From: Pirellulales bacterium
GTDB lineage: Bacteria > Planctomycetota > Planctomycetia > Pirellulales > JBFWUW01
Length of the DNA stretch: 64,000 bases
Direction: 5' to 3'
Assembly: GCA_050247075.1 (NCBI GenBank)
Contig: JBFWUW010000029.1
Location: forward strand, 9,198-73,197
Shown here: positions 1 to 64,000 of the stretch, piece by piece
Numbering within the stretch: the first letter of the stretch is position 1
How the letters are laid out: each line of letters starts with the position of its first letter
Translations under genes and position numbers: made by a program
The notes under the pieces: generated by a model
Told to the model about the DNA's origin: nothing
What the model saw: the letters and a program-made list of their open reading frames with translations, nothing else
Database searches by the model: none

Positions 1-93
1 ATGGAGCAGCCGCGCTCCAAGAGCCGCCCGAGGTCGGCAACGAACTTCAGCCGGCGGAGGCTCCATGACAGCCTGGCCCGAGGTGCCTTGTGA
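1..93 (+). CDS. 3' end of a CDS that starts upstream of the window (partial)
   Basis: Frame 1 is open from base 1 to TGA 91-93. The stop overlaps the GTG start of the next ORF as GTGA (90-93), a typical coupled-gene junction. Only 30 codons are visible and no motif is recognisable. Confidence 0.25.
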   Translation: MEQPRSKSRPRSATNFSRRRLHDSLARGAL

Positions 94-308
94 ACGAGGA
101 TGACAGCGGCCCCACTGAACCGTTGCGGCTCGATCATTTCTTGAAGCGCAGCGCCGTCACCGGCACGGGCGGGCAGGCCAAGCTGCTGATTCAAGGCGGC
201 GAAGTCAAAGTCAACGGCGCGGTAGAAACCCGCCGCCGACGCAAGCTGGCCGCGGGGGACGTGGTGGAATTCCTCGGCCAACAGTTCGTGGTAGAGGGCT
301 CAACGTAG
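90..308 (+). CDS. Small S4-domain RNA-binding protein (YbcJ-like)
   Basis: 72 aa. LRLDHFLKRSAVTGTGGQAKLLIQGGEVKVNG...GDVVEF fits the S4/YbcJ pattern. GTG start. Confidence 0.7.
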   Translation: MNEDDSGPTEPLRLDHFLKRSAVTGTGGQAKLLIQGGEVKVNGAVETRRRRKLAAGDVVEFLGQQFVVEGST

Positions 309-452
309 CCGCGAGGCTCCTGCTTTGCAGGCTTGAAAAAGTATCGGCGATCCCAGCGGGATGAGGTTGCATGACGTGGATGATCGCGCACGAAACAAGC
401 TACAAGGCAGGAGCCGTGTAGCTACGGCTGGAACTCCAATGCCGGCAGGAAA

Positions 453-2927
453 TCACGGCTTGTCAGCGGCTGGTGCCGGGATGGCGGGTGCTGCTTCCGC
501 GGGTGCTTCCGTCGCGGCGGGCGGTGCTGATTCAGCTGGCGCTGTTTCAGCGGCCGCTGCCGGCGCGGCTTCCGCGGCGGCTGGGGCAGTTTCAACGGGC
601 ACCACCTCCGTCGGTGTTGGCTCTGGCTGGGGTTGGCCCAAGGTCAGTAGCCGCTGGGCCTCGGTCAGCAGGAATTCGCCGTCCATGAAGGGTTCAAAGC
701 CGGTGTCGTGCCAACGGACCAGGCCCTCGCCGTCGATCAAAAACGTGCCGTGCAGCGGCTGGTTCTCGAACTCGTCGTAGGCCCGATAGTCGCGAAAGAC
801 TTGCTGCTCGGCATCGGCCGCCAGAAACGTGAATTGCGGCCCTCCTTCAATGCCGGAGTTGAGCGAGTCGGAAAGCGCTTGCGAACTGTCGGTGCTAATC
901 GCCAGCAGTTCGATGCCCGCCGCGCGGTAGCGGTCTTGCAGCCGGGTGAACTCCTTGAGCTGGTCAACGCAATGGACGCAGCCGTGCCCCAAATAGAACA
1001 ATAGCACGACAGGCCGGCCGCGGTACTCGGCCAGGCTGCGCATGGTGCCGGCGGAGTCGGCCAGCTTCCACTCGATGGCCGGCGTGGGATGCCAGCGATA
1101 GGGGCCCAGCGTGGCCAGGTCGGGCCGCTGCCCGACATCTTCGGCAACCACCAGTGGCAGCCGCCAGTCGGCCGGGTAGCCAAATTCGGCGGCAATCGGT
1201 GCCAAACGTTCAAAGGGGGGCAGCGCCAGTTCGGCCTGGGCGGCCAGTTTGCGCAGCTCCTCAAACTGCTGCCGGGCTTCATCGGGTTTACCACAGCGAT
1301 GCAAGACTTCTACCAACGTCGCCAGGGGAAGAACCTGGTTGCGGCCATTGTTGACAGCCCGCCGGGCAATCTCCTCGGCCTTGTCGTTCTCACCCGCCAG
1401 CAGCCGCGCACGGGCCAAGAACTCTTCCCGCAGCTTGTTGGATTTGTCGAACTCAGCAAAGGCGGCTGGGTAGTCGGCCGCTGCCAAAGCCTTCAGCCCG
1501 CGCAACTCCGCCGTGGCGGTCGTCAAGGGATTGACGCGGCCCGCCTTGGAGTTGATGGCGTCGTTCTTGGCCTTCGTGGCTTCTTCATCATTCTTGCCCT
1601 CTTCGCGGGCTTTCTTCTCGGCCTCGTCGCCGGCCTGTTGTTGCTCGGCCTGTTCCTTGGCCAGCATTTGCTCCAACCGGGCCAAGATGCCGTCACAACG
1701 GCAGCCTTCTCCCTTGTGGTGCCAAGCCACGGCCATCTGCCGCAGCCGCTTGACCTGGTCTTCGTGTTCCTCGGTTGGCTGCAAGTAGCCGTTCTGGCTG
1801 TCGGCCAGCAGATCGTCCCACAGTTCGTACTCCAACAGCACGTCGTACAACCGCGTGCGGCCAAAGCGGGCGCTGTCGTTTCCCGACAGCACGTTGTACT
1901 TGGGGTGCCGGGGCATCTCGATCAGGTTTCTGGCCAGGTCGAGAGCATCGCGGACGCGGCCGAGGTAGATCAAATCGCGGATCAGCCATTCGCTGTTGTG
2001 GGCATAGTTATGAATCTGGTCGGGCAGCACGCGGTCACGGATCATATAGGCATGATCGACACGCGTGGCGGCCTCTTGCTGCCAGGCGGCATCGGCATAG
2101 CGTTGCAGGCCAGAGAAGATATGCCCCGGCATGTGCCACATGTGGGCCGTGCTGGGTGCCGACTGACCGCACAGCGCGGCCGAAGCCAAAGCCCGCGCCG
2201 GCTTTTCGCCATCCCACAAATGGATGCGATAATGATGCACCGGATGCATCGGTTCGACCGCCAGAATCTCGCTTATCAGGCTGTCTACCCCCAGGTGGCT
2301 GCTGAGTTCCAGTTTGTGGGAATTGTTGTCCCAGATTTGCCAGACCAAAAAAGCCTTGGCCTCCAGATCGTCGGGAAATTCGTACAGAATGTTTTCCATC
2401 GCGCGAATCGACTGTTTGCGGCGATGCTTGTCTTCCCCCTCCGGCTTGTAGTAGGCATCCAAGGCTTCAATCCACAAAGCTTCATGCCGGGTGACTTTGG
2501 CCTTGCGTTCCACGGCCTGGGCAATGAAGGGCCGGCCGCGGGTGAGGTTGCTGACGTTGGACAAAGCCAACCCCCAATAGGCCATGGCGCAATCGGGATC
2601 GAGCGTGGCTGCCTCGCGGAACGAACGCTCGGCCTCGAAGTACCAAAAGCCATGCAGTTGTCCCAAGCCCTGGTCGAAGAATTTTTGGGCCTCGGGCGAG
2701 TTGGTGGTGATGGCCAGGTGGACCTTGCCAGTTCCCGGCATCAGATGGGCCCGTTGCCGCGGCCCTTCGTTGTAGGCTTCTCCATGCACCGAATGTCCGG
2801 GGGAAGGGCCTGGCTGATTGGCTGGCGCAACCTCTTCGGCCCGCAGCAGGCCCGTCGCGCAGCTAGCCGTCATCCATGTACCCAGCAGCAGTGCTGCCCA
2901 AGCCAGACCACGATTTCGTCGTGCCAT
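453..2927 (-). CDS. Secreted TPR-like helical protein fused to a C-terminal redoxin (AhpC/TSA, thioredoxin-fold) domain
   Basis: The internal ATG at 2927 gives a signal-like N-terminus MARRNRGLAWAALLLGTWMTASCATG; the longest ORF runs to 3020. C-terminal block RPVVLLFYLGHGCVHCVDQLKEF...IELLAISTDS carries CxxC. The tail is Ala/Pro-rich. Confidence 0.8.
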   Translation of the reverse strand: MARRNRGLAWAALLLGTWMTASCATGLLRAEEVAPANQPGPSPGHSVHGEAYNEGPRQRAHLMPGTGKVHLAITTNSPEAQKFFDQGLGQLHGFWYFEAERSFREAATLDPDCAMAYWGLALSNVSNLTRGRPFIAQAVERKAKVTRHEALWIEALDAYYKPEGEDKHRRKQSIRAMENILYEFPDDLEAKAFLVWQIWDNNSHKLELSSHLGVDSLISEILAVEPMHPVHHYRIHLWDGEKPARALASAALCGQSAPSTAHMWHMPGHIFSGLQRYADAAWQQEAATRVDHAYMIRDRVLPDQIHNYAHNSEWLIRDLIYLGRVRDALDLARNLIEMPRHPKYNVLSGNDSARFGRTRLYDVLLEYELWDDLLADSQNGYLQPTEEHEDQVKRLRQMAVAWHHKGEGCRCDGILARLEQMLAKEQAEQQQAGDEAEKKAREEGKNDEEATKAKNDAINSKAGRVNPLTTATAELRGLKALAAADYPAAFAEFDKSNKLREEFLARARLLAGENDKAEEIARRAVNNGRNQVLPLATLVEVLHRCGKPDEARQQFEELRKLAAQAELALPPFERLAPIAAEFGYPADWRLPLVVAEDVGQRPDLATLGPYRWHPTPAIEWKLADSAGTMRSLAEYRGRPVVLLFYLGHGCVHCVDQLKEFTRLQDRYRAAGIELLAISTDSSQALSDSLNSGIEGGPQFTFLAADAEQQVFRDYRAYDEFENQPLHGTFLIDGEGLVRWHDTGFEPFMDGEFLLTEAQRLLTLGQPQPEPTPTEVVPVETAPAAAEAAPAAAAETAPAESAPPAATEAPAEAAPAIPAPAADKP

Positions 2928-3243
2928 GAAACCACCGCGAAAAAAACAAGGAGGGAAATGGCCGGCGTGCCATTGCCTGGCCACGGCAGGCGGGGCGTTT
3001 GCATTCGTACAGCCACACATCGTTTGCCGACGAACAGCTCACGGTTTGCCGACGAACAGCTCACGCATACCTTGAGCCTAACGCCGCCGCCCCCAAGCGG
3101 CAAGCAATCTTCGGGCGTTTCCGCGGTTTTATCGGCCGAACGGGGCTTATCTACGTTATTGGTCGCTGGCGTTTTGGGGCCTGGTCTGCTAACTTTGGCG
3201 ACCGAATGTGTTCGGCCAGACAATCCCTGTTGAGTTCCTTTTG

Positions 3244-3693
3244 ATGACTGCCTTGGCTCCACTTAAACCCCGTTTTTCGCGATCCGATCTTAAGCCGGGT
3301 GAATGCCTGTGCGACCATTGCAGTGCCAAGTGCTGCAAGTACTTCGCGCTGCATATCGACAAGCCCAAGACCCGCGACGACTTTGACCTGGTGCGGTGGT
3401 TCATCTTGCACGACCGGGCGACGGTGTTCACCGAGAACGGCGTGTGGTACCTGCTGGTCTACACCGACTGCAAGCACTTGCAGCCCAACAACCTGTGCGG
3501 CATCTACGAAACCCGTCCCCAGATTTGCCGCGACTACTCCACCGACAATTGCGAGTTCGAGGACGACTCTGTCTATGACCAATACTTTGAAACATCCGAG
3601 CAACTGGCCGAATACATGGACGCCCGCTTCCCGCCCGAAAAAGGCCAAAGCATCCGCGGCCCCCAACCGGCCCTGCTGCCAATCCTGAGGTGA
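3244..3693 (+). CDS. YkgJ-type cysteine-cluster (CxxCxxCC-like) protein
   Basis: Cys cluster CLCDHCSAKCC near the N-terminus, plus later C...C pairs (DCKHL, LCGIYETRPQICRDY) as in the UPF0153/YkgJ family. ATG at 3244 is preferred over the TTG-extended ORF at 3208. Confidence 0.6.
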   Translation: MTALAPLKPRFSRSDLKPGECLCDHCSAKCCKYFALHIDKPKTRDDFDLVRWFILHDRATVFTENGVWYLLVYTDCKHLQPNNLCGIYETRPQICRDYSTDNCEFEDDSVYDQYFETSEQLAEYMDARFPPEKGQSIRGPQPALLPILR

Positions 3694-3718
3694 TTTTTGA
3701 TTTTTGATTTTAGATTGC
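3691..3718. repeat. Heptamer array (TGATTTT)x3 plus a degenerate unit
   Basis: tgatttt tgatttt tgatttt agattgc. The first TGA is the stop codon of the YkgJ-like gene. Confidence 0.8.
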
Positions 3719-3762
3719 CAAGCTTTCTTGGCGCGAACCCAAACCACCCGGCAACCGTCACC

Positions 3763-3790
3763 TCTTTCGCTTTCAGCCTTTCGCCTTTCC
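3763..3790. repeat. Heptamer array of the CCTTTCG family, 4 units
   Basis: tctttcg ctttcag cctttcg cctttcc, ending 4 nt before the proposed hisS GTG. Confidence 0.7.
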
Positions 3791-3793
3791 CCC

Positions 3794-5134
3794 GTGTCTG
3801 ACCAAAAACGTATCGAACCGCGCACGCTCAAGGGTTTTCGGGACTATCTGCCCGAAGCCATGATTCCGCGCGAACGATTGATTGACACGGCCCGCAAGGT
3901 CTATCGCGCTTATGGCTTTGCCCCCATTGATACGCCGGCGCTGGAGTACCTGGAGATTCTCACCGGCAAGGGAAGCGACGAGACCGACAAACAGCTCTAC
4001 CGCTTTGAGGATCATGGCGGACGTCAGGTGGGTTTGCGGTTTGACCTGACGGTGCCGCTGGCGCGGTTCGCGGCACAGCACATCGCCGCGTTGGGCACGC
4101 CCTTCAAGCGTTACCACATTGGCGCGGTATGGCGCGGCGAGAACACTCAGAAGGGCCGCTACCGGGAGTTCATGCAGTGCGATTTTGACACCATTGGCAC
4201 GCTGTCGATCGCCGCCGATATTGAAACCGCCCTGGTGATTCACGACCTGATGTTGGCCATCGGCATTGAAGGCTTCACCATCCGCGTCAACAACCGGCTG
4301 GTGCTCAACGGAGTGCTCGACCGTGTTGGTCTGGCCGGCAAATCGGCCCCCGTGTTGCGGGCCTTGGACAAGTTGGGCAAGATCACCCGCGACCAGGTGG
4401 CGGCGGAAATGCAGGCGGTGGCCGGTGCCACGGCCGAACAGGCCGACGCCGTGCTGCGGCTGGCGGAACTTTCGGGCGGAAACGATCAAATCTTGCGGCA
4501 GTTGGAACCGCTGGTGGCCGGCAACGAGACCGGTCAGGCCGGCGTGGCCACGCTGCACGACCTGCTGGCCGCCACGCAGGCCGCCGGTGTGCCGGAGCAG
4601 CGGCTGAAACTGGACGTGGCCATCGCCCGCGGCTTGGACTACTACACGGGCACAATTTTTGAGACCTTTTTGACGGACTTGCCGAAGATTGGCAGCGTTT
4701 GCAGCGGCGGCCGCTACGACAATCTGGCCGGGCTGTACACCAGCCAGCAGTTGCCGGGGATTGGGGCGTCGCTGGGTCTCGACCGGCTGCTGGCCGCGCT
4801 GGAGGAATTGGGCCTGCTGGCCAAGGTGGCCACGCCGGCCGATGTCTTCATTCCCTTCTTCGACGCTGGCCGCCTGCACGATTACCTTTCGCTGGCCGCC
4901 GGCCTGCGTTCCGCCGGATTGGGCGTGGAAGTCTACCCGGACGCCAAGCGGCTGGGGGACCAGCTTAAGTATGCCGACCGCCGCGGCTACCGCTTTGCCG
5001 TGGTGATGGGCGATCAGGAATTCGCCGATGGCACTTGCCAGCTCAAAGACCTGTCGGATCGCAGCAGCACGCCGCTGTCTCTGGCTGCCGGCCTGGACGA
5101 ACTGATTAAAGCCATCCGCGGACGGATGCTGTAG
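3794..5134 (+). CDS. hisS: Histidyl-tRNA synthetase
   Basis: LKGFRDYLPEA...YRFEDHGGRQVGLRFDLTVPLARF...YHIGAVWRGENTQKGRYREFMQCDFD...GGRYDNL are class II HisRS signature blocks. I chose GTG 3794 because it sits just before the conserved N-terminus; the longest ORF starts at 3704. Confidence 0.9.
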   Translation: MSDQKRIEPRTLKGFRDYLPEAMIPRERLIDTARKVYRAYGFAPIDTPALEYLEILTGKGSDETDKQLYRFEDHGGRQVGLRFDLTVPLARFAAQHIAALGTPFKRYHIGAVWRGENTQKGRYREFMQCDFDTIGTLSIAADIETALVIHDLMLAIGIEGFTIRVNNRLVLNGVLDRVGLAGKSAPVLRALDKLGKITRDQVAAEMQAVAGATAEQADAVLRLAELSGGNDQILRQLEPLVAGNETGQAGVATLHDLLAATQAAGVPEQRLKLDVAIARGLDYYTGTIFETFLTDLPKIGSVCSGGRYDNLAGLYTSQQLPGIGASLGLDRLLAALEELGLLAKVATPADVFIPFFDAGRLHDYLSLAAGLRSAGLGVEVYPDAKRLGDQLKYADRRGYRFAVVMGDQEFADGTCQLKDLSDRSSTPLSLAAGLDELIKAIRGRML

Positions 5135-5250
5135 GAGGCGATTCCATCGCCGATTTCGTCCCCCTTTTGGAGTGCGTTGTCACGCGAATCGGTCGGCGTT
5201 GGAAACGCCTCCTACAATGCGCATGCTGGCGTTAAAAACGCCTCCTACAG
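5129..5250. repeat. Cluster of three REP-like units (core CTGTAGGAGGCG + short hairpin), one forward and two inverted
   Basis: ctgtaggaggcgattccatcgcc (5129-5151), ggcgttggaaacgcctcctacaa (5195-5217) and ggcgttaaaaacgcctcctacag (5228-5250). The cluster lies between the convergent hisS and redoxin-like genes. Confidence 0.8.
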
Positions 5251-5256
5251 GCCGGA

Positions 5257-5862
5257 CTACTTGTAGCTTATGCGGCAGCCGGCGGGGCGGGTTTCGGTCG
5301 TGGGCGGGTCTTGGCCTTCGAGCAAGGCGTCGAGCGCTTGCCGCAGATATGGCTTCTTGACATCGACATCGTCAATCTGATCGTCGATACGGCCGGTGTA
5401 GCGAATCTGGCGGTTGCCATCCAGCACAAAGGCCTGCGGCGTGGCCGAGGCACCATATTGGCGGCCCGTTTCTTGGCTGGCATCGTGCAAATACGGAAAT
5501 AGCCAGCCGGCTTTCTCGGCCCGTTCCCGCATCGCCGGAAGCTGATCGGCCGCGTGCAGGCTGACGCTAATCGCCACCAATTGCACACCGCGCCCGGCGT
5601 AGTCCCGGTCGATGGCCTCCAGCCTCTGCTCGTAAGCCGTGGCGCAAGGACTGTGGCAGCAGGTAAACACCACGACCACCAGTTTGACCGCATCGTAGTC
5701 GGCCATCGAATGCATCTTACCATCCACGCCCGCCAGGCCCTCGAACCGCGGCGCGTCATCTCCCACGCTCAGCACGTCATTAAACTTGCCGGCCTGGGAA
5801 GGGGTGGGGATGGATAGGATTACGGTCGCGGAAAGCGAGAGGAGGATGGTAAGACGGAGCAT
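5257..5862 (-). CDS. Secreted thioredoxin-fold (TlpA/redoxin-like) protein
   Basis: Signal peptide MLRLTILLSLSATVILSIPTPSQA. VVVVFTCCHSPCA...GVQLVAISVS resembles redoxin-family thiol-disulfide oxidoreductases. Confidence 0.75.
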   Translation of the reverse strand: MLRLTILLSLSATVILSIPTPSQAGKFNDVLSVGDDAPRFEGLAGVDGKMHSMADYDAVKLVVVVFTCCHSPCATAYEQRLEAIDRDYAGRGVQLVAISVSLHAADQLPAMRERAEKAGWLFPYLHDASQETGRQYGASATPQAFVLDGNRQIRYTGRIDDQIDDVDVKKPYLRQALDALLEGQDPPTTETRPAGCRISYK

Positions 5863-5872
5863 GGGGGAGGCT

Positions 5873-5956
5873 GGTGTTCGGTGTTCGATGTTTGGTGTTC
5901 AGTTATCAATTGTTTCTTTCGCCTTCGGCCTTTCGCCTTTCGCCCTTCTCTCTCCG
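5873..5956. repeat. Twelve in-phase heptamers (GGTGTTC family switching to CCTTTCG family)
   Basis: ggtgttc ggtgttc gatgttt ggtgttc agttatc aattgtt tctttcg ccttcgg cctttcg cctttcg cccttct ctctccg. Confidence 0.8.
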
Positions 5957-6654
5957 TGTACCCGCGCAACGTCCCACATATAGTGGCCGATGCGGTGTGA
6001 TTGGGCCTGCTGAAGGTGAGCCAGGGCTTCTTCGTCCTGGCCGTTCGCTTCGGCATACAGGCCCAGGTAGAGATGGGCGTAGAACAGGCGCTCGTTCTTC
6101 TTGGCGGCGGGCGGGTCGCCGGCTTCCACGGCGGCCAGCACGTCGTCCGCGGTGGCTTTGCCCGCGAACAGGTCGTACACCTGCCGCATGGGAACGCGGC
6201 GATCGTCGCCAATTTTCAGGATTTCGTCGCGGGCCTGCTCCACGCCGACCTCGGGAGCCATGCACAAATACCGCCAGACGGCGTTCTCCACGTCGTTGCT
6301 ATCGTAGGTTTGATAACCCTCGAACTGCTTGCGGCCCTTCTCGAATTCGCCAGCGTAGTAGTATGAAATGCCGCGCATCCAGTGGGCTGGCTCGGCGTCT
6401 GGCTCCAGACTGAGGAACTTGTCGAAATCGGCGATCGACTCTTCGATCTGGCCCAGCTTGAATTTCGCCGCGCCGCGTTGGTTGTAGGCCCCGGCGTTCT
6501 TGGGGTCTTCCGCGATCAGCTTGTCGTAAGCCGCGACGGACTCCTTCACCTTGGCCAGGTAGTCGGCGATCTCATCACCCCGCGCCACGGCCAACGCCGC
6601 CAGACAAAGCCAGGCACAACAGGCGGGCATCGCCAGAAAACGTCGGCAGCGCAT
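5899..6654 (-). CDS. Secreted TPR-repeat protein (NlpI-like)
   Basis: Signal peptide MRCRRFLAMPACCAWLCLAALAVA. TPR-like repeats (AGAYNQRGAAKFKLGQIEESIADFDKFLSLEPD...). The last ~17 codons (GERRAKGERPKAKETIDN) are translated from a heptamer repeat array, so the true C-terminus is uncertain. Confidence 0.7.
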   Translation of the reverse strand: MRCRRFLAMPACCAWLCLAALAVARGDEIADYLAKVKESVAAYDKLIAEDPKNAGAYNQRGAAKFKLGQIEESIADFDKFLSLEPDAEPAHWMRGISYYYAGEFEKGRKQFEGYQTYDSNDVENAVWRYLCMAPEVGVEQARDEILKIGDDRRVPMRQVYDLFAGKATADDVLAAVEAGDPPAAKKNERLFYAHLYLGLYAEANGQDEEALAHLQQAQSHRIGHYMWDVARVHGERRAKGERPKAKETIDN

Positions 6655-6924
6655 AAACCTTCTCCGGGGAAAAGTATCTCGCGGCGGATTGGCACGCGGT
6701 CTCTCACCAGGTTAGTCTAGCAGGCTGGTCGCTCAATGTCGCGAGAAAGCCGGATTCGATTGGCGTTGCAAGGCAACGTAGTGACAGTACGCCGATTGCT
6801 GGGATCTGGCTATCCGCTTCGCTCTTGACCCAACTACCCGCCGTTCTCGCCACGGCCAACTATCGCAAGCTGAACGCTGACAATTTCTCCGCTGACAGCT
6901 TTCTCATCGGCGCTACCGCATCCA

Positions 6925-7938
6925 TTGCGAGGTTCTGCCGGGACATGTCGCGTAGCGGCCACCCGCCCTGCTATCATTCAAGTAGCGGCCTGGCCGCGAG
7001 ACCCTCCATTCCTTGAATCGGACCACCCCGTGCTGCAACACATTTTGGCGCAGTGGCTCAAGAACACCGCCCGGCAGAAATTGTACGAACAGGCGGCCCA
7101 CGCGGCCCGATCGCAACTACAGGGAGGTACGGGCGCGGATGGCGGACCCGACGGCGGCCAGCCCAGCTTTCGCCAGCGAGCATGCGATGTAGGAGTGGTG
7201 TTTGCCTTGGGGATCGAGGGGGGCGGGTTGGAGGATTTGCTGGATGGCGTGGTGGTGGTCCACGGTGGAGGCTTCAAGGCCCGGCAGGGGGGCTATCGCG
7301 GCAGGCATGTGGTGCTATTGGAATCGGGGGCAGGCCGAGACGCCGCGCGGCACGGCACGCAAGCGCTGATCGAGGGACATCGTCCGCAATGGATTGTCTC
7401 GACCGGCTTTTGCGGCGGGCTGCAGCCCCAGGTGCGGCGGGGCGACATTGTCATGGCTAACAGCGTGGCCGACCTGCAGGGCCGCCGCTTGGCGATCGAC
7501 CTCAAGATGAGTTCCGAAGCGCTAGCCGGACTGCGCGGCGTGCATGTCGGCAAGATGCTCACCGTCGACCGCGTTATCCGCACGCCGGCCGAAAAGCGCG
7601 AATTGGGAGAACTTCACCAAGCGCTGGCGGTTGATATGGAGACTTCCGCCGTGGCCGAAGTGTGCGCCCGCGAGCATGTGCGGTTCCTGGCCATTCGCGT
7701 GGTCAGCGATGCCATGCAGGACGAACTCCCCCCCGATCTGGACCGCCTGATCCAACAGCCGACCACCGCGCGGCGGCTGGGGGCGGCGTTAGGTGCAATC
7801 GTCAACCGCCCCTCCAGCGTGAAAGACATGCTCAAGCTCAAGGAGGATGCGCTGGTCTGCTCGGACAAGCTGGCCAAATTCATGGCGGGCGTGATCGAAC
7901 AACTGGCACCAATGGATGAACCGCCGGGCGACAAGTGA
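6925..7938 (+). CDS. Nucleoside phosphorylase family protein (PNP_UDP_1, MTA/SAH-nucleosidase-like)
   Basis: VGVVFALGIEGG...VLLESGAGRDAA...IVSTGFCGGL...GDIVMA...AVDMETSAVAEVC...FLAIRVVSD matches the nucleosidase/phosphorylase fold pattern. The start is uncertain: TTG 6925 is the longest, GTG 7029 is possible. Confidence 0.65.
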   Translation: MRGSAGTCRVAATRPAIIQVAAWPRDPPFLESDHPVLQHILAQWLKNTARQKLYEQAAHAARSQLQGGTGADGGPDGGQPSFRQRACDVGVVFALGIEGGGLEDLLDGVVVVHGGGFKARQGGYRGRHVVLLESGAGRDAARHGTQALIEGHRPQWIVSTGFCGGLQPQVRRGDIVMANSVADLQGRRLAIDLKMSSEALAGLRGVHVGKMLTVDRVIRTPAEKRELGELHQALAVDMETSAVAEVCAREHVRFLAIRVVSDAMQDELPPDLDRLIQQPTTARRLGAALGAIVNRPSSVKDMLKLKEDALVCSDKLAKFMAGVIEQLAPMDEPPGDK

Positions 7939-7960
7939 TTGGCCGGGAGGCCGTGAACAC

Positions 7961-9343
7961 TCACGGAGTGGCAGCCACGGGCGGGCCTGGTTCCACGGGA
8001 ACTGGCGACAGGGTCTTTAGCAACGTGCCGGAGGGGATTTCATAAAACAGTACCTGGCCCCCCTTGGTGCCGACAGCCAGCCGAATTCCGGCCGCATCAA
8101 GGGCAACCGCATAGGCAGGCGCGGGGATTTGGGCCACCAGGGCCAGCCGCTGCCGGTCGGCCATTTGATAGATGCGGACGTCGCCGGCGGCACCAGCCAC
8201 GGCCAGCCGTTGGCGGTCGCCGCTGGCTGCCAGGTCTAGTATCTCGCCCGCCTGGCCTTCAAAGGGGCGCACGTACTGGTCGCGGCGATTGACGGGCTGC
8301 GCGCCGTTGCCGCTGCCGGAAACTTGCACGCCTTCCAGGGCGATCTTGAATTCAAAGCCTGTAAGCGTCCGCGCGCGGCCTGCCGAAACCGCCATCAGTT
8401 CGCTGGCGGCCACTGCATTTACAAAGTCGGGCGATGCGTCAACAGCCCGCAACAAGGCCCCGGTAGCGGCGGAACTGACCTTGGTGGCTTTGTCTCGCCC
8501 GCCGGAGACCAGCATCTGGCCGTCGGGCGTGTAGGCCACATCCATCACCCAATCGCTGTGCAGTTCGAAACGACGTGGCTCGGCATTGCCATCGACCGGT
8601 ACGATATGCACGGCTCCGTCGGGCCCGCCAATGGCGATCTCTTGGCCATTGGGGTTAAAGCCGCCGCGGAACAACGTATCGGCACCAATCCGCCAGGTGG
8701 AGACCAGGCTGCCATCGGCCACCTTGAAAAACCGCACCTCGCCGTAACGGCCGGGCGCACCACCGCCGACCGCCAAAAGGGTGCCGTCGGGGCTGAACTC
8801 GACCAGAGGTAACAGTTCGCTCTCGGTCGGCAGCCGGCGCGGGGGCGTTTCCCCCTCCACATCCAAGATGACGGCCTCGCTGCCACAAGCGGCGGCGGCC
8901 CATTTCCCGTCCGGCGAAAGCGAAACGCCCGTCACGGCCGGAGCGTATTTATAGACTACGGGGATTTGCACCGCTAGCTCGGCCGCGCCGGGTGGCGAGT
9001 CGTCGATAGCTCCCAATTCGATCCAGCGCCGCAGCAACTCGACCTTTTCGACCGACAACCGCGGCTGGTTCTTGGGCATGGCCGGGGGCTCGCCCAGAAC
9101 CATTTCCATTAACAGGCTTTCGGCCGGCTTGCCCGGCACGAACAACGGCCCGGAATCTCCCCCGCGCGTCACATCGGCAAAGGCATCTAACTTCAGCCCT
9201 CCCTGCGAATCACCCGCCGAATGGCAGCCCCAACAGTGCCGCTTGAGAATCGGCCAGACATGCTGGCGATAACTAACAACGTCCTCCGCCAACACAGACG
9301 TAACAGCGAGGAGGAGAGCGGAAGTAAGGGCGAGACGAAACAT
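7961..9343 (-). CDS. Planctomycete cytochrome-C-domain (PSCyt1) protein with WD40/beta-propeller repeats
   Basis: Signal peptide MFRLALTSALLLAVTSVLA. WPILKRHCWGCHSAGDSQGGLKLD is the PSCyt1 CxxCH motif. The rest shows repeated SPDG../..GG.DG.V beta-propeller-like units. Confidence 0.8.
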   Translation of the reverse strand: MFRLALTSALLLAVTSVLAEDVVSYRQHVWPILKRHCWGCHSAGDSQGGLKLDAFADVTRGGDSGPLFVPGKPAESLLMEMVLGEPPAMPKNQPRLSVEKVELLRRWIELGAIDDSPPGAAELAVQIPVVYKYAPAVTGVSLSPDGKWAAAACGSEAVILDVEGETPPRRLPTESELLPLVEFSPDGTLLAVGGGAPGRYGEVRFFKVADGSLVSTWRIGADTLFRGGFNPNGQEIAIGGPDGAVHIVPVDGNAEPRRFELHSDWVMDVAYTPDGQMLVSGGRDKATKVSSAATGALLRAVDASPDFVNAVAASELMAVSAGRARTLTGFEFKIALEGVQVSGSGNGAQPVNRRDQYVRPFEGQAGEILDLAASGDRQRLAVAGAAGDVRIYQMADRQRLALVAQIPAPAYAVALDAAGIRLAVGTKGGQVLFYEIPSGTLLKTLSPVPVEPGPPVAATP

Positions 9344-9383
9344 GAAGCAAGGGATGAGGTAGGGGTATGGAAAAGCGGTCAGC

Positions 9384-9440
9384 GGAGAAACCGTCAGCCA
9401 TCAGATGGGAGCCAAAAGCTGATGGCTGTCAGATTTCTCC
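9384..9440. other. Imperfect long inverted repeat between two minus-strand genes
   Basis: ggagaaaccgtcagccatcag ... ctgatggctgtcagatttctcc. A perfect 10-bp core CAGCCATCAG/CTGATGGCTG, with outer GGAGAAA/TTTCTCC also pairing. Confidence 0.5.
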
Positions 9441-9473
9441 GTTTCCACCCTTAACACCAATCACTAGAAACTC

Positions 9474-12008
9474 TCAATGCACTAACAAGAAGTCCTTACT
9501 ATTCAACAAGACCCACATCACATCTTGGGCCGCTTCCAAGCGTTGTTCGGGTTTGGATTGAAAGAATTGCAGGATGGCGGCCTTTTCCTCAGGGCTGGGA
9601 GAACGCACGACCGACCACAGGTAAAGCTGTTCGATCAAGGCTTCGTTGTCGACGTGCTGGTTGACCAGGGCCGTTACCCGTCCGGCTGGACTGGTTAGCT
9701 TGTTGGCGATGCCGGGGCTGTTGATTAAGTGCAGCGCTTGCAGCATATTCGAGCTGTCGTCGCGCTCGCACTCGCAGGCTTCCATCCGTTGCGGCTTGCC
9801 GAACAGGTTCAAAAAGTCGTTCTGCACGTCGGCGTCGGGCAGTTGCGAGGCCGTAAACCCAGCCGGCGCGTTGGCGAAGTTTTCGGCCACGCCGGTGGCC
9901 TGCGCCAGCGAGTCCAGCAGCGATTCGGCCGGCACGCGGCGCGGAAGGAACCGCGAAAAATTGGCGTCGTCGTGCGCGTTCGATGCGTTCGTCGTGCTGT
10001 CGCGTTGGTATGTCTGCGACGTCACAATCGTCCGCATTAGGTGGCGCAGGTCGAACTTGTGCGCCACAAAATCCTTCGTCAGCGCATCCAGCAGCGCCGG
10101 GTTGATCGCCGGGTTGGTCGTTCGCAAATCGTCCACCGGGTCGATAATTCCGCGATGGAAGAAGTAGCTCCAAAACCGGTTGACCATGCTCTTGGCGAAG
10201 AACGGATTTTCGGCCGCCGTCAGCCAGCGGGCGTAGTCTTGCCGGCGGTCCATGCCGCGCGGCAGTTCCGGTTCGATCCCGCCCAGATAACGTGGGGGCT
10301 GCGCTTGCCCGCGACGAGGGTTGGTTGAGTACCCCGCCGGCAAATTGAGCAGTACGCTCCTGGCGTTGGGAATGCCGATCAACCGCTGGTCGGCCTTGAC
10401 CGTGACCTGGTTGAAAAAGCTATGCAGGCCGTAATAGTCAGATTGTGTCCAGTTTTCAAATGGATGCGGGTGGCAGCGGGCGCACAACATCCGCACGCCG
10501 CAAAAGACCTGTGTAGCCCGTTGCAAGGTATCGTCGGCATCCTTGCTCATGGCGTAAAAGGCACTCGCCGGATCATCGGCCGCGCCGCCGCTCGCCGTGA
10601 GGATCGTCCGCGTGAATTCGTCCAGCGGCATGTTGGTGGCCACCGCCGTGCGGATCCACTCGCGAAAAGAGTAAACCGCCGGGTCGTTGAGGTTGGCCCG
10701 CGAGTTTTGCAGCAGGTCGCCCCATTTCAGCGACCAGCGATCGACAAATTCCGGGCGTTGAAACAGCCTCTCGGCAAGTTGGACTCGTTTGTCGGGGGCG
10801 GCATCGGCTAGAAAGGCCGCCAGTTCGTCGGGCTTGGGCTGCAAGCCGATCAAATCGAGGTAAACGCGACGCATAAAGCGGCCATCATCGACCAGGCCCG
10901 ACGGCGTAATCATCAGGTCGTTGAGTTTGCGAATGACATGAGCATCGATCAGATGCCCCTCTGGCACGGGCGCAGGGACAAAGTCGGGCCGTGGTTCCAA
11001 CACGATAAAGTTGGACGTGGCAAATATCCGCTCAAAACGGGCCACGACCGCCGTCTCGCCCAGTTCGAGCGTACTGACCAGGCCTTCATCATCGACGCTG
11101 GCCACGCGTTCGGTATTGGCGTTGAAAATGCCTAGTCGGGTCACGTCACGCTGGCTGCCGTCGCTGTAGTGGGCGATCAGTTGCAATTGATGCTGCTGGC
11201 CGGGACCGATAACGACCGACTCCGGGTAAATTCGCAGCGACTCTACATTCACGGGGTCGGCGCCGTCGCTGGGCGCACCATCGGCCACCCAGCCCAGCAG
11301 CAGTTGGTGCGACAAGCTGCCGCGGTCGAAGCGGATACCCCCTTTGTGCGGCACGTCCCCCAGCGGTTTGGCCAGCAAGAGGCTGGCCGCCGCATTGTTG
11401 CGATTGATCCGCCGTTCAAGGAATTCGTCGGAAAGTGAAAGAAAGTCGGCTGCGGCGTCGGCCCCGCGCAGCGAGAGCTTAAAGCCGTTCTTGCCCAGCG
11501 AATAGCCGTGGCAAGCCCCCATGTTGCAGCCTCCCTTGGAGAGCGCAGGCATCACATCGTGCTTAAAGCTATGCGGCGGAGCTTGCTCGGGCAGGGCCAC
11601 TTGCACCTGGACCGTGGCGGTTTGGCCGGCGGCGGAAATGGCAATCTCGACCGTGCCGTTGCCGACCGCTTCGACCCAGCCGAGCGACGACACCGTGGCC
11701 ACCGCCGGATTGCCGCTGACGTAGGTCGCCTGGGAGGACAGGTCAACGGCCCGGCCGTCGGCGGTTTTCGCCGTCACCAAAATGGAGTGCGGCCGTCGGG
11801 GGTGGTTCAATGCCAATACCGCCGGTTGCACGGAGAGCGGGCCGGCAATCGCCGGCTGCGTTTCATCGGCAAAACCACGGGGTGAGGCCAGCCCGCAGAT
11901 GCCGGCCAACAGCAATAGGAAAGCCATCAGCCGCGCCGCGCTGTCATTTCGATGCATGAAAGCCATCTTTCGGTAGGCGGGAAACCTGAGTGAATCGAGG
12001 GTTGGCAT
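9474..12008 (-). CDS. DUF1549/DUF1553 (PSD1-type) protein with N-terminal Ig-like (Big_2) domain
   Basis: Big_2-like segment VSGNPAVATVSSLGWVEAVGNGTVEIAISAAGQTATVQV. DUF1549-like RRVYLDLIGLQPKPDELAAFLAD...RPEFVDRWSLKWGDLL. DUF1553-like CARCHPHPFENWTQSDYYGLHSFF. Confidence 0.85.
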   Translation of the reverse strand: MPTLDSLRFPAYRKMAFMHRNDSAARLMAFLLLLAGICGLASPRGFADETQPAIAGPLSVQPAVLALNHPRRPHSILVTAKTADGRAVDLSSQATYVSGNPAVATVSSLGWVEAVGNGTVEIAISAAGQTATVQVQVALPEQAPPHSFKHDVMPALSKGGCNMGACHGYSLGKNGFKLSLRGADAAADFLSLSDEFLERRINRNNAAASLLLAKPLGDVPHKGGIRFDRGSLSHQLLLGWVADGAPSDGADPVNVESLRIYPESVVIGPGQQHQLQLIAHYSDGSQRDVTRLGIFNANTERVASVDDEGLVSTLELGETAVVARFERIFATSNFIVLEPRPDFVPAPVPEGHLIDAHVIRKLNDLMITPSGLVDDGRFMRRVYLDLIGLQPKPDELAAFLADAAPDKRVQLAERLFQRPEFVDRWSLKWGDLLQNSRANLNDPAVYSFREWIRTAVATNMPLDEFTRTILTASGGAADDPASAFYAMSKDADDTLQRATQVFCGVRMLCARCHPHPFENWTQSDYYGLHSFFNQVTVKADQRLIGIPNARSVLLNLPAGYSTNPRRGQAQPPRYLGGIEPELPRGMDRRQDYARWLTAAENPFFAKSMVNRFWSYFFHRGIIDPVDDLRTTNPAINPALLDALTKDFVAHKFDLRHLMRTIVTSQTYQRDSTTNASNAHDDANFSRFLPRRVPAESLLDSLAQATGVAENFANAPAGFTASQLPDADVQNDFLNLFGKPQRMEACECERDDSSNMLQALHLINSPGIANKLTSPAGRVTALVNQHVDNEALIEQLYLWSVVRSPSPEEKAAILQFFQSKPEQRLEAAQDVMWVLLNSKDFLLVH

Positions 12009-12024
12009 GGCGATGGCACCTTAT

Positions 12025-14610
12025 TTATTTGTCCGCCACCGCTTCCGGCGGCAGCAACTCCAAATGTAAGGTAATCGCCTCGCTGCGTGTTTCCAAAGGT
12101 TGCGCCGCGTCGTAGCGGCCGGTGGCAAAGAGTTGCACGTTGGCCAAGGGTGCAGGTGCGAAGTTGGCGGGAAAGGTGACTGTTAGTTCGTAGTCGGTCT
12201 GCATGGCGTTGAGAGCGGCCCGCGGCACGGCAATGCCAGGGGGCAAGCCTTGCAGGGTGACAGCGATGTCGCCCGTTATCCCTTCCAGCCGTTCGACTTT
12301 GCCGGCCAGTTTGAAGGTGGCACCGGCGGCGGGGTCGAGCCGGGCCGACAGTTCCGCGGGACCGGCCAGGGTGAGGTGGATGGGATTCACAACGGACAGG
12401 GCATGCGCCGGCGTGCAGACCGTGAGCAGCACGCGTTGGCGGTCGCGGCTGAGCAACTCGGCCCGCCAGGCGACTTGCACTTGGGCCGAGGCGAACTCCG
12501 CCGGCACGAACATGCCATACGACAAATCATTCTTGGCGTTAGTAGCGGCCATGGTAGCAGTTTCCAACGCGGCAGCAACTTTGCTGGTCGCGTCAGTCAC
12601 GCGCAGGTCGGCATCGGCCTTGGCCTTGGTGGCGGCTTCCAGCACGGGACCGCCGGCCGTTTGGGCGTCGGCCACGGCTTTATCGGCTGCTGCCTGGGCC
12701 GTTTGGGCATCGGCCAAGACTTTATCCGCAGCCAGTTTGGCATCCCAAGCCGCTACGGCCGCGCCATCGGAGGGAATCTCCACGGTGGGGGCGTTGGCTT
12801 CGTGCCGCAACGTACGGTTGACGTCGATCAGGCTGTTTACACGCGGCGGGTTCTGGCTGGTCAACATCGTCAGCCGCACTGGTCCGTCGAAGCCAACGGG
12901 GCGGACGCAGGTCACCGGCACGGCGAGTTTTTTGCCTAGCACGAACTTCGTATCCGCGGCGGGCTGCCAATCGGCGCTAAAGGCGATTCCATCGCGCGAG
13001 GCGAGGGAGACCAACATCTGCTCGGCCAGCCACGGTTGAAATGCATCGACGGCGTCCCCTTCGCGCCGGGCCACGCGCACCAGCGGCTGCCGAGGATCGG
13101 CCATGGCCATGCCGCGAACTTTGATCTGCGCCTGGCCCAGTCCCTCGGCCGCGCCGCTGAATGTCACCAGCTTGCCGTCAGCGCCAGCCGGAATTTCGTG
13201 GGAATCGGCCGTTACGCCTGCTGGTAACGACCCAAAGTCGAGCAGAATCGGGCCGGTGTAACCCTGCCGCTGCACGCGCATTTGAACAACGAGCCGCCCA
13301 TCTTGCGGCACGTTGTAGCGGTCTTGCTCCACAAACAGTTGGAAATCGCCACGAGACGGCTCCACCGCGGGCTGCGTAATCAGCAGACGATAGACGCAGT
13401 CGGGTTCGCCGCGGCCCAGGGCATCTTTCACCACGACGGTCAAGGCGTCAACATCGGCAGGCACTTCAAAGTCTAAGGCCGAGTCGGCGGTTTGGGGAAT
13501 GTCATCATTGGCGGCCAGCACCGCGCCGTTGTCGCGGCGAAGTTCCAGCACGCTATCCAGCGGCGAGTCAAGCCGCGCGGCAAAAATCTCTAACCGCAGT
13601 TTGTCGCCGCGAGCGACCCGCAAGCGATACTGGTCTATTTCACCCTCCGCCATGATGCGGCCGCTGACCGCCACGGGAAACGCCGGCAGGTCTTGCGGCA
13701 CGGCCCCCAGCGGTTGCTCGACCACTTCCGGCAAATCGCTAACGATCACACTCGGCGCCGGGCCGCTAGCGGCAACCGCGTTAAGCCAAGGAGCCGGCAC
13801 GGACGAACCGTCTCCTGCTGGCACAAGCGTCACTGGCCGGCCCGCCGCCGCATTGCCGACCAACGACAAAGCCGCTGTCGCCCCGCGTGGTATCGCCGGT
13901 GGAAAGACCGCATCGGCATATTGCCACTGGCCCAGCTTCAAACGGAAGAAGTTGGGGCCGGGTGGGCCGAACTGCAAATCGTGCAGCGTCAGCGTGTACT
14001 CGCCATCGGCGGGCAGCGTGGCCGACAGTCGGGTATCGCCCCGCAACGACTGTTGCGGCAGAGACCAAGCTAGATGCTTGCCCGCGGGATCATACAAGTG
14101 GAGCACCGGCCGAACCTTGCCCCCCAGGCGTTGCGATTCTACTTCGCACATCAACGGCTGGCTGGCGGTACCGGCAAAGGTCGTCTTTAGCGTGGTGCTG
14201 CCATTTAGCGTGCCATGCAGGGCCATCGGCAGGGATTCGGCCTTGTCCGCAAAGGGCCGCTGCGGAAGATGATCGGCCGCGACCACGGTCCGCTCTGAAA
14301 TGCCGCCCGCATGCGCCAGGTACATTCCGTACAGGCCGGGAACAATGTCGGCCGGCAGGACAATCTCTATCTCCACGCGGTTGGCCGTTGCGCCGGGCAT
14401 CACTGTCTGCGAGGTGACCGGCACCGGCAGCATGACTTTCGGTTCGGGCAGCAGATCCAGCCCGTCGAAAACTAACTTCGTCGTACCACCGATTTGCAAC
14501 CCCCGAAGATTGACATTCCGCACGGCGGGCGCAGCCGCCAGAGCAGGCGACGACAAGCAAACAGCCAGCAACGCCAACAGCAACCGTCTGTCGATCGAAA
14601 GACAAGGCAT
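12025..14610 (-). CDS. Large secreted protein with PPC (pre-peptidase C-terminal)-like beta domains and an Ala-rich helical segment; function unknown
   Basis: Signal peptide MPCLSIDRRLLLALLAVCLSSPALAAAP from ATG 14610. DQYRLRVARGDKLRLEIFAARLDSPLDSVLELRRDNGAVLAANDD resembles PPC domains. Ala-rich stretch AAWDAKLAADKVLADAQTAQAAADKAVADAQ. It lies 16 nt from the DUF1549/1553 gene. Confidence 0.7.
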   Translation of the reverse strand: MPCLSIDRRLLLALLAVCLSSPALAAAPAVRNVNLRGLQIGGTTKLVFDGLDLLPEPKVMLPVPVTSQTVMPGATANRVEIEIVLPADIVPGLYGMYLAHAGGISERTVVAADHLPQRPFADKAESLPMALHGTLNGSTTLKTTFAGTASQPLMCEVESQRLGGKVRPVLHLYDPAGKHLAWSLPQQSLRGDTRLSATLPADGEYTLTLHDLQFGPPGPNFFRLKLGQWQYADAVFPPAIPRGATAALSLVGNAAAGRPVTLVPAGDGSSVPAPWLNAVAASGPAPSVIVSDLPEVVEQPLGAVPQDLPAFPVAVSGRIMAEGEIDQYRLRVARGDKLRLEIFAARLDSPLDSVLELRRDNGAVLAANDDIPQTADSALDFEVPADVDALTVVVKDALGRGEPDCVYRLLITQPAVEPSRGDFQLFVEQDRYNVPQDGRLVVQMRVQRQGYTGPILLDFGSLPAGVTADSHEIPAGADGKLVTFSGAAEGLGQAQIKVRGMAMADPRQPLVRVARREGDAVDAFQPWLAEQMLVSLASRDGIAFSADWQPAADTKFVLGKKLAVPVTCVRPVGFDGPVRLTMLTSQNPPRVNSLIDVNRTLRHEANAPTVEIPSDGAAVAAWDAKLAADKVLADAQTAQAAADKAVADAQTAGGPVLEAATKAKADADLRVTDATSKVAAALETATMAATNAKNDLSYGMFVPAEFASAQVQVAWRAELLSRDRQRVLLTVCTPAHALSVVNPIHLTLAGPAELSARLDPAAGATFKLAGKVERLEGITGDIAVTLQGLPPGIAVPRAALNAMQTDYELTVTFPANFAPAPLANVQLFATGRYDAAQPLETRSEAITLHLELLPPEAVADK

Positions 14611-14683
14611 GACACACAATCCACAAGGCGGGACGAACTGGCAGGCTAAATCGAAGATCAGCGAAGCAAAGGACCAACTCGTC

Positions 14684-16060
14684 CTAAAACAATTCGCGGA
14701 TCGGCTCGGCTTCGATGAATCGAATCGGACGGCCGCCGGGACCGGGCATCATGGTTGTTTCCAGGTCGATCCCCATGCCGTGATAGATCGAGGCCAGCAT
14801 CCGCGGGGGCTCGATCGGGTTGTCGTGCGGGGCCGCCCCAATTTTGTCGGTCGAACCAATCACCTGGCCGCCGCGGACATTGCCCCCGCATAGGAAATTC
14901 GTCCACGCCGGCGGGTAATGGTCGCGACCGCCGCGGGGGTTGAGCTTGGGTGTCCGGCCCATTTCGCTCAGCACCGCCACCACCGTTTCGCCCAACAGCC
15001 CGCGTTGTTCCAAATCTTGAATCAGGCCGGTAAACGCCTGGTCAAACTGCGGGCACAAGTGCCGCTCGTAGTCGAGATAGGTATTGTTCAGGCCGCCGCC
15101 GTCGGCGTGCATGTCCCAACAGGTCTGGCTGAAAACCGTGTCGAAATGGTTGACGGTCACACAGCGCGTACCCGCCTCGATTAGGCGGCGAGCCATCAGG
15201 CAGCTTTGGCCAAACGTGTTGCGGCCGTAGCGGTCGCGCACGGTGTCGGGCTCGTGCGATAGCTCAAAGGCCATCTTGGTCGTGGGCGACGTCAACAAGT
15301 TGAACGCCCGCGCGTAGGAAGAGTCCAAATCTTGCGTCGATTTCGATTCCTCGCGCCGCTGTAGTTTGTCAATCTGCGACAGCAACTCGCGCCGCGCGCT
15401 GACGCGGGCTTCAACCGTGCCTGCGGGTGGAGTCAGATCGGCTACCTTGAAATCAGCGCTGGCCGGGTCGGCACCCAGAAAGAAGGGTTCGTGGGCGCTC
15501 CCCAAAAACGAGGCTGTCTGTCCGTGCAAGGGGCCGGCCCCCGTATTGCCGATCTTGCCGGGCAAGATAATCGAGGCTGGCAAATCGCCGCGCGGTCCGA
15601 ATACGCGTGAGACGACCGAACCGCTATGCGGCTGAATATTGTTGGGGCTGAAATCCTGCCCGGTCATCATCCACCGCTGGCCGTTCTCGTGCGAGGCACC
15701 GCTATTGTGGTGCAGGCTGCGGACCAGCGCCACCTTGTCCATCATCCTGGCCATCTGCGGGAAATGCTCGCAAATTTGCACGCCGGGCACGTTGGTTTCG
15801 ATCGGTTTGAACTTGCCGCGCACGTCGTCCGGTGCGTCGGGCTTCATGTCCCAGGTGTCCAAATGCCCGGGCGATCCGACTAGAAAAATGGTGATGCAGT
15901 TGCGAATGCGGGCTTGCGAGAAATCGACCGCTCCGGCCGATTGCAGCCGTAGCAACGAAGGCAGGCTTAACCCCGCCAAACCCGCCGCTCCCGCCGTGAG
16001 AAAGCCGCGGCGCGAGACGCCGCCGCACGCGGGAATTCTTTCGTGGCCGATATGCAGCAT
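14684..16060 (-). CDS. DUF1501 (sulfatase-fold) protein with twin-arginine signal
   Basis: SRRGFLTAGAAGLAGLSLPSLL is a Tat-like leader. ITIFLVGSPGHLDTWDMKPD, GRTPKLN..GGRDHYP and similar blocks are typical of DUF1501. Confidence 0.85.
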   Translation of the reverse strand: MLHIGHERIPACGGVSRRGFLTAGAAGLAGLSLPSLLRLQSAGAVDFSQARIRNCITIFLVGSPGHLDTWDMKPDAPDDVRGKFKPIETNVPGVQICEHFPQMARMMDKVALVRSLHHNSGASHENGQRWMMTGQDFSPNNIQPHSGSVVSRVFGPRGDLPASIILPGKIGNTGAGPLHGQTASFLGSAHEPFFLGADPASADFKVADLTPPAGTVEARVSARRELLSQIDKLQRREESKSTQDLDSSYARAFNLLTSPTTKMAFELSHEPDTVRDRYGRNTFGQSCLMARRLIEAGTRCVTVNHFDTVFSQTCWDMHADGGGLNNTYLDYERHLCPQFDQAFTGLIQDLEQRGLLGETVVAVLSEMGRTPKLNPRGGRDHYPPAWTNFLCGGNVRGGQVIGSTDKIGAAPHDNPIEPPRMLASIYHGMGIDLETTMMPGPGGRPIRFIEAEPIRELF

Positions 16061-16079
16061 GTCCCTGGGCTCCTCGCCG

Positions 16080-16385
16080 TTAGATCTGGTACGTCACCAC
16101 GTTCGAGATATCGACAAACTTGCTCTCCGTGAATTCGCCCTCGGCATTCTTGGCGTAGTTCACATATTTCCACAACTGCAGCACCGCTTCGTACGCGCCG
16201 GGTGTCGTGTCGGCGTGTTCGTAGGCCGTCTCCATGCGGGCCAGCGGCGTGGCGATTATTTGCCCGTCGCGTTTGATCTGCCATTGCAGCCGCGAGCCCC
16301 AATCGTGCGCGACTTCTCCGCGGATCAGGCGGCGGCCCTCCAGGCGAATCTCGGCCTGGGGGGTTCCTTCAAACTTTTGTTCCAT
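16080..16385 (-). CDS. Small hypothetical protein, first gene of the DUF1501 operon
   Basis: About 100 aa with protein-like composition (WKYVNYAKNAEGEFTESKFVDISNVVTYQI). It ends 19 nt before the DUF1501 start. ATG 16385 is preferred over TTG 16403. Confidence 0.5.
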   Translation of the reverse strand: MEQKFEGTPQAEIRLEGRRLIRGEVAHDWGSRLQWQIKRDGQIIATPLARMETAYEHADTTPGAYEAVLQLWKYVNYAKNAEGEFTESKFVDISNVVTYQI

Positions 16386-16662
16386 GGCAACAAGGCTCCC
16401 CAAGGCGAGCGAGGGTAGGCAAAACTAGGGCGGGAAAAAACGGCGGGCAACCCATCCATCAATGGCCGCCGATTATAAGCGATGTTGATGGAACAAGCAC
16501 TATAGTTTTCTGACAAAATGTCCGTTTCGGCCGGCCACCTCGTTCAACGATCGCCGACCAGGGTTGTCCGCCGAGGTCGCGCGAATTGTCTGGGCGAACC
16601 ACAATTGGGCGAGGAGGCTCTCGAACACTGCGGCCGGGCAGTGGCTTTTCGGCCAATTTTAT

Positions 16663-16692
16663 TTGACAATCGCAACCTTCCACCGATAGAGT
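16663..16692 (+). promoter_or_regulatory. Candidate sigma-70-type promoter for the pilM-N fusion gene
   Basis: TTGACA (16663-16668), 18-nt spacer, TAGAGT (16687-16692), about 130 nt upstream of ATG 16826 in a divergent intergenic region. Planctomycete promoter rules are poorly known. Confidence 0.3.
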
Positions 16693-16825
16693 AAACGGTG
16701 GAGAAGGCTCCCCGCCTGCACGTCCGCGGCCCCTGTTTTTCTGGCCCACGGCGGGGATTTTAGTCGGTCGGCCGGACGCTAACGGCGTCCGCAATCTGTA
16801 CGGAATTAAGAGGAAAGCAATCGCT

Positions 16826-18904
16826 ATGGCGAGTCAACGACCCATTTGGGGCATCGATATTGGTCAAAGCGCGCTCAAAGCGCTGCGTTGCGTCCCCAGT
16901 GATGATCCCAACAAAATCACCGCGGACGCCTTCGACTACATCGAGTATCCCAAGATCCTCAGCCAGCCCGAGGCCGATCCGGTCGAACTGGTGCGCGAGG
17001 CTTTGGAAACCTTCTTGTCGCGGAACAGCGTCAAGGGGGATCGCGTGGCGATCAGCGTGCCGGGCCAGAACGGCCTGATGCGGTTTGTCAAATTGCCGCC
17101 GGTCGAATCCAAGAAAATTCCCGATATCGTTAAGTTCGAGGCCAAGCAGCAGATTCCCTTCGCGCTAGAAGACGTGGTGTGGGGCTACCAGACGATGGCC
17201 GGCGGAACCGAGGCCGAGGGATTTGTGTTGGAGACCGAGGTCGGCTTGTTCGCCATGAAGCGCGAACAAGTCGCCAAAGCCCTCCGCCCGTTCAAGGACG
17301 CGGGCATAGAAATTGACATGGTGCAATTGGCGCCGCTGTCATTGTTCAATGTCATGGCGTTCGACCAGATGCCCGACCTGCCGCCTCCCGATCTGTACGA
17401 CCCAGAGAACCCCGGCGAGTCGCTGGTGGTGTTGTCGATGGGGACTGACACGACCGACCTGGTGGTGACGAACGGCTTTCGTATCTGGCAGCGCAGCGTG
17501 CCGGTGGGGGGCAACCACTTCACTAAGGCCATGACCAAGGAGCTCAAGCTGACCTTTGCCAAGGCGGAACACCTGAAGCGCAACGCCTCGCACGCGGAAG
17601 ATGCCAAGGCCGTGTTTCAGGCCATGCGGCCCGTTTTTTCGGACATGGTTACGGAAGTGCAGCGTTCGATCGGCTTCTTCACCAACATCGACCGCAAAGC
17701 CAAGATCGGCCGTATATTGGCCTTGGGCAACGCCATCAAGCTGCCCGGCTTGCAGCGGTTCTTGGCCCAAAACCTGGGGGTCGAGGTTGACCGGCTGGAG
17801 ACCTTCCCCGGCTTGGAAGGGGCCGCCGTCCTCGACGCGCCAACGTTCAAGGAAAACATCCCCGCCTTTGCCGTGGCTTACGGCATGTGCCTGCAAGGCC
17901 TGCGGCCGGTACGGGTTAAGACCAATCTGATCCCGCCGGAAATCGTGCAAGAGCGGCTGATTCGTTCAAAAAAGCCTTGGGCGGTGGCCGCCGCCGCCAT
18001 GCTGATGGCCGGATTGGCCTTTAGCTTTTTGGGAAACTACCTGGCCTGGAACTCCGTGCACAAAGATTATTGGGGCACGGGCATGGCCCAGTCAGACTCC
18101 GTAAACACGCAGGCTAGCGGCTTCGTTACAGCCTACAACGGCGAAAAGGACAAATTCAAAAGCACCGAGCGAGTCGGTGCCAATTTGATCCACAACGTCG
18201 AGGGACGCGTGCTGTGGTTGGAAGTCTTGCGCGGCATTAGCGCGGCATTGCCAGTCGGCCCACCGCTGGACATGTCGGAAGATGTGTCGGGGAATCCTTC
18301 GCTGCAGATCACGCAGATTGAATGCCAGCGATTTGAAAAGCTGGAAGACGAGTGGTTCAAGTCTACGTCGCAATTCTATCGCAACCCCAATCCACCTCCC
18401 GAACCAATGCCGGGTGCGCCCGCCCCCGCTGGCGGCAACGCGGCTGATACCGGCCCCAAGGGACCGGGCTGGGTCTTTCAGTTGGTGGGCCACCACTATC
18501 ACAACGCCAACCGCGGCAACGAGCCGATCGGTATCGAACACGTCTACCAAACTCTCATTAAATCCCTGCATGAGAAAGAGATCAACGGTGTTCCGGTGGG
18601 TGACTTGGGGATTGGCTACGCCACGATTGTAGATCCGGGGCCCGTCGACATGGATTACATGGTAGAAGTTCCCGACCTGGATGGCGAAGCCCAGCCTGCG
18701 GAGGACAATCAGCGCGGTGCCGGCGGCTTGGGCAATTTTGGCATCGGCGGCGGTGCCGGTCGAAAAGAGAAAAAAAACATGCGCAAGCAGCCGCGGTTTG
18801 ATTTCGTGGTCCAGTTTAGCTGGATCGAAACACCCAAGAATAAGCGCAATCCAACTCCGTCTGCACCCGCTGCCGACCCGGTAGCTGCACTGCCGGCCCG
18901 TTGA
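16826..18904 (+). CDS. PilM-PilN fusion protein (actin-like ATPase domain + INLLP-type linker + TM + large extracytoplasmic domain); GspL-like topology
   Basis: The N-terminal ~360 aa are PilM-like (IWGIDIGQSALKAL..., LSMGTDTTDLVV, GNAIKLPGLQRFL). TNLIPPEIV at 17921-17947 resembles the PilN N-terminal INLLP motif. It is followed by a TM helix (17978-18046) and ~285 further residues. Confidence 0.75.
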   Translation: MASQRPIWGIDIGQSALKALRCVPSDDPNKITADAFDYIEYPKILSQPEADPVELVREALETFLSRNSVKGDRVAISVPGQNGLMRFVKLPPVESKKIPDIVKFEAKQQIPFALEDVVWGYQTMAGGTEAEGFVLETEVGLFAMKREQVAKALRPFKDAGIEIDMVQLAPLSLFNVMAFDQMPDLPPPDLYDPENPGESLVVLSMGTDTTDLVVTNGFRIWQRSVPVGGNHFTKAMTKELKLTFAKAEHLKRNASHAEDAKAVFQAMRPVFSDMVTEVQRSIGFFTNIDRKAKIGRILALGNAIKLPGLQRFLAQNLGVEVDRLETFPGLEGAAVLDAPTFKENIPAFAVAYGMCLQGLRPVRVKTNLIPPEIVQERLIRSKKPWAVAAAAMLMAGLAFSFLGNYLAWNSVHKDYWGTGMAQSDSVNTQASGFVTAYNGEKDKFKSTERVGANLIHNVEGRVLWLEVLRGISAALPVGPPLDMSEDVSGNPSLQITQIECQRFEKLEDEWFKSTSQFYRNPNPPPEPMPGAPAPAGGNAADTGPKGPGWVFQLVGHHYHNANRGNEPIGIEHVYQTLIKSLHEKEINGVPVGDLGIGYATIVDPGPVDMDYMVEVPDLDGEAQPAEDNQRGAGGLGNFGIGGGAGRKEKKNMRKQPRFDFVVQFSWIETPKNKRNPTPSAPAADPVAALPAR

Positions 18905-19009
18905 TGGCACGAACTTTGATGGCCTGCATGGGCCTGGCGACATTTTCTTGAATAACAGGCCTGAAGAAGGCCCAACACAACAACCCGCAAGCACAGACGA
19001 GCAATATTT

Positions 19010-20659
19010 ATGGACGCTCAACAGGTTCTCACGCAAGTCAAGAAGCACCATTTTTGGATCATCAGCGCTATCGTCGTGGTGGTGGTCACGGTCTGCTGGT
19101 ATTTGGCGGTCGGCACGCTGATGGATGGGTACAAGTCGGGCGCGGCGGTGATCGACGGCAAATACGCCCAAATGACCAAGGTCAGCGGCACCCCTAATCA
19201 CCCCAATGAGAAGTTCGCCGAGGGGGTCAAGGCGGAACACGCCGTGTTGCAAAAAGCCACGCTTTTGGCTTGGGAGAAGCTCTTTGCCGAACAGAAGGAA
19301 GTGTTGGTCTGGCCCGAGATTGGCAACGCCGAATTCATCCGAGTCGTCCCCAATCTCAAGCCAGAAGAAGAGATTCCGGCCCGGCTGCGCGAGCAGTACA
19401 TGAACTTCATCCGCGACTATATCCCCAAGGAAATGTTCGCCATCGTCGATATGCGCGACCTGGTGGAGGTTAAGCGCCGCGGAGCCGATCGTGGCGGCCG
19501 GCGGCCGGGCGGTCCCATGGCGGGCGGAGCCGCGGGTGGGGCCTTGATGGGCGGCAGTGGACAGCCCGAAGGCATGGAGTATCGGGGACTTGTGTCCTGG
19601 GACAAGAACCATCGCTCCAAACTGCTCGACAACTACACCTGGCGCAGCTTGCCATCCACCAAACAGGTCCGCTATGCACAAGAAGACTTGTGGATTTACG
19701 AGGCCATGTTGCGGGTCATCGCCAAGACAAACGAAGGCGTTACCGAACACATGTTTGCCAACGTCAAACGCATCAACGCCCTCGATCTGGGTGCCGAGGC
19801 CAGCAAGGCCTACAACAGCAGCCTGAAAGGGGCTAGTAGCTCCGGGATGGGCGCGGCCCTAGCTGCTGCACCAGGCGCTGCCCCGGGTACGCCCGGTGCC
19901 AGTGCGGCGGGAACCGCCCCCACTTCCGCCGATGAACTGCTCGACGACTTACGCTTTGTCGACGACAAGTACGTACCGCTGCCGGCGGGTGCCAATCCGC
20001 CTTACGCCGAGTTCAAGAATATCCCAGTCCGATTCTCGTTAATCATCAATCAAAACAAAATTACCGACCTACTGGCGCATTGCGCCAATTCGCCGTTGGC
20101 CATCGAAATCCGCCGCGTGCGGGTGAATCCGGGTCCCGGCGGAATTTTCAAGGCCGAAGGGCCGTCCATGGGTGCCAGCTCCAGCCCGACCGCCGGCGGC
20201 CCGCGGGGTGCTAGTGGTCCGGTAGGGGCCGCCGCCAAGCTCCAGGCATCGCAGGGCGGCAGCGGCCGCGACCAAGCCAGGCAAGCCCGCGGCGCGGGCG
20301 GAGAGACCGAAATCAGCGGTAACGATGTGGAACTTGAAGTCTTCGGACTGGTGTACATCTTTAATCAACCTGACCGCGCCAAGCTGGGTGCCGGCAGCGA
20401 AACGCCGGTTGTACCCCCTGCCGACCCGGCTGCGGCGCCGGTTGATCCGGCTGCGGCTCCTGGCCAGGATCCCGCCGCGCAGCCTGCCCCCGCCGACGAC
20501 CAGCCCGCGGCCGTGCCGCCTGAAGGTGTCGCCCCCGCGGACGGCGCAGCGCCGGCCGATCCGGCAGCCGGAGATGCCCCCGCGGACGATCCAGCCGCGG
20601 ACGACGCTGCTACACCCGCGGACGCCACCGTCGATCCGCCCGCCGCGCCAGACCCGTAG
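19010..20659 (+). CDS. Single-pass membrane protein, Gly-rich insert and Pro/Ala-rich tail; possible PilO/GspM-position partner
   Basis: N-terminal TM HHFWIISAIVVVVVTVCWYLAVG. Gly/Met-rich RRPGGPMAGGAAGGALMGGSG. C-terminal PA(D)-rich tail at about 20404-20656. Position is directly after the PilM-N fusion. Confidence 0.65.
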   Translation: MDAQQVLTQVKKHHFWIISAIVVVVVTVCWYLAVGTLMDGYKSGAAVIDGKYAQMTKVSGTPNHPNEKFAEGVKAEHAVLQKATLLAWEKLFAEQKEVLVWPEIGNAEFIRVVPNLKPEEEIPARLREQYMNFIRDYIPKEMFAIVDMRDLVEVKRRGADRGGRRPGGPMAGGAAGGALMGGSGQPEGMEYRGLVSWDKNHRSKLLDNYTWRSLPSTKQVRYAQEDLWIYEAMLRVIAKTNEGVTEHMFANVKRINALDLGAEASKAYNSSLKGASSSGMGAALAAAPGAAPGTPGASAAGTAPTSADELLDDLRFVDDKYVPLPAGANPPYAEFKNIPVRFSLIINQNKITDLLAHCANSPLAIEIRRVRVNPGPGGIFKAEGPSMGASSSPTAGGPRGASGPVGAAAKLQASQGGSGRDQARQARGAGGETEISGNDVELEVFGLVYIFNQPDRAKLGAGSETPVVPPADPAAAPVDPAAAPGQDPAAQPAPADDQPAAVPPEGVAPADGAAPADPAAGDAPADDPAADDAATPADATVDPPAAPDP

Positions 20660-20754
20660 GAATTGCGCTTGGATTGCCAAGTTCCCGGCCCACAAGACGA
20701 TATCACTGAACCCAACCACGTTGCTCAGCAAGCCCAGGCCATCAGGAGGCTGCC

Positions 20755-22593
20755 ATGAAACTTAACGGCGAGACGATTAAGTCTTTCTTTTTGCATCACG
20801 GCGAAAAGCTGGTATTTGCCGCCGTGGCCGCCGTCTTGGTGGGCGGGGGGTATGCGCTGGTGACGCACGAGTCGTATCAAAAGACCCCGCAATCATTGGT
20901 CCAGGCCAGTGAATCGGCCCGCAAGTACGTGCAAGAAGTGACTTGGGACGCCGCCCGCGAGCAAGTCGTGGTGGTCGATCCCAACAAGGCCATCGACAAC
21001 GACCGGCCCAAGCTCGATCCGAAGGACTGGATTCTTGTTACGGCTCCAACGTCTGGAGGCGAAACCATCGGCAAAGCCCGGCCGCAGCCCGAACTGCTAG
21101 CCCCGATCGAGTTGGAGGTCACCTATGGCTTTGGGCCGATTGCCTTGATGCCCAAAGAGAAAAAAGGGGGCAAAGGGCGCGGCCCTGGCCAGTTGCGGCC
21201 AGGCGCGGCTGGGCCGGGGAGGGGAGGTTCGGGCAAGAAGGGTACGGCTGGCGTCGATGTCCCCGCGAACAGTGATATTAGCGGTTACCACTATGTTTGC
21301 CTGCGGGCTGTCGTTCCCGCCAAGGACCAATCCACGGCCTTCGCCAGGGCATTTCTTGGCGCTCGATTCACCGACCCCAAGACCGACGAAGTCCGTTACG
21401 AAAATTTTGTCGTCGAGCGTGCCAAGGTCGATCCCGACGATCCGGCCAAGCTGGACTGGCAGCCGATCAAAACGGTGGAAGTCAGCAAGGTAGAACGCTG
21501 GCCCAAGACCGCCCGCGAGGTCGTTCCCTATGAGGCACTCGATGAAAAGCTCACTTCGCCGCTCCCTCCGCTGCTAACACGCGATTGGGGCTTTGAAGTT
21601 GCCCACTCGCGCTGGCCCATTATGCAAGACGAATCGCAATTGGACGAAGAAGAAGCGGAAGAGGAGGATGCGGAGGACGAAGACGAAGACGAAGACGAAG
21701 AGGATATGGACGACGAAGAGGACGAGCCAGCCGCGGCGGCCCCACGACGGCCTCGCGGCGGTGGGCGCGGTGCGGGCGGAGGTGGTCCCGGCATGGCGGG
21801 AGGGCCAGCCGGCATGGCGGGGCCTGGCATGCGCAACACGGGCACACCGCATGGCACGGGGCACGCGGCCGATGAGGATTTTCTGTTCCGATTCTTCGAT
21901 TTCACCGTCAAGCCTAAAGAGCATTACGTTTATCGCATCGCTCTCAAGCTCGCCAATCCCAACTACGGCCTGCACCGGCGGCATCTGGAAGATCCCGATC
22001 TCGCCAAGGACCGCCTGATTACCGGTCCCGCCAGCGGACCGTCGCGGACCATCGAGATTCCCAGCGAAATGTACTTCCGTGCGGCCGAGGCCAAGCCCGC
22101 GCGTGGCTCGAACGAGCCGTACATCAAGGCCATGGTGGTGGTGCTGGATAACGACTTGGGCATTCTGGTCAGCCACAAACAAGACAAAGTCGTCCGCGGA
22201 CAAGTCTTGGACTTTGCCAAGGAACTGAAGTCGGTCGAAAACCCCAAGACCGGTGAGTGGGAGGAGAAGGAATACGACTTTACCTCTGGCGCGGTCTTGG
22301 TAGACATGCGGGGCGGATCGCCGCTGCCCATTCCCGGCCGCGGACGCAGCAAGGTTAGCGAGCCTGGCGAAGGCCTCTTCCTGGACAAGAACGGCGTACT
22401 GGTCACGCACGGCGAATTGCTCGAAGCTCCCGAGTTCGCGGAATTTGGCGCGGCTGTGGATGAAGACGATACGTCGGAAAGGCCTGGCGCGCTAGGCACG
22501 CCGGGCGGTGCGGAGATGCCCAATGCACCCGGTGCACCGCTGAATCCCTTCGACGAGGTCAACCCCAAGGCACCCACGCGCGGCAATCGCTAG
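20755..22593 (+). CDS. Single-pass membrane protein with polyacidic run and Gly/Arg/Met-rich segment; function unknown
   Basis: AGGAGG at 20743-20748 precedes ATG 20755. TM KLVFAAVAAVLVGGGYALV. Acidic run DEEEAEEEDAEDEDEDEDEEDMDDEEDE followed by RRPRGGGRGAGGGGPGMAGGPAGMAGPGM (21643-21833). Confidence 0.65.
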   Translation: MKLNGETIKSFFLHHGEKLVFAAVAAVLVGGGYALVTHESYQKTPQSLVQASESARKYVQEVTWDAAREQVVVVDPNKAIDNDRPKLDPKDWILVTAPTSGGETIGKARPQPELLAPIELEVTYGFGPIALMPKEKKGGKGRGPGQLRPGAAGPGRGGSGKKGTAGVDVPANSDISGYHYVCLRAVVPAKDQSTAFARAFLGARFTDPKTDEVRYENFVVERAKVDPDDPAKLDWQPIKTVEVSKVERWPKTAREVVPYEALDEKLTSPLPPLLTRDWGFEVAHSRWPIMQDESQLDEEEAEEEDAEDEDEDEDEEDMDDEEDEPAAAAPRRPRGGGRGAGGGGPGMAGGPAGMAGPGMRNTGTPHGTGHAADEDFLFRFFDFTVKPKEHYVYRIALKLANPNYGLHRRHLEDPDLAKDRLITGPASGPSRTIEIPSEMYFRAAEAKPARGSNEPYIKAMVVVLDNDLGILVSHKQDKVVRGQVLDFAKELKSVENPKTGEWEEKEYDFTSGAVLVDMRGGSPLPIPGRGRSKVSEPGEGLFLDKNGVLVTHGELLEAPEFAEFGAAVDEDDTSERPGALGTPGGAEMPNAPGAPLNPFDEVNPKAPTRGNR

Positions 22594-22994
22594 GATTGCT
22601 GACGAGAGCGGATTATCAACCGCGGCGTTTCCGGGATCGGATGGTCCAAGCGGCCTGTTGTTTACACATAACTCTGGCAGCGGCCTGGGGCGAAAGCTAG
22701 CCAGGAGGTGGTGAGGTCTTGCATGCGGCGCTGGCCTCCCCAGATCGGTTGTGGTAGCCGCCGAGTTGAGCGAGCAGCTTCATAACCTCGGAAAGCCGAG
22801 GCGGAGACTTTGCAACGGTTGTTTCCTGACGACAAGCCAGACTGGCTTCCATTCAGCGTCGTCGATCACGGCCACTAAAGGTAGCGTCCCGGCTCCCTGA
22901 ATGCCTATCGTCACGGTATGGATAGCCGTTCAACGCTGTCAGAGGCAGCAACTACAGTCATATGCGGCTGCGGGGCGGTTTCCCATTCGATACC

Positions 22995-25310
22995 CTAGCG
23001 GCTTTCGACCTTGGCCCAGAAGGGGTGCAGGCGGTCACCGCGCGAGCGGACATCTTCCAGTAGCACGCTCGACTCTGGCTGAATGAACGATTCGCGGGTG
23101 ATTTTGGAACCGTTGAACGTCACCTGCGACCTACGCTTAAAGTCGATCAATTCCGGCGTCAGCCAGACAATCACGCTCTTGGCACCCGCCGATATCGTTA
23201 GCGTGTTGTTTTCATTGATACGGCCCTTCATGACCGCTTCTCGCGTGCCGCGTGTCGGCGGCCACTCGTCCACCATGGCTTTGTCGGGCAGGCCCGATGC
23301 CTCCAGCCACCAGAAGAAATGGTCAGTCTCGCGCATTGTCACGCACTCAAACTCCTTGGGGTAGAAGTCCCTTCGCGTGCGGCCCATCCAGTCGAACAGG
23401 TTCAAAATCTCGTCGGAGAAATGCTCGTGCCCGCGGCCCAGGAATTCGGCGATAATGATCGGAAAGCCATACCGAAAGTAACGGTCCAATTCGGCATAGT
23501 TGACCACCGTCTTGTCGCCGTCTAACTCGCCACAGACAAAATAGATGGGAAGATTGCGGGCATTCTTGTAGTAGCGGGCGATGAATTTATCCGAAAGGGC
23601 CACCACCGGAATCACGCCGGCCCACAGATCGGGATGTGCCAGGCCGATATCCCAGGCGGCGGTTCCCCCCATGGAATGGCCCGACAGGAAGACATGGTCC
23701 GTGTCGATGGAAAAACGGCGGCAGGCATCGCGCAGCGAGGCCAGCACGCAGGCATGTTCACGCGCTGAAAACTCGTATTCTTTTTGATGGTCGCGGGCCC
23801 AGCGGGGAGCGATCGTGATGTAGCCATGACGGGCGGCTTGCCCGCGAGGCAGGCCGTCCTCACCGCGCGAGCCAGCCCACCAATCGACTTGCTGTTGAGG
23901 CATCGTACCGGCGCCGTGCAGCGTGACAACAGCCGGATAACTGCGGTAGGGGCTGTACTCGGGGGGTAACTGCACCAAGTAAGAAATCGGTGTTTCGTCC
24001 CCCTGCACCGATAGTTCCAACTCATAAAAGCCGGGGACTTCGGGCGTGGGCGTGGCCAATGGCGGCGTCATGTGGGCCAGCAGCCCCGCCAATGTCTCTG
24101 GGTCAGAGCCTTCCTTGGATTCCAACCCTTTGAGGATCTTTTCGCGTTCGACGATCGTCTCCACATTCATGTACTTGACGACTTCGTCGCGAACATCGTA
24201 GGTCGAAAGGGCTACCGACAAATTGCGGCCCGAGGCGTTTGATCCCAGCAGCCAGCCGCTGACTGCCAGAGCCAGCTTTTCCTCGGCGAGCAGCTTTTCG
24301 TCGCCTTGGGCTTGCCGATAGGCGGCAAAGCGGTCGAGCGTGTGGATATTAAGGTTCGACTTGATCTCCTGGACGATCGGCTCCAAACGCGACTTTTGGG
24401 CGGCATCCGCCACTTGTTCCACATGCCCGTCGATGGCCTGCACCACCTGTTGCCCCAGCGTTTGCAGGCCGTTGTACTCGGTCAGCTTCTCGCGGACCTC
24501 TTGCAGAATCTCGCCAGCGACATCGTCCGACGGAAAGTGCTCCAAAATGGAGTACGCCAACTGGTGCCGGCCGGCCGAGGCATAGACATCGGCCTCGCCC
24601 AGCAGGCGGCGGGCACCCATCTGCGCCAGAGATTGCCGGGCCGGCTTGAGCTGCGCGGCCTCTTCGGGAAAATCGGCCAGCACGGCGTCTAGCTCGTCCT
24701 TGGCATCGCGAGAGCGTTCGCTTTGCAGATACAGCCGCACGATCTGCAGCCGTTGGTTGATGTTTTTTGGATCGATGTGGGTATGCAACACCTTGCTGAG
24801 CGTGTCGCGCGGAATGGAACTGGTGGCCAGGCGGGTTTCCCAGATAAAGTCCTTCAACGAAACGGCCTCGGTCCAGGTGGGAGTAATCGTCGTAATGCCT
24901 TGAATGACGTTGATGATGCCCGTCGCATTGACCAGATCGATCCGCCGGCGGCCAAAGTCGTCAAACGCACCTAGCTTGGCTATGGGGCCAATCGCGGCAA
25001 TTTTTCGGCCGTTTTCTGGCACGGATTGGCGAATGATAAACCGCTCTTGCCGCTCGCCGGCGTCCCCCTCTTTGACCTCTTGAATCATCTTTTGCGGAAT
25101 AAAGTACCGCCGCAGCCCGTCGTCGATGAGCACGATGGAACCGGGCGCCTGCTTCCCCTTGTTCTTGAGGCTATCGAGCTGGCCGATCTTGCCCTTGATT
25201 GTGCGACCGTCCTTGAGCGTCAGCGTGGCTGACTGCGCTGTGGCCCATGGAAACGCCAGCAAGCATGCGGCGACGATACAAGTTCCTAGTCCAAGGCCAT
25301 TTCGCGACAT
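22995..25310 (-). CDS. Secreted protein with C-terminal alpha/beta-hydrolase (esterase/peptidase-like) domain
   Basis: Signal-like MSRNGLGLGTCIVAACLLAFPWATAQS from ATG 25310. VVTLHGAGT... and the nucleophile elbow FLSGHSMGGTAAW in the C-terminal third. Confidence 0.75.
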   Translation of the reverse strand: MSRNGLGLGTCIVAACLLAFPWATAQSATLTLKDGRTIKGKIGQLDSLKNKGKQAPGSIVLIDDGLRRYFIPQKMIQEVKEGDAGERQERFIIRQSVPENGRKIAAIGPIAKLGAFDDFGRRRIDLVNATGIINVIQGITTITPTWTEAVSLKDFIWETRLATSSIPRDTLSKVLHTHIDPKNINQRLQIVRLYLQSERSRDAKDELDAVLADFPEEAAQLKPARQSLAQMGARRLLGEADVYASAGRHQLAYSILEHFPSDDVAGEILQEVREKLTEYNGLQTLGQQVVQAIDGHVEQVADAAQKSRLEPIVQEIKSNLNIHTLDRFAAYRQAQGDEKLLAEEKLALAVSGWLLGSNASGRNLSVALSTYDVRDEVVKYMNVETIVEREKILKGLESKEGSDPETLAGLLAHMTPPLATPTPEVPGFYELELSVQGDETPISYLVQLPPEYSPYRSYPAVVTLHGAGTMPQQQVDWWAGSRGEDGLPRGQAARHGYITIAPRWARDHQKEYEFSAREHACVLASLRDACRRFSIDTDHVFLSGHSMGGTAAWDIGLAHPDLWAGVIPVVALSDKFIARYYKNARNLPIYFVCGELDGDKTVVNYAELDRYFRYGFPIIIAEFLGRGHEHFSDEILNLFDWMGRTRRDFYPKEFECVTMRETDHFFWWLEASGLPDKAMVDEWPPTRGTREAVMKGRINENNTLTISAGAKSVIVWLTPELIDFKRRSQVTFNGSKITRESFIQPESSVLLEDVRSRGDRLHPFWAKVESR

Positions 25311-25532
25311 GCAGGGCTCCCAAAAAGTACGAGCCATAAGATGTGAATAACGGTACCGAGGCCAGACCGACCGGGCCCGTTCATTTCATTGTGCCCCTGT
25401 ACGGCTGTAAGTCAATGATAGCTCGCGGTTTGCCGCACTTGCCGCCCATGGTTGACAAGCCTTGAAGATGCCTGCTACGTTCGCGGCTATCCACCGGGGG
25501 CTAATTTCCATCTCAACCGAACGCCAACAACC

Positions 25533-25766
25533 ATGTTGCGACGCACGCTGCCACTTTTGGTCGGGCTGGCCGCTGGCCTGCCGGTGGTGATTTGCGTGCT
25601 GGCCGGGCTGGCCCGGTTGATGGCGGGCCTGGGCGATACAACCGGCGCGATTGTCATAGACCGCCTGGCCCTGGCGGCGGGTGCCGTGTGGATCGTCGGG
25701 CTGATCTTTCTGGTGATTACGCAAGGCATCGACGCCATCAACCGCGGCCGCCCACCCGAAGAGTAG
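25533..25766 (+). CDS. Small two-TM membrane protein (hypothetical)
   Basis: MLRRTLPLLVGLAAGLPVVICVLAGLARL...AAGAVWIVGLIFLVITQGI gives two hydrophobic helices. No homology recognised. Confidence 0.4.
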   Translation: MLRRTLPLLVGLAAGLPVVICVLAGLARLMAGLGDTTGAIVIDRLALAAGAVWIVGLIFLVITQGIDAINRGRPPEE

Positions 25767-25768
25767 CG

Positions 25769-25790
25769 CTGTAGGAGGCGGTTTGCTTTC
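25769..25790 (+). repeat. REP-like unit (CTGTAGGAGGCG core)
   Basis: ctgtaggaggcggtttgctttc, starting 3 nt after the stop of the small membrane-protein ORF. Confidence 0.6.
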
Positions 25791-25934
25791 CGACCGGCCG
25801 GAAGAGGCCGTATCCAACGGCGGCAATCTTTTCTCTCCGCGCCAAATAGTTGCGGAGCGCTAATCCATTCGTAATACTTTTGTTTTCAATTCAACTCGCC
25901 GTTCATGGGCGATTCAGGGCGGAGTGCGGACGTG

Positions 25935-26651
25935 ATGCAGATTTGGCCAGCTATCGACTTGCGCGGTGGAAAGTGCGTTCGCCTGAGGCAGGGCGACTAC
26001 AACCGCGAAACCGTGTTCGACGACGACCCCGCCGCCGTGGCGCGACGGTTCGTGGCGTCGGGTGCCAGGCACTTGCATCTGGTTGATTTGGATGGTGCCC
26101 GACAAGGCCGGCCTGGCAACTTGGAGAGCGTCTGCGCCATTCTGGCCGCGGTCGATATTCCGTGCGAACTTGGCGGCGGCATCCGCGACGAAAAGACCAT
26201 CGCCGAACTGCTCGACTTGGGCCTGTCGCGGCTGGTGATTGGCACCAAGGCTCTCAAGGAACCCGATTGGTTCCAAGAGATGTGCCGCCGTTTTCCCGAC
26301 AAATTGGCCGTGGGGATCGACGCCCGCAATGGCCGCGTGGCGACCGACGGCTGGCTGGAAACCAGCGACGTGCTGGCGACGGAGTTGGTGCAAACGCTGC
26401 TCGAACTTCCCCTGGCGGCGATTATCTACACCGACATTGCCACCGACGGCATGATGGCCGGTCCCAACGTGGCGGCCATGGCCGAGATGCAACGCGCCGT
26501 GAGCATTCCGGTGATTGCATCGGGCGGAGTGACCACGCGCAACGATGTGGCGGCCCTGGCAGCCGTGCCAATGGCGGGCTGCATCGTCGGTCGCGCCTTG
26601 TACGAAGGAACTTTATCGATGGAGGATGCGCTCATCGCGGCAAGAAAGTGA
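25935..26651 (+). CDS. hisA: ProFAR isomerase (1-(5-phosphoribosyl)-5-[(5-phosphoribosylamino)methylideneamino]imidazole-4-carboxamide isomerase)
   Basis: MQIWPAIDLRGGKCVRLRQGDY...HLVDLDGA...ELGGGIR...IYTDIATDGMMAGPN...VIASGGV are HisA signature blocks. ATG 25935 gives the canonical N-terminus. Confidence 0.85.
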   Translation: MQIWPAIDLRGGKCVRLRQGDYNRETVFDDDPAAVARRFVASGARHLHLVDLDGARQGRPGNLESVCAILAAVDIPCELGGGIRDEKTIAELLDLGLSRLVIGTKALKEPDWFQEMCRRFPDKLAVGIDARNGRVATDGWLETSDVLATELVQTLLELPLAAIIYTDIATDGMMAGPNVAAMAEMQRAVSIPVIASGGVTTRNDVAALAAVPMAGCIVGRALYEGTLSMEDALIAARK

Positions 26652-26656
26652 GGAAG

Positions 26657-26677
26657 TTTTCAGTTCTCAGTTCTTGA
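26657..26677. repeat. Heptamer array (TTCTCAG family, reverse complement of CTGAGAA), 3 units
   Basis: ttttcag ttctcag ttcttga, just after the hisA stop. Confidence 0.6.
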
Positions 26678-26749
26678 GCGCGGGCCCCTAGCCAGAATTT
26701 GGCAATTATCCATTTCCGATTTTCCGCCACCCAAGCCAACCAACCGCAT

Positions 26750-26777
26750 ACTGAACACTCACAACTGACAACTGCAT
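26750..26777. repeat. Heptamer array (ACTGACA family), 4 units
   Basis: actgaac actcaca actgaca actgcat, about 50 nt upstream of the EF-G paralogue start. Confidence 0.6.
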
Positions 26778-26827
26778 ACCATGTAAGCGCCCATTGACAC
26801 CCGGCCCACCCTTTCCCAGGAACCACC

Positions 26828-28927
26828 ATGTCAAAGTACAACGTCAGTGATATTCGCAACATTGCTTTTTGCGGGCACGGGCACTCGGGCAAAACTTCGT
26901 TGGCCGACAAGTTGGTGAACAAGACCGGCGCGGTCACTCGGCCGGCCAATGTGGACGAGGGGACCAGCATCTGCGATTTCGACCCTGACGAAAAGCAGCA
27001 CAAGTACACGATTGAAACCAGCCTGGTCCACTTTGACCATGGCGGCAAGCACTTTCATGTGCTGGATACGCCTGGCTACCCGGACTTCATCGGCCAGACT
27101 GTTTCGGCCTTGCGCGCGGTCGATAATGCGGTCATCGTTATCAACGCCCATGCCGGCATCGAGGTGAATACCCGCCGCACCTTTCAAGAGGCGGGCAAGG
27201 CGGGCCTGGGCCGGTTCATCGTCATCAGCAAACTCGACACCGAGAACATCGACTTCGCCAAACTGCTGGAGAACATTCAAAAGACCTTTGGCGACCACTG
27301 CATCCCCTTCAACGTGCCGCTCGGCTTGAGCCACGATTTCCGCGGCGTGGCCAGCACGCTGGCCCCGCCGGCGGACGTACAAGGGGCCGCGGCCGATGTC
27401 TCCGCGATTGGCGAAACCTTGCTCGAAACAATTATCGAAGGAGACGAGGAGGTCATGGCCCGTTACTTCGAGGGAACCCAGCCCACCCCAGAGGAAGTCA
27501 CGTGGCTGGCCATCGACGCGATTGCCGAAGGCCGACTGATTCCCATCGTCTGTGTGTCGACCAAGTTAGATATCGGCCTGCAAGAGTTATTGGACTTGCT
27601 GGTGCGGTATGGCCTGCCCGCCGACCGAATCGCCCGCACCGCCAAAGCCGCCGACGGCAGCCAGGTCACGGTTGCCGCCGATCCGGCGGGGCCTTTGCTG
27701 GCCCAGGTCTTTAAGACCCGCATCGATCCATTTGTGCAAAAACTAAGCTACATACGGGTCTTTTCCGGAGGATTCAAGAAAGACGAAGGGGTGCATGTGT
27801 CGGGTGCCCGCAAGAACATCAAGCTGACCCAGCCGTTGACGATGCAAGGGGCGGAGAGCCATCCGGTCGATGCGGCCTGCGCGGGTGAAATCGTGGCGCT
27901 AGCCAAAATGGATGAAATGCATACCGGCTGCACGTTGGGTGATCTGGTCATGCCGCCGATTGCCTTTCCCACGCCCATGGCGGGCTTGGCCGTCACGCCG
28001 CACAAGCATGGCGACGAAGCCAAGCTTTCTAACGCCTTGCACAAATTGGTGGAGGAAGAGCCCACGCTCAAGATTGAACTCGACTCGCAGACCAAGGAAA
28101 TGGTCATGACCGGCATGAGCGAGTTGCACTTGCAGATTTTGCGTGAACGCTTGAAACGGCGCGACAAGGTCGAAGTCGATACCAAGGAACCGAAGATTCC
28201 CTACCGCGAGACGATTCAACAGCCAGCGGAGGGAAGCTACCGCCACAAGAAACAGTCGGGCGGCCGCGGCCAATTTGGCGAGGTCCACATCCGAATGTTT
28301 CCTCTGCCAGGCGGAACCAACATCGAAGAATACGCCACCAAAGAGCGTTTCCATTCCATGCGGGCGCACCACTACGACCCGGTGAACAACTTCTTGTGGA
28401 TCGACTCGATCGTGGGGGGCACAATCCCCAACAACTTTTTACCGGCCGTGGAGAAAGGTTTTAAGGAGCGCATGGCTCGCGGCGTGATTGCCGGCCACCA
28501 GGTGCAGAATGTCTGCGTCGAGGTCCATTTTGGCAAATACCACGACGTGGATAGTTCCGAGGCGGCCTTTAAGACCGCCGGAGCGATGGCCTTCCGCGAT
28601 GTCTTTCTGACGGCGAAACCTAGCCTGCTAGAACCGCATGTGATTTTGCATGTGACCATTCCCAGCAACAAACTGGGAGATATCACCAGCGATTTCTCCA
28701 GCCGCCGCGGCCGCGTACTGGGCATGGACTCGGCGGGTGGCGACATGCAGACGATTACGGCCGAGGTTCCCTTGGCCGAAGTGACGACTTACGCCCGCAG
28801 CCTCTCCAGTATGACCGGCGGCCAAGGCAGCTACACCATGGAGTTTAGCCACTACGACCTGGTGCCGGGCAACGTGCAACGCGAGATTATTGAGAAGTCG
28901 GCCATGAAGGAGGAAGAGGAGGAATAG
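26828..28927 (+). CDS. Elongation factor G paralogue (divergent GTPase motifs)
   Basis: 699 aa with the full five-domain EF-G layout. G1 GHGHSGKTS, G3 DTPGYPDF, G4 position SKLD. C-terminal EF-G IV/V-like blocks (GGRGQFGEV, AFKTAGAMAFRD). No rpsL/rpsG/tuf neighbours. Confidence 0.85.
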   Translation: MSKYNVSDIRNIAFCGHGHSGKTSLADKLVNKTGAVTRPANVDEGTSICDFDPDEKQHKYTIETSLVHFDHGGKHFHVLDTPGYPDFIGQTVSALRAVDNAVIVINAHAGIEVNTRRTFQEAGKAGLGRFIVISKLDTENIDFAKLLENIQKTFGDHCIPFNVPLGLSHDFRGVASTLAPPADVQGAAADVSAIGETLLETIIEGDEEVMARYFEGTQPTPEEVTWLAIDAIAEGRLIPIVCVSTKLDIGLQELLDLLVRYGLPADRIARTAKAADGSQVTVAADPAGPLLAQVFKTRIDPFVQKLSYIRVFSGGFKKDEGVHVSGARKNIKLTQPLTMQGAESHPVDAACAGEIVALAKMDEMHTGCTLGDLVMPPIAFPTPMAGLAVTPHKHGDEAKLSNALHKLVEEEPTLKIELDSQTKEMVMTGMSELHLQILRERLKRRDKVEVDTKEPKIPYRETIQQPAEGSYRHKKQSGGRGQFGEVHIRMFPLPGGTNIEEYATKERFHSMRAHHYDPVNNFLWIDSIVGGTIPNNFLPAVEKGFKERMARGVIAGHQVQNVCVEVHFGKYHDVDSSEAAFKTAGAMAFRDVFLTAKPSLLEPHVILHVTIPSNKLGDITSDFSSRRGRVLGMDSAGGDMQTITAEVPLAEVTTYARSLSSMTGGQGSYTMEFSHYDLVPGNVQREIIEKSAMKEEEEE

Positions 28928-29225
28928 CGCTGGATTTTTTTAACCGGCTGGGCTTGAACGGCGTATCGAGCCAAAGGCGCTTGTCCCGGCGGACGCGCGT
29001 GGTTTGGCTTCGATGATACGAATACTCACCAGTAGGTAGTTTGGCATCGAGTCGTTTATACGGCCTTACAGGGGGGAGGCGAGACGTATTGGATTATGGA
29101 TGGGGGTTGTAGGGCCAGTTGCGTTCCCGTTGGCAAGTTTTCGGGCATGTTTTTTCGCCTGCGCCGAAACACGATGTAAGTTTTTCATGAATTAGGGGCA
29201 GTCTTTCTCACATATAGAGGGCAAA

Positions 29226-29582
29226 ATGGGCAGTTTCTTAGCGGATTCGACACAAGAACTCCAACAATTCGCCATCGAGCGGTTGGTGCATGCGGCCAGT
29301 CGCGGAGATGACCGACGCGAAGCCGAACGGTTTCCATACTTTCAGCCGGTCGAGATCGCGGGCGGCAAGCAGCCGGACGGCAGTTGGATGTTCATTCGAG
29401 AGGTCTCTCAATCTGGCATTGGGCTGGTGCATAACCAATCGCTCGATTGCGGCCAAGTCGTTCTGGCCATTCAGGACGAGAGTGGGCAGGCCATGGAGCT
29501 GCCGACTGAGATTCTCTGGTGCAGGCCCTGTGAGAATGGCCTGTTTATCAGCGGCGGGCGGTTTGTAACGAGCGCTCGGTAG
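29226..29582 (+). CDS. Single-domain PilZ-like protein (putative c-di-GMP receptor)
   Basis: RREAER (RxxxR, 29316-29330) followed 24 residues later by EVSQSG (29400-29417), which resembles the (D/N)xSxxG motif with Glu in the first position. 118 aa. Confidence 0.55.
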   Translation: MGSFLADSTQELQQFAIERLVHAASRGDDRREAERFPYFQPVEIAGGKQPDGSWMFIREVSQSGIGLVHNQSLDCGQVVLAIQDESGQAMELPTEILWCRPCENGLFISGGRFVTSAR

Positions 29583-29636
29583 TCGATGTGCCGGCCGCCT
29601 CCTGGCAAGAATTCGAGAGCCGGTCAACGATAGCGA

Positions 29637-29676
29637 CTGTAGGAGGCGATTCCACCGCCTCCTACAGTTCTTTTTT
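29637..29676 (+). terminator. Intrinsic terminator made of two inverted REP cores
   Basis: CTGTAGGAGGCG attccac CGCCTCCTACAG is a 12-bp perfect stem with a 7-nt loop, followed by ttctttttt. It lies 55 nt after the PilZ-like gene stop and abuts the stop of the convergent minus-strand gene. Confidence 0.75.
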
Positions 29677-30786
29677 CTACATCGGCTGGCGTTGCCGAAT
29701 CGTGACGCCGAGACCGGCGGCTTGCAGCCTGGTCCACAACTCGGCCGAGCCATGCTCCTCGGCAAACGTGCGTTCTTCGGCCGTGATCGGAACGCACCAC
29801 AGCACATTCACGGGATCGCCGCGCATGTCGGGCAAGGCCGGTCGAGGAGCATCTGACGCATCGGATACGAACAGCACGCAAGGAAAAGCGTCGCCGCCAA
29901 ACGTCGCCGGTGTGGCTTCACAGGGCATCGTGTGGCCGTCTCCCAAGAACGTAAAGTAATGCCACGGCAACGCGCTTTGGGCGGAAATCCAGCCCGCCAG
30001 CCGTTTTAGTTCTTCCTCCGGACAAGACCGGTCGAAGGCCGCGGCAAACTCCACACGGCGGCGCGGCCGCGGATCCTCGTAGGCCATTTCCACGCCCGGT
30101 TGCGGCAACAGCGAGACGCCAATCGTGGTCAGAACAAACCGGTCGGGCCGGTCGAACCGCAGTAGCGCCTTCGGGGGCCACAGGCCGCCGTCGATAGCAT
30201 AATATTTGGTTGAGGGGCCGAGCAGTTTTTCCCAGGCCTCGACTTGGGCATCGCGAATTCTTGTCCAGTAATTCTCGTCGAGCCATTCGTCCCAAAACTC
30301 CTCGGCACGGTCAATCCTTTCTTGAACCGTCTCCGCCGTGGGAAGCGGCCAACACAGCAGCGACTCTTTCGCGCAATCGCGCGCATAGCCCACAAAGTCG
30401 CCAATCAAGCCGGACCAGGCCGGAATGACAGCCAGCACGTCGTCATCATCCAGCAGCGCCGCCCCGTCCCCCTCCTCGAACCAAACGATCCGCAACGTGC
30501 GTGGATCGAGCGGTTCCCCCGATTCCCTATCAACGCAATACTCGCCTGGCAGCAACATTCCACGGTCGGATTGGGCATTTTGCGATTCGTAATCGTCGGG
30601 CGCTGGCAGTCGATTACGCACCCAGCAAGACTTGATCTTTGTGTCGGGGTGCTGGGCTTGCTCGACAAAGTTGAGATAGAAATAAATCGTGCGGCCATCA
30701 TCCTCCACGACAGCCTGAACTTTGCCGTGCGGTGAAATGTCGGTCAGGAGGATATTGTCGTCAGACATGGGGGTTTCAATTTTCAT
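29677..30786 (-). CDS. Hypothetical protein with C-terminal suppressor-of-fused (SUFU)-like domain
   Basis: The C-terminal half (FVLTTIGVSLLPQPG...VEFAAAF...LAGWISAQSALPWHYFTFLGDGHTMP) resembles bacterial SUFU-like domains. The N-terminal half is unassigned. An alternative start is 30768. Confidence 0.5.
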   Translation of the reverse strand: MKIETPMSDDNILLTDISPHGKVQAVVEDDGRTIYFYLNFVEQAQHPDTKIKSCWVRNRLPAPDDYESQNAQSDRGMLLPGEYCVDRESGEPLDPRTLRIVWFEEGDGAALLDDDDVLAVIPAWSGLIGDFVGYARDCAKESLLCWPLPTAETVQERIDRAEEFWDEWLDENYWTRIRDAQVEAWEKLLGPSTKYYAIDGGLWPPKALLRFDRPDRFVLTTIGVSLLPQPGVEMAYEDPRPRRRVEFAAAFDRSCPEEELKRLAGWISAQSALPWHYFTFLGDGHTMPCEATPATFGGDAFPCVLFVSDASDAPRPALPDMRGDPVNVLWCVPITAEERTFAEEHGSAELWTRLQAAGLGVTIRQRQPM

Positions 30787-30996
30787 TGTTCAGAATTTCG
30801 CCCTTCCCCCAACTTATCTGTGCTGGGTGCGCCATTCAAACGCCTGGCGGCAAGTTGATTCTACGAAAAGAAGCCGTTGATTGCCTTGGTCTGAAAAATC
30901 CCCAGTTGGCGCTTGCGGTTGCCCGTTGCCGCTCGCACAATCAACGCTCTCGCGCGATTGATCTTCATTCCCCGCGTTACGGCGGGGGCAGACCGC

Positions 30997-32535
30997 ATGC
31001 TGGCCAAACTGCAAACGTTTTCACTGTTAGGAATCGACGCTCTGCCGGTCGAGGTCGAGGTGGACGTTTCCGACGCCGCTTTGCCCAAGACGGTCCTGGT
31101 GGGCTTGGCCGAGGCGGCCGTCAAGGAAAGCACGCACCGCGTGGAGCGGGCCTTGGCCAACTCCGGCTTTCAGCGGCCGCAAGGCCGCACGGTGATCAAC
31201 CTTTCGCCCGCGGAACTGCCAAAGCAAGCCGCCTCGTTCGACCTGCCAATTTCGCTGGGCATTTTAATCGGCAGCGGGCAGATGATCTCGGATCGGCTGG
31301 AACAATACGCCGTGATCGGCGAACTGGCCCTGGATGGGCACACGCGCCCCACGCGCGGTGCCCTATCGATTGCTATGGCCGCCGCCCGCCAGGGCCACCT
31401 GCGCGGCATCCTGGTTCCGGCGGAAAGCGCCGGTGAAGCCGCGGTCGTCGAAGGGATCGAAGTTATCGCCGTCTCCAGCCTGGCCCAGGCGGTGGGCTTT
31501 TTGGTGGGGCAGATCGACATTGAACCGACTCCGCCGCGCGTCGAGGAACTGTTCAGCCAGTTGGCCCATTACGAAGTGGACTTCGCCGACGTCCGCGGCC
31601 AAGAACTGGCCAAACGGGCGCTGACGATTGCCGCCGCCGGTTCGCACAATATCTTGATGCTCGGCCCTCCAGGCTCCGGCAAGACGATGCTGGCGAAAAG
31701 ACTGCCGACAATCTTGCCCGACCTGACGCCTGGCGAATCGGTGGAAACCACCCGTATTTACAGTTCGGTCGGGCTGCTGCCCGCCGGCCAGCCGTTGCTG
31801 GCCGTGCGGCCTTTTCGCAGCCCGCACCATACCATTAGCGACGCGGGCCTGGTCGGGGGCGGGTCGGTCCCCGCGCCGGGCGAGATCTCGCTGTCCCACA
31901 ACGGGGTGTTGTTTCTGGACGAACTGCCGGAGTTCAACCGTCGCACGCTGGAAGTCTTGCGGCAACCGCTGGAGGATGGCAATGTCACCATCAGCCGGGC
32001 ACTTTCCAGTACGACCTTTCCCAGCAGCTTCATGCTGATTGCGGCTCTTAACCCTTGCCCCTGTGGCTATCGAAACGATCCGCGGCGGCAATGCCATTGC
32101 AGCGTTCCGCAGATCGAACGCTATATGGCCAAAATCTCGGGACCGTTGCTGGACCGCATTGATATCCATCTGGAAGTCCCCGCCGTGCCGTTCAAGGAAC
32201 TCAGCAGCACAACACCCGGCACGTCGAGCGCCAGCATGCGCGAGCAGGTCGTCCAGGCGCGGGCCGTGCAAAAAGAGCGATTCGCGGGCACGCGTGTTCG
32301 CCAAAACGCCAAAATGGGGCACCGCCAAATTCGTACACATTGCGTGTTGGACGCTGAAGGCCAAAGCCTGCTTAAGGCTACACTGACGGAATTGGGGCTC
32401 TCGGCCCGGGCGCACGACAAGATCTTGCGTGTAGCCCGCACGATTGCCGACCTCGACCGTAGCGACAAGATCTTGCCGCAACACGTCAGCGAGGCGATCA
32501 ATTACCGCATGCTGGATCGGCAAATGTGGACCTGA
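30997..32535 (+). CDS. yifB: Mg-chelatase-like AAA+ ATPase YifB/ComM
   Basis: MLAKLQTFSLLGIDALPVEVEVDVS..., DFADVRGQELAKRALTIAAAGSHNILMLGPPGSGKTMLAKRL, GEISLSHNGVLFLDELPEF, and the CPCG zinc ribbon-like segment. Confidence 0.85.
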   Translation: MLAKLQTFSLLGIDALPVEVEVDVSDAALPKTVLVGLAEAAVKESTHRVERALANSGFQRPQGRTVINLSPAELPKQAASFDLPISLGILIGSGQMISDRLEQYAVIGELALDGHTRPTRGALSIAMAAARQGHLRGILVPAESAGEAAVVEGIEVIAVSSLAQAVGFLVGQIDIEPTPPRVEELFSQLAHYEVDFADVRGQELAKRALTIAAAGSHNILMLGPPGSGKTMLAKRLPTILPDLTPGESVETTRIYSSVGLLPAGQPLLAVRPFRSPHHTISDAGLVGGGSVPAPGEISLSHNGVLFLDELPEFNRRTLEVLRQPLEDGNVTISRALSSTTFPSSFMLIAALNPCPCGYRNDPRRQCHCSVPQIERYMAKISGPLLDRIDIHLEVPAVPFKELSSTTPGTSSASMREQVVQARAVQKERFAGTRVRQNAKMGHRQIRTHCVLDAEGQSLLKATLTELGLSARAHDKILRVARTIADLDRSDKILPQHVSEAINYRMLDRQMWT

Positions 32536-32560
32536 GCCGCTGCTTCCAGTTGGCGTTTGA

Positions 32561-32589
32561 TTGACATCGCTAGTTGGCAGGGTTAATTT
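32561..32589 (+). promoter_or_regulatory. Candidate sigma-70-type promoter for the first GspE/PilB gene
   Basis: TTGACA (32561-32566), 17-nt spacer, TAATTT (32584-32589), 117 nt upstream of ATG 32706. Confidence 0.3.
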
Positions 32590-32705
32590 AGGGAATGTAG
32601 CCTTAGTCTAGGCATAAACGTGGTTTATGTCGTTGAGTGTCCCATTCGGGCGTTCGCCCCGGCTCGATCTGACTTTCTTCCTTTCACGCCCAGGGATCAT
32701 CGTCC

Positions 32706-34415
32706 ATGGCGGCAGAGAATTTCGCTCAACTCCTTATCCGACAGGGGATTATCAGCCTGGACCAATTGGCCGAGGCCGAGCGTATGTCGCGGTCCTCGGA
32801 TGTGCGGCTGCCAGACGCCCTGGAACGGCTAGGGTACGCCACTGGCGAGGAGATCATGCGGGCGGTGGCTCAAGAGCATGGTTTGCAATATATCGACATG
32901 GCCGAAGTGGTCGTGCCACCATCGGTGGTGGAGCTGGTTCCAGAGTCGGTGGCCCGCGAGAACGCCGTGCTGCCGATGGGCGAATCCGATGGCGTTTTAA
33001 CGGTCATTATCAGCGATCCCTACGATGTCGATACGCTCGATAAACTGCGGTTTATTCTCGACCGCAAGATCGAAATCGCCCTGGCACCACGGGAAGCCAT
33101 CTTAGAGGCGATTAACAAATGCTACGGCCAAACAGAGGCCGAAAGCCAAGACTCGATGCTGCAGGAGTTCACCGATACGGCCATCGACTTTACCGAGACG
33201 ATGTCCGATTCTCAGGTCGTGTCGGAAACCGTGGACGAGACCAGCGCCCCCATCGTTCGGCTGGTTCACCTGATCATCTCCGAAGCGGTGCAACTCAGAG
33301 CCTCCGATATCCACGTTGAACCATTTGAAAATCGCGTTCGTGTGCGCTATCGAATTGACGGCATCCTGGTGGAACGGGACAGCCCTCCTCGACGACTGCT
33401 CAGCGCCATCCTGTCGCGTATTAAGATCCTAGGCAAAATGGACATTGCCGAGAGACGTCGCCCCCAGGACGGGCGGATCAAAATCACCGTGGGCGAAAAA
33501 GACCTCGATCTTCGCGTGAGCGTGCTGCCCACCAACCACGGCCAGTCGGTGGTCATGCGCTTGTTGGACAAAGACAACATCAAGATCGGCCTCCGGCAAT
33601 TGGGGTTGGCCGACGATGATTTTAGAACCTTCAAAAACCTGATTCGCCGTCCCAACGGAATTATCCTGGTAACCGGGCCAACCGGGTCGGGCAAGACAAC
33701 ATCGCTATATGCCGCGCTGAACGACCTGAATCGGCCTGACAAGAAGATCATCACGGCCGAAGACCCCGTTGAGTACTACTTGCCAGGCATTAACCAAGTG
33801 CAGGTCGCGCATGGTATCGGGCTGGACTTCGCCCGCATCATTCGCGCCATGTTGCGTCAGGCACCCAATGTGATCTTGGTGGGGGAGATGCGAGATACCG
33901 AGACGGCGGAGATGGGAATTCAAGCTTCTCTGACTGGACACTTGGTTTTCAGTACTCTACATACGAACGATGCGCCCGGTGCTATTACGCGCATGATCGA
34001 TATGGGCGTGCCGCCATATCTGGTCGCCAGCAGCATTATTGCCGTCATGGCTCAGCGGCTCACCCGTGTTGTTTGCACAAAATGTAAACAACCGTACACA
34101 CCCAGCGACTCCCTTCTGGAGACCGCCGGCGTCACTCCCGAGATGAGTAAGACGGCCACCTTTATGAAGGGGCGAGGGTGCGGTAACTGTGGAAAGTCTG
34201 GCTACCGGGGCCGGTTGGGGCTGTACGAACTGATGCTAATGACGGGCAAAATTCGCGAGCAAGCGTTCCAAGGCGCCTCCTCACAAGAAATCAGAAAAAC
34301 AGCCATATCTCAAGGCATGAAAACGCTTTACCGCGATGGATTGGCCAAAGCGATGAAAGGTGTCACGACCCTGGACGAGGTCTTCCGTGTCGCCAAGAAA
34401 ACGGACGACGACTGA
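32706..34415 (+). CDS. GspE/PilB-type secretion/pilus assembly ATPase, copy 1
   Basis: GSPII_E N-terminal domain, Walker A GPTGSGKTTSLYA, Asp box, Walker B ILVGEMRD, His box LVFSTLHTNDA, tetracysteine CTKC...CGNC. Confidence 0.85.
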   Translation: MAAENFAQLLIRQGIISLDQLAEAERMSRSSDVRLPDALERLGYATGEEIMRAVAQEHGLQYIDMAEVVVPPSVVELVPESVARENAVLPMGESDGVLTVIISDPYDVDTLDKLRFILDRKIEIALAPREAILEAINKCYGQTEAESQDSMLQEFTDTAIDFTETMSDSQVVSETVDETSAPIVRLVHLIISEAVQLRASDIHVEPFENRVRVRYRIDGILVERDSPPRRLLSAILSRIKILGKMDIAERRRPQDGRIKITVGEKDLDLRVSVLPTNHGQSVVMRLLDKDNIKIGLRQLGLADDDFRTFKNLIRRPNGIILVTGPTGSGKTTSLYAALNDLNRPDKKIITAEDPVEYYLPGINQVQVAHGIGLDFARIIRAMLRQAPNVILVGEMRDTETAEMGIQASLTGHLVFSTLHTNDAPGAITRMIDMGVPPYLVASSIIAVMAQRLTRVVCTKCKQPYTPSDSLLETAGVTPEMSKTATFMKGRGCGNCGKSGYRGRLGLYELMLMTGKIREQAFQGASSQEIRKTAISQGMKTLYRDGLAKAMKGVTTLDEVFRVAKKTDDD

Positions 34416-34666
34416 GCCGGCAACAGGTTCAGTGTGGCCGCGGCTATCCAGTCTACACGGCGCAAACCAAGCTTTGATTCCCCCTATTCAGATGATTTCA
34501 AACTGACGACGCAAATATCCATGCAAAATGTATACATTACTTTTGAATTCGTTCGCTGATCGCTTTTACGGGGCTGCTTCGCTACTCAGGCGAACACACT
34601 TTCTTCATCGTAATTTTCCCCTCTTCATTTGGCTGCCAGCGCGGTACGTGCGAATAATCAACTCGT

Positions 34667-34688
34667 CGCGGGGAATGCATTCCCCGCG
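34667..34688. promoter_or_regulatory. Perfect 22-bp palindrome upstream of pilT (operator or 5'-UTR hairpin candidate)
   Basis: CGCGGGGAATG|CATTCCCCGCG, ending 42 nt before ATG 34731 and preceded by a visibly AT-richer stretch (about 34500-34660). Confidence 0.5.
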
Positions 34689-34730
34689 AAGCACGTCACG
34701 CCGGTCGCCGCATTTTAGAAAAGTCACATC

Positions 34731-35900
34731 ATGGCCATTCTGATCGACAAGCTGTTGCAGACGGTCATTGCCCAGGGGGCCAGCGACTTGCACATTTCGG
34801 TCGGCCAGCCGCCGGTACTGCGCCTGCACGGTCACATGGCCAAAGTGCCGACCAAGATTCTGGAGCCGGCCGATACGGTTGGCCTGATGAAACAGATCAC
34901 GCCCGAGCGCTGCCAGCAGCAGCTAGCCGAACTTGGCGGGGCAGACTTTGGTTTTGCCTTTGGCGACCAGGCGAGGTTCCGCGTTTCCATATTTAAGCAA
35001 CGCAGCCATGTCGGCATGGTGCTGCGGATTATCCCCAACTCCATGCTCTCGGTTGAGCAACTTAAGCTGCCTTGGCCATGCGTTGACCTGGTCAAGCGGC
35101 CCCGCGGGTTGTTCTTGGTGACGGGCCCCACCGGTTCGGGCAAGAGCACCACATTGGCCGGGCTGGTGAATTATCTCAATGAGAACGTCGACCACCACAT
35201 CATTACGGTCGAAGACCCCATTGAGTTCTACCACTACCATAAGAAATCGACGATCAACCAGCGTGAGGTGGGCGTCGATGTGCAAAGCTTCTCGGCCGCT
35301 TTGCGGGCTGCCTTGCGGCAAGACCCCGACGTGATCCTGGTCGGCGAAATGCGCGATCTGGAAACGATCGAAGCGGCCATTACGGCGGCCGAGACGGGCC
35401 ACGTCGTCTTCGGAACGCTGCATACCAATTCGGCCGAGGGCACGGTCAACCGCATCATCGACGTCTTTCCCAACTCGCAACAAGACCAGATTCGCACGCA
35501 GTTGGCTTCGTCCATCATTGGCATTTTGTGCCAACAGCTAATTCCCAAGATCGGCGGCGGCCGCGTGGCCGCCCATGAAATGCTGGTGGTCACGCCCGCC
35601 ATTTCCAACCTGATTCGCGAGAACAAGATTTTCCGTATCACATCGTCGATACAGACGGGTGCCAAATACGGCATGATACTGTTGGACGACTCGCTCTTCA
35701 ACCATTGGAAGGCCAAGGCAGTGAGCAAGGAAGATGCCTTAAGCAAGGCCAACAAGCCGGACGACCTGCGGCTGCGCATCGAACGGGCGGAAAAAGGCCT
35801 GCTCGACGGGGAGGAAGACGACGATGACGACGACGATGATGATGATGACGATGATCCCCGCGCCGCGATGCGGGCGCGAATGGATGGCAAGAAAAAGTAG
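34731..35900 (+). CDS. pilT: PilT-type retraction ATPase with polyaspartate C-terminal tail
   Basis: ASDLHISVGQPP, Walker A GPTGSGKSTTLA, VILVGEMRD, VFGTLHTNSA, and the PilT-specific AISNLIRENK motif. Tail EEDDDDDDDDDDDDD lies at 35811-35855. Confidence 0.85.
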   Translation: MAILIDKLLQTVIAQGASDLHISVGQPPVLRLHGHMAKVPTKILEPADTVGLMKQITPERCQQQLAELGGADFGFAFGDQARFRVSIFKQRSHVGMVLRIIPNSMLSVEQLKLPWPCVDLVKRPRGLFLVTGPTGSGKSTTLAGLVNYLNENVDHHIITVEDPIEFYHYHKKSTINQREVGVDVQSFSAALRAALRQDPDVILVGEMRDLETIEAAITAAETGHVVFGTLHTNSAEGTVNRIIDVFPNSQQDQIRTQLASSIIGILCQQLIPKIGGGRVAAHEMLVVTPAISNLIRENKIFRITSSIQTGAKYGMILLDDSLFNHWKAKAVSKEDALSKANKPDDLRLRIERAEKGLLDGEEDDDDDDDDDDDDDPRAAMRARMDGKKK

Positions 35901-35975
35901 TGCCGCCTGGAAGGCGCAGCGGTGACGAAAGGCGCGGAGTTTTTTTGAACTGTAAATTCATCAGGCAACACGGAC

Positions 35976-37685
35976 ATGGCGATTCGGCGTATCGGACAAA
36001 TCATGGTCGATCTTGGTTTCATCACCGACGACCAGCTCGAGGAACTGCTGGAGGAGCAGCAGAACCAGCCGGGCGTGCTGCTAGGCAAGCTGGCCGAGTC
36101 CGAAAGCCTGGTGACGGACGAGCAGGTGGCCCAAGCCCTGGCCGAGCAAATGGGCATGCAGGTGATCTCGCTGACGGATGTGGTGGTTCCGCCCAATGTC
36201 TTGGGCTACATCACGGAAGTCATGGCGCAGATGTACCGCATTATACCGGTCGCTTTTCGCGACAACTCGCTGACCATCGCCATGTGCGATCCGCAGAAGA
36301 TCTCCATCCTGGACGAACTGCGCAATTTTTTGGGCTACGACATCCGCGCTGTGGTGGCCACCGAGCGTGATATTCTCGCCACGCTAGACCGCTACTACTC
36401 GGCCAGTGACGACAATATCGAGAACCTCATCCGCGGCATGGAGGACGACCCCGACCTCTCCAGTGACATTTTGGGCAAGGGGGGCCCGACCGACCTGACC
36501 AGCGTGGAGGCCCTCGCCGACAGCGCCCCGGTGCGCAAGCTGCTCAACATGGTGTTGTTGCTGGCCATTAAAGACCGGGCCAGCGACTTGCACTTCGAGC
36601 CTTTCGAGGACGAATTCAAAATACGCATCAAGGCCGACGGCGTTCTGTACGAAATGGTTCCGCCGCCGCGGCACTTGGCGTTTGCCATCACCACCCGCAT
36701 CAAGGTCATGGCCAATCTGGACATCGCCGAGCGCCGCATGCCTCAAGACGGCCGCATCGAGCTGACCGTCGGCGGCCACCCGGTCGATCTGCGCGTATCG
36801 GTGTTGCCCACCATGTTTGGTGAAAGCGTGGTCATGCGGGTTTTGGACCGCTCCGTGGTACAGCTCGACCTGAACGCGGTCGGCATGCCGGCGCAAATTT
36901 TGCAAACATTTCGCGAAATCATGCGCAGGCCCAACGGCATTATTCTAGTGACGGGGCCTACCGGATCGGGTAAGACGACCACGCTCTATTCCGCCTTGAG
37001 CGAACTGAACGAAATCACCGAAAAAGTCATTACGACGGAAGACCCCATCGAATACGACATCGACGGCATCGTACAGGTGCCGATCGACCATACCATTGGC
37101 AACACCTTTGCCCAATGTTTGCGGGCCATCTTGCGGCAAGACCCAGACCGCATCCTGGTGGGCGAAATCCGGGATACGGAAACGGCTGAAATCGCCGTAC
37201 AAGCCTCGCTAACGGGGCACATGGTCTTTAGCACGTTGCACACCAACGACGCCCCCGGCACCATCACTCGCCTGCGCGACATGGGCGTCCCCCCCTTCCT
37301 CATCACCGCCACGGTCGAGGCGATTCTGGCGCAGCGGCTGGTACGCCGCATCTGCACCAACTGCAAACAAAAAATGGTCCCCTCGCCGGAAATGTTGATG
37401 GACTTGCAAATCAGCATGGACGACGTGGCGGACAAGACTTTTTACCGCGGGACGGGCTGCGATGCTTGTAATAACACCGGCTATCGCGGGCGCGTGGGGC
37501 TGTTTGAACTGATGATTATGAATGACCATTTGCGCGAGATGGTTATTCGCAACGCCTCCACCGACGAAATGCGTGAAGCGGCCCGCAGTTACGGCATGAT
37601 CGCCCTGCGGGACGCGGGCATGACCGCCGCCGCCGCCGGCCTGACATCCATCGAGGAAATCGTTCGCGAGACCGCCACCGATTAG
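35976..37685 (+). CDS. GspE/PilB/MshE-type assembly ATPase, copy 2, with an MshEN-like N-terminus
   Basis: Same core motifs as copy 1 (GPTGSGKTTTLYS, ILVGEIRD, MVFSTLHTNDA, CTNC...CDAC). The N-terminus RIGQIMVDLGFITDDQLEELLEEQ fits the 24-residue MshEN c-di-GMP motif. Confidence 0.85.
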   Translation: MAIRRIGQIMVDLGFITDDQLEELLEEQQNQPGVLLGKLAESESLVTDEQVAQALAEQMGMQVISLTDVVVPPNVLGYITEVMAQMYRIIPVAFRDNSLTIAMCDPQKISILDELRNFLGYDIRAVVATERDILATLDRYYSASDDNIENLIRGMEDDPDLSSDILGKGGPTDLTSVEALADSAPVRKLLNMVLLLAIKDRASDLHFEPFEDEFKIRIKADGVLYEMVPPPRHLAFAITTRIKVMANLDIAERRMPQDGRIELTVGGHPVDLRVSVLPTMFGESVVMRVLDRSVVQLDLNAVGMPAQILQTFREIMRRPNGIILVTGPTGSGKTTTLYSALSELNEITEKVITTEDPIEYDIDGIVQVPIDHTIGNTFAQCLRAILRQDPDRILVGEIRDTETAEIAVQASLTGHMVFSTLHTNDAPGTITRLRDMGVPPFLITATVEAILAQRLVRRICTNCKQKMVPSPEMLMDLQISMDDVADKTFYRGTGCDACNNTGYRGRVGLFELMIMNDHLREMVIRNASTDEMREAARSYGMIALRDAGMTAAAAGLTSIEEIVRETATD

Positions 37686-37735
37686 CACAAGCCTAATGCC
37701 ATCCACATCCAATACACGTACAACCGTAGGCCATC

Positions 37736-37759
37736 GGCGATAGAATCGCCTCCTGCAAG
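37736..37759 (-). repeat. Degenerate REP-like unit
   Basis: ggcgatagaatcgcctcctgcaag has the hairpin GGCGA/TCGCC plus a CGCCTCCT core with one change. It lies between ATPase copy 2 and pilC. Confidence 0.5.
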
Positions 37760-37800
37760 TTAACCAGCCCATCCGACGGACGACTGCGAGAACCCCAGCC

Positions 37801-39135
37801 ATGCCAAGCTATTCCTTTGAGGCGATGGACGCGACCGGGCAAGAGATCAAGGACGTGATCGAAGCCACGAGCGAGGAAGAAGCGCAAGCGACAATTCGCC
37901 AGATGGGGTACTTCGTCACGAAGATCTCCGTCAAGAAAGCCAAGAAAGCCGCCGCCGAGGGGAAGAAGGTCAAGCCGGGCCGCTCCAGCTTTGTCATCGG
38001 CCGCGTCAATACCAAGACGCTCACGCTGTTCACACGGCAACTCTCTATCCTGCAAGATGCCGGCCTGCCCATCCTGAGAAGCCTGCGCATTCTCGAGGGC
38101 CAGTCCAAGCCGGGCCGCATGAAAAACGCCCTGATGGATGTCTGCGACGATATCGAGAGTGGCTCGACCCTGTCAGAGTCGATGGGCAAGCAACCCAAGG
38201 CGTTTAATCGACTGTATGTCAACATGATCAAGGCGGGCGAGGCCGGCGGTGCCTTGGAGCTCATTCTGCAGCGTCTGGCCGAGTTCTTGGAAAAGGCCGA
38301 GTCGCTCAAGCGCAAGGTCAAAGGGGCCATGATCTACCCCATCGTGGTCGTGTCGGTGGCGGTGCTGATCTTGACCTTCATCATGATCAAAATCGTCCCC
38401 GCCTTCCGCGAAATCTTCGAGGACTTCGGTATCGACCTCCCCCCCATGACCGAGGCCCTTATCTGGACCAGCACCATGGTCTTCAATTACTGGTACCTCA
38501 TCCCCGGCATTCCTATTTTGATCTGGCTAACGGTCAAGGTGATACGCAAGTTCGAATACGGCCGCTACGGCTGGGATGTGTTCACCCTGAAAATGCCCGT
38601 GTTTGGCATGATCGTTGAAAAAAACATCGTGGCCCGCACCACGCGTACCTTGGGCACACTGGTTGCCAGCGGCGTCCCCATTCTCGAAGCGCTAAACATC
38701 ACTCGCGAGACGAGCGGCAACTTCATTTTCGAGAACATGTACGGCAAGATCTACGACTCCATCCGCGAGGGCGAAACGATCGCCCGTCCCATGAAAGAGT
38801 GGTCGCGGCCGCGGTTCAATGCCATGGCGGTCTTTTTCTGGTTTGGATTTGTCGGCGGACCAATCGGCGTGCTGATTTACCTGATGAAGATGCGGCAGCG
38901 CGTGTTGGACGATCTGGTGGTGAACATGGTCGACGTGGGTGAAGAGACGGGCGAACTCGACACCATGCTCTACAAAGTCGCCGACAACTACGACGAGGAA
39001 GTCGCCGTTCTCACGGAAAGCCTGGTCAGCCTGCTTGAGCCGCTGATGATCTGCGTGCTGGGTGGCATGGTCGGGTTCATCGTCATCGCCTTGTTCTTGC
39101 CGCTGATCAAAATCATTCAATCGTTGACGGGTTAA
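37801..39135 (+). CDS. PilC/GspF platform protein with an extra hydrophobic insert
   Basis: Two T2SSF-type repeats (LSILQDAGLP...MIKAGEAGGALE and TLVASGVPILEAL...MVDVGEETGELD). Three canonical TM regions plus an additional hydrophobic segment at 38806-38901. Confidence 0.85.
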   Translation: MPSYSFEAMDATGQEIKDVIEATSEEEAQATIRQMGYFVTKISVKKAKKAAAEGKKVKPGRSSFVIGRVNTKTLTLFTRQLSILQDAGLPILRSLRILEGQSKPGRMKNALMDVCDDIESGSTLSESMGKQPKAFNRLYVNMIKAGEAGGALELILQRLAEFLEKAESLKRKVKGAMIYPIVVVSVAVLILTFIMIKIVPAFREIFEDFGIDLPPMTEALIWTSTMVFNYWYLIPGIPILIWLTVKVIRKFEYGRYGWDVFTLKMPVFGMIVEKNIVARTTRTLGTLVASGVPILEALNITRETSGNFIFENMYGKIYDSIREGETIARPMKEWSRPRFNAMAVFFWFGFVGGPIGVLIYLMKMRQRVLDDLVVNMVDVGEETGELDTMLYKVADNYDEEVAVLTESLVSLLEPLMICVLGGMVGFIVIALFLPLIKIIQSLTG

Positions 39136-39228
39136 GGAACAGAAGGAATCGGAAATGGCACCACAAGGCGGTGGTACCCTTTAACAACTGCAAGCAAAAC
39201 GAACCACGGATTGCACGGATAAACAATG

Positions 39229-39345
39229 CCCAAGGCTGATCGCGGCTGTCGTTAGCCCCGGTAGGGGCGGCAGTTAATAGCCTTGGGCGTTAGCCCAAGG
39301 AACAGGCCACAAAATAAATTTTCCAGCCCCGGCAGGGGCGACAGA
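39229..39345. repeat. Cluster of GC-rich mini-hairpin repeats
   Basis: agCCCCGgtaGGGGCggcag (39254-39273) and agCCCCGgcaGGGGCgacag (39325-39344) are near-identical. CCTTGGGCgttaGCCCAAGG (39281-39300) is an 8-bp stem with a tetraloop. gcccaaggct at 39229-39238 is related. Confidence 0.7.
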
Positions 39346-39404
39346 AGCTAAGAAACCTGTGAACGATTCGCCTCGCGGATATGCCAGTACCCGCGGGCGC
39401 AAGA

Positions 39405-39427
39405 TTGTAGGAGGCGAATTCCTAGCC
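39405..39427 (+). repeat. REP-like unit (TGTAGGAGGCG core)
   Basis: ttgtaggaggcgaattcctagcc, in the pilC-pseudopilin spacer. Confidence 0.6.
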
Positions 39428-39662
39428 GACTGCATACAGAAACACGACGGGCCAGCGGCGGGGGCGCCGAACTTAGGACCAGACCATTTCCGTTTTTCGG
39501 TCAGATCGACAGTCCGTCCATCTTTTGATAGGCGAGTTTTCTGACGCGCCGCGCGGCCAACATGGCGACGTGCGTCTTGGGCGGCTCGCCCCATGGCGGC
39601 TTCCCTCGTTCAATCCCTTGCCACAACCGACGTTTAAGCATACCGACCAGGAGATTCCCGCG

Positions 39663-40727
39663 ATGAACGCCTTCCGTCCTCATGTCACCCCACTTCATTC
39701 GCGGCGGGGCTTTACGTTGATCGAGCTGCTAGTCGTGATCCTCATCATCGGCCTGCTGGCGGCGTTGGTCTCCACGGCCGTCTTCAAGGCCCTGACGACC
39801 AGCAAGCAGGCGGTGCTCAAGGTTGAAATCGGCGAAATGGACCGGGCCTTAAAGGACTACGCCAATAACAATGGTGGGGCCTATCCCCCTAGCTTCGCCT
39901 CATACTCGCCCGCCGTCACCGCCGAGGCCCGTGTTTGGCAACACATTCAACGGCGGTTTCCACGTTACACACCGGCGAATACCAGCGGTGCCACTCCTTA
40001 CGAAAATTTCCGGCTCGACGTGCGAGATCAATCGGTCAATTGCGGGTTTGCTGCCAACGCGCTCGACACTCGCAACCTGGACCAGGCCGAGGCCCTGGTC
40101 TTTTGGCTGGGCGGACTCCCCTGCCCCAACACGGAGCGGCGGATGGTCGGATTCAGTAAAGATCCTTCCCAGCCGTTCATCGGCTTCAACCCCGCCAATA
40201 ACGCCGGCCAGCCGCAGCGCACCGATCCTTTCCCTTTTGACTCCACCCGGCTGGTCGATCGCGATGGCGACAACTGGCTGGAGTACATCCCCAAGGGCAC
40301 CTCGCCTACCGGCGACATGCCCCCATTTGTCTACTTCGACGCGCAAAGTTACACCAGCCACACCTACGTCAGCGGCACCGACTTGCCGATGGCTCCTTAC
40401 CCCTTTTCGTCGGGCGGCGTCACTCGCGGCCCGACAAGCAACATCGCCGCGTGGGGCCAGTGCTGGCCGATGTGGCGGGTTGCGCCAACGCCATCATCGT
40501 CGCCGACCGTCGCTCCGCAGTGGGTCAACTCCGATTCGTTTCAAATCATCTGCGCTGGCCTGGATGGTGCCTACAGCACGATCGGTGATGAATCGACCAC
40601 GAATCCCGAGACGTACCCCACGCTATTGACGTATCCCAGCGGTACATCGGATACCGGCGCGCTGACCGACAATATCACCAGCTTCGCCGAAAGCATTCTC
40701 AAGGAAGATCGGGAAAAACAAAGGTAA
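39663..40727 (+). CDS. Prepilin-type (pseudo)pilin, 354 aa
   Basis: MNAFRPHVTPLHSRRG/FTLIELLVVILIIGLLAALV is a canonical class III leader with G-1, F+1 and E+5. AGGAG lies 10 nt upstream of ATG 39663. Confidence 0.75.
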   Translation: MNAFRPHVTPLHSRRGFTLIELLVVILIIGLLAALVSTAVFKALTTSKQAVLKVEIGEMDRALKDYANNNGGAYPPSFASYSPAVTAEARVWQHIQRRFPRYTPANTSGATPYENFRLDVRDQSVNCGFAANALDTRNLDQAEALVFWLGGLPCPNTERRMVGFSKDPSQPFIGFNPANNAGQPQRTDPFPFDSTRLVDRDGDNWLEYIPKGTSPTGDMPPFVYFDAQSYTSHTYVSGTDLPMAPYPFSSGGVTRGPTSNIAAWGQCWPMWRVAPTPSSSPTVAPQWVNSDSFQIICAGLDGAYSTIGDESTTNPETYPTLLTYPSGTSDTGALTDNITSFAESILKEDREKQR

Positions 40728-40733
40728 GCAGTT

Positions 40734-40768
40734 GGCATTTTTGATTTTGGATTTTCGATTTTTGATTG
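40734..40768. repeat. Heptamer array (TTGATTT family), 5 units
   Basis: ggcattt ttgattt tggattt tcgattt ttgattg, filling most of the spacer between pseudopilin genes 1 and 2. Confidence 0.75.
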
Positions 40769-40775
40769 GCCTTTG

Positions 40776-41894
40776 ATGCGACGGGATTGTTTTATGGTTG
40801 GTCGCCTACAAAGTACACGCTTGGCGCGGCGCGGCTTTACGCTGGTGGAGGTGTTAATCACCATCACCATCATTGGGCTGCTGACATCGCTGTTCTTGGC
40901 GGCCCTGGCCGCTTCGCAGCAGCAAGCCCGCGAGGCCCGCACCAAAAGCATGATCGCCCGGTTGGACGCGGTCATTATGTCCCGCTGGGAAAGCTACCGC
41001 ACGCGGCGCGTACCCATCAACACAACGGGGTTGAATCCCAGTGCAGCCAATGGCTTGCGGTTGCTGGCCATGCGCGAGTTGCAGCGACTAGAAATGCCGC
41101 AACGCTGGGAAGACGTGGTGGACGACCCCTCCGCTTGGCCATCCGCGGCACCGGTAACAACCACGTCCGGAATTCCTATCCCCGGTTTGTCGCTGGGTTA
41201 TCGCCGCCGGTTCAACGCCAGTTCCGTAACGTCCTACAATGGTACGACCACCACCACGGTCGCCACGCAGCCCACATCGCAATACCAAGGGGCGGAATGC
41301 CTCTACTTGATCGTCACGTGCGGTGGATTGGAAGAAGATGTGACCCCCATCGATCAGTTTCGCGGCTTGGACGTGGGCGATCTGGACCGTGACGGCATGC
41401 CAGAGTTCCATGACGGCTGGGGCAACCCCATAACATTTTTGCGGTGGGCTCCCGGCTGGGTTTCGGACGTGCAGCCCAATCCCGGTTGGGATTTCACCAC
41501 CTACCCGCGCGTGCCAACCCCGCAAGCCGCCCCCGCGCCTTACGACTTTGCCATCGCCCGGCACGATGCCTTCGACCCAGCCAAACTTGCCTTCAATCTC
41601 CCCTCCACCACCGATCCCAACCCGCGGGGATTTGTTCTGTCGCCATTGATCATGTCGCCGGGCCCCGATGGAATCCTCGATACCTGGCACGTCAGCGGCG
41701 ATGCGACCGACTTTCCCGCGGGCCTGCTGCCGGCGAACTTGAACGATCCCTACTACGTGCCGGCCAGCGCCGGGCGTTATCCGTCGGGCTGGCCGTTGGA
41801 CTATAACGCGCCCGTGCCAACGGGCATTCCCACGCCCGAAGGCTACTGGCTCGACAACATCCATAATCAACAGTTAGGAGCGCTGGCCAAATGA
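40776..41894 (+). CDS. Prepilin-type pseudopilin, ~372 aa
   Basis: ...STRLARRG/FTLVEVLITITIIGLLTSL has G-1, F+1 and E+5. The stop overlaps the next start (ATGA at 41891-41894). Confidence 0.75.
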   Translation: MRRDCFMVGRLQSTRLARRGFTLVEVLITITIIGLLTSLFLAALAASQQQAREARTKSMIARLDAVIMSRWESYRTRRVPINTTGLNPSAANGLRLLAMRELQRLEMPQRWEDVVDDPSAWPSAAPVTTTSGIPIPGLSLGYRRRFNASSVTSYNGTTTTTVATQPTSQYQGAECLYLIVTCGGLEEDVTPIDQFRGLDVGDLDRDGMPEFHDGWGNPITFLRWAPGWVSDVQPNPGWDFTTYPRVPTPQAAPAPYDFAIARHDAFDPAKLAFNLPSTTDPNPRGFVLSPLIMSPGPDGILDTWHVSGDATDFPAGLLPANLNDPYYVPASAGRYPSGWPLDYNAPVPTGIPTPEGYWLDNIHNQQLGALAK

Positions 41895-43114
41895 CGACGA
41901 CGAACAGCCGCGCCGGCTTCCGGACAAACCACGCCCGCACTGGCTTTACCATTTTGGAACTGCTGATCGTGATTACGATCATGCTGGCGGTGACGGCGAT
42001 GGCCATTCCATTGCTGGCTCCCTCGCGCGAGGACCGCCGCGTCAACGAGGCCTCGCGGATCATCACCAGCATGTTCGCGGGTGCCCGCTCCCGCGCCATC
42101 GAGATCGGCCGTCCTGTGGGGGTCACGCTCGAACGCGATCCCACCAATCCGTTCCGCGTGCTGACGTTGTCTTACGCGGAGGTTCCCCCCCCCTTCGCCG
42201 GCGGTTTTATCAATTCGCGGATCATTATCGAAGGCGAACCGACGGCGGGCGATACCGACATGAGCGGCACCATCGACCCCGGCGAGTTCACCGACTGGAA
42301 TGGCAACGGCTATTACGACAGCGGCGGATTCATTACCTCCATTACCGCCGACGGCTCCAACCCCGATACCTTTTGGCAAGGCCTGATCCGGCCCGGCGAC
42401 GCGCTCAAGCTCAACTACCAGGGCTACGAATACACCCTGGGGCTGCCTGCCATGTTCAGCGGCAATCTCGACGCCAACGGATATTTCAACACGCTCGATC
42501 CCGACAATCCGTGGCAACTGGCGACGATCGCCGGCGGTGCCGGCGCGGTCGGGGGCGTTATTTCTGATGCCGTTACGGTCCCCAAGACACCCTTCGTCGA
42601 AGACCCCAGCGGTTCCGGTACCGGCGTGGATGGGCGGTTCACCCCCGGCACCGATGTGGGCGGGCTGCCATTTCAGATCATCCGCGGGCCGCAAAGATCG
42701 GCCGGCAAGACAGAGACCCTGCCAGAAACGATGTGCATCGACCTGGCCGGCACGAGTACCGCCGCCGACCCGTTTGCGTTGACGGCCTACACGGGCGATA
42801 TCACCGTCATGTACAACCCCGGCGGTTCCGTCGACTCCATTCGCTGGGCCAGCGGCCCGCAAGTCGCGCCCATCGGCCCGCTGTTTCTGCTCATCGGCAA
42901 GACATTTCTGGTGGGGGGCAACGTAGCGCCCAAGCCGGGCGAGCCGGTCTACAACTGGCAAGACCTGGATGCCCGCTGGCTGATGATCAACCACCAGTCG
43001 GGCTTGCTGGCCAGTAATCCCACGACATCGGTGGATACCACGTTGTCGGCGGACCAACAGATCATCCAGTCCCGCTCGATCGCCCGCGAGGGGATTAAGG
43101 TAGGAGATAAGTAG
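41891..43114 (+). CDS. Prepilin-type pseudopilin, GspH/FimT-like, 407 aa
   Basis: ...NHARTG/FTILELLIVITIMLAV followed by RVNEASRIITSMFAGARSRAIEIGRPVGVTL, which resembles the GspH/FimT N-terminal region. Confidence 0.75.
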   Translation: MTTTNSRAGFRTNHARTGFTILELLIVITIMLAVTAMAIPLLAPSREDRRVNEASRIITSMFAGARSRAIEIGRPVGVTLERDPTNPFRVLTLSYAEVPPPFAGGFINSRIIIEGEPTAGDTDMSGTIDPGEFTDWNGNGYYDSGGFITSITADGSNPDTFWQGLIRPGDALKLNYQGYEYTLGLPAMFSGNLDANGYFNTLDPDNPWQLATIAGGAGAVGGVISDAVTVPKTPFVEDPSGSGTGVDGRFTPGTDVGGLPFQIIRGPQRSAGKTETLPETMCIDLAGTSTAADPFALTAYTGDITVMYNPGGSVDSIRWASGPQVAPIGPLFLLIGKTFLVGGNVAPKPGEPVYNWQDLDARWLMINHQSGLLASNPTTSVDTTLSADQQIIQSRSIAREGIKVGDK

Positions 43115-43115
43115 C

Positions 43116-43150
43116 AATGTCGAATGTCGAGTGCCGAATGTCGAATTTTA
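43116..43150. repeat. Heptamer array (AATGTCG family), 4-5 units, spanning the start codon of pseudopilin 4
   Basis: aatgtcg aatgtcg agtgccg aatgtcg aatttta. Each unit carries an ATG or GTG. Confidence 0.75.
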
Positions 43151-44307
43151 GCCGGCCGCCGCGGGCCACGAACCGCCGCGGTATTACCCTGCTGGAGTCG
43201 CTGTTCGCCATTTTCGTGGCGGCCATTGGCATCCTGAGCCTGGCGGCGCTGCTGCCGGTTGGCAAGTTCTTGATCACCCAGGCCGAGCACAGCGACCGCG
43301 GCGCGGCCGTGGCCGAGGCGGCCATGCAAGAATTGATCAACCGCGGGCTGGTGGCGACGGCAAACCAGGTTGGCGCCACCGACATGATTGTCCTCGATCC
43401 TTGGTTTTTGTCGCGGCAGCCCAATCCGGCCGCGCCAGAGATCATGAGTTTTCCCTATGACAGCAGCGCTACTTCGTCCAATTATCTGAATGGCGGTACG
43501 CCGCCGCTGTTACCCCGGTGGACGGTGGTCCCCGCTTTTTCAACCTTGTCCGGCCAGGCAGCCCATCGCGAGGCCGCCGACCGCGTGTTCACCTCGCACG
43601 ACGACCAGATCATGACCGAGGTCGCCGCCGTCGGGCAGCGGCCGCAGGCTCTGCCCACAACGGGTGCCTCGTCCGTGTACCAAGGAGATTACTCCTGGCT
43701 GGCCACCATCACGCCGGCGCTCAGCCAGCGGTTTACCGCCAAGACCATGTTCACCGTGCAGGTAGCCGTCTTCCACAAGCGAGAGCCGCTCCCTCCGGTC
43801 GATGCCCAGGTGAAGACCCCCAGCGAGCGGATCGTGCTGGCCGACATTTTTGGCACCGGCGTCGGTGGCGGCAGCGTGCAATTTCGCGTCCCCGCCGGGA
43901 CGAACAACGACTTCCTCAAGCTCAAGACCAACCAATGGGTGATGCTCGTCGGCTACGAGGCCATCGGCACGGCCATCAATCCTTACAACGGTGCCACCAT
44001 TCCCTCGGTGACCACGCCCGCCGGGACGGGTAAGAACCGTATCGTGGCCCGTTGGTATCGCATTGTCGGCCTGGCCGAAATGACCCCCGGCACCACCACC
44101 GGCGCGCGCGAGGCGACCTTGGCCGGTCCCGATTGGAACACGTCCGTCGCCACGTTCGACAGCGACGACGACGGCGTGGGAGACATTGTCTACGACGCCG
44201 ACAGCGGCACCGCCGGCGTTCAGGTCCACGCCTACTTGCTCTCCGACTGCGTCACCGTCCAAGAACGAACCATCAAGCTGGATATCTCCGCGCTCAACGG
44301 TTACTAA
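43117..44307 (+). CDS. Prepilin-type pseudopilin, GspI/PilV-like, 396 aa
   Basis: ...ATNRRG/ITLLESLFAIFVAAIGILSLAAL has G-1 and E+5. The start lies inside a heptamer array, and an alternative in-frame ATG is at 43138. Confidence 0.7.
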   Translation: MSNVECRMSNFSRPPRATNRRGITLLESLFAIFVAAIGILSLAALLPVGKFLITQAEHSDRGAAVAEAAMQELINRGLVATANQVGATDMIVLDPWFLSRQPNPAAPEIMSFPYDSSATSSNYLNGGTPPLLPRWTVVPAFSTLSGQAAHREAADRVFTSHDDQIMTEVAAVGQRPQALPTTGASSVYQGDYSWLATITPALSQRFTAKTMFTVQVAVFHKREPLPPVDAQVKTPSERIVLADIFGTGVGGGSVQFRVPAGTNNDFLKLKTNQWVMLVGYEAIGTAINPYNGATIPSVTTPAGTGKNRIVARWYRIVGLAEMTPGTTTGAREATLAGPDWNTSVATFDSDDDGVGDIVYDADSGTAGVQVHAYLLSDCVTVQERTIKLDISALNGY

Positions 44308-44411
44308 GCGCCCCAACTCCAGCGATAAACACCACACACATCGCCGCCCAGTCTACCTGGCGGCTTACGAACCAGGGGGCTTGCCTGGAAATGTGAAAGA
44401 GGAATCTTGTC

Positions 44412-47400
44412 ATGTCTCGCCGATCATCGCGCCGTTCCGTTCGTGCCACCCGCCGCCCGCGCCGCCAAGGCGTGATTTTGCTGGTGGTGCTGAGCGTGCT
44501 GGCCTTATTCACGCTGTTGGTGCTGACGTTTGTGGTCTACACGTCGCAGCACCGCAAAACGGCGGCCGCCGCCGCCAAGGCCGACCGCTACGACGACACC
44601 TTTTCCGACCTGCTCAACCACGCCATGCTGCAAATTGTGCGCGGCAGCGACAACCCGTACTCGTTCGTCGGCACGCACGGGCTGCTGGAAGACATGTACG
44701 GCAATGACTGGCTCACCGGCACGCTGGTGGCCGGCGGCAGCGGCGTGCCGACCACCTTCGCCCTGGGCTATCAATATGGCTACGACGGCTCGTCGGGCGT
44801 CCCCAGCATGATGTACTTTGACGTGCCGCTCACAGGGGCAGACGGCGCGCCGGGCCGTTTGAACATCGACGACGACAGCAACGGCATGATCGACGATGCC
44901 TCGGAACTGGGCTATTACGGCAGCGACGACTACCGCCAGACCAACGGCTACTACAACGGCCGCGTTCTCACCATGCTGGGCGGCCCCGCGGGCGGGCAAA
45001 CCACGCGGATCACCGGCTATGCCGTCGATACGGCTGGCGGCTACGCCCGCATCGTGATGCTGCCATTTGAAACCATGAGTACCAATGGCGCAACCTGGAA
45101 TGCCGCCGGGGCTCCACAGGTGGGAAACAACTTCATCATCAATGGCCGCCCCTTCAGCGGTACGGGGTTTGGGTATGACTCCAGCACCGGGCTGACCAAT
45201 CGGCAAGACGGGATTGGCCGGGAGTACGCCTTGCTCCCCTTTGCGCCTATCCCCCTGCCCGACTCTGTATCAAGTTATGCCAACGAGTGGGTTGACCATC
45301 AGGCTTATATTCTTGGCCCGGACGGCGTCGCCGGCACGCCCGACGATCCCATCAACGCCAACGAGGATTACGACGGACCCGACTACAACAACATGATGCT
45401 GGCCGGCCGCGTGTGGACCGGCACCCACTACGAGGTTGCCTTGCCGTCGCTGGTGCGGCCAGACCTCATCCGCTACTGGTTTGCGCGGCAAACCGCCGCG
45501 GGGGTCGATATGACCACGCCCGCCAATCAATTTGCCATCCTAAAGCGTACTTGCCCGCGGCCTTTGCCCCTCACGCCTGGTCATCCTTTGTTTACGGGCA
45601 GCAACCCCAGCTTTGCTACCAGCAGCCTGTGGACCGACGCCGATTCCGCCGGTACGGCCACGGGAATCATCGACGCCATGCGCAACCGCAACTGGGATGT
45701 GGACAACGACGGCGACGGCCGGCCCGACAGCGTATGGATCGACTTTGGCTTCCCCGTGCAAACCGCCCCCGACGGCCGCCGCTACAAACCGCTGATAGCC
45801 CCGCTGGTGCTAGACATGGACGGCCGGCTGAACGTCAATGCGCATGGCACAGGCTACCACTACGCCGTGGATGGATCGGGCAACGAAATCTATGTTGGCC
45901 TGAACGAGTTCCCCGGCAACTTCGCGGGGGGCCAAGGTTTCACCACGCCCATTCCCATGGCTACCGGTTCTGGCGTGTCGGCCGCCGAGGTCAGCCTGGG
46001 CGCGCCGGCGCCGAACCAATCGATTGTCGCGCGGCCTTACCTGGCCAACGACGGCACCACCATCATCAACGAATATCGCCGCTTGTTACTGGGGGGCTAC
46101 CCCATCGACACCCGCACCGGCAATTTGGATGGCACCAAGCCGTGGTTGGAAGGCAAGTATGGCGAGGGCTTTTTGAATTTCGACGGCTCGGGCCGGTTTC
46201 CCATGCCCGGCCTGACGAGTGCCGCCACACCATTGGGCAATGGGCCCGATGGGACCGCGAACACGGCCGATGACGTGTTTGACGGCGATTTCAACTACCC
46301 GGTTTGGCCCATGCCGTTCGTCAGTGGCGCAACGGCGGGCACCTTCCGGGGCGATTTCAGCACCAACACCTTCTACGCCGGCAGCAGCGGCGCCATCGGC
46401 GTGCTGGGCTCGCCCATCGACCTGGACGGCAACGGCGTCATGGGTTTGGACCTCATGGGCAATCCCTTCTACGTGCTTCAGGCGGGCGTTAATCCGCTGC
46501 CAGGGTATACCGCGGTGGGCCTGGGCGAAGCCTTCAACGACCCCATGGAGTTGGACCTTTCGACCAAGGCCGCGCGCACGTTTTACAATACGGCCACCGG
46601 CTCGGCCGGCACGATCGACCAGCCCTTTACGCCGGCGGAACTGGAAGCCATTTTGCGCCGTCGCGATAGAGACGCCCGCACCCTGGCCGACCGTATGATC
46701 CGGCTGGCTCCGCGGACCTTTGGCAGCGACCGCGGCACGCAGTCAATCACCACGGAAAGCTGGAACGTGGCCATGCCAACCGTCACCCTGCCAGAGGAAC
46801 TGCGGCGCGTGTTGGTCTCCAACGGCATCCCCGTGCCGACCAATTTGCACATCAATGACCTGTACGCCCTTAAGTTGCTCAACGAGAACGGCACTTTGAC
46901 AGCGGCAATGCTCAATGCCAATCTGGCGATCATGCTGCCGGTCGACCTGGCGGCCGGCTTGCGGCTGGACATCAACCGCCCCCTGGGCAACGGAGCCGAC
47001 GACAACGGCAACGGCGTGGTCGATGATCCGGCCGAGGCGCTGGCGGGCGAACCAATCTGGAACGGCTCGGTCATCGGCCCGGTCTTCATGAACCACAGCA
47101 ACGACAATATCCCCGCCAACCGTTACCTGGCCCGGCAGCAATTGGCCCGGCAGTTGTATTGCTTGATGATGCTGCTCAAGGACTCTGGCTATATCGAGCC
47201 AGTCAGCGCGGCGGAAGGCCTGAGCGACGCGCAACGGGTGGAACTGACCGCCCGGCGGATCGCGCAATGGTGCATCAACGTGGTGGACTTCCGCGACCGC
47301 GACTCGATCATGACGCCGTTTGAGTACGACGTCTTTCCGTTTGTCGATGCCAACAGCGACGGCATCACTTGGGACGTAGACGGATGGGTAGGCTACAACG

Positions 47401-50387
47401 CCGTCACCGGGGCCGCCAGCGTGGACGACAACGACCTCACCAACTACCCGCACCGCCGGCTGGTGTGGGGTTGCGAACAGCCCGACCTGCTGCTGACGGA
47501 GTCGTTTGCCTTTCACGATACCCGCACCGAGAATTTGGCTACCCCGATGGGCCTCTATTCCGATGGTACGATGGGCGATACTAACTTTGATCAGCGGAAG
47601 TTGCCTCGCGGCGCGGGTTTCGTCGAAGTGCAATGCGTGCGGAATCCCAACAACACGGCCTACATGGGCGACCTGTACCGTGCCAACGGGTATCTCGACC
47701 TGGGCAAGATGTCGCCCGCCGGTACGACGGGGCAGTACCCGGTCTGGCGGCTGGCGGTGACCTATGGCGGGAAGGAAGACGACACGAACCTGGCGGTAAC
47801 GGGAGGTGACCGCAACGACATTTCGAAACGGGCATATACCCGGCCCGATACCACCACGTTTCAGCCCGACGACATGAACCCACTGAGCGCCTCGCATATT
47901 CCAGGGGCGGCCTATCCGGTCCCCGCGGGTGGTATTATTACGGCAGCCTCGCCGCTTGCCGCGACGGAGACCCAGAATGCCGAGATTGAACGAATTGTCT
48001 GGTTTTGCTCGGTGCCGCCCACCAACGGCACCACGATTGACGCCGATCGTATTTACTATAACTACGGCCCAGGTCCTGGCGTGGGAGCGACCAACGTCTT
48101 GCTCGGTCCAGGCCAATTCGCGGTTGTCGGCCCTTATCGCAACCCCGACTCTGGTCCCGACAACATCACCAACATCGGTCCCAGTGCCGCGGGCAACGTC
48201 GCCGCCGAGATTTGGCTGGGCAACACGCCAGCGGCGGCACTGCCGGATGGCACCCCCAACACCGGTTGCCGCGTACCGGTTAAAGTGACCGACAATGGCG
48301 GTGGCGACAATTACCCCGCCATCGGCGATATCCAAACGCCGTTGGGGATTGCCGTGGCGGGCGATCCCAACGGGACGGCCAACGAAACGAACAACGGCTG
48401 GGATACACCCATCGGTTTCAGCATTTCCGAACCCTTATTTTCGGACGCCAGCTATTACCCTAAACCTGACGATAGCGGTAACACCACCTCGATCGAACAC
48501 TACGAAGGTTCAACATCAACCGAGACAGACCAGTTTGTGACGCCATTGGACGAACCGTTCGATCACGATTCTGCTCGGCCACTTGGTGCCAAACCGGACG
48601 CCGAGGCCGTCTACCACACTCATGGCACTCGCCTTGGGTACAAGACAGTATTTCTGCAACGACTGGCAGATCCGACGATCGCCTGGAACCCCATGCCCGG
48701 CCAGACCGGACACAACAGCTCGTTGCCGGTCAATCCTTACTTGACGGTTGATTGGATGCCAATTGACTTGACGGTCTTCAATAGCGAGCCCGCGACACCC
48801 GCTGGGGTGACAGATCCCGATGGGAACGGATCATTGCCGTATTATTTTGGTACACGGCAACGAGGCGTTCCACGTACCCCACCAGGCAGCGGCGGGACGT
48901 ACAACATATGGGCGCAACCGCCAGTAAATGGTCCCGGTACTAGTTGGGATGCCGCCAACACACGGCTGACAACGCCGGTCACGCCCGTCTCGAGCAACCC
49001 CGACACAACGTTGGGATACATCAATCTGCCGTTTACACTGCCGGCCGCCGCGCCAGGCTACGCGGCCCCAGGCTATTTGACCGCCACGAATCTGGCGACC
49101 AAGGCCCCCGGCTATCCCACGACCTACCTGGGTGATCCCGGCTACGTCAGCGGCCCCACGTATGTCGGCGGGCCGATGCCGCCGGAAATCACCGTTAACG
49201 GTGTTACTTATCCCGTAGGCACGACTTATCCCAACTTGTCTTGGAATAATCGCCCCTATACCAGCGGCCTGGAGGTGATGCAGGTTCCGGCCAGTAGTTG
49301 CAGCCGCTTGCTGCACGAATTCAGCTTTGGCGGGCTGCGCGAGTACGCCGGTCCCGCGCCTGGCGCGCCGGGCGATGGAGCCGCCTTTGCCGAAGGAACC
49401 GCCAATGGACGGCCCTTTGGGCACTTGCTGAACCTGTTCACATCGTCTAACGACTTGCCGGCACCAACGTATCAACCTGAAAATCCAGCGCTGGCCCGCA
49501 GCAACTACCATCGTGTGCTGGATTATCTCACGGTGCCTTCGCGCTATTCCGGCACCAAGGATGCCCTCAACCCGGCCGCCGTGTGGGATACGGCCAGTGC
49601 CAGCTTGCCGTTCCATGTGCCGTTCAATACCGTCTCGCGCTATCGCGAGCCAGGCATGGTGAACCTGAATACCCTCATGGACGATGGCACTATTTTCCGC
49701 GGAGTCATGAACGACTACCCCAGTGCCGGGACAACCTGGCTGGCCATGTTGCAAAGCCGGCGCGGTTATGGCGGCGTGGTGGCTGCTCCACTTCAGGCGT
49801 TAATGTACGATGCCAGCAACTATTCGCCCACGATCTTTGCCAACCCGTTTCGATCGTTTGGCAGCGGCTATAATGTGCCGGTGCCGGCGCTGCGGTACCG
49901 CAACGTCGATCCGTCGGGCACGACTTTCTTGCCCCGCGATCTGGTTGAGGCGGGCCTGCTTCGTCCGATTCCCTTGGATACGGACCAAAACAACTTCACG
50001 CCGCCGAACAGCCCGCTGTTCTCTAACAACACCGGCTTTACGGCTCTCTATACGCCAGACGCCACCATGTCGGTGCCGTTCCGCAACGCCACCCGCAACC
50101 CGCGGTTCCGCTATGAACAGTTCCAAAAATTGGGGAACGTGGCGACCACGCAATCGAACGTGTACGGCATTTGGATCACGGTCGGCTATTTCGAGGTAGC
50201 TCCGGTGCGGGTAACGGCGGCTAATCCCGAAGGGGTGCAATTGTTGGGCGAGCTAGGCTCTGACACAGGCGAAATCAAACGCCACCGGGCCTTCTACCTG
50301 TACGACCGCTCAATCCCCGTGGCCTTCCAGCGCGGCATGGACCACAACGTGGACAAGGCCTTGCTGGTGAGGAGAATCATCGAGTAA
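44412..50387 (+). CDS. Giant (1,991 aa) GspK/PilX-class pseudopilin-like protein with multiple DxDxDG acidic loops
   Basis: MSRRSSRRSVRATRRPRRQG/VILLVVLSVLALFTLLVLTF is a basic leader plus hydrophobic helix without Glu+5, as in GspK. Five DxDxDG-type loops. AAAGAGGA sits upstream of the ATG. The single uninterrupted ORF has G/C-rich third codon positions. Confidence 0.75.
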   Translation: MSRRSSRRSVRATRRPRRQGVILLVVLSVLALFTLLVLTFVVYTSQHRKTAAAAAKADRYDDTFSDLLNHAMLQIVRGSDNPYSFVGTHGLLEDMYGNDWLTGTLVAGGSGVPTTFALGYQYGYDGSSGVPSMMYFDVPLTGADGAPGRLNIDDDSNGMIDDASELGYYGSDDYRQTNGYYNGRVLTMLGGPAGGQTTRITGYAVDTAGGYARIVMLPFETMSTNGATWNAAGAPQVGNNFIINGRPFSGTGFGYDSSTGLTNRQDGIGREYALLPFAPIPLPDSVSSYANEWVDHQAYILGPDGVAGTPDDPINANEDYDGPDYNNMMLAGRVWTGTHYEVALPSLVRPDLIRYWFARQTAAGVDMTTPANQFAILKRTCPRPLPLTPGHPLFTGSNPSFATSSLWTDADSAGTATGIIDAMRNRNWDVDNDGDGRPDSVWIDFGFPVQTAPDGRRYKPLIAPLVLDMDGRLNVNAHGTGYHYAVDGSGNEIYVGLNEFPGNFAGGQGFTTPIPMATGSGVSAAEVSLGAPAPNQSIVARPYLANDGTTIINEYRRLLLGGYPIDTRTGNLDGTKPWLEGKYGEGFLNFDGSGRFPMPGLTSAATPLGNGPDGTANTADDVFDGDFNYPVWPMPFVSGATAGTFRGDFSTNTFYAGSSGAIGVLGSPIDLDGNGVMGLDLMGNPFYVLQAGVNPLPGYTAVGLGEAFNDPMELDLSTKAARTFYNTATGSAGTIDQPFTPAELEAILRRRDRDARTLADRMIRLAPRTFGSDRGTQSITTESWNVAMPTVTLPEELRRVLVSNGIPVPTNLHINDLYALKLLNENGTLTAAMLNANLAIMLPVDLAAGLRLDINRPLGNGADDNGNGVVDDPAEALAGEPIWNGSVIGPVFMNHSNDNIPANRYLARQQLARQLYCLMMLLKDSGYIEPVSAAEGLSDAQRVELTARRIAQWCINVVDFRDRDSIMTPFEYDVFPFVDANSDGITWDVDGWVGYNAVTGAASVDDNDLTNYPHRRLVWGCEQPDLLLTESFAFHDTRTENLATPMGLYSDGTMGDTNFDQRKLPRGAGFVEVQCVRNPNNTAYMGDLYRANGYLDLGKMSPAGTTGQYPVWRLAVTYGGKEDDTNLAVTGGDRNDISKRAYTRPDTTTFQPDDMNPLSASHIPGAAYPVPAGGIITAASPLAATETQNAEIERIVWFCSVPPTNGTTIDADRIYYNYGPGPGVGATNVLLGPGQFAVVGPYRNPDSGPDNITNIGPSAAGNVAAEIWLGNTPAAALPDGTPNTGCRVPVKVTDNGGGDNYPAIGDIQTPLGIAVAGDPNGTANETNNGWDTPIGFSISEPLFSDASYYPKPDDSGNTTSIEHYEGSTSTETDQFVTPLDEPFDHDSARPLGAKPDAEAVYHTHGTRLGYKTVFLQRLADPTIAWNPMPGQTGHNSSLPVNPYLTVDWMPIDLTVFNSEPATPAGVTDPDGNGSLPYYFGTRQRGVPRTPPGSGGTYNIWAQPPVNGPGTSWDAANTRLTTPVTPVSSNPDTTLGYINLPFTLPAAAPGYAAPGYLTATNLATKAPGYPTTYLGDPGYVSGPTYVGGPMPPEITVNGVTYPVGTTYPNLSWNNRPYTSGLEVMQVPASSCSRLLHEFSFGGLREYAGPAPGAPGDGAAFAEGTANGRPFGHLLNLFTSSNDLPAPTYQPENPALARSNYHRVLDYLTVPSRYSGTKDALNPAAVWDTASASLPFHVPFNTVSRYREPGMVNLNTLMDDGTIFRGVMNDYPSAGTTWLAMLQSRRGYGGVVAAPLQALMYDASNYSPTIFANPFRSFGSGYNVPVPALRYRNVDPSGTTFLPRDLVEAGLLRPIPLDTDQNNFTPPNSPLFSNNTGFTALYTPDATMSVPFRNATRNPRFRYEQFQKLGNVATTQSNVYGIWITVGYFEVAPVRVTAANPEGVQLLGELGSDTGEIKRHRAFYLYDRSIPVAFQRGMDHNVDKALLVRRIIE

Positions 50388-50462
50388 GGCGAAAGGCGAA
50401 AGGATGAAGGCGAAAAAACTGAAAACTGAAAACTGACAACTAAAGACTGACGACTGACAACT
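50386..50462. repeat. Eleven in-phase heptamers (AAGGCGA family then GAAAACT/GACAACT family)
   Basis: aaggcga aaggcga aaggatg aaggcga aaaaact gaaaact gaaaact gacaact aaagact gacgact gacaact. It occupies nearly the whole spacer between the giant gene stop (50387) and the mscL ATG (50467). Confidence 0.85.
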
Positions 50463-50466
50463 CCCC

Positions 50467-50868
50467 ATGAGCATGCTGAAAGAGTTCAAAGAGTTTGCCA
50501 TGCGCGGCAATGTCGTGGACATGGCCGTGGGCATTGTGATCGGTGCCGCGTTCGGCAAGATTGTCACCTCGCTGGTGAGCGACATCATCATGCCGCCGTT
50601 GGGCTTGCTGACGGAAGGTGCCCTTAATTTTTCTGAGTACCAGATCGTACTGCGCAAGGCGGCCGAAGAGGGGGGCAAGGATCTGGTCTGGAAGTACGGT
50701 TCGTTCATCACGTCGGTGGTGGACTTTATCATCGTGGCCTTTGCCATCTTCATGGTGGTCAAGCTGATGAACCGGCTGAAGCGCAAGGAAGAGGCCGCCC
50801 CGCCACCCGCCCCGCCGCCAGAGATCGTGCTGCTGACCGAAATCCGCGACGAATTGAAGGCCCGGTAG
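50467..50868 (+). CDS. mscL: Large-conductance mechanosensitive channel
   Basis: [46 protein letters not shown] is the conserved MscL TM1 signature. 133 aa. Confidence 0.9.
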
Positions 50869-51120
50869 CCGCCTAACAGAGCCATTCAACAGGCCGCGGA
50901 AACGCATGGAAGCGTTGCCAAAATAACGACAAAAGTCGTTGTTCGCGGGCCGTGAATAGCGTGGCCCCGCACCTAGGGCCCGCGGAGGACATCCACGATT
51001 AGTCCTGTCGACCTGATCGCCGAGCGATGCCTATGGACCTTTCCACGGTTCGGTGATGGCAAACTTGTTGACTGAATGGCCGTCCCCGAAGTGGCTCATT
51101 CAAACCCGGCGTGGGACGTC

Positions 51121-51396
51121 TTAAGGCGATTGTTGGGGAACCTGTTGTTGGTGGCGGAGGCGGGCGTGTTGCATGGTTAAGTATTCCATGCGAGCGTGCC
51201 AGACCGCCGCCGCCAGCGAGGCCGCTGTCAACGCCAGGCCCAATTTTCGCGTGCCGCCGCTGCCGCGACAGGCCGCCCAACCATCCAGGGCGGCTGCCGT
51301 TAGATACCAGAAGGGGCAATAGCACATTAAGAAAATGCCAACGACAAACATCACACCCGCGCCGACGAGGCAGGCAAATGCGGTTCCCTGAAGCAT
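51121..51396 (-). CDS. Small two-TM membrane protein (hypothetical)
   Basis: MLQGTAFACLVGAGVMFVVGIFLMCYCPFWYL...LGLALTAASLAAAVW. It competes with overlapping ORFs on both strands, and I chose it for its clean hydrophobic helices. Confidence 0.35.
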   Translation of the reverse strand: MLQGTAFACLVGAGVMFVVGIFLMCYCPFWYLTAAALDGWAACRGSGGTRKLGLALTAASLAAAVWHARMEYLTMQHARLRHQQQVPQQSP

Positions 51397-51575
51397 CGTG
51401 CGACTCCCCGGCCGAATCAACAAGCGGGCCGGCCCAAATTGTGTGATTGGGCCGGCCCGGAATGGCATCAATTTGCGCCCGGCGGATCCATGCGGGCAAT
51501 AGTGCTCCGCCGTAGCAGTGGCGTTTTTTTGCCTGCTGAGGTACCGCCCGGCAGGCCGTACCTACTGAGCGGCAC

Positions 51576-52628
51576 CTACTTTTTAAACGGGATGTGGTAG
51601 CCCTTGGTCTTGAGCGAAATGCGGAACAGGCTGGTATCCACCGTGACGTACAACATGTTCGACTCGGCTCCGTTGCCGAAGACGACATTGCTGGGGATTC
51701 CCTTCGGTTCCTTGGCGTCGGGCTGCGAAGGGCCAGTGGGGATGAAGGCCAGTTCCTTGCCCGCCGGATTGATGACCATGATGCCCGGCCGTTTGAGGCT
51801 GCGGCAGGCCAGGTAGAGATTGCCGTTGGTATCCAGGGTCAGGCCGTCGACGCCGTTCTCGGTGCCAAAGTCGATCAGTGTTTTTCGCGGCCCAGCGACC
51901 AGGCCGTCATCCCCCAGCGGGAACGAATAGACCTTCATGGCCCCTTTTTTCGGTTCGGCCGGCGACCCGATCTTGTCGGTGCCGTTGTTGTGATCGACGA
52001 CGTACAACGTTTTTTGATCGGGACTTTGGCCCACGCCGTTGGGCTTTTCGCATTCGTGCGTGACCTCGACAACGGTGCCGTCGGTGTCGATGCGGTAGAC
52101 GGCCCGATGCTCCAACTCGCGCGGTTCATCCCCCAGGTAACGCGGGTCGCAAAAATAGATGCGGCCCTTGAGGTCGATGCACAGGTCGTTGGGGGCGTTG
52201 AATTTCTTGCCCATGTATTTATCGGCTACCGTGCTGCTTTGGCCCGTCTTGGTATCGTAGCGAGCCACCCGGCGGCCCCCTTGGTCCGAGCCCTCGCAAG
52301 CTACCAGCAAGCCGTCGGCGTCGAACATCAAGCCGTTGGCCTTGCCGCTATCGCTGGTGAAAGGCTCTGTCTTGCCGTTCTTGGGATTGAACCGCAAGAT
52401 CATCCCCTTGTCGGCCCCAAACGGAATGTCCGTGAAATAAATGCTGCCATCCGGAGCAACCGCCGGACCTTCCGTCAGGCCCCCTTTGATCGGCGCGGTG
52501 CGGGTAAACAGCAGCTCTAGTTTGGCATCTGACGAAACAATCGCCTCGCCGGTCGGCTTGGGCAGGTCGGCTGCCCGCAAGATGGTAGAGAATGCAATGG
52601 CAACCGCGGTAACCGCCCAGACACGCAT
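51576..52628 (-). CDS. Secreted SMP-30/gluconolactonase/LRE-like beta-propeller protein
   Basis: Signal peptide MRVWAVTAVAIAFSTILRA from ATG 52628. Repeated propeller blocks TEGPAVAPDGSIYFTD, ANGLMFDADGLLVACE, PNDLCIDLKGRIYFCDP, PNGVGQSPDQKTLYVVD, GVDGLTLDTNGNLYLA. Confidence 0.8.
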   Translation of the reverse strand: MRVWAVTAVAIAFSTILRAADLPKPTGEAIVSSDAKLELLFTRTAPIKGGLTEGPAVAPDGSIYFTDIPFGADKGMILRFNPKNGKTEPFTSDSGKANGLMFDADGLLVACEGSDQGGRRVARYDTKTGQSSTVADKYMGKKFNAPNDLCIDLKGRIYFCDPRYLGDEPRELEHRAVYRIDTDGTVVEVTHECEKPNGVGQSPDQKTLYVVDHNNGTDKIGSPAEPKKGAMKVYSFPLGDDGLVAGPRKTLIDFGTENGVDGLTLDTNGNLYLACRSLKRPGIMVINPAGKELAFIPTGPSQPDAKEPKGIPSNVVFGNGAESNMLYVTVDTSLFRISLKTKGYHIPFKK

Positions 52629-53425
52629 GACAGGCTCCTTGCAGAAGAAGGGGTGTGGATCAAGAGTCGTAGACCGCCATCGAGTGTAATGTGCCTGTGG
52701 GAGAATTCCAGCTTTTCGGCGGTTCGTTCGCGGAGAATCGCGAACGGCGCAATGCAGCACCTTTGGATACGCACTGTGATCTTGCCCGGCCTATTTGTGA
52801 ACCACTTGAATTGGCGGCGTGAGATTTCATGATTCTGAACGTGAACCTTGCTTCGGATCGTGTGTCATCCATTCGTGCGGGCCGGATTTGTTCTTGAACC
52901 GGGTACCGCGATTCTTTAAAGGACCGCCGCAAGGGGACCGCCATGCTCTTCACATCGCGACGATCGTCAAGGCAAACCGCGCTTTTCATGGCTGCTTGCG
53001 CGTTGGGCTAGCCACGGTTCAATCGTTGGGTATCGCTGGCGGCTTGTGCGCCAGCGTCGCAACAGCGCACCAGTCCACTGTCGGACAAGCCACCAGTGGC
53101 ACTTGTTGTGATGCGTTCGGCCGTTAACGCCTGCGCCCGGTTTCCACCGACGTTCATTCCTTGCCGATTGTCGCGCTAGCGCTAGCGTTACGCCGCCTGG
53201 GGCGTTTTCCCCGCAGTCGAACGCCTTGCGCGGCCTCGCCCGTACTTGGATCGAGTTTCCAGAATGTTTCGCCCGTCCGTTCGTGATACCCGGCATGTTT
53301 CGTTGGCCCGCGTACTCCATGCGCGGCTGTACGTAGACTTTGCTGGCCGCGTCTTTGCCGCCAGCGGGCCGGTCGCCCACGGTAAGCTTTTTCAAGCCCT
53401 GGGCCGCCAAGGCCGCTGCCCGACG

Positions 53426-55768
53426 ATGGCTGAGTCACCGGCTCCGCGTGTGTTGGGAGTTTCCACCGTCGATGGTGAACTGAGTCCGCCCCTGCTGCAT
53501 GGCATCAGCCGTGCCTTGAACCGCTGGCGCATGGAGTTGGCGGCCGAGCAACTGCAGCGGCCCGCCCAGAGGCGCTCCAAGAAAAGCGTCAATGCGGAAC
53601 AACAGGAGACCGAACGACTGGCGGCCCGCCTGGATTTGTTGCGAACCTGGCGGGCCGAAATCGCGAATGGACGTGAGCTGGCTGGCGCCCCCTATTTTTT
53701 GGATGCCGTCGAAGAGGCGGCTTTTCAGGACGCCTGGGAAGCAGCGCAGGGTGCGCATCGGCTGACGCCGCTCATCGCCTGGCAGGCCCGGCTGGTCTGC
53801 TGGCTGTCGGGGAATTACGCCGCCCGGCGTTTCCTGGCGGCGGCGGCACAATTGTTGGAAGACTATCCCCAGGATTTACGTTGCCATCAAGTCCGCGGCT
53901 TTCAACAGGTGGTAATGTCTTGGAAGCAGCGCGGCGGGCAAGAGCGAGTCCGCGTTCTGCTGAAGGAGATGGCCTTGCATCACAAGACGCTTGCGCCGGA
54001 GATTGTCCGCCGGATAGGGTGTTCAACCCGGCTGCGGGGGCGAACCTATCCGCAACATTGCGACCGGCTGATCGACGGTTGCACGCGGCTCATCCGGGAA
54101 GATGAGGGACACCGTTGGCATCTCGTCCCGGCAGCGCTAGCGGCGCTGGCTGCCTGCGATGGCAGCCCGGCCTTGCTCCCTCGGCGATACCTTCAACCGG
54201 CAGCCGCGCGGGAGGACTACTCTTGTCTTTTGCGTATGGTGGAAAAACTCGCCGAGCAGATTGGCCTGCCGGGCTACGAGGCACTGCTGGCTGCCTTGCG
54301 CCAAATGCCCGAGCCTCTCCGGATAGTGGAACCGGGCTTACTTCGCGAATACCTGTCGAAAGGCAACTCATTGGCGAACTGCGTCTGGGCGGCCGAGCGG
54401 AATCTGCTGCAAGTATTGTCACATTCCCGCCTGCGGATCGCGGATGCGCAGCGGCTCGAAAATGCCTTCGCGGGCCGTGGGTTTCCCTTGGATGGCTACG
54501 AGCTTGGGGCGGTAGTCAGCCGCATTCAACACAAGGAGCATCTGGCGGCCATTTACGCCTGGCTAGCCTGGTTGGGCGGCGTGTCGCCTCGGGCCATCAC
54601 CCCGCGCCTGCGCGACCTGTTGTGGAGTTCTCTCTGGAACAGGCTGCTGACCAGTGTTGGCCAACAAGGTTGGTTTGAGCAGTTGGCCCCTTGCCTGGTT
54701 CCCCCGCGCCGCGCGGCGGGCCGCGCCGGCCAGCAACCATTGCTAGACACGATCGCTGAGTACCAACGCATGGCCCGCAAGAAGATGTCGCTTCCCAAGT
54801 CGCTGCGGAAGCTGCTGGGCAGCCAAATCAGTCGGCAGCGTGAACGCGACCGGCTGCGTACCCTGCTGGCGGCCGGCGAGATCGGCCCCGCCGCGCAAGC
54901 CCGTTTGCGGCATCTGGAGAACGAGGCCGGCCGGCCTCCCTCCGCCGCCAAGCTCCTCCGCGTGGCTGAGGATGCCTATTTGCTGCTGGGCATGGAAGCT
55001 CTGGCGGCCGTGGCCAACGAATTGGCGGCGGCCAAATGCCGAACGCAACTGGGCGGGCTAGCCGAGCTTCTCCCGCCGGAGCGGCTGTGGGACTTTGCCC
55101 TGTGGATGGAAGCCATGAACCCCGCGGAGCGCGAGCGGCTGCGGAAGGTGATCGCGGCCCGCGACCTCTACGGCGGCGGATACAAACAGCGGCTGGCCGA
55201 AAACCACGACTGGATCCGGCAAGCCGATGTGCGGGGCATTGAACTTGGCCCCTGGTTTTCCGCCGAGCCGTGCCGCATGGAGATTGACGGCCGCGCGATG
55301 GAGACGTCGCTGGCCAGCGATTTGCGGCACATCTTTCTGATGGGGGCCTACTTCGGCACCTGCCTGAGCCTGGGCGATTGCAACCAGATGTCGGTCTTGA
55401 CAAACGCCTACGATGCCAACAAGCAGGTCGTCTTCATGTTTGCCGCCGATGAAACGGGCCGCCAGCACATCGTGGCGCGGCAATTGATCGCCATCAGCAG
55501 CGACTTCAAGCTGGTCGGATATTGCTGCTATGTGAGCAGCCGAGGCACCGAGACCGGGTTTCGCCAGCGAGTCACGGCGGCCATGTCGGCCTACTGCGGC
55601 CGGTTGGCCGCGCAGTGCGGTCTGGAACTGGCCGATCAAGGGTCGCCCCAGGAGATTCGGGACCATTTTTGGTACGACGACGGGGAATGCGTATGGCCGG
55701 CCGAGGCCCGCACGGCCTGGGCGGATGCGCGTCAGGCGTCCAGTGCCGCAACATCCTTGTCTTGTTGA
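53426..55768 (+). CDS. Large cytoplasmic helical protein of unknown function
   Basis: 780 aa from ATG 53426 (longest ORF from 53246). No signal peptide or TM. Leu/Ala/Arg-rich helical composition. Distinctive C-terminal block FLMGAYFGTCLSLGDCNQMSVLTNAYDANKQVVFMF...ARQLIAIS. Confidence 0.6.
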   Translation: MAESPAPRVLGVSTVDGELSPPLLHGISRALNRWRMELAAEQLQRPAQRRSKKSVNAEQQETERLAARLDLLRTWRAEIANGRELAGAPYFLDAVEEAAFQDAWEAAQGAHRLTPLIAWQARLVCWLSGNYAARRFLAAAAQLLEDYPQDLRCHQVRGFQQVVMSWKQRGGQERVRVLLKEMALHHKTLAPEIVRRIGCSTRLRGRTYPQHCDRLIDGCTRLIREDEGHRWHLVPAALAALAACDGSPALLPRRYLQPAAAREDYSCLLRMVEKLAEQIGLPGYEALLAALRQMPEPLRIVEPGLLREYLSKGNSLANCVWAAERNLLQVLSHSRLRIADAQRLENAFAGRGFPLDGYELGAVVSRIQHKEHLAAIYAWLAWLGGVSPRAITPRLRDLLWSSLWNRLLTSVGQQGWFEQLAPCLVPPRRAAGRAGQQPLLDTIAEYQRMARKKMSLPKSLRKLLGSQISRQRERDRLRTLLAAGEIGPAAQARLRHLENEAGRPPSAAKLLRVAEDAYLLLGMEALAAVANELAAAKCRTQLGGLAELLPPERLWDFALWMEAMNPAERERLRKVIAARDLYGGGYKQRLAENHDWIRQADVRGIELGPWFSAEPCRMEIDGRAMETSLASDLRHIFLMGAYFGTCLSLGDCNQMSVLTNAYDANKQVVFMFAADETGRQHIVARQLIAISSDFKLVGYCCYVSSRGTETGFRQRVTAAMSAYCGRLAAQCGLELADQGSPQEIRDHFWYDDGECVWPAEARTAWADARQASSAATSLSC

Positions 55769-55900
55769 TAGCCAACCGCCGGCGGCAGCCAGTCCCCCAC
55801 TACGGATGCTGGCAACGGAGAACTTCTCGCAACCCGCAACGCTGGCTAGTAAACTCGCGTCTACGCGTATACGTTGCATGCTTCTGCGAGGAATATCTTC

Positions 55901-58801
55901 ATGCTGCGAAGTTGCTGTTGGCTGGTTCTGGCGTCGATAGGGCTAGTGTCGGGCGGCGCGGCCGTGGCGGCGGAGGCTATTCGTTCGGGCGATGGCTGGT
56001 CGATCCATCCTCAGGTGGTCGAGGAAGATTGGCAAAGCCTGGTGCGGGGCCGGAACCTGGCGGCGGGCAGGCTGGTGCAGCCGCAGCCCGCACCCAATGA
56101 CCACAACACCGGCAGCGATCTCAAGAATCTGACCGATGGCGGCCTGGCCGGGGCGGAAGGGCGGATGTGGAGCGACAAACGGGCTATGGGCTGGGCCTAT
56201 CAGCCTTATGCGCGGTTGACGTTTGATCTGGAAAAATCGCAACCGGTGGGGCAGGTGGTGATGCGGTTGCAGGTTATCAACAAAGGCAGCACGCTGCCCG
56301 GCAAGATCACCGTCTCGCTGAGCGATGACGGCCAGGAGTTTTCGCCCGTTCGAGACTTGTCACTTAAGACCAATCCCGATGACGACCCGCGGACAACGTA
56401 TGAGGCCTTGCCCTTCGATCCGCCGGGTATTTATGCCGTGGTGTTGGAGTTGGGCTACAAAGCCCGCTACGTGCAGCTCGACTTTGCGTTGATCGGCGCA
56501 ATGGTCACGGACGAACTGGCAATCCTGCCGGCAACTGGCGCGGTGAAGAAGATTCCCCCCCCCCCGCAAGTCACGACCGAATACCGCGATTACGTCTTTG
56601 ACCGGCGGGACCAGTACCGCCAGATGACCGCGGCCGGCAATCTGCTGTTGGGCAAACCGTTGCGCTACTCGCCGGCACCAACACAATATTTGACGGTGGA
56701 TGACGACGACCCGCTACAACTGACCGATGGCAATTTCTGCGAGCGGGTAGACGAGGCGATCTGGTTTGAGCGGGGCTGCGTCGGCTGGCAGGGGCCGCCG
56801 CTGGCGACGATCTTTGCCGATCTGGGCGAGGTTCAGCCGATCGACTCGGTGGTCATGCGGCTGCTAGGCGGGGCCGCGCAGAACGCGCTGGAATTTCCCG
56901 ACGAGATCAAGGTGCTGCTGAGCGATGACGGCTTGGAATACTTCGAGGCAGCCGCCCGACACAAGCGCGGGTTGGACGATCTTTCGGCCGATGGTTGGAC
57001 GTTGCCGGAGAACAAGATCCCCTGGGTCCACAACTTTCGATTGCCGATTGGACAGCGTGCCCGCTACGTGGCGGTGCAAATCGCCCACAAGAAGCAGTTC
57101 ATCGTTAGCGACGAAATGGCCGTCGTCAAAGGGGCCGACGATCTGCCGCTGTTCCAACCCGATGCCGAGAAGCGGGTGGTACTGGTCACGGAAGGGGTGG
57201 CGTTTCTGCCGGTGTGGGGCAATGTTCAGCCGGTCTGCCAGAATATGCCGCTCCGTTCGCGCCTACAAAAGCAGGATGCCCGCGTCGGCGACCAGTTTGA
57301 CGCGCCCTGCCAGATTTTGCTGGATCTGCCGGACACCTTGCAATGTCTGAACGCGGGCCTGGAACCGGTGGAAGTCTTGCACGAAGGGCGCAAGTATCTG
57401 CGGTACACGATCAAATGGGCGGGCGAAGGGACCGAATTGTACCTGCAAAGCCTGTTGCCCGCGGGCGAGACCGATGTCTTGTACACGTCGGGGGACAGCG
57501 GCAACGGTGCCGAGAACGAGCGCCCCATCACCTGGCGGTCGCTGTATATTCCGCCGGCGCGCGTTCCCAAGCGGCTGCATGTCAGCCTCTCGTGGGCCGA
57601 CGCCCCCACGCTCTACAAGACCTGGCCCAACTACTTACAGGCGCAGCGGCATTTGGGTTTCAACGGAGTTGGCATGCAGCCGTGCTACTGGCCGGAGAGT
57701 GTTGTCCCGGAATACCAGAAGATCTTGAAGGAGATTCGGGGCCAAGGTTTTAAATTGATTCAGATTGAATCGCCGGCCGGCGCGGTGGCCGGCGACCGCG
57801 AGCACGAAGAGACAAAAACAAGAATGGCCGACGGCAAGTTTGGAGACGTCTGCGCGGCCTATCGCGGCCAGTACTACCAGAAAGAACACCACAGCTTTGC
57901 CCGCGCCGCGACCTGGATCGAGCCGGACATTATTTTCTACGACATCGAAGCCTACTGGCGGGGTTCCGTGAATGCCGAATTGTGCGAACACTGCCAGCAG
58001 CGTTATCGCCAAGGCAATTACGCCAGTTGGAATGAGTACCGCGCCGCGATGGGCCGCGAGATTCATGTCGATATGAAGAACAAGATCGACAAAGCCCTGG
58101 CCAAGGCGGGAATCACGCGAAAGATTGCATACGGCAGCTACCGTACCGAGCCGATCACGCCCCTCAACGATGGGCTGTTTTCCTTCGACAACACCTACCC
58201 CGATCTGTTGCAGATGGCCATGCCCAGCCTGTACGTGGCGGGCAATCCGCTGGCTGTGGCCGAGAACATTGCCGCCAACCGGGCCCGCATGCAGACCAAC
58301 GAGATTGTTCCCTGGCTGAGCACCGGCTGTTACGGCGAATACGATCCGGCGCGGACCCGCGACATGATTCTGGAGGCCTTCGCCAACGGAGCCAGCGGCG
58401 TGACCTATTACTGGTATGGCCATTTCGATGCTGGACACTTCAAGTCGCACGCCGAGGCTATCAACATGGTCGCGCCGATCGAAGATATCTTCATGGACGG
58501 CACGCCTCTGACCGGCCTGACGTGCGGCCACGGCCAACTCAAGGTCTGCGGCATGGGCCTGGGCCAAGACCTGGCCGTGCTGGTCTCGAATTACCAGGGA
58601 GTTTCCCCAGGCACCGGCGTGATGGTGCAAACTTCCGCCGCGCCGGGCAGTCCCGTGCATGATTGCCACACCGGGCAACGGCTGGGCATTATCCAGCCGG
58701 ATGGCGGCTTTCAGGTCACGCTGGATGAATTCGCGACCCGGTTGTTGTACATCGGAGAAAAGTACATTGCAGCCGTGGCCAACGGTGTGAATAGCAAATA
58801 A
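55901..58801 (+). CDS. Secreted protein with two discoidin (F5/8 type C)-like domains and a large C-terminal region
   Basis: Signal peptide MLRSCCWLVLASIGLVSGGAAVAAE. NLTDGGLAG...WSDKRAMGWAYQPYARLTFDLEKSQPVGQVVMRL and LQLTDGNFCE...GWQGPPLATIFADLGEVQPIDSVVMRLLGG resemble discoidin/galactose-binding-like domains. Confidence 0.65.
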   Translation: MLRSCCWLVLASIGLVSGGAAVAAEAIRSGDGWSIHPQVVEEDWQSLVRGRNLAAGRLVQPQPAPNDHNTGSDLKNLTDGGLAGAEGRMWSDKRAMGWAYQPYARLTFDLEKSQPVGQVVMRLQVINKGSTLPGKITVSLSDDGQEFSPVRDLSLKTNPDDDPRTTYEALPFDPPGIYAVVLELGYKARYVQLDFALIGAMVTDELAILPATGAVKKIPPPPQVTTEYRDYVFDRRDQYRQMTAAGNLLLGKPLRYSPAPTQYLTVDDDDPLQLTDGNFCERVDEAIWFERGCVGWQGPPLATIFADLGEVQPIDSVVMRLLGGAAQNALEFPDEIKVLLSDDGLEYFEAAARHKRGLDDLSADGWTLPENKIPWVHNFRLPIGQRARYVAVQIAHKKQFIVSDEMAVVKGADDLPLFQPDAEKRVVLVTEGVAFLPVWGNVQPVCQNMPLRSRLQKQDARVGDQFDAPCQILLDLPDTLQCLNAGLEPVEVLHEGRKYLRYTIKWAGEGTELYLQSLLPAGETDVLYTSGDSGNGAENERPITWRSLYIPPARVPKRLHVSLSWADAPTLYKTWPNYLQAQRHLGFNGVGMQPCYWPESVVPEYQKILKEIRGQGFKLIQIESPAGAVAGDREHEETKTRMADGKFGDVCAAYRGQYYQKEHHSFARAATWIEPDIIFYDIEAYWRGSVNAELCEHCQQRYRQGNYASWNEYRAAMGREIHVDMKNKIDKALAKAGITRKIAYGSYRTEPITPLNDGLFSFDNTYPDLLQMAMPSLYVAGNPLAVAENIAANRARMQTNEIVPWLSTGCYGEYDPARTRDMILEAFANGASGVTYYWYGHFDAGHFKSHAEAINMVAPIEDIFMDGTPLTGLTCGHGQLKVCGMGLGQDLAVLVSNYQGVSPGTGVMVQTSAAPGSPVHDCHTGQRLGIIQPDGGFQVTLDEFATRLLYIGEKYIAAVANGVNSK

Positions 58802-58818
58802 GGCTCCATAGTTCCTGG

Positions 58819-60852
58819 ATGGGAGGTGTGCTTGTGATACGTCGCGCTTGGGTTGCCGTGTTATTGGTATTGGCGGTGTTGGCTCTGCGGCCATTGATGA
58901 TCGTTGCCGATCCGCCCGCCGATCGTGACGACAGTCCACTGGCGAATGCCCCCGTTGGCCAGCAGGAAGCTCCGCGAGAGGGCCGCCACGAACATGGCCA
59001 CTCGCACGGGCACGACGGACATGAGCATGCGCACGATCACAACCATGCGGAGACCGCCGCGTCTGCCCCCAAGTGGCCTGCCGCGATGATGCTGCCGGCA
59101 ATCGAAGGGCCCAAGCCGTGGTCGGACAAGCCAATCTTGGACGATCCTGACCGCTTTCATATTGCCATCATGACCGACCGCACGGGCGGCCACCGGCCGG
59201 GCGTGTGGATGAAGGCCGTGCGGCGGCTGAACTTGATGCGTCCGCGATTTGTAATGTCTGTGGGCGATTTGATTGAAGGCTATTCCAAGGACCGCCAGGA
59301 AGTCGAAGGCCAATGGCAAGAGTTCTTGGGCTTTATCGACCAGATGGAGATGAAGTTCTTTTTTGTGGCGGGCAACCACGATCTGACCAACCCGATGATG
59401 CACGATATTTGGCGGGAACATTTTGGCAAGGAGTGGTACTCGTTTGATTATCGCGGCGTTCACTTCTTATGCCTGAATTCCGAGGATCCCGAAGAACATT
59501 TGGGGGACGAGCAGTTGGCCTGGATTGAGCAAGACCTGCACGACCATGCCGATGCCCGCTGGACGTTGGTCTTTTTTCATAAGCCGCTGTGGCTGGCCGC
59601 CGAGCGTGCCCGCGCCGCGGGCAACGCCGATCCGACCAATTGGGGCAAGGTCGAGGAGTTGCTAGGCTCGCGTCCGCATACAGTATTTGCCGGACATGTA
59701 CATCACTATGTGCAGTACGACCGTAAGGGGGCCAAGTATTACCATCTGGCGACCACCGGCGGGGCATCGTTATTGCGCGGGGAGCCGTACGGTGAGTTCG
59801 ACCATGTTGCCTGGCTGACGATGGAAAGCGACGGGCCGCACATCGCCAATCTGCTGTTGGACGGCATTCTTCCGGCCGATGCCGTGACGGAGCAAGGGAT
59901 CAAGCGGTTTCGCGGTTTTCTCGCCAAGACGCGCCTGGAGGTGGCCCCGATCTTGATCGACCAGGCCGAGGGATTTTCCGAGGGCCGCATCGAGCTGCGG
60001 TTGAGCAACGACTTTGATACGAAGGTGGAGATGTCCGGCAAAATCGACGGGCTGCCACTACGCGGACTGTACGTCAACCCGGCGGAATTAACGCTGCGGG
60101 CCGAACCTGGACAGGCCGCCGAGTTGGCGGTCAATATCCGTTTTGCCGAGCAGGTTGAATTTGACCACCTGGTTGGCACCCTGCTGACAGCCACGCTAAA
60201 AACCGTTGAGGAAACACCCCTATTGGCCGAGCGGACCGTACCGGTGATTATCGACAGGCGTTTTCCGTGTCTCGCGGCGCCCGCCGAGGTCGCCGTGGAT
60301 GGCAACTTGCAAGAGTGGGGCGATTTGCCGCACGCCACAGCGGAGCAGCCGCTTGTGCTTGGCCCGGCCCAACAATGGCAAGGCCCAGGCGACGCCGCGT
60401 TGCGGTTTGTCCTGTCTCACGATGACGAGCGGCTCTATTTTGCCGGCCGTGTGGCCGATGACACGCTGCTGACGGGCGACGGGCTGGAACTGCGCTTCGA
60501 TACACGTTCTAGCGCTGCCCGCGCCGCCAACGGCGGGCTGAACGCCAAGCCGTTTGTCTTTAGGCTGTCCGCACCCGACAAATCTGGCAAGAACGCGCTG
60601 TCCGTGAGTGGGCCGCGCGAACTGGCGGATGCCAAGGCCGTCGGACTCCGTAGCGAGGATGGCTACGACTTGGAGCTATCGGTTCCGCTGGCCGGCTTGA
60701 TGGCCGAACAAGGCCCGGACTGGCAAACATTTCAAGCCACGGCAGCCATCGTCGATATCGACGATGCCAACGAAAAGCCAGTGCGTGTGTTGTGGCGCGG
60801 CACGCCCGAACTCGACAAGCGCAACATCAACTGGGGACAGTTCGCGAGGTAG
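58819..60852 (+). CDS. Secreted calcineurin-like metallophosphoesterase with His-rich N-terminal segment and C-terminal carbohydrate-binding-like domain
   Basis: FHIAIMTDRTGG...VMSVGDLIEGY...FFFVAGNHDL...VFFHKPLW...VFAGHVHHY are metallophosphoesterase motifs I-V. His-rich HEHGHSHGHDGHEHAHDHNH lies at 58984-59046. Confidence 0.8.
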   Translation: MGGVLVIRRAWVAVLLVLAVLALRPLMIVADPPADRDDSPLANAPVGQQEAPREGRHEHGHSHGHDGHEHAHDHNHAETAASAPKWPAAMMLPAIEGPKPWSDKPILDDPDRFHIAIMTDRTGGHRPGVWMKAVRRLNLMRPRFVMSVGDLIEGYSKDRQEVEGQWQEFLGFIDQMEMKFFFVAGNHDLTNPMMHDIWREHFGKEWYSFDYRGVHFLCLNSEDPEEHLGDEQLAWIEQDLHDHADARWTLVFFHKPLWLAAERARAAGNADPTNWGKVEELLGSRPHTVFAGHVHHYVQYDRKGAKYYHLATTGGASLLRGEPYGEFDHVAWLTMESDGPHIANLLLDGILPADAVTEQGIKRFRGFLAKTRLEVAPILIDQAEGFSEGRIELRLSNDFDTKVEMSGKIDGLPLRGLYVNPAELTLRAEPGQAAELAVNIRFAEQVEFDHLVGTLLTATLKTVEETPLLAERTVPVIIDRRFPCLAAPAEVAVDGNLQEWGDLPHATAEQPLVLGPAQQWQGPGDAALRFVLSHDDERLYFAGRVADDTLLTGDGLELRFDTRSSAARAANGGLNAKPFVFRLSAPDKSGKNALSVSGPRELADAKAVGLRSEDGYDLELSVPLAGLMAEQGPDWQTFQATAAIVDIDDANEKPVRVLWRGTPELDKRNINWGQFAR

Positions 60853-60870
60853 CATCAACACCCAAGCCGC

Positions 60871-61518
60871 CTACTCCGCTTCCGCCGAAAAAGTCAGCAC
60901 CCCAAACTTATCCAACCGTGCCAACGTGAAGCGGACGCCGTTTTGGCTGACGGTGGCCGGCGTGCCGCCGGCGGCATCGGCCAAAGCACCTTCGATCCAG
61001 CGGCCCGAGTCGTTCCAGCCGGGAGCGAGCGCGTTGGCCAGCAGCAGCATGTAGAGCGATTCGGGAACTTCATAGGTGGGGGGGGGCGTCTCGTCGGTCT
61101 CCTTGGCGCGCACCACGCGCCGCGGCACGAGTTGCATGGTCAGGCAGGCCCACGACAAGCTTTCGGCGGGGCCTTGCAGTTCGACAAACACGCGGTCGCC
61201 GCTGAGCCGGCCGAAGCAGCGCTCCAGTCCGTCATCGGGGGTGATGGCTTCGTAGCGGAACCGCGGCTCCACCGGACTATCGAGTGCGGCTTGCAACCGG
61301 TCGCGCGACAGCCCCAAACCTGGCCCGTCGTGGCCGGGCTGGGCAATTTTGACGCTGGCCTCGTCGGGAACCTCCACGCTGGCCTGGTTAGTATCGACAT
61401 TGCCGGTCACAATCCGATCGAGGGCCATCCCCACCAACAATCCCAACCCAGCCAGGCAAGCCCCGGCCAAGGCCACGGTTGAGGCAGGGTAACTGCGGTC
61501 GGTGAAGGAATTGGGCAT
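60871..61518 (-). CDS. Membrane-anchored hypothetical protein
   Basis: N-terminal anchor ASTVALAGACLAGLGLLVGMAL, then a ~180-aa soluble domain with no recognised motif. Confidence 0.55.
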   Translation of the reverse strand: MPNSFTDRSYPASTVALAGACLAGLGLLVGMALDRIVTGNVDTNQASVEVPDEASVKIAQPGHDGPGLGLSRDRLQAALDSPVEPRFRYEAITPDDGLERCFGRLSGDRVFVELQGPAESLSWACLTMQLVPRRVVRAKETDETPPPTYEVPESLYMLLLANALAPGWNDSGRWIEGALADAAGGTPATVSQNGVRFTLARLDKFGVLTFSAEAE

Positions 61519-61611
61519 GATTGAGTGAGTCCGTCATTCCAGTTGATCTTCATCCGCGCGAGGTTGTATCGCCTCGTGAAAGCCCATTCCGCGAGCCGGG
61601 CATTCCGAAGG

Positions 61612-63999
61612 CTACTTCGCCAGATACAAAAACGGCCGGCGGAACATGCCGCCCATGTGATGAGGGTTGTTCACACGCACCACGAAGTTGTTCTTGCCGG
61701 CTTGCAAGTGGCCGGCCAGATCGACATCCCATTCAAACCGGTAATCGTTATACCACCACATCTCGCGCTGCGGGCGGTTAGACACCAGATAGCCGTTGAC
61801 GTACAGCCAACTCTCGGCGAACAGGCCGGGAAACTTCACATGCATCGGGCCGGCGGCCTGCTCGGCCGTAAGGTCCACTTCGGTCTGGTACCAGCAAATA
61901 CCGTTGTAGTAGTGATAGTCGGGTGAAAGCACGCCTTGCGCCTGGGGATACAAGTCGGTGCGGAGCATTTCCCATTCATTTGGGTTGTTCATGTGGGCGG
62001 AGATAAGGTCGCTCTTGTCGGCGGCCTTCCACCAAGACAAGTCGGGCGTCTTTCGCGCCCAACTGCTAGCCAGACCCGTGTCGTGGGGATCGCGGCGAAA
62101 GGCCCACTCCAGCGGCAACCTTGCCGCCAGCGTCCCCTTGGTGCCGTTGGTGAACTCCAGCAATTCGCGGTATTGCTGCACCTCGCCCGGCCACCAGGCA
62201 TAGCCCCCTTCGCCAATTTTCTCGTAGGTGGTAAAGGTGCCGTTCATTTCGGTCAGTTGCTTGCGGGCGGCCAGCCCGCGTTCTCCGGCGGCAACGGCGG
62301 CGGCGTAGTCGATGTCGCTAGCGGCGGCCTGGGTCATGGCCATGTAGTTGACAAGAACCTCGTAACCCAATCGCGTAAACTTCATGCGGCCGAGATACAA
62401 CTGTTCGTTCCGCGACTTGTCGGGCTTGGCCGACAAGGCTTGCAAGGCGGCTTCGCCGGCCGCCAGGTGGCTGCCAAGTTGTGTCACGAGTTCGGGCGTA
62501 TAGACAACCGGCGCGACGAAGAATTCGTGCTCGGTGGCGATGGATTCTTTCCAGGCATTGTTGATGGCACCCCAATACTGGGCCATCGGCTTGGCGGCCG
62601 GCCCGTAAAACTTGGGATAGAACTCGGCCAGCAGCTCATCAACATCGGCATCGGGATTCCAGTAGAGTTGGCCGCGAACATACAAATTAAGGAACGTGGT
62701 CGCCATCGCTCCGCGGCTCTCGGTGTCGACCCCCAGAATGCCCGCCTTTCGGTAGTGTTTGACCGCCTGGCGGATGGTTTCATACGACGGATTGGGAATA
62801 TCCCGCCAGACCAACATTCCCTGGTCGTAGTCATAGATCACCAGCCGGCCTTGCATGACTTCAGCCCAGCGGTAGAGCATCTCCTTGTACTCTTGCTGCG
62901 GCGGAGAACGGGGATCGTCCATGCCATGTATGGGGTCGATATCGATCGGGGCCAGATAGGCCACCAGTGACTTCTCGGAGGTCAGCTTGCGCTGCGGTGG
63001 CAAGGTGATGTTGCTGTACGCCAGAAAGCCGATCTTAGCGTTGCTGCTGGGGTATTGCATTTGCAGGTTGGCTGCGACGTTGTTGTAGAACGTCAGAAAG
63101 GCGTCAGTGAGCGAGGGGACCATGAAATACTTGTCGCGCAAACCGGCCTTCAGCAAGTTGTCGGCGGGCGAGTCCGATTCGTAAATGCCGTCCTCCAGCC
63201 CCAGCGTAATCCGTTCGCCATTCTCAAAGGCCGGCGCTAGCTGCTTGGCTACATGCTCGGCGGTGGCTGGCTCGGCAATGGGGACATTGAAAATGGTCTT
63301 GCCCGGCGGCACCAGCGTCTGCGTATATTGCGCCAAGGCATGGCCTGAGGGCACGATCTCGTCGTTCATGAAATTGCGTCGCTGGAATTCGTCCTTGCCG
63401 GTGGTATCGCCCAGCCACGATAGCCAATACCGCCGCACCTCAAAGGGCGGCCCATAGGCGTAGTCCAGCGCATCGACCGACAACGACTTTTTCTCTGGAA
63501 TGCACTCGCCAAATTCGGTGGGCAGATACCAGCGGCAGCCCATGCGGCGTAGCAATTCGGCGACGGCATAATAGTGGCTTTCGTCGTTGCTGCCGGCCAG
63601 GTAGACACGGTTGTTCGCCCGGCGCAGCACGATGGCATCGGACCGCAACACCGGAGTGGCCTTGGCCACTTTGCCCAGCGCGGCGTTCAGCGTGGCATCG
63701 GCGGCCAGCGCCTGTTGCCCCACAATCAGCACGGGCCCCTGGCCCGCCAGCGCGGCTTGAATGGCGGCATCGTCGGCTGCCAACGGCGCGGTGGAGCCGG
63801 TCATCAGCCCGATGCAGCGGACCATTTCGTCTGCCGCCCGTTTTTCCCACGGTCCCGCCTGAGGTGAAACCACCACGGTGGCCGCCGGCTTGCCCCGTTC
63901 CGCCAGTACCAGGGGGTCAGCCCCCCGCATCAGAACAGGTTGCGCCGCTGCCAGCAGCGTAAACAGGGCCATCCCAAGCAGGCGAATAGATTTCTGCAT
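61612..63999 (-). CDS. Secreted DUF4838-like glycoside-hydrolase-related protein with C-terminal galactose-binding-like domain
   Basis: Signal peptide MQKSIRLLGMALFTLLAAAQPVLMRG. The N-terminal pattern (LVLAERGKPAATVVVSP...AADEMVRCIGLMTG...YAVAELLRRMGCRWYLP) is typical of DUF4838. The C-terminus ICWYQTEVDL...VKFPGLFAESWLYVNGYLV resembles the GH2 sugar-binding fold. Confidence 0.65.
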   Translation of the reverse strand: MQKSIRLLGMALFTLLAAAQPVLMRGADPLVLAERGKPAATVVVSPQAGPWEKRAADEMVRCIGLMTGSTAPLAADDAAIQAALAGQGPVLIVGQQALAADATLNAALGKVAKATPVLRSDAIVLRRANNRVYLAGSNDESHYYAVAELLRRMGCRWYLPTEFGECIPEKKSLSVDALDYAYGPPFEVRRYWLSWLGDTTGKDEFQRRNFMNDEIVPSGHALAQYTQTLVPPGKTIFNVPIAEPATAEHVAKQLAPAFENGERITLGLEDGIYESDSPADNLLKAGLRDKYFMVPSLTDAFLTFYNNVAANLQMQYPSSNAKIGFLAYSNITLPPQRKLTSEKSLVAYLAPIDIDPIHGMDDPRSPPQQEYKEMLYRWAEVMQGRLVIYDYDQGMLVWRDIPNPSYETIRQAVKHYRKAGILGVDTESRGAMATTFLNLYVRGQLYWNPDADVDELLAEFYPKFYGPAAKPMAQYWGAINNAWKESIATEHEFFVAPVVYTPELVTQLGSHLAAGEAALQALSAKPDKSRNEQLYLGRMKFTRLGYEVLVNYMAMTQAAASDIDYAAAVAAGERGLAARKQLTEMNGTFTTYEKIGEGGYAWWPGEVQQYRELLEFTNGTKGTLAARLPLEWAFRRDPHDTGLASSWARKTPDLSWWKAADKSDLISAHMNNPNEWEMLRTDLYPQAQGVLSPDYHYYNGICWYQTEVDLTAEQAAGPMHVKFPGLFAESWLYVNGYLVSNRPQREMWWYNDYRFEWDVDLAGHLQAGKNNFVVRVNNPHHMGGMFRRPFLYLAK

Positions 64000-64000
64000 G

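Follow-up and report, generated by a model that had tools for sequence, protein, structure and literature searches.

A colinear planctomycete operon with two PilB-type ATPases, PilT and oversized prepilins: probable core of a retractile type IV filament machine

The question raised by a run of nine genes in a 64,000-nucleotide stretch of DNA from a Pirellulales bacterium (the window) is whether they encode a type IVa pilus (T4aP), a type II secretion system (T2SS), or a machine that neither name describes. All nine open reading frames were present on the + strand at 32706-50387, and ORF, Pfam and NCBIfam results agreed with the genes, order and coordinates given in an earlier note made from the sequence alone:

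32706-34415, + strand: A1, PilB/GspE-family assembly ATPase, 569 aa (PF00437 443.6 bits, PF05157 83.8 bits)
34731-35900, + strand: PilT-type retraction ATPase, 389 aa, with an acidic poly-Asp C-terminal tail (TIGR01420 444.7 bits)
35976-37685, + strand: A2, second PilB/GspE/MshE-family assembly ATPase, 569 aa (PF00437 453.5 bits, PF05157 77 bits)
37801-39135, + strand: PilC/GspF platform protein, 444 aa (PF00482 200.6 bits, 3 stretches)
39663-40727, + strand: p1, oversized prepilin, 354 aa, ~338 mature (N_methyl, RRG/FTLIE)
40773-41894, + strand: p2, oversized prepilin, NCBI-called start at 40794 by the gene call from L085 (N_methyl, RRG/FTLVE)
41891-43114, + strand: p3, oversized prepilin, 407 aa, GspH/FimU-like N-terminal region (N_methyl 21.3 bits, RTG/FTILE)
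43117-44307, + strand: p4, oversized prepilin, 396 aa, PilV-like N-terminus (N_methyl prepilin motif, RRG/ITLLE)
44412-50387, + strand: p5, Glu5-less prepilin-like giant, 1,991 aa, GspK/PilX-type N-terminus (RRQG/VILLVVLS)

The operon order A1-PilT-A2-PilC-p1-p2-p3-p4-p5 recurred in related planctomycetes. In 77 of 79 related loci (36 complete, 32 cut by contig ends, and 11 with lone p1 paralogues apart from the operon), among them those of Blastopirellula marina DSM 3645 and a Planctomicrobium MAG, A1-PilT-A2-PilC-p1-p2-p3-p4-(p5) was colinear and on the same strand. Together the nine genes make up a single colinear unit, kept across Pirellulales and Planctomycetales genomes, which bears out the lineage-specific set proposed in the earlier note. 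The same note had held that neither textbook machine fits, and the assembly ATPases, platform and pilins indeed scored under both T4aP and T2SS equivalog thresholds. Among the core parts, curated T4aP and T2SS cut-offs were passed by PilT and PilM only, so that the impression of a "hybrid" is fair: the T4aP hallmarks PilT and PilM occur alongside prepilin N-termini that resemble those of GspG and GspH, and the last member is GspK-like and without Glu5. The window was detected in DNA metagenome runs only, and a look-up of the proteins at its ends, made to extend it, gave no record.

Both assembly ATPases carried T2SSE and MshEN domains (Pfam), and both fell under the cut-offs for PilB (TIGR02538; A1 623 and A2 624 bits, cut-off 675.65) and GspE (TIGR02533; 610 and 603 bits, cut-off 630). 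Their closest solved relatives were the PilBs of Geobacter and Myxococcus, the ATPase core scoring 445/426 bits against PilB and 403/397 bits against Vibrio GspE. The earlier note had named placement of every component inside ordinary T4aP clades as evidence against its view; in a tree built with few references and weak in its deep nodes, A1 and A2 instead formed two clades of their own (UFboot 100 each), joined to one another at 67 and together to delta-proteobacterial (Myxococcus/Geobacter) PilB at 57.

The two ATPases were 44% identical, and all catalytic motifs were intact in both clades (Walker A, Asp/Walker B, His box and the four-Cys motif were kept in A1 across 26 orthologues). Their N-termini differed. 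The tandem MshEN motif of A2 (RRIGQILVDLGFIxDDQLEMLLEEQ...LLGKIAExMGLITDEQLAQALAEQ) was kept in 26 orthologues, and its N-domain aligned with the c-di-GMP domains of Thermus PilF, with Geobacter PilB and with Vibrio cholerae MshE (5HTL). A2 scored above the NF053729 cut-off of 38 (43.7 bits) and A1 below it (25.9 bits), the c-di-GMP motif in the N-terminal MshEN domain of A1 being degenerate. By these sequence comparisons, A1 and A2 are two old paralogues, each conserved separately. PilT, which sat between them in all 36 complete related loci, exceeded the cut-off of the PilT/PilU family (TIGR01420, cut-off 319.1) and carried AISNLIRE, a variant of the PilT motif AIRNLIRE, together with the Walker A sequence GPTGSGKST.

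Paired motors may also be read as serving two filaments on one platform, with A1 and A2 each driving a separate assembly task on a shared PilC; for instance, A2 would build a p1 fibre with c-di-GMP, and A1 would assemble or insert DUF1559/SBP_bac_10 prepilin-type proteins. The paralogues are indeed equally conserved and catalytically intact with differing sensor motifs, lone p1 paralogues lie off-operon in 11 loci, each E gene is singly essential in Planctopirus limnophila (Rivas-Marin 2023, PMC10632474), so that the two are not redundant there, and planctomycetes hold large sets of such proteins, with at least 41 N_methyl + SBP_bac_10 proteins per genome in Planctomycetales and 100 N_methyl proteins in T. 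immobilis (PMC8567305). However, the choice of substrates is conjecture throughout, a DUF1559 gene is absent from the window, and the same facts are explained if A1 and A2 form a mixed hexamer or act in turn on a single filament, which leaves two filaments highly doubtful.

The platform protein scored higher against GspF (TIGR02120, 371.5 bits, cut-off 424) than against the PilC equivalogs (Myxococcus-type 341.9 bits, other 327 bits, cut-off 700), all below threshold. It is followed by a gap of 527 nt upstream of p1, in which an Rfam match to Acido-Lenti-1 RNA was considered as a regulator and rejected, the sequence being a repeated element absent from 7 related loci.

All of p1-p4 have Glu5, and p5 has Val at +5 in its place. 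The first 75 aa of p1 matched Geobacter PilA-N, GspG and PilE. Its neighbour p2, adjoining p1 in related loci as well, matched known pilins and GspG by the N-terminal helix region alone, p3 matched GspH (TIGR01708, 2.2e-7) over residues 17-83, and p4 matched PilV (TIGR02523, 1.3e-4) over residues 21-84, the positions of p3 and p4 likewise being conserved. Likeness to GspG, GspH and GspK was confined to N-terminal segments: Pfam T2SSG/H/I/J/K were matched by none of p1-p5, p2, p3 and p4, compared as profiles with PDB sequences, gave matches to the α1 helix and nothing beyond, and the AF2 model of p1 (pLDDT 88.7) found no match in the PDB by Foldseek, with nothing below E=3.9. GspG-like C-terminal motifs (WG..P, ..S/AG.DG, DN..N) had been considered for p1 and p2; hhalign of p2 with E. 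coli GspG, and of p1 with p2, covered the N-terminal helix region only, and the idea was therefore dropped. Homology of p5 to GspK was rejected in the same manner, as its hhalign to E. coli GspK spanned 23 N-terminal residues only at 27% probability, a likeness at the level of a motif.

Despite its class III signal and Glu5, p1 (354 aa) is no small (~150 aa) type IVa major pilin. The word index returned 435 homologues, every named source among the best 120 being a planctomycete, and the family comprised ~1,170 clusters (50% identity, E<=1e-30); p1 thus appears from sequence to belong to a planctomycete-specific family. The giant p5 had no Pfam or NCBIfam match and contained seven DxDxDG-like loops; homologues along its whole span occurred in 23 loci, Blastopirellula marina included, at lengths of 1,660-2,132 aa, and AF2 modelled its residues 1-1150 with a pLDDT of 50.6. 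Since the globular domains of these pilins match no known pilin, the roles of major pilin, minor pilin and cap are read only from the N-termini, the order of the genes and protein size, by which p1 is a candidate major subunit and p5 a candidate tip or cap protein.

Further parts of the machine were found 10-14 kb upstream of the operon within the window, in agreement with the earlier note's PilM-like gene about 14 kb upstream, which ends 13.8 kb before the first ATPase:

16826-18904, + strand: PilM-N, PilM-PilN-type fusion, 692 aa, with a TM segment after the PilM domain (PF11104 113.4 bits)
19010-20659, + strand: X1, bitopic low-complexity protein, placed after PilM-N
20755-22593, + strand: X2, bitopic low-complexity protein, placed after PilM-N

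PilM-N, with more than 6,000 homologues, passed the cut-off of TIGR01175 (145.8 bits, cut-off 133) and matched the family of Akkermansia Amuc_1101 well below its threshold (198.7 bits, cut-off 650); its N-like part is the fused TM segment. X1 and X2 had no Pfam or NCBIfam match and are orthologous (45-54% identity) to two genes between PilM-N and a secretin in the relative L088, and the trio PilM-N-X1-X2 was found in all six relatives. We infer that PilM-N is the inner-membrane scaffold of the same machine as the operon, and X1 and X2 may be called PilO/P-like by position only.

The window itself gave no outer-membrane pore. Pfam Secretin and Peptidase_A24 were unmatched in 39 of 41 selected window ORFs (at least 90 aa), the GspC, GspL and GspM families were not seen in the scanned window ORFs, and whole-window tblastn with three planctomycete secretins, E. 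coli GspD and E. coli GspO gave no match, so the earlier note was right that no secretin, prepilin peptidase or GspC occurs in the 64 kb. Secretins were also absent from the loci, up to 21 kb long, that surround the operon on 80 related contigs. As a trait of the machine, the absence fails: a giant PF00263 secretin gene (1,150-1,500 aa) directly follows PilM-N-X1-X2 in five of the six relatives. Moreover, assembly GCA_050184935.1, of which contig 160 (12.4 kb) is 99.992% identical to window positions 29663-42092, encodes on contig 316 the full-length secretin P0363 (1,251 aa, PF00263 80 bits), which from end to end shares 59% identity with the PilM-N-linked secretin of the closest relative. 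Its assignment to the window's organism is by MAG binning, i.e. same assembly, different contig. The earlier note had allowed for a canonical pilQ set immediately outside the window; the missing secretin does exist, its location is not immediately outside. That no secretin was in view is an effect of the window, not biology, and with the missing pore gene elsewhere in the same genome the operon becomes a known machine in unusual form.

The first proposal of a lineage-specific retractile fibre fitted to the planctomycete envelope thereby becomes exceedingly improbable if the fibre is taken as independent of any secretin. It has on its side the empty window and operon surroundings, and also the report that neither annotated secretin of P. 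limnophila is essential, where the operon is (PMC10632474), by which the essential function may not need an outer-membrane channel. Against it stand the physical linkage of the giant secretin to the PilM-N trio and the orthologue binned with the window's own organism.

The secretin bears in turn on a planctomycete T2SS, in which a five-pilin periplasmic endopilus would push folded proteins through the giant secretin and PilT would reset or disassemble the endopilus. Secretin scores were slightly better with GspD (73.7 bits, cut-off 351) than with PilQ (TIGR02515, 68.6 bits, cut-off 284), as was the platform's with GspF; GspD is also the JGI label for these secretins. The order E-F followed by five pilins, the GspG-like N-termini of p1 and p2, the GspH-like one of p3 and the closing Glu5-less member with its GspK-like segment all resemble the Gsp set (GspC-O), and essentiality in P. 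limnophila, with PilT scored just "unclear", would suit housekeeping export over motility. On the other hand, all complete loci carry PilT within the operon, and PilT passed its curated cut-off. The T2SS has no dedicated retraction ATPase. The scaffold is of PilM type in place of GspL/GspM, GspC was not seen in the window, the ATPase cores are closer to PilB than to GspE, the equivalog cut-offs of GspE, GspF, GspG and GspD were all missed, and a 1,971-aa mature cap with subunits of 340-390 aa is unlike any endopilus. A T2SS is therefore possible though unlikely.

There is also likeness to the T4aP of Myxococcus xanthus and Geobacter: A1 and A2 are nearest to their PilBs, MshEN N-domain included, PilT, PilC, PilM and a secretin are all present, and four Glu5 prepilins with a very large tip candidate mirror the logic of minor pilins and PilY1. 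The differences are that two conserved PilB paralogues here replace one, PilM is fused to a membrane anchor with PilO/P equivalents unrecognisable, and the subunits are larger than usual by a factor of 2-2.5, with globular domains lacking a sequence or fold match. Furthermore, the giant is itself prepilin-like, whereas PilY1 is a separate protein, the secretin reaches 1,150-1,500 aa, and the PilB, PilC and PilQ equivalog cut-offs were all missed. Within the PVC group, comparison with the "type IV pili" cluster Amuc_1098-1102 of Akkermansia muciniphila, covering PilM-N, X1, X2 and the secretin, gave matches of PilM-N to the Amuc_1101 family and of the secretin to the Amuc_1098 family (50.5 bits, cut-off 750), both far under the curated cut-offs, and X1 and X2 matched no Amuc family. 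A2 alone recalls Vibrio MshE and Thermus PilF in its tandem MshEN, as far as alignment and profile score indicate, but is paired with a second ATPase of degenerate motif.

The operon is, in our judgement, probably the core of a planctomycete-typical, retractile type IV filament machine of T4aP kind with its accessory genes dispersed. The core operon encodes motors, platform and filament subunits, and other parts of the machine are encoded elsewhere. A PilD-type peptidase would cleave the prepilins after the conserved Gly; p2-p5 would make up a priming or tip complex, topped by the Glu5-less p5, and p1, the most major-pilin-like, would polymerise on PilC below it. Assembly would be driven by two distinct PilB-type hexameric ATPases, of which A2 is probably switched by c-di-GMP via its intact MshEN motif, and A1, having lost key motif residues, probably responds to another signal or is constitutive. 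The fibre would be depolymerised by PilT, and the very long secretin would carry it across the wide periplasm and outer membrane.

A locus of the same layout has been studied for essentiality in P. limnophila. Plim_0410-Plim_0401 are annotated as E, twitching-motility protein, E, T2SS protein and then planctomycete-restricted hypothetical proteins, with a separate PilM gene followed by two hypothetical proteins; six downstream genes occur there, five in the window. By annotation, the order E-PilT-E-F followed by planctomycete-specific prepilin-like genes is that of the window, the match being one of annotated gene order, not of sequence comparison. Plim_0410 (E), Plim_0408 (E), Plim_0407 and Plim_0406-0401 are essential, essentiality of the PilT Plim_0409 was scored "unclear", the PilM trio Plim_0076-0078 is essential, and the PilD-type peptidase Plim_1841 (PF06750 + PF01478) was scored essential# (Rivas-Marin 2023, PMC10632474 supplements). 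For Plim_0410-Plim_0401, that study gives essentiality and no function or architecture.

Crateriform structures of planctomycetes emit pili-like fibres of 12 nm and 6 nm (PMC5394234), and adhesion or capture fibres of these structures are the best candidates for the role of the machine. All these threads could be joined in one reading, quite unlikely as a whole: an essential, phylum-wide dual-motor machine making the 12-nm crateriform fibre, retracted by PilT. Its motors would be non-redundant PilB paralogues on a single PilC, in a mixed ring or alternating, with c-di-GMP sensed by A2 and not by A1. The filament would consist of 340-390-aa subunits with a ~2,000-aa prepilin cap, and a secretin of 1,150-1,500 aa would span the enlarged periplasm. 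Essentiality would follow if the machine also handled the 40-100 prepilin-type DUF1559 proteins, or drove macromolecule capture or uptake.

To our knowledge, nearly all bacteria examined so far use type IV pili and T2SSs as accessory machines. The single planctomycete tested needs a locus of the same layout (by annotation), the PilM trio and a PilD-type peptidase for growth. The steady pairing of two catalytically intact PilB paralogues, one of them with a c-di-GMP motif, poses a clear question on the regulation of type IV filament motors. The operon, the PilM-N trio and the giant secretin provide specific candidate genes for the unexplained polysaccharide-binding crateriform fibres (6 and 12 nm) of planctomycetes.

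The coordinates of the nine plus-strand ORFs described in an earlier note on this DNA proved exact in the window, and the five-member pilin set ending in a member without Glu5, which it had proposed, is present. The operon reads as follows.

32706-34415 (+), A1, 569 aa, assembly ATPase of the T2SSE family with an MshEN N-domain
34731-35900 (+), PilT/PilU-family ATPase, scoring above the curated threshold
35976-37685 (+), A2, 569 aa, second T2SSE-family assembly ATPase with an MshEN N-domain
37801-39135 (+), PilC, platform protein (T2SSF)
directly 3′ of PilC in gene order (+), p1-p4, prepilins of 354, 373, 407 and 396 aa
44412-50387 (+), p5, last gene, 1,991 aa, prepilin-like N-terminus RRQG↓VILLV without Glu5

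All four of p1-p4 carry the class-III signal G↓(F/I)T(L/I)xE with Glu at +5. The C-terminus of PilT (window 35800-35900) has an unusual acidic tail with 13 Asp in a row. A stand-alone PilZ-domain protein of 118 aa, a possible c-di-GMP receptor, is encoded 3.1 kb upstream of A1 (29226-29582, +), a position beside the operon that is not conserved in related loci. Window 9474-16060 (- strand) holds a PSCyt2/PSD1 (DUF1549/DUF1553) and DUF1501 gene pair typical of planctomycetes, with a large PPC-like protein in between and no relation to the pilus genes.

The p1 family gave 435 word-index matches, the best 120 of which were all planctomycete by source name, and about 1,170 clusters when grouped at 50% identity (E≤1e-30); p1 defines a planctomycete-restricted family. 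The synteny comparison suggested in the earlier note was run on 80 loci from species-representative genomes, with p1 as anchor and genes assigned by blastp. The order A1-PilT-A2-PilC-p1-p2-p3-p4-(p5) was colinear on a single strand in 77 of 79 planctomycete loci (36 complete, 32 cut by contig or flank ends, 11 with a lone p1 paralogue), the loci including Blastopirellula marina DSM 3645 and a Planctomicrobium MAG. Homologues of p5 over its entire length were present in 23 loci (1,660-2,132 aa), and conservation was strongest at residues 1-100, 950-1100 and 1900-1991. Genes flanking the operon were not conserved in related loci, and the operon is therefore a self-contained unit. Lone p1-family paralogues, apart from any ATPase or platform genes (loci L027, L029, L030, L043, L046, L057, L060, L061, L063, L066 and L073), often occur in genomes that also carry a complete operon and may be alternative major subunits.

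For each of A1, A2 and PilT, 26 orthologues entered the ATPase phylogeny (IQ-TREE, 331 core columns), with Geobacter and Myxococcus PilB, three GspE, Aeromonas MshE, E. coli HofB and one cyanobacterial homologue as references. This check, also proposed earlier, gave separate monophyletic A1 and A2 clades (support 100 each); A1 and A2 were sisters with support 67, and their joint attachment to delta-proteobacterial PilB had support 57. The two are 44% identical to each other and each about 70% identical to its own Blastopirellula orthologue, and their cores share about 53% identity with Geobacter/Myxococcus PilB and 47-52% with Vibrio GspE. Walker A, Asp/Walker B boxes, His box and tetracysteine motif are intact in all A1 and A2 orthologues, and neither looks like a decayed copy. 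The A2 N-terminus retains the tandem MshEN c-di-GMP motif (NF053729, 43.7 bits, cut-off 38), and in A1 the Arg-x-Gly that opens motif I is lost (25.9 bits); A2 is probably under c-di-GMP control. Among the machine parts scored, only PilT and PilM passed curated thresholds. No equivalog cut-off was reached for PilB, GspE, PilC or GspF, nor for any pilin or pseudopilin; judged by curated models, the earlier impression of a hybrid locus is fair.

In sequence profiles, p1-p4 matched solved pilins over the N-terminal helix only; in hhalign, the alignments of p2 to E. coli GspG and of p5 to E. coli GspK were likewise confined to the N-terminal segment. The AF2 model of p1 was confident (pLDDT 88.7), with an α1 helix of 51 residues and a head that combines helices and a small sheet, and returned no match in the PDB by Foldseek; residues 1-1150 of p5 folded poorly. 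From their order, their N-termini, the lack of Glu5 in p5 and the tip complexes known from T4aP and T2SS, p1 is the candidate major subunit and p2-p5 are a candidate priming or cap complex. Calcium-loop-like motifs of DxDxDG type recur in p2 (203-211), p4 (348-356) and p5 (at 153, 429, 863, 979 and 1468) of the window. Members of the p1 family almost all have the same motif, as RLVDxDxDGWxEY, but the window p1 reads DRDGDN.

The 527-nt gap between PilC and p1 contains an Rfam match to Acido-Lenti-1 RNA (RF01687; 39254-39300, - strand, with a similar copy at about 39325-39345; 46.4 bits, gathering score 37). The core AGCCCCGGNAGGGGCGNCAG is present twice in the gap, and a 37-nt piece also occurs in an unrelated 611-nt metagenome contig. 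Since the element is absent from 7 related loci, it is more likely a repeated hairpin than a conserved regulator of pilins.

A second gene group lies upstream in the window.

16826-18904, PilM-N, PilM domain fused to a TM segment
19010-20659, X1, and 20755-22593, X2, bitopic low-complexity proteins encoded directly 3′ of PilM-N

Neither Pfam scans (39 of 41 selected ORFs of ≥90 aa) nor tblastn, for which secretins from planctomycetes and the GspD and GspO of E. coli were the queries, found a secretin or A24 peptidase in the 64-kb window, as the earlier note had stated. In five of six homologue contexts, including that of the closest relative (PilM-N 73% identical), PilM-N, X1 and X2 are followed by a PF00263 secretin (1,177, 1,281, 1,501 and 1,272 aa, and one split copy); in the sixth an unrelated gene follows X2, as in the window. 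The split copy (L087, 16383-20578), called as two overlapping ORFs of 949 and 449 aa in a complete-looking genome, may reflect a frameshift or an error in sequencing, or the gene may really be split. A gene for a DUF423 small membrane protein, which may be a further conserved partner, directly follows the secretin in four of the five linked loci (L088-L089, L092-L093).

A search with the closest relative's secretin identified P0363, a secretin of 1,251 aa (59% identity, full length), on contig JBFWZW010000316.1 of GCA_050184935.1. Another contig of that assembly, JBFWZW010000160.1, is 99.992% identical to window 29663-42092, and the window's organism, a landfill-metagenome MAG, therefore has the secretin, unlinked from both operons and subject to the usual caveat of MAG binning. 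The machine is not secretin-less. P0363 scored 73.7 for GspD, 68.6 for PilQ, 60 for MshL and 50.5 for the Amuc_1098 family, all far below cut-off.

A Planctopirus limnophila locus, likened to the window by annotated gene order, was described as four genes annotated as secretion and six planctomycete-restricted unknowns (Rivas-Marin et al. 2023, PMC10632474). The supplements of that study list as essential Plim_0410, 0408, 0407 and 0406-0401 and also PilM Plim_0076 with the next two genes; Plim_0409, annotated for twitching motility, is scored 'unclear'. The PilD-type peptidase Plim_1841 (PF06750 and PF01478) is 'essential#' there, and neither the two secretins annotated in that genome nor the A24 peptidases in its Flp/Tad loci are essential. 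Boedeker et al. 2017 (PMC5394234) reported dextran-binding, pili-like fibres of 12 nm and 6 nm that emerge from crateriform structures, and Planctomycetales carry at least 41 prepilin-type SBP_bac_10 (DUF1559) genes per genome (PMC8567305). The type IV filament literature returned by full-text search does not mention Planctomycetes, and no description of the operon's architecture was found in the literature searched. The operon is real and conserved, a mechanistically undescribed form of the type IV filament machine that is best regarded as T4aP-like, with its scaffold and secretin genes dispersed.

What the first reader, a model, noticed from the sequence alone, without database searches (positions are those of the whole stretch)
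44412..50387. 1,991-aa GspK/PilX-class pseudopilin-like giant with five Ca-loop-type motifs
Seen in sequence:
- One uninterrupted ORF directly follows four prepilin-type genes.
- Its N-terminus MSRRSSRRSVRATRRPRRQG/VILLVVLSVLALFTLLVLTF has a basic leader, Gly and a hydrophobic helix but no Glu at +5.
- It carries five DxDxDG-type acidic loops: NIDDDSNGMIDD 44862-44897, DVDNDGDGRPDS 45696-45731, DLDGNGVMGLD 46419-46451, DDNGNGVVDD 46998-47027 and DANSDGITWDVD 47346-47381.
- GRLNVN and LDINRP are reminiscent of the GspK xNVNTA motif.
- There is a PGY-rich stretch at about 49040-49175 and a C-terminal strand-like segment (SNVYGIWITVGYFEV ... RAFYLYDRS).

Established: lack of Glu+5 is the hallmark of the GspK/PilX tip subunits, which are normally only a few hundred residues long. 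PilY1-type tip adhesins use DxDxDG-like Ca sites.

Inference: a pilus-tip subunit that has absorbed an adhesin-sized Ca-binding module. That would make it a covalently anchored tip adhesin rather than a separate PilY1.
Basis: partly seen in the sequence, partly recalled or inferred. Interest (0 to 1): 0.75.

Follow-up and report, generated by a model that had tools for sequence, protein, structure and literature searches.

The report
Giant GspK-like pilus tip protein
A 1,991-residue planctomycete protein looks like a six-fold enlarged version of the small cap subunit (GspK/PilK) that starts and tips type IV filaments. It defines a large, unannotated family that probably carries its own binding module on the tip of a retractile pilus.

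Summary
The ORF 44412-50387 (+) is real and all the listed motifs are at the stated coordinates. It is the last gene of an operon: PilB-like ATPase, PilT, PilB/GspE-like ATPase, GspF/PilC, four Glu5 prepilins, then the giant. That is the slot GspK holds in E. coli gspE-F-G-H-I-J-K.

The family is large: 2,128 representatives at 50% identity, 282 species genomes, and the 80 loci examined are all Planctomycetota. Members are 1,525-2,646 aa, all 'hypothetical', with no Pfam, NCBIfam or PDB sequence match. Synteny is almost invariant.

The N-terminus (RRG|V[IL]LL[VI]VL, never Glu at +5) matches a GspK profile best. Seven further local profile matches include five that lie in GspK order. Their chain score is 123.5, against 14-41 for five control profiles.

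In an AlphaFold model of aa 1-270 joined to aa 1690-1991, confidence in the C-terminal sheet rises from about 50-79 to 86-91. This suggests a split pilin domain closed in cis.

Against this, Foldseek found no pilin match, Pfam T2SSK does not fire, and calcium binding and adhesion are only inferred.

Verdict: probably an apical GspK/PilK-class minor pilin with about 1,650 aa of interleaved conserved insertions. It is a new, extreme variant of a known kind.

The parts
32706..34415 (+). PilB-like extension ATPase, paralogue 1 (569 aa)
   Evidence: Pfam T2SSE 5.6e-133 plus MshEN. TIGR02538 PilB scores 623 bits and TIGR02533 GspE 610 bits, both just under their cut-offs.
34731..35900 (+). PilT/PilU-family retraction ATPase (389 aa)
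   Evidence: TIGR01420 scores 444.7 bits, above its cut-off of 319.1. Present in 46 of 48 related loci with enough upstream DNA.
35976..37685 (+). PilB/GspE-like ATPase, paralogue 2 (569 aa), with an N-terminal MshEN-type c-di-GMP motif
   Evidence: Pfam T2SSE 5.4e-136. NF053729 c-di-GMP_motif scores 43.7 bits, above its cut-off of 38, at residues 5-58.
37801..39135 (+). GspF/PilC platform protein (444 aa)
   Evidence: Pfam T2SSF 8.7e-60. TIGR02120 GspF 5.9e-111.
39663..40727 (+). Prepilin 1, GspG-like N-terminus (RRG|FTLIE); probable major subunit; 354 aa
   Evidence: N_methyl 5e-8. hhalign against E. coli GspG gives P=3.7e-14, N-terminal 60 residues only.
40794..41894 (+). Prepilin 2 (RRG|FTLVE), 366 aa; minor pilin of unresolved type (G/H/J-like)
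   Evidence: N_methyl 1.5e-6. hhalign results.
41891..43114 (+). Prepilin 3 (RTG|FTILE), 407 aa; GspH-like N-terminus
   Evidence: TIGR01708 GspH 2.2e-7. hhalign against GspH gives P=3.2e-8.
43117..44307 (+). Prepilin 4 (RRG|ITLLE), 396 aa; weakly PilV/GspI-like
   Evidence: TIGR02523 PilV 1.3e-4. hhalign against GspI gives P=8.9e-5. N_methyl is below its cut-off.
44412..50387 (+). The giant: 1,991-aa GspK/PilK-like apical minor pilin candidate (stop codon included)
44412..44471 (+). Basic leader ending in Arg-Gln-Gly20 (aa 1-20); putative prepilin-peptidase site after Gly20
   Evidence: In 109 homologues, -3 is R in 100, -2 is R in 85 and -1 is G in all 109. Median leader length is 22 aa.
44472..44642 (+). 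Alpha-1 helix (aa 21-77), hydrophobic then amphipathic, with Val at +5
   Evidence: AlphaFold predicts helices at aa 19-60 and 64-77 with pLDDT 84-92. hhalign aligns aa 19-84 with GspK 6-74, P=5e-6, probability 86%.
45693..45737 (+). Nearly invariant acidic loop WDVDNDGDGRPDSVW (aa 428-442), DxDxDGxxD type
45807..45848 (+). VLDMDGRLNVNAHG (aa 466-479): counterpart of the first GspK 'i.D...FNLNA' motif
   Evidence: hhalign score 29.5 against GspK 97-108. Nearly invariant in the family.
46974..47036 (+). Conserved acidic loop NRPLGNGADDNGNGVVDDPAE (aa 855-875)
47262..47336 (+). AQWxxNVVDFRDRDSIMTPFEYD block (aa 951-975), one of the best-conserved; aligned to the GspK 'i.DWiD.D' motif
   Evidence: Mean frequency of the commonest residue is 0.82. 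hhalign aligns aa 957-970 with GspK 148-161, score 22.9. This is weak alone but lies in the collinear chain.
47469..48791 (+). Beta-rich body, aa ~1020-1460, the confidently modelled part of the insertion; fold not matched to anything known
   Evidence: AlphaFold pLDDT is mostly 75-90. Foldseek finds nothing in the PDB or BFVD at E<1.6.
49242..49289 (+). WNNRPYTSGLEVMQVP (aa 1611-1626): counterpart of the GspK 'N.pl.svsELr.v' motif
   Evidence: hhalign score 21.6 against GspK 179-192, collinear.
49644..49772 (+). REPGMVNLNT...SRRGYG (aa 1745-1787): counterpart of the second GspK 'xINvNTa ... R..g' helix-hairpin-helix-like unit
   Evidence: hhalign P ranges from 2.3e-4 to 8e-3 depending on the alignment used.
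50154..50384 (+). C-terminal five-strand sheet (aa 1915-1991), ending in the near-invariant R-x-I-E-COOH; proposed to close the pilin domain in cis
   Evidence: The segment is nearly invariant; the invariant and near-invariant residues are listed. pLDDT is 46-79 when modelled without the N-terminus. It is 86-91 when aa 1-270 are present.
16826..22593 (+). Possible assembly-platform cluster 10 kb upstream. It comprises a PilM fused to a transmembrane segment and periplasmic part (692 aa), followed by two bitopic proteins (549 and 612 aa) with no family match.
   Evidence: TIGR01175 pilM scores 145.8 bits, above its cut-off of 133. Amuc_1101-family PilM-like gives 2e-58, below its cut-off. Pfam PilM_2 1.5e-32. 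Transmembrane segments. Its link to this operon is an inference.

Best explanation
The giant is the GspK/PilK-class apical minor pilin of a Planctomycetota-specific, probably retractile type IV filament.

Inferred mechanism:
1. A prepilin peptidase cuts after Gly20.
2. The Glu5-less alpha-1 helix holds the protein in the inner membrane.
3. The N-proximal strands and the extreme C-terminal strands fold into one split pilin domain. The protein thus supplies the final 'licensing' beta strand in cis, as GspK, ComGG and CpaL/TadG do.
4. Two or three of the preceding Glu5 minor pilins dock on it to form the initiation complex.
5. The GspG-like prepilin then polymerises underneath, driven by the PilB-like ATPases. 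PilT retracts the filament.
6. The ~1,650 residues inserted between the GspK landmarks therefore ride on the filament tip. They are beta-rich and carry conserved DxDxDG-type loops that probably bind calcium.
7. The tip module most likely acts as a built-in binding module, in place of a separate PilY1/PilC or MshQ protein.

Shown here: the gene order, family size, N-terminal signature, collinear GspK-like motifs, and the dependence of C-terminal model confidence on the N-terminus.

Inferred only: cleavage, tip location, calcium binding and ligand binding.
For: - Operon slot: the order is PilB-like, PilT, GspE-like, GspF, four Glu5 prepilins, then the giant. It parallels E. coli gspE-F-G-H-I-J-K.
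- Synteny: 54 of 56 related loci with at least 5 kb upstream have at least 3 of the 4 pilin families directly upstream. 47 of 48 with at least 9.5 kb have GspE and GspF, and 46 of 48 have PilT.
- N-terminus: RRG|V(I/L)LL(V/I)VL in 109 of 120 homologues; the other 11 are truncated gene calls or have Ala for Gly. Residue +5 is never Glu. The E. coli GspK N-terminus reads QRG|VALLIVLMLLAL.
- Profile-profile: aa 19-84 align with GspK 6-74 at P=5e-6. This beats the match to the co-encoded pilins.
- Body: seven further local matches to GspK. Five are collinear: aa 466-477, 737-755, 957-970, 1613-1626 and 1746-1786 against GspK 97-108, 120-138, 148-161, 179-192 and 212-254. The other two are cross-matches between the two xNxN units. 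The collinear chain score beyond the helix is 123.5. Reversed GspK and the four neighbouring pilin families give 14-41.
- Shuffled or reversed GspK gives best single scores of 13.5-25.2.
- A separate run aligns aa 1922-1930 with the GspK 'S.YF' strand at 284-292.
- Structure: in a model of aa 1-270 joined to aa 1690-1991, the C-terminal sheet has pLDDT 86-91. Without the N-terminus it has 46-79. The alpha-1 helix is predicted at aa 19-60.
- Literature: PilK-family subunits are completed by a C-terminal strand either in trans (PilC/PilY1, MshQ) or in cis. In systems without a tip adhesin they carry large insertions; CpaL is ~600 aa with ~470 dispensable middle residues, and ComZ is another case (PMC13533445). 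GspK binds calcium at two canonical sites and XcpX at three (PMC6211770).
- Acidic loops: 7 DxDxDG-type hits against 0.29 expected, and the family mean is 4.5.
Against: - No Pfam or NCBIfam model for T2SSK, PilX_N, PilY1 or any other family reaches E<=0.1 on the whole protein. None reaches E<=10 on fragments or on ten C-terminal fragments of relatives.
- A family profile finds no PDB sequence.
- Foldseek with the joined model finds no pilin or GspK (best E=0.27, unrelated). Half of that model has low confidence, and it comes from an artificial construct.
- Apart from the helix, the single best motif match has P of only 2e-4 to 8e-3. The rest are individually within noise.
- No prepilin peptidase or secretin is in the window.
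- It is not explained how a ~210-kDa tip would cross the outer membrane.
- No recognisable adhesin or lectin domain was found, and calcium binding rests on motifs only.
Confidence: 0.7

Rival explanations
1. It is a GspK homologue, but of a type II secretion-like machine. It would cap a short periplasmic pseudopilus, and its large body would work in the periplasm or at the outer-membrane channel. Possible roles are piston head, substrate dock or gate, rather than being displayed on an extracellular pilus as a binding module.
For: - The collinear motifs are those of T2SS GspK (two xNxN units, DWxDxD-like motif). They are not those of T4aP PilX, and PilX_N does not fire.
- Both ATPases score almost as well on the GspE model as on the PilB model.
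- The first prepilin is most like GspG.
Against: - A true PilT-family ATPase (444.7 bits against a cut-off of 319.1) sits in the operon in 46 of 48 loci. Classical T2SS lack PilT; that statement is from established knowledge.
- A PilM gene is nearby.
- No GspC, L, M or D genes were found in the window.
- All subunits are 2-3 times the size of pseudopilins.
Confidence: 0.12
2. It is not a pilin at all. It would be a membrane-anchored or secreted surface protein whose N-terminal hydrophobic helix is an ordinary signal anchor or signal peptide. It would merely be co-transcribed with the pilins, perhaps acting in trans like PilY1 or MshQ by donating its C-terminal strand to one of the four upstream pilins.
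For: - No pilin or T2SSK model fires.
- Foldseek gives no pilin match.
- N-terminal fragments also give weak hits to generic single-pass membrane proteins such as FliL and anti-sigma factors.
- MshQ-like large proteins are known to follow the minor pilin genes (PMC13533445).
Against: - Gly at -1 is invariant, the helix is conserved, and the predicted continuous helix is ~42 residues long. These are pilin-like features, not signal-peptide-like ones.
- The N-terminus matches GspK best, and the alignment runs to aa 84, beyond the membrane segment.
- The GspK motifs are collinear through the body.
- None of the four upstream pilins resembles GspK or lacks Glu5, so the K slot would otherwise be empty.
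- C-terminal sheet confidence depends on the protein's own N-terminus.
Confidence: 0.13
3. It is the Planctomycetota counterpart of the 'Verru_Chthon cassette protein A' family (TIGR02600). That family comprises large proteins of unknown function that are encoded beside prepilin-like cassette proteins in other PVC bacteria.
For: - TIGR02600 is the best NCBIfam hit of the first 100 residues (E=0.0026). It recurs in 3 of 10 other N-termini (E=6.5e-5 to 0.096), always starting at Gly+1 against profile position 1.
- Prepilins 1, 2 and 3 give weak hits to cassette proteins D and C.
Against: - Scores are 10-21 bits against a cut-off of 332.
- Only the first ~47-64 of 1,296 profile positions align.
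- No hit appears on the whole protein or on internal or C-terminal fragments.
- This reading does not exclude the best explanation, since that family may itself be GspK-like. I had no sequence of that family to compare.
Confidence: 0.05

Closest known systems
GspK / XcpX / EpsK, the Glu5-less minor pseudopilin that caps the T2SS pseudopilus (Pfam T2SSK_1st PF21687 and T2SSK PF03934; ETEC GspIJK and P. aeruginosa XcpVWX structures)
   Same: - Basic leader, Gly-1, V-[AIL]-L-L-[IV]-V-L start, no Glu5.
- Last gene after E-F-G-H-I-J-type genes.
- The same order of landmarks: first xNxN unit, DWxDxD-like motif, 'NxPxxSxxEL', second xNxNT unit, and C-terminal strands that close the sheet in cis.
- An insertion inside the pilin fold.
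- GspK binds calcium (PMC6211770), and the giant carries acidic loops.
   Different: - Six times longer (1,991 aa against 327 aa).
- About 1,650 aa of conserved, mostly beta-rich insertions are spread between the landmarks. GspK has one ~180-residue alpha domain instead.
- Not recognised by the Pfam models.
- The operon contains PilT and lacks gspC/L/M/D.
PilK-family subunits with a large insertion and a cis C-terminal donor strand: CpaL/TadG of Tad pili (~600 aa), Thermus ComZ, the V. cholerae competence-pilus PilK homologue (PMC13533445)
   Same: - N-terminal pilin-like part, large middle, and an extreme C-terminal strand returning to the sheet.
- The systems lack a separate PilY1-type adhesin.
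- Joining the two ends in silico gives a confident domain, as in the CpaL 'delta-middle' design.
   Different: - Three or more times larger.
- No sequence or domain similarity was tested or found; no vWA or beta-solenoid model fires.
- The GspK-type xNxN motifs are retained.
PilC/PilY1 and MshQ, large tip-associated adhesins of T4aP and MSHA pili
   Same: Size class (1,000-1,200 aa), tip location, encoded right after the minor pilin genes, calcium-dependent function in PilY1, and a C-terminal strand that completes the PilK sheet.
   Different: - Those are not pilins. They use a Sec signal and donate the strand in trans.
- They carry a C-terminal beta-propeller (Pfam PF05567), which is not detected here.
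- Here the pilin helix and the large body are one polypeptide.
Modular pilins (S. sanguinis PilB and PilC, ETEC CofB; survey in PMC8179133)
   Same: A pilin carrier covalently joined to a bulky functional module presented at the filament tip.
   Different: - In those, the module is appended after a complete pilin module through a linker, and most have Glu5.
- The most extreme case noted in that survey is 860 aa.
- Here the extra mass is inserted inside the pilin fold, and the module matches no known domain.
Verru_Chthon cassette protein A (TIGR02600)
   Same: A large protein of a PVC-group lineage (profile of 1,296 positions), with a GspK-like N-terminal helix, encoded with prepilin-type cassette proteins. 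This description of the family is from memory and is a lead, not a test.
   Different: Only the first ~50-60 residues align, at 10-21 bits against a cut-off of 332.

Membership tests
GspK / PilK class of apical minor (pseudo)pilins | Prepilin-type leader ending in Gly, followed by a hydrophobic alpha-1 helix that lacks Glu at +5 | tested here: met
   RRQG|VILLV in the window. Gly-1 in 109 of 109 and +5 = V/I/L/F in 109 of 109 scorable homologues. Helix predicted at aa 19-60 with pLDDT 84-92. Actual cleavage cannot be tested here.
GspK / PilK class of apical minor (pseudo)pilins | Encoded last in a syntenic block of minor pilin genes, downstream of the ATPase and platform genes | tested here: met
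   Window order. E. coli gsp order. 54 of 56 and 47 of 48 related loci.
GspK / PilK class of apical minor (pseudo)pilins | Sequence match to the family models (Pfam PF21687 T2SSK_1st, PF03934 T2SSK; PilX_N PF14341) | tested here: not met
   No hit at E<=0.1 on the whole protein. No hit at E<=10 on five fragments or on ten C-terminal fragments of relatives. All 51 GspK sequences used as reference carry PF21687, and most also carry PF03934.
GspK / PilK class of apical minor (pseudo)pilins | Remote homology to GspK along the body (profile against profile) | tested here: inconclusive
   Helix P=5e-6. Second xNxNT unit P=2.3e-4 to 8e-3. Five collinear body matches give a chain score of 123.5, against 14-41 for five control profiles. 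This is suggestive. No single body match is significant alone once the search space is counted.
GspK / PilK class of apical minor (pseudo)pilins | Pilin fold in which the last beta strand comes from the protein's own C-terminus (in cis), with the insertion inside the fold | tested here: inconclusive
   C-terminal sheet pLDDT rises from 46-79 to 86-91 when aa 1-270 are added. Foldseek nevertheless finds no pilin or GspK in the PDB.
GspK / PilK class of apical minor (pseudo)pilins | Forms the tip or initiation complex with GspI- and GspJ-type minor pilins | not testable with these tools
   No multimer prediction is available. Prepilins 2-4 could only be typed weakly, from their N-termini.
PilC/PilY1 tip adhesins | C-terminal PilY1/PilC beta-propeller domain (Pfam PF05567) and a Sec-type signal, with no pilin helix | tested here: not met
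   No Pfam hit. The N-terminus is pilin-like.
Verru_Chthon cassette protein A (TIGR02600) | Score above the curated cut-off (332.3 bits) over the 1,296-position model | tested here: not met
   15.7 bits, with only aa 20-67 aligned to positions 1-47. 10.5-21 bits in 3 of 10 relatives.
Calcium-binding repeat families (FG-GAP/VCBS, thrombospondin type 3, EF-hand, dockerin) | Match to the family model, and repeated units | tested here: not met
   No such Pfam hit at E<=0.1. No internal repeats beyond the short loops themselves. Isolated DxDxDG-type loops are present. Metal binding itself cannot be tested here.
Type IV filament with retraction (T4aP-like machinery) | PilB-type and PilT-type ATPases, a PilC/GspF platform and PilM | tested here: met
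   PilT and PilM score above their curated cut-offs. The PilB/GspE-type ATPases score just below theirs. T2SSF gives 8.7e-60. Secretin and prepilin peptidase were not found in the window.

The most novel reading that the evidence does not exclude
The operon encodes the thick (~12 nm) fibres that emerge from the large crateriform structures of planctomycetes and bind dextran. The giant would be their ligand-capturing tip. PilT-driven retraction would reel bound macromolecules towards the enlarged periplasm, which would supply the missing molecular players of the debated planctomycete macromolecule-uptake route (PMC5394234, PMC12673574). The unusually large pilins (354-407 aa) would fit an unusually thick filament.
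Probability: 0.1. Interest if true: 0.85.

Novelty: new variant of a known kind. Interest (0 to 1): 0.6.

Why it matters
- Extreme case of a new model. Type IV filaments are started and tipped by a small GspK/PilK-type subunit. A 2026 model holds that its sheet is completed either by its own C-terminus or by that of a separate large adhesin (PMC13533445). This family would be the extreme 'all in one polypeptide' case. A ~210-kDa cap whose two ends form the pilin domain tests how much cargo the licensing mechanism tolerates.
- Annotation gap. The family has more than 2,000 representatives at 50% identity and occurs in at least 282 species genomes. It has no Pfam or NCBIfam model, and every source name seen for it (about a third of the 120 listed homologues carry one) is 'hypothetical protein'. 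Naming it would annotate a conserved nine-gene pilus operon across Pirellulales, Thermoguttaceae and related planctomycetes.
- Link to an open question. It gives concrete candidate genes for the planctomycete surface fibres, whose components are still called unknown (PMC12673574).
- Possible new folds. The ~1,650-aa body matched nothing in the PDB or BFVD, though only aa 1001-1991 of it was modelled.

Tried and rejected
- Pfam and NCBIfam on the whole protein, on five fragments, on ten N-termini and on ten C-terminal fragments of relatives. Nothing appeared except weak N-terminal hits to TIGR02600, ComGG and generic single-pass proteins.
- phmmer of the protein and hmmsearch of a family profile against PDB sequences: no hit for the protein, and one meaningless hit at E=1.2 for the profile.
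- AlphaFold of aa 1001-1991: mean pLDDT 61.6, with only aa ~1020-1460 confident. Foldseek of that model against the PDB and BFVD found nothing below E=1.6.
- Foldseek of the joined N+C model against the PDB: best E=0.27 (TM1086, unrelated), and no pilin.
- A deeper C-terminal alignment of 242 sequences did not improve the GspK match (P=1.9e-3).
- Self-comparison for internal repeats found none. A propeller or tandem-repeat adhesin is therefore rejected.
- A conserved downstream partner was sought and rejected. Only 9 of 57 loci have a sixth prepilin-like gene and 5 of 57 a prepilin peptidase, and neither is in the window.
- A Tat or Sec signal-peptide reading of the 'RR' leader was rejected. 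The hydrophobic stretch is ~27 residues long, a continuous ~42-residue helix is predicted, and Gly-1 is invariant.
- Literature searches for 'Verru_Chthon cassette' and for Planctomycetes with GspK or minor pilin found no paper on this family.
That region holds loops 2-5.

Full report
**Observation.** The window has 61% G+C. It carries planctomycete-specific families on the genes at 7961-16060: PSCyt1, PSCyt2, PSD1 and DUF1501. ORF 44412..50387 (+) is uninterrupted and encodes 1,991 aa. The only exception is the PGY-rich stretch, whose quoted start is 2 nt out of frame. The pattern D-x-[DN]-x-[DN]-G occurs seven times, against 0.29 +/- 0.54 in 2,000 shuffles. The acidic loops are therefore not a by-product of a protein rich in Asp, Asn and Gly. 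Their conservation differs. Loop 1 (aa 151-162) lies in an insertion that most relatives lack. Loop 2 (WDVDNDGDGxPDSVW) and loop 4 (NRPxGNGxDDxGNGVVDxPxE) are nearly invariant or conserved. Loops 3 and 5 are partly conserved. The PGY stretch is a variable linker.

**Surroundings.** The giant is the last gene of a co-directional block. The block comprises:
- a PilB-like ATPase (32706-34415);
- a true PilT-family ATPase (34731-35900; TIGR01420 at 444.7 bits against a cut-off of 319.1);
- a second PilB/GspE-like ATPase with an MshEN-type c-di-GMP motif (35976-37685);
- GspF/PilC (37801-39135);
- four prepilins with G|xTxxE.

The four prepilins are 354-407 aa, two to three times the size of E. coli GspG-J at 125-195 aa. 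By their N-termini they are most like GspG (prepilin 1, P=3.7e-14), GspH (prepilin 3, P=3.2e-8) and GspI/PilV (prepilin 4, weak). Prepilin 2 is unresolved. The order matches E. coli gspE-F-G-H-I-J-K, so the giant holds the K slot. MscL follows downstream. A PilM fused to a transmembrane and periplasmic part, plus two bitopic proteins, lie at 16826-22593. No secretin or prepilin peptidase was found in the window.

**The family.** The word-index search found at least 348 relatives. The 120 listed are 1,525-2,646 aa (median 1,785). None has a Pfam domain. Every name a source gives is 'hypothetical protein', and every organism named is a planctomycete. An exhaustive search with aa 1590-1991 found 2,128 representatives at 50% identity with E<=1e-3, and 830 with E<=1e-30. 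In the 150 best hits listed, the match runs to within a few residues of the protein's C-terminus in nearly all. A scan of one genome per species found 282 genomes with a relative. The 80 best are Pirellulales, Thermoguttaceae, Bythopirellula, Blastopirellula, Lacipirellula and similar, plus one labelled Phycisphaerales. Synteny is almost invariant. In 54 of 56 loci with at least 5 kb upstream, at least three of the four pilin families sit directly upstream. In 47 of 48 loci with at least 9.5 kb there are GspE and GspF, and in 46 of 48 there is PilT. Nothing is conserved downstream.

**Is it GspK-like? The N-terminus.** In 109 of 120 relatives the N-terminus reads RRG|V(I/L)LL(V/I)VL.LLALF. The other 11 are truncated gene calls or have Ala for Gly. 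Gly-1 is invariant and +5 is V, I, L or F, never Glu. E. coli GspK starts QRG|VALLIVLMLLAL. I built a profile of 51 diverse GspK sequences, all carrying Pfam T2SSK_1st. It aligns with the family's aa 19-84 at P=5e-6 and 86% probability. That is better than the match to the four co-encoded pilin families (scores 24-36 against 40). GspK also matches the giant better than it matches those pilins. Library HMMs alone are not decisive here. The best NCBIfam hit of the first 100 aa is TIGR02600, 'Verru_Chthon cassette protein A' (E=0.0026), followed by ComGG. Both are far below their cut-offs, and generic single-pass proteins score similarly.

**Is it GspK-like? The body.** Against the full-length family profile, the GspK profile gives seven more local matches:

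| Giant (aa) | Giant motif | GspK (aa) | GspK motif | Score or P |
|---|---|---|---|---|
| 466-477 | clDlDGRLNLNA | 97-108 | i.D...FNLNa | 29.5 |
| 737-755 | | 120-138 | | 16.0 |
| 957-970 | VVDFRDrDsIMTPF | 148-161 | i.DWiD.D | 22.9 |
| 1613-1626 | NRPfxSxxELmxVP | 179-192 | N.pl.svsELr.v | 21.6 |
| 1746-1786 | EPGrVNiNT...SRRGY | 212-254 | xiNvNTa...R..g | 33.5; P=2.3e-4 in a sub-alignment |

The remaining two matches are cross-matches between the two xNxN units. A separate run pairs aa 1922-1930 with the GspK 'S.YF' strand at 284-292. Individually, only the first and last rows exceed the controls. Reversed GspK gives best scores of 25.1 and 15.6, and column-shuffled GspK gives 13.5-25.2. 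All five are collinear, however. The best collinear chain beyond the helix scores 123.5. Reversed GspK and the four real pilin-family profiles of similar length score 14.4-41.4, and those give only 1-3 hits each. I read this as genuine remote homology to GspK, with large insertions between the landmarks. Against it, Pfam T2SSK and T2SSK_1st never fire, even at E<=10 on fragments and on ten relatives. A deeper alignment did not sharpen the match (P=1.9e-3).

**Structure.** AlphaFold on aa 1001-1991 (41-sequence alignment) gave a confident beta-rich body at aa ~1020-1460. The rest was poorly defined, including the C-terminal sheet at pLDDT 46-79. I then modelled aa 1-270 joined directly to aa 1690-1991. 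This is an artificial construct, used only in silico. It gave a 42-residue alpha-1 helix (aa 19-60, pLDDT 84-92) and N-proximal strands at pLDDT 76-92. The five C-terminal strands (aa 1917-1990) now reach pLDDT 86-91. The rise suggests that the two ends of the protein pack into one domain. That is inferred from confidence values only, since no coordinates were available. Such packing is what a pilin fold split by an insertion requires. It parallels the CpaL 'delta-middle' design of PMC13533445. Foldseek, however, found no GspK or pilin in the PDB with this model (best E=0.27, unrelated). It found nothing for the body in the PDB or BFVD.

**How it most likely works.** The following rests on established knowledge of type IV filaments (PMC13533445, PMC6211770, PMC8179133) and is inference for this protein. 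The Glu5-less K-type subunit is the first subunit to enter the filament and ends at the apex. Its sheet must be completed by a terminal strand. That strand comes in trans from PilC/PilY1 or MshQ, or in cis from GspK, ComGG, CpaL/TadG or ComZ. Systems without a separate adhesin tend to carry a large insertion before that strand. Here there is no PilY1-type gene. The K-slot protein has both a pilin N-terminus and a nearly invariant C-terminal sheet ending in R-x-I-E-COOH. About 1,650 conserved residues lie in between. The giant is thus best read as the cis extreme of that scheme: cap, licensing strand and tip module in one chain, on a filament that PilT can retract. A binding role for the body and calcium stabilisation of its DxDxDG loops are plausible. 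GspK and XcpX bind calcium (PMC6211770). Neither role is tested, and no adhesin, lectin or calcium-repeat model fires. There are no internal repeats.

The picture of a few-hundred-residue pilin that absorbed one adhesin-sized module does not fit. The extra mass consists of several insertions between GspK landmarks, and all of them are conserved across a family in which the shortest of the 120 listed members is 1,525 aa. LDINRP has no GspK counterpart. The better second xNxNT motif is GMVNLNT at aa 1748. One of the five loops is lineage-specific.

**Rivals.**
- (a) A T2SS-type periplasmic pseudopilus cap. This is disfavoured by PilT in 46 of 48 loci, by PilM, and by the absence of gspC/L/M/D.
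- (b) A non-pilin surface protein with a signal anchor, acting in trans. This is disfavoured by the invariant Gly-1, the long helix, the GspK-specific matches, the otherwise empty K slot, and the dependence of the C-terminal sheet on the protein's own N-terminus.
- (c) A counterpart of Verru_Chthon cassette protein A. Only the helix aligns, at 10-21 bits against a cut-off of 332. This is unresolved and does not exclude the main reading.

**Novelty and verdict.** No paper in the library treats this family. Databases call its members hypothetical. The kind is known: a K-type apical minor pilin with an insertion and a cis strand. The scale, the interleaved architecture, the unmatched folds and the phylum-wide conservation are new, so I rate it a new variant of a known kind. 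Confidence that it is a GspK/PilK-class apical subunit is 0.7. Interest is 0.6. The most novel reading not excluded is that it is the ligand-capturing tip of the crateriform-structure fibres implicated in planctomycete macromolecule uptake (PMC5394234, PMC12673574). I give that a probability of about 0.1.

Noticed in passing
window 16826-22593 (+): A PilM fused to a transmembrane segment (aa 384-404) and a ~290-aa periplasmic part (692 aa). It scores above the TIGR01175 cut-off and resembles the Akkermansia Amuc_1101 PilM-like family at 2e-58. Two bitopic proteins (549 and 612 aa) follow. They have no family match and have long Gly/Ala/Pro- or Asp/Glu-rich low-complexity regions. This may be the PilN/O/P-type alignment complex of the same filament.
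   Followed up: partly
window 32706-37685 (+): Two full-length PilB/GspE-like ATPase paralogues flank PilT, and the arrangement is conserved in many related loci. The second paralogue passes the NCBIfam MshE-type c-di-GMP-binding motif cut-off (43.7 against 38 bits). The first does not (25.9 bits). This hints at c-di-GMP control of extension.
   Followed up: partly
window 39663-44307 (+): All four Glu5 prepilins are 354-407 aa, two to three times the usual size. Their globular parts match no family. Prepilin 4 has a weak FG-GAP_3-like acidic loop at residues 324-358 (E=0.016).
   Followed up: partly
L002 15928-17754 and eight other loci; L032 17444-18286 and four other loci: In 9 of 57 related loci a sixth prepilin-like gene (~608 aa, RRG|FTLVE) directly follows the giant. 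In 5 of 57 a prepilin peptidase gene lies ~2 kb downstream. Neither is present anywhere in this window.
   Followed up: yes
window 12025-14619 (-) and 53246-55768 (+): Two long ORFs (863 and 840 aa) have no Pfam match. The first lies between DUF1501 and PSCyt2/PSD1 genes that are typical of planctomycetes.
   Followed up: no
window 46743-48335 (-), 48831-49754 (-), 44505-45206 (-): Long antisense ORFs (up to 530 aa) lie inside the giant gene. This is expected by chance in 61% G+C DNA and is not evidence of overlapping genes.
   Followed up: no
window 29677-30786 (-) and 30913-32535 (+): A SUFU-domain protein and a ComM/Mg-chelatase-like AAA protein lie just upstream of the pilus ATPase genes. 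ComM-type proteins act in natural transformation in other bacteria (from general knowledge). Any link to this filament is untested.
   Followed up: no
L054, L008, L015, L018, L075: Several long-read MAG loci show the pilus genes and the giant split into many short ORFs. These are probably frameshift errors of the assemblies rather than pseudogenes. L054 is the only long locus where GspE and GspF were not detected upstream.
   Followed up: no
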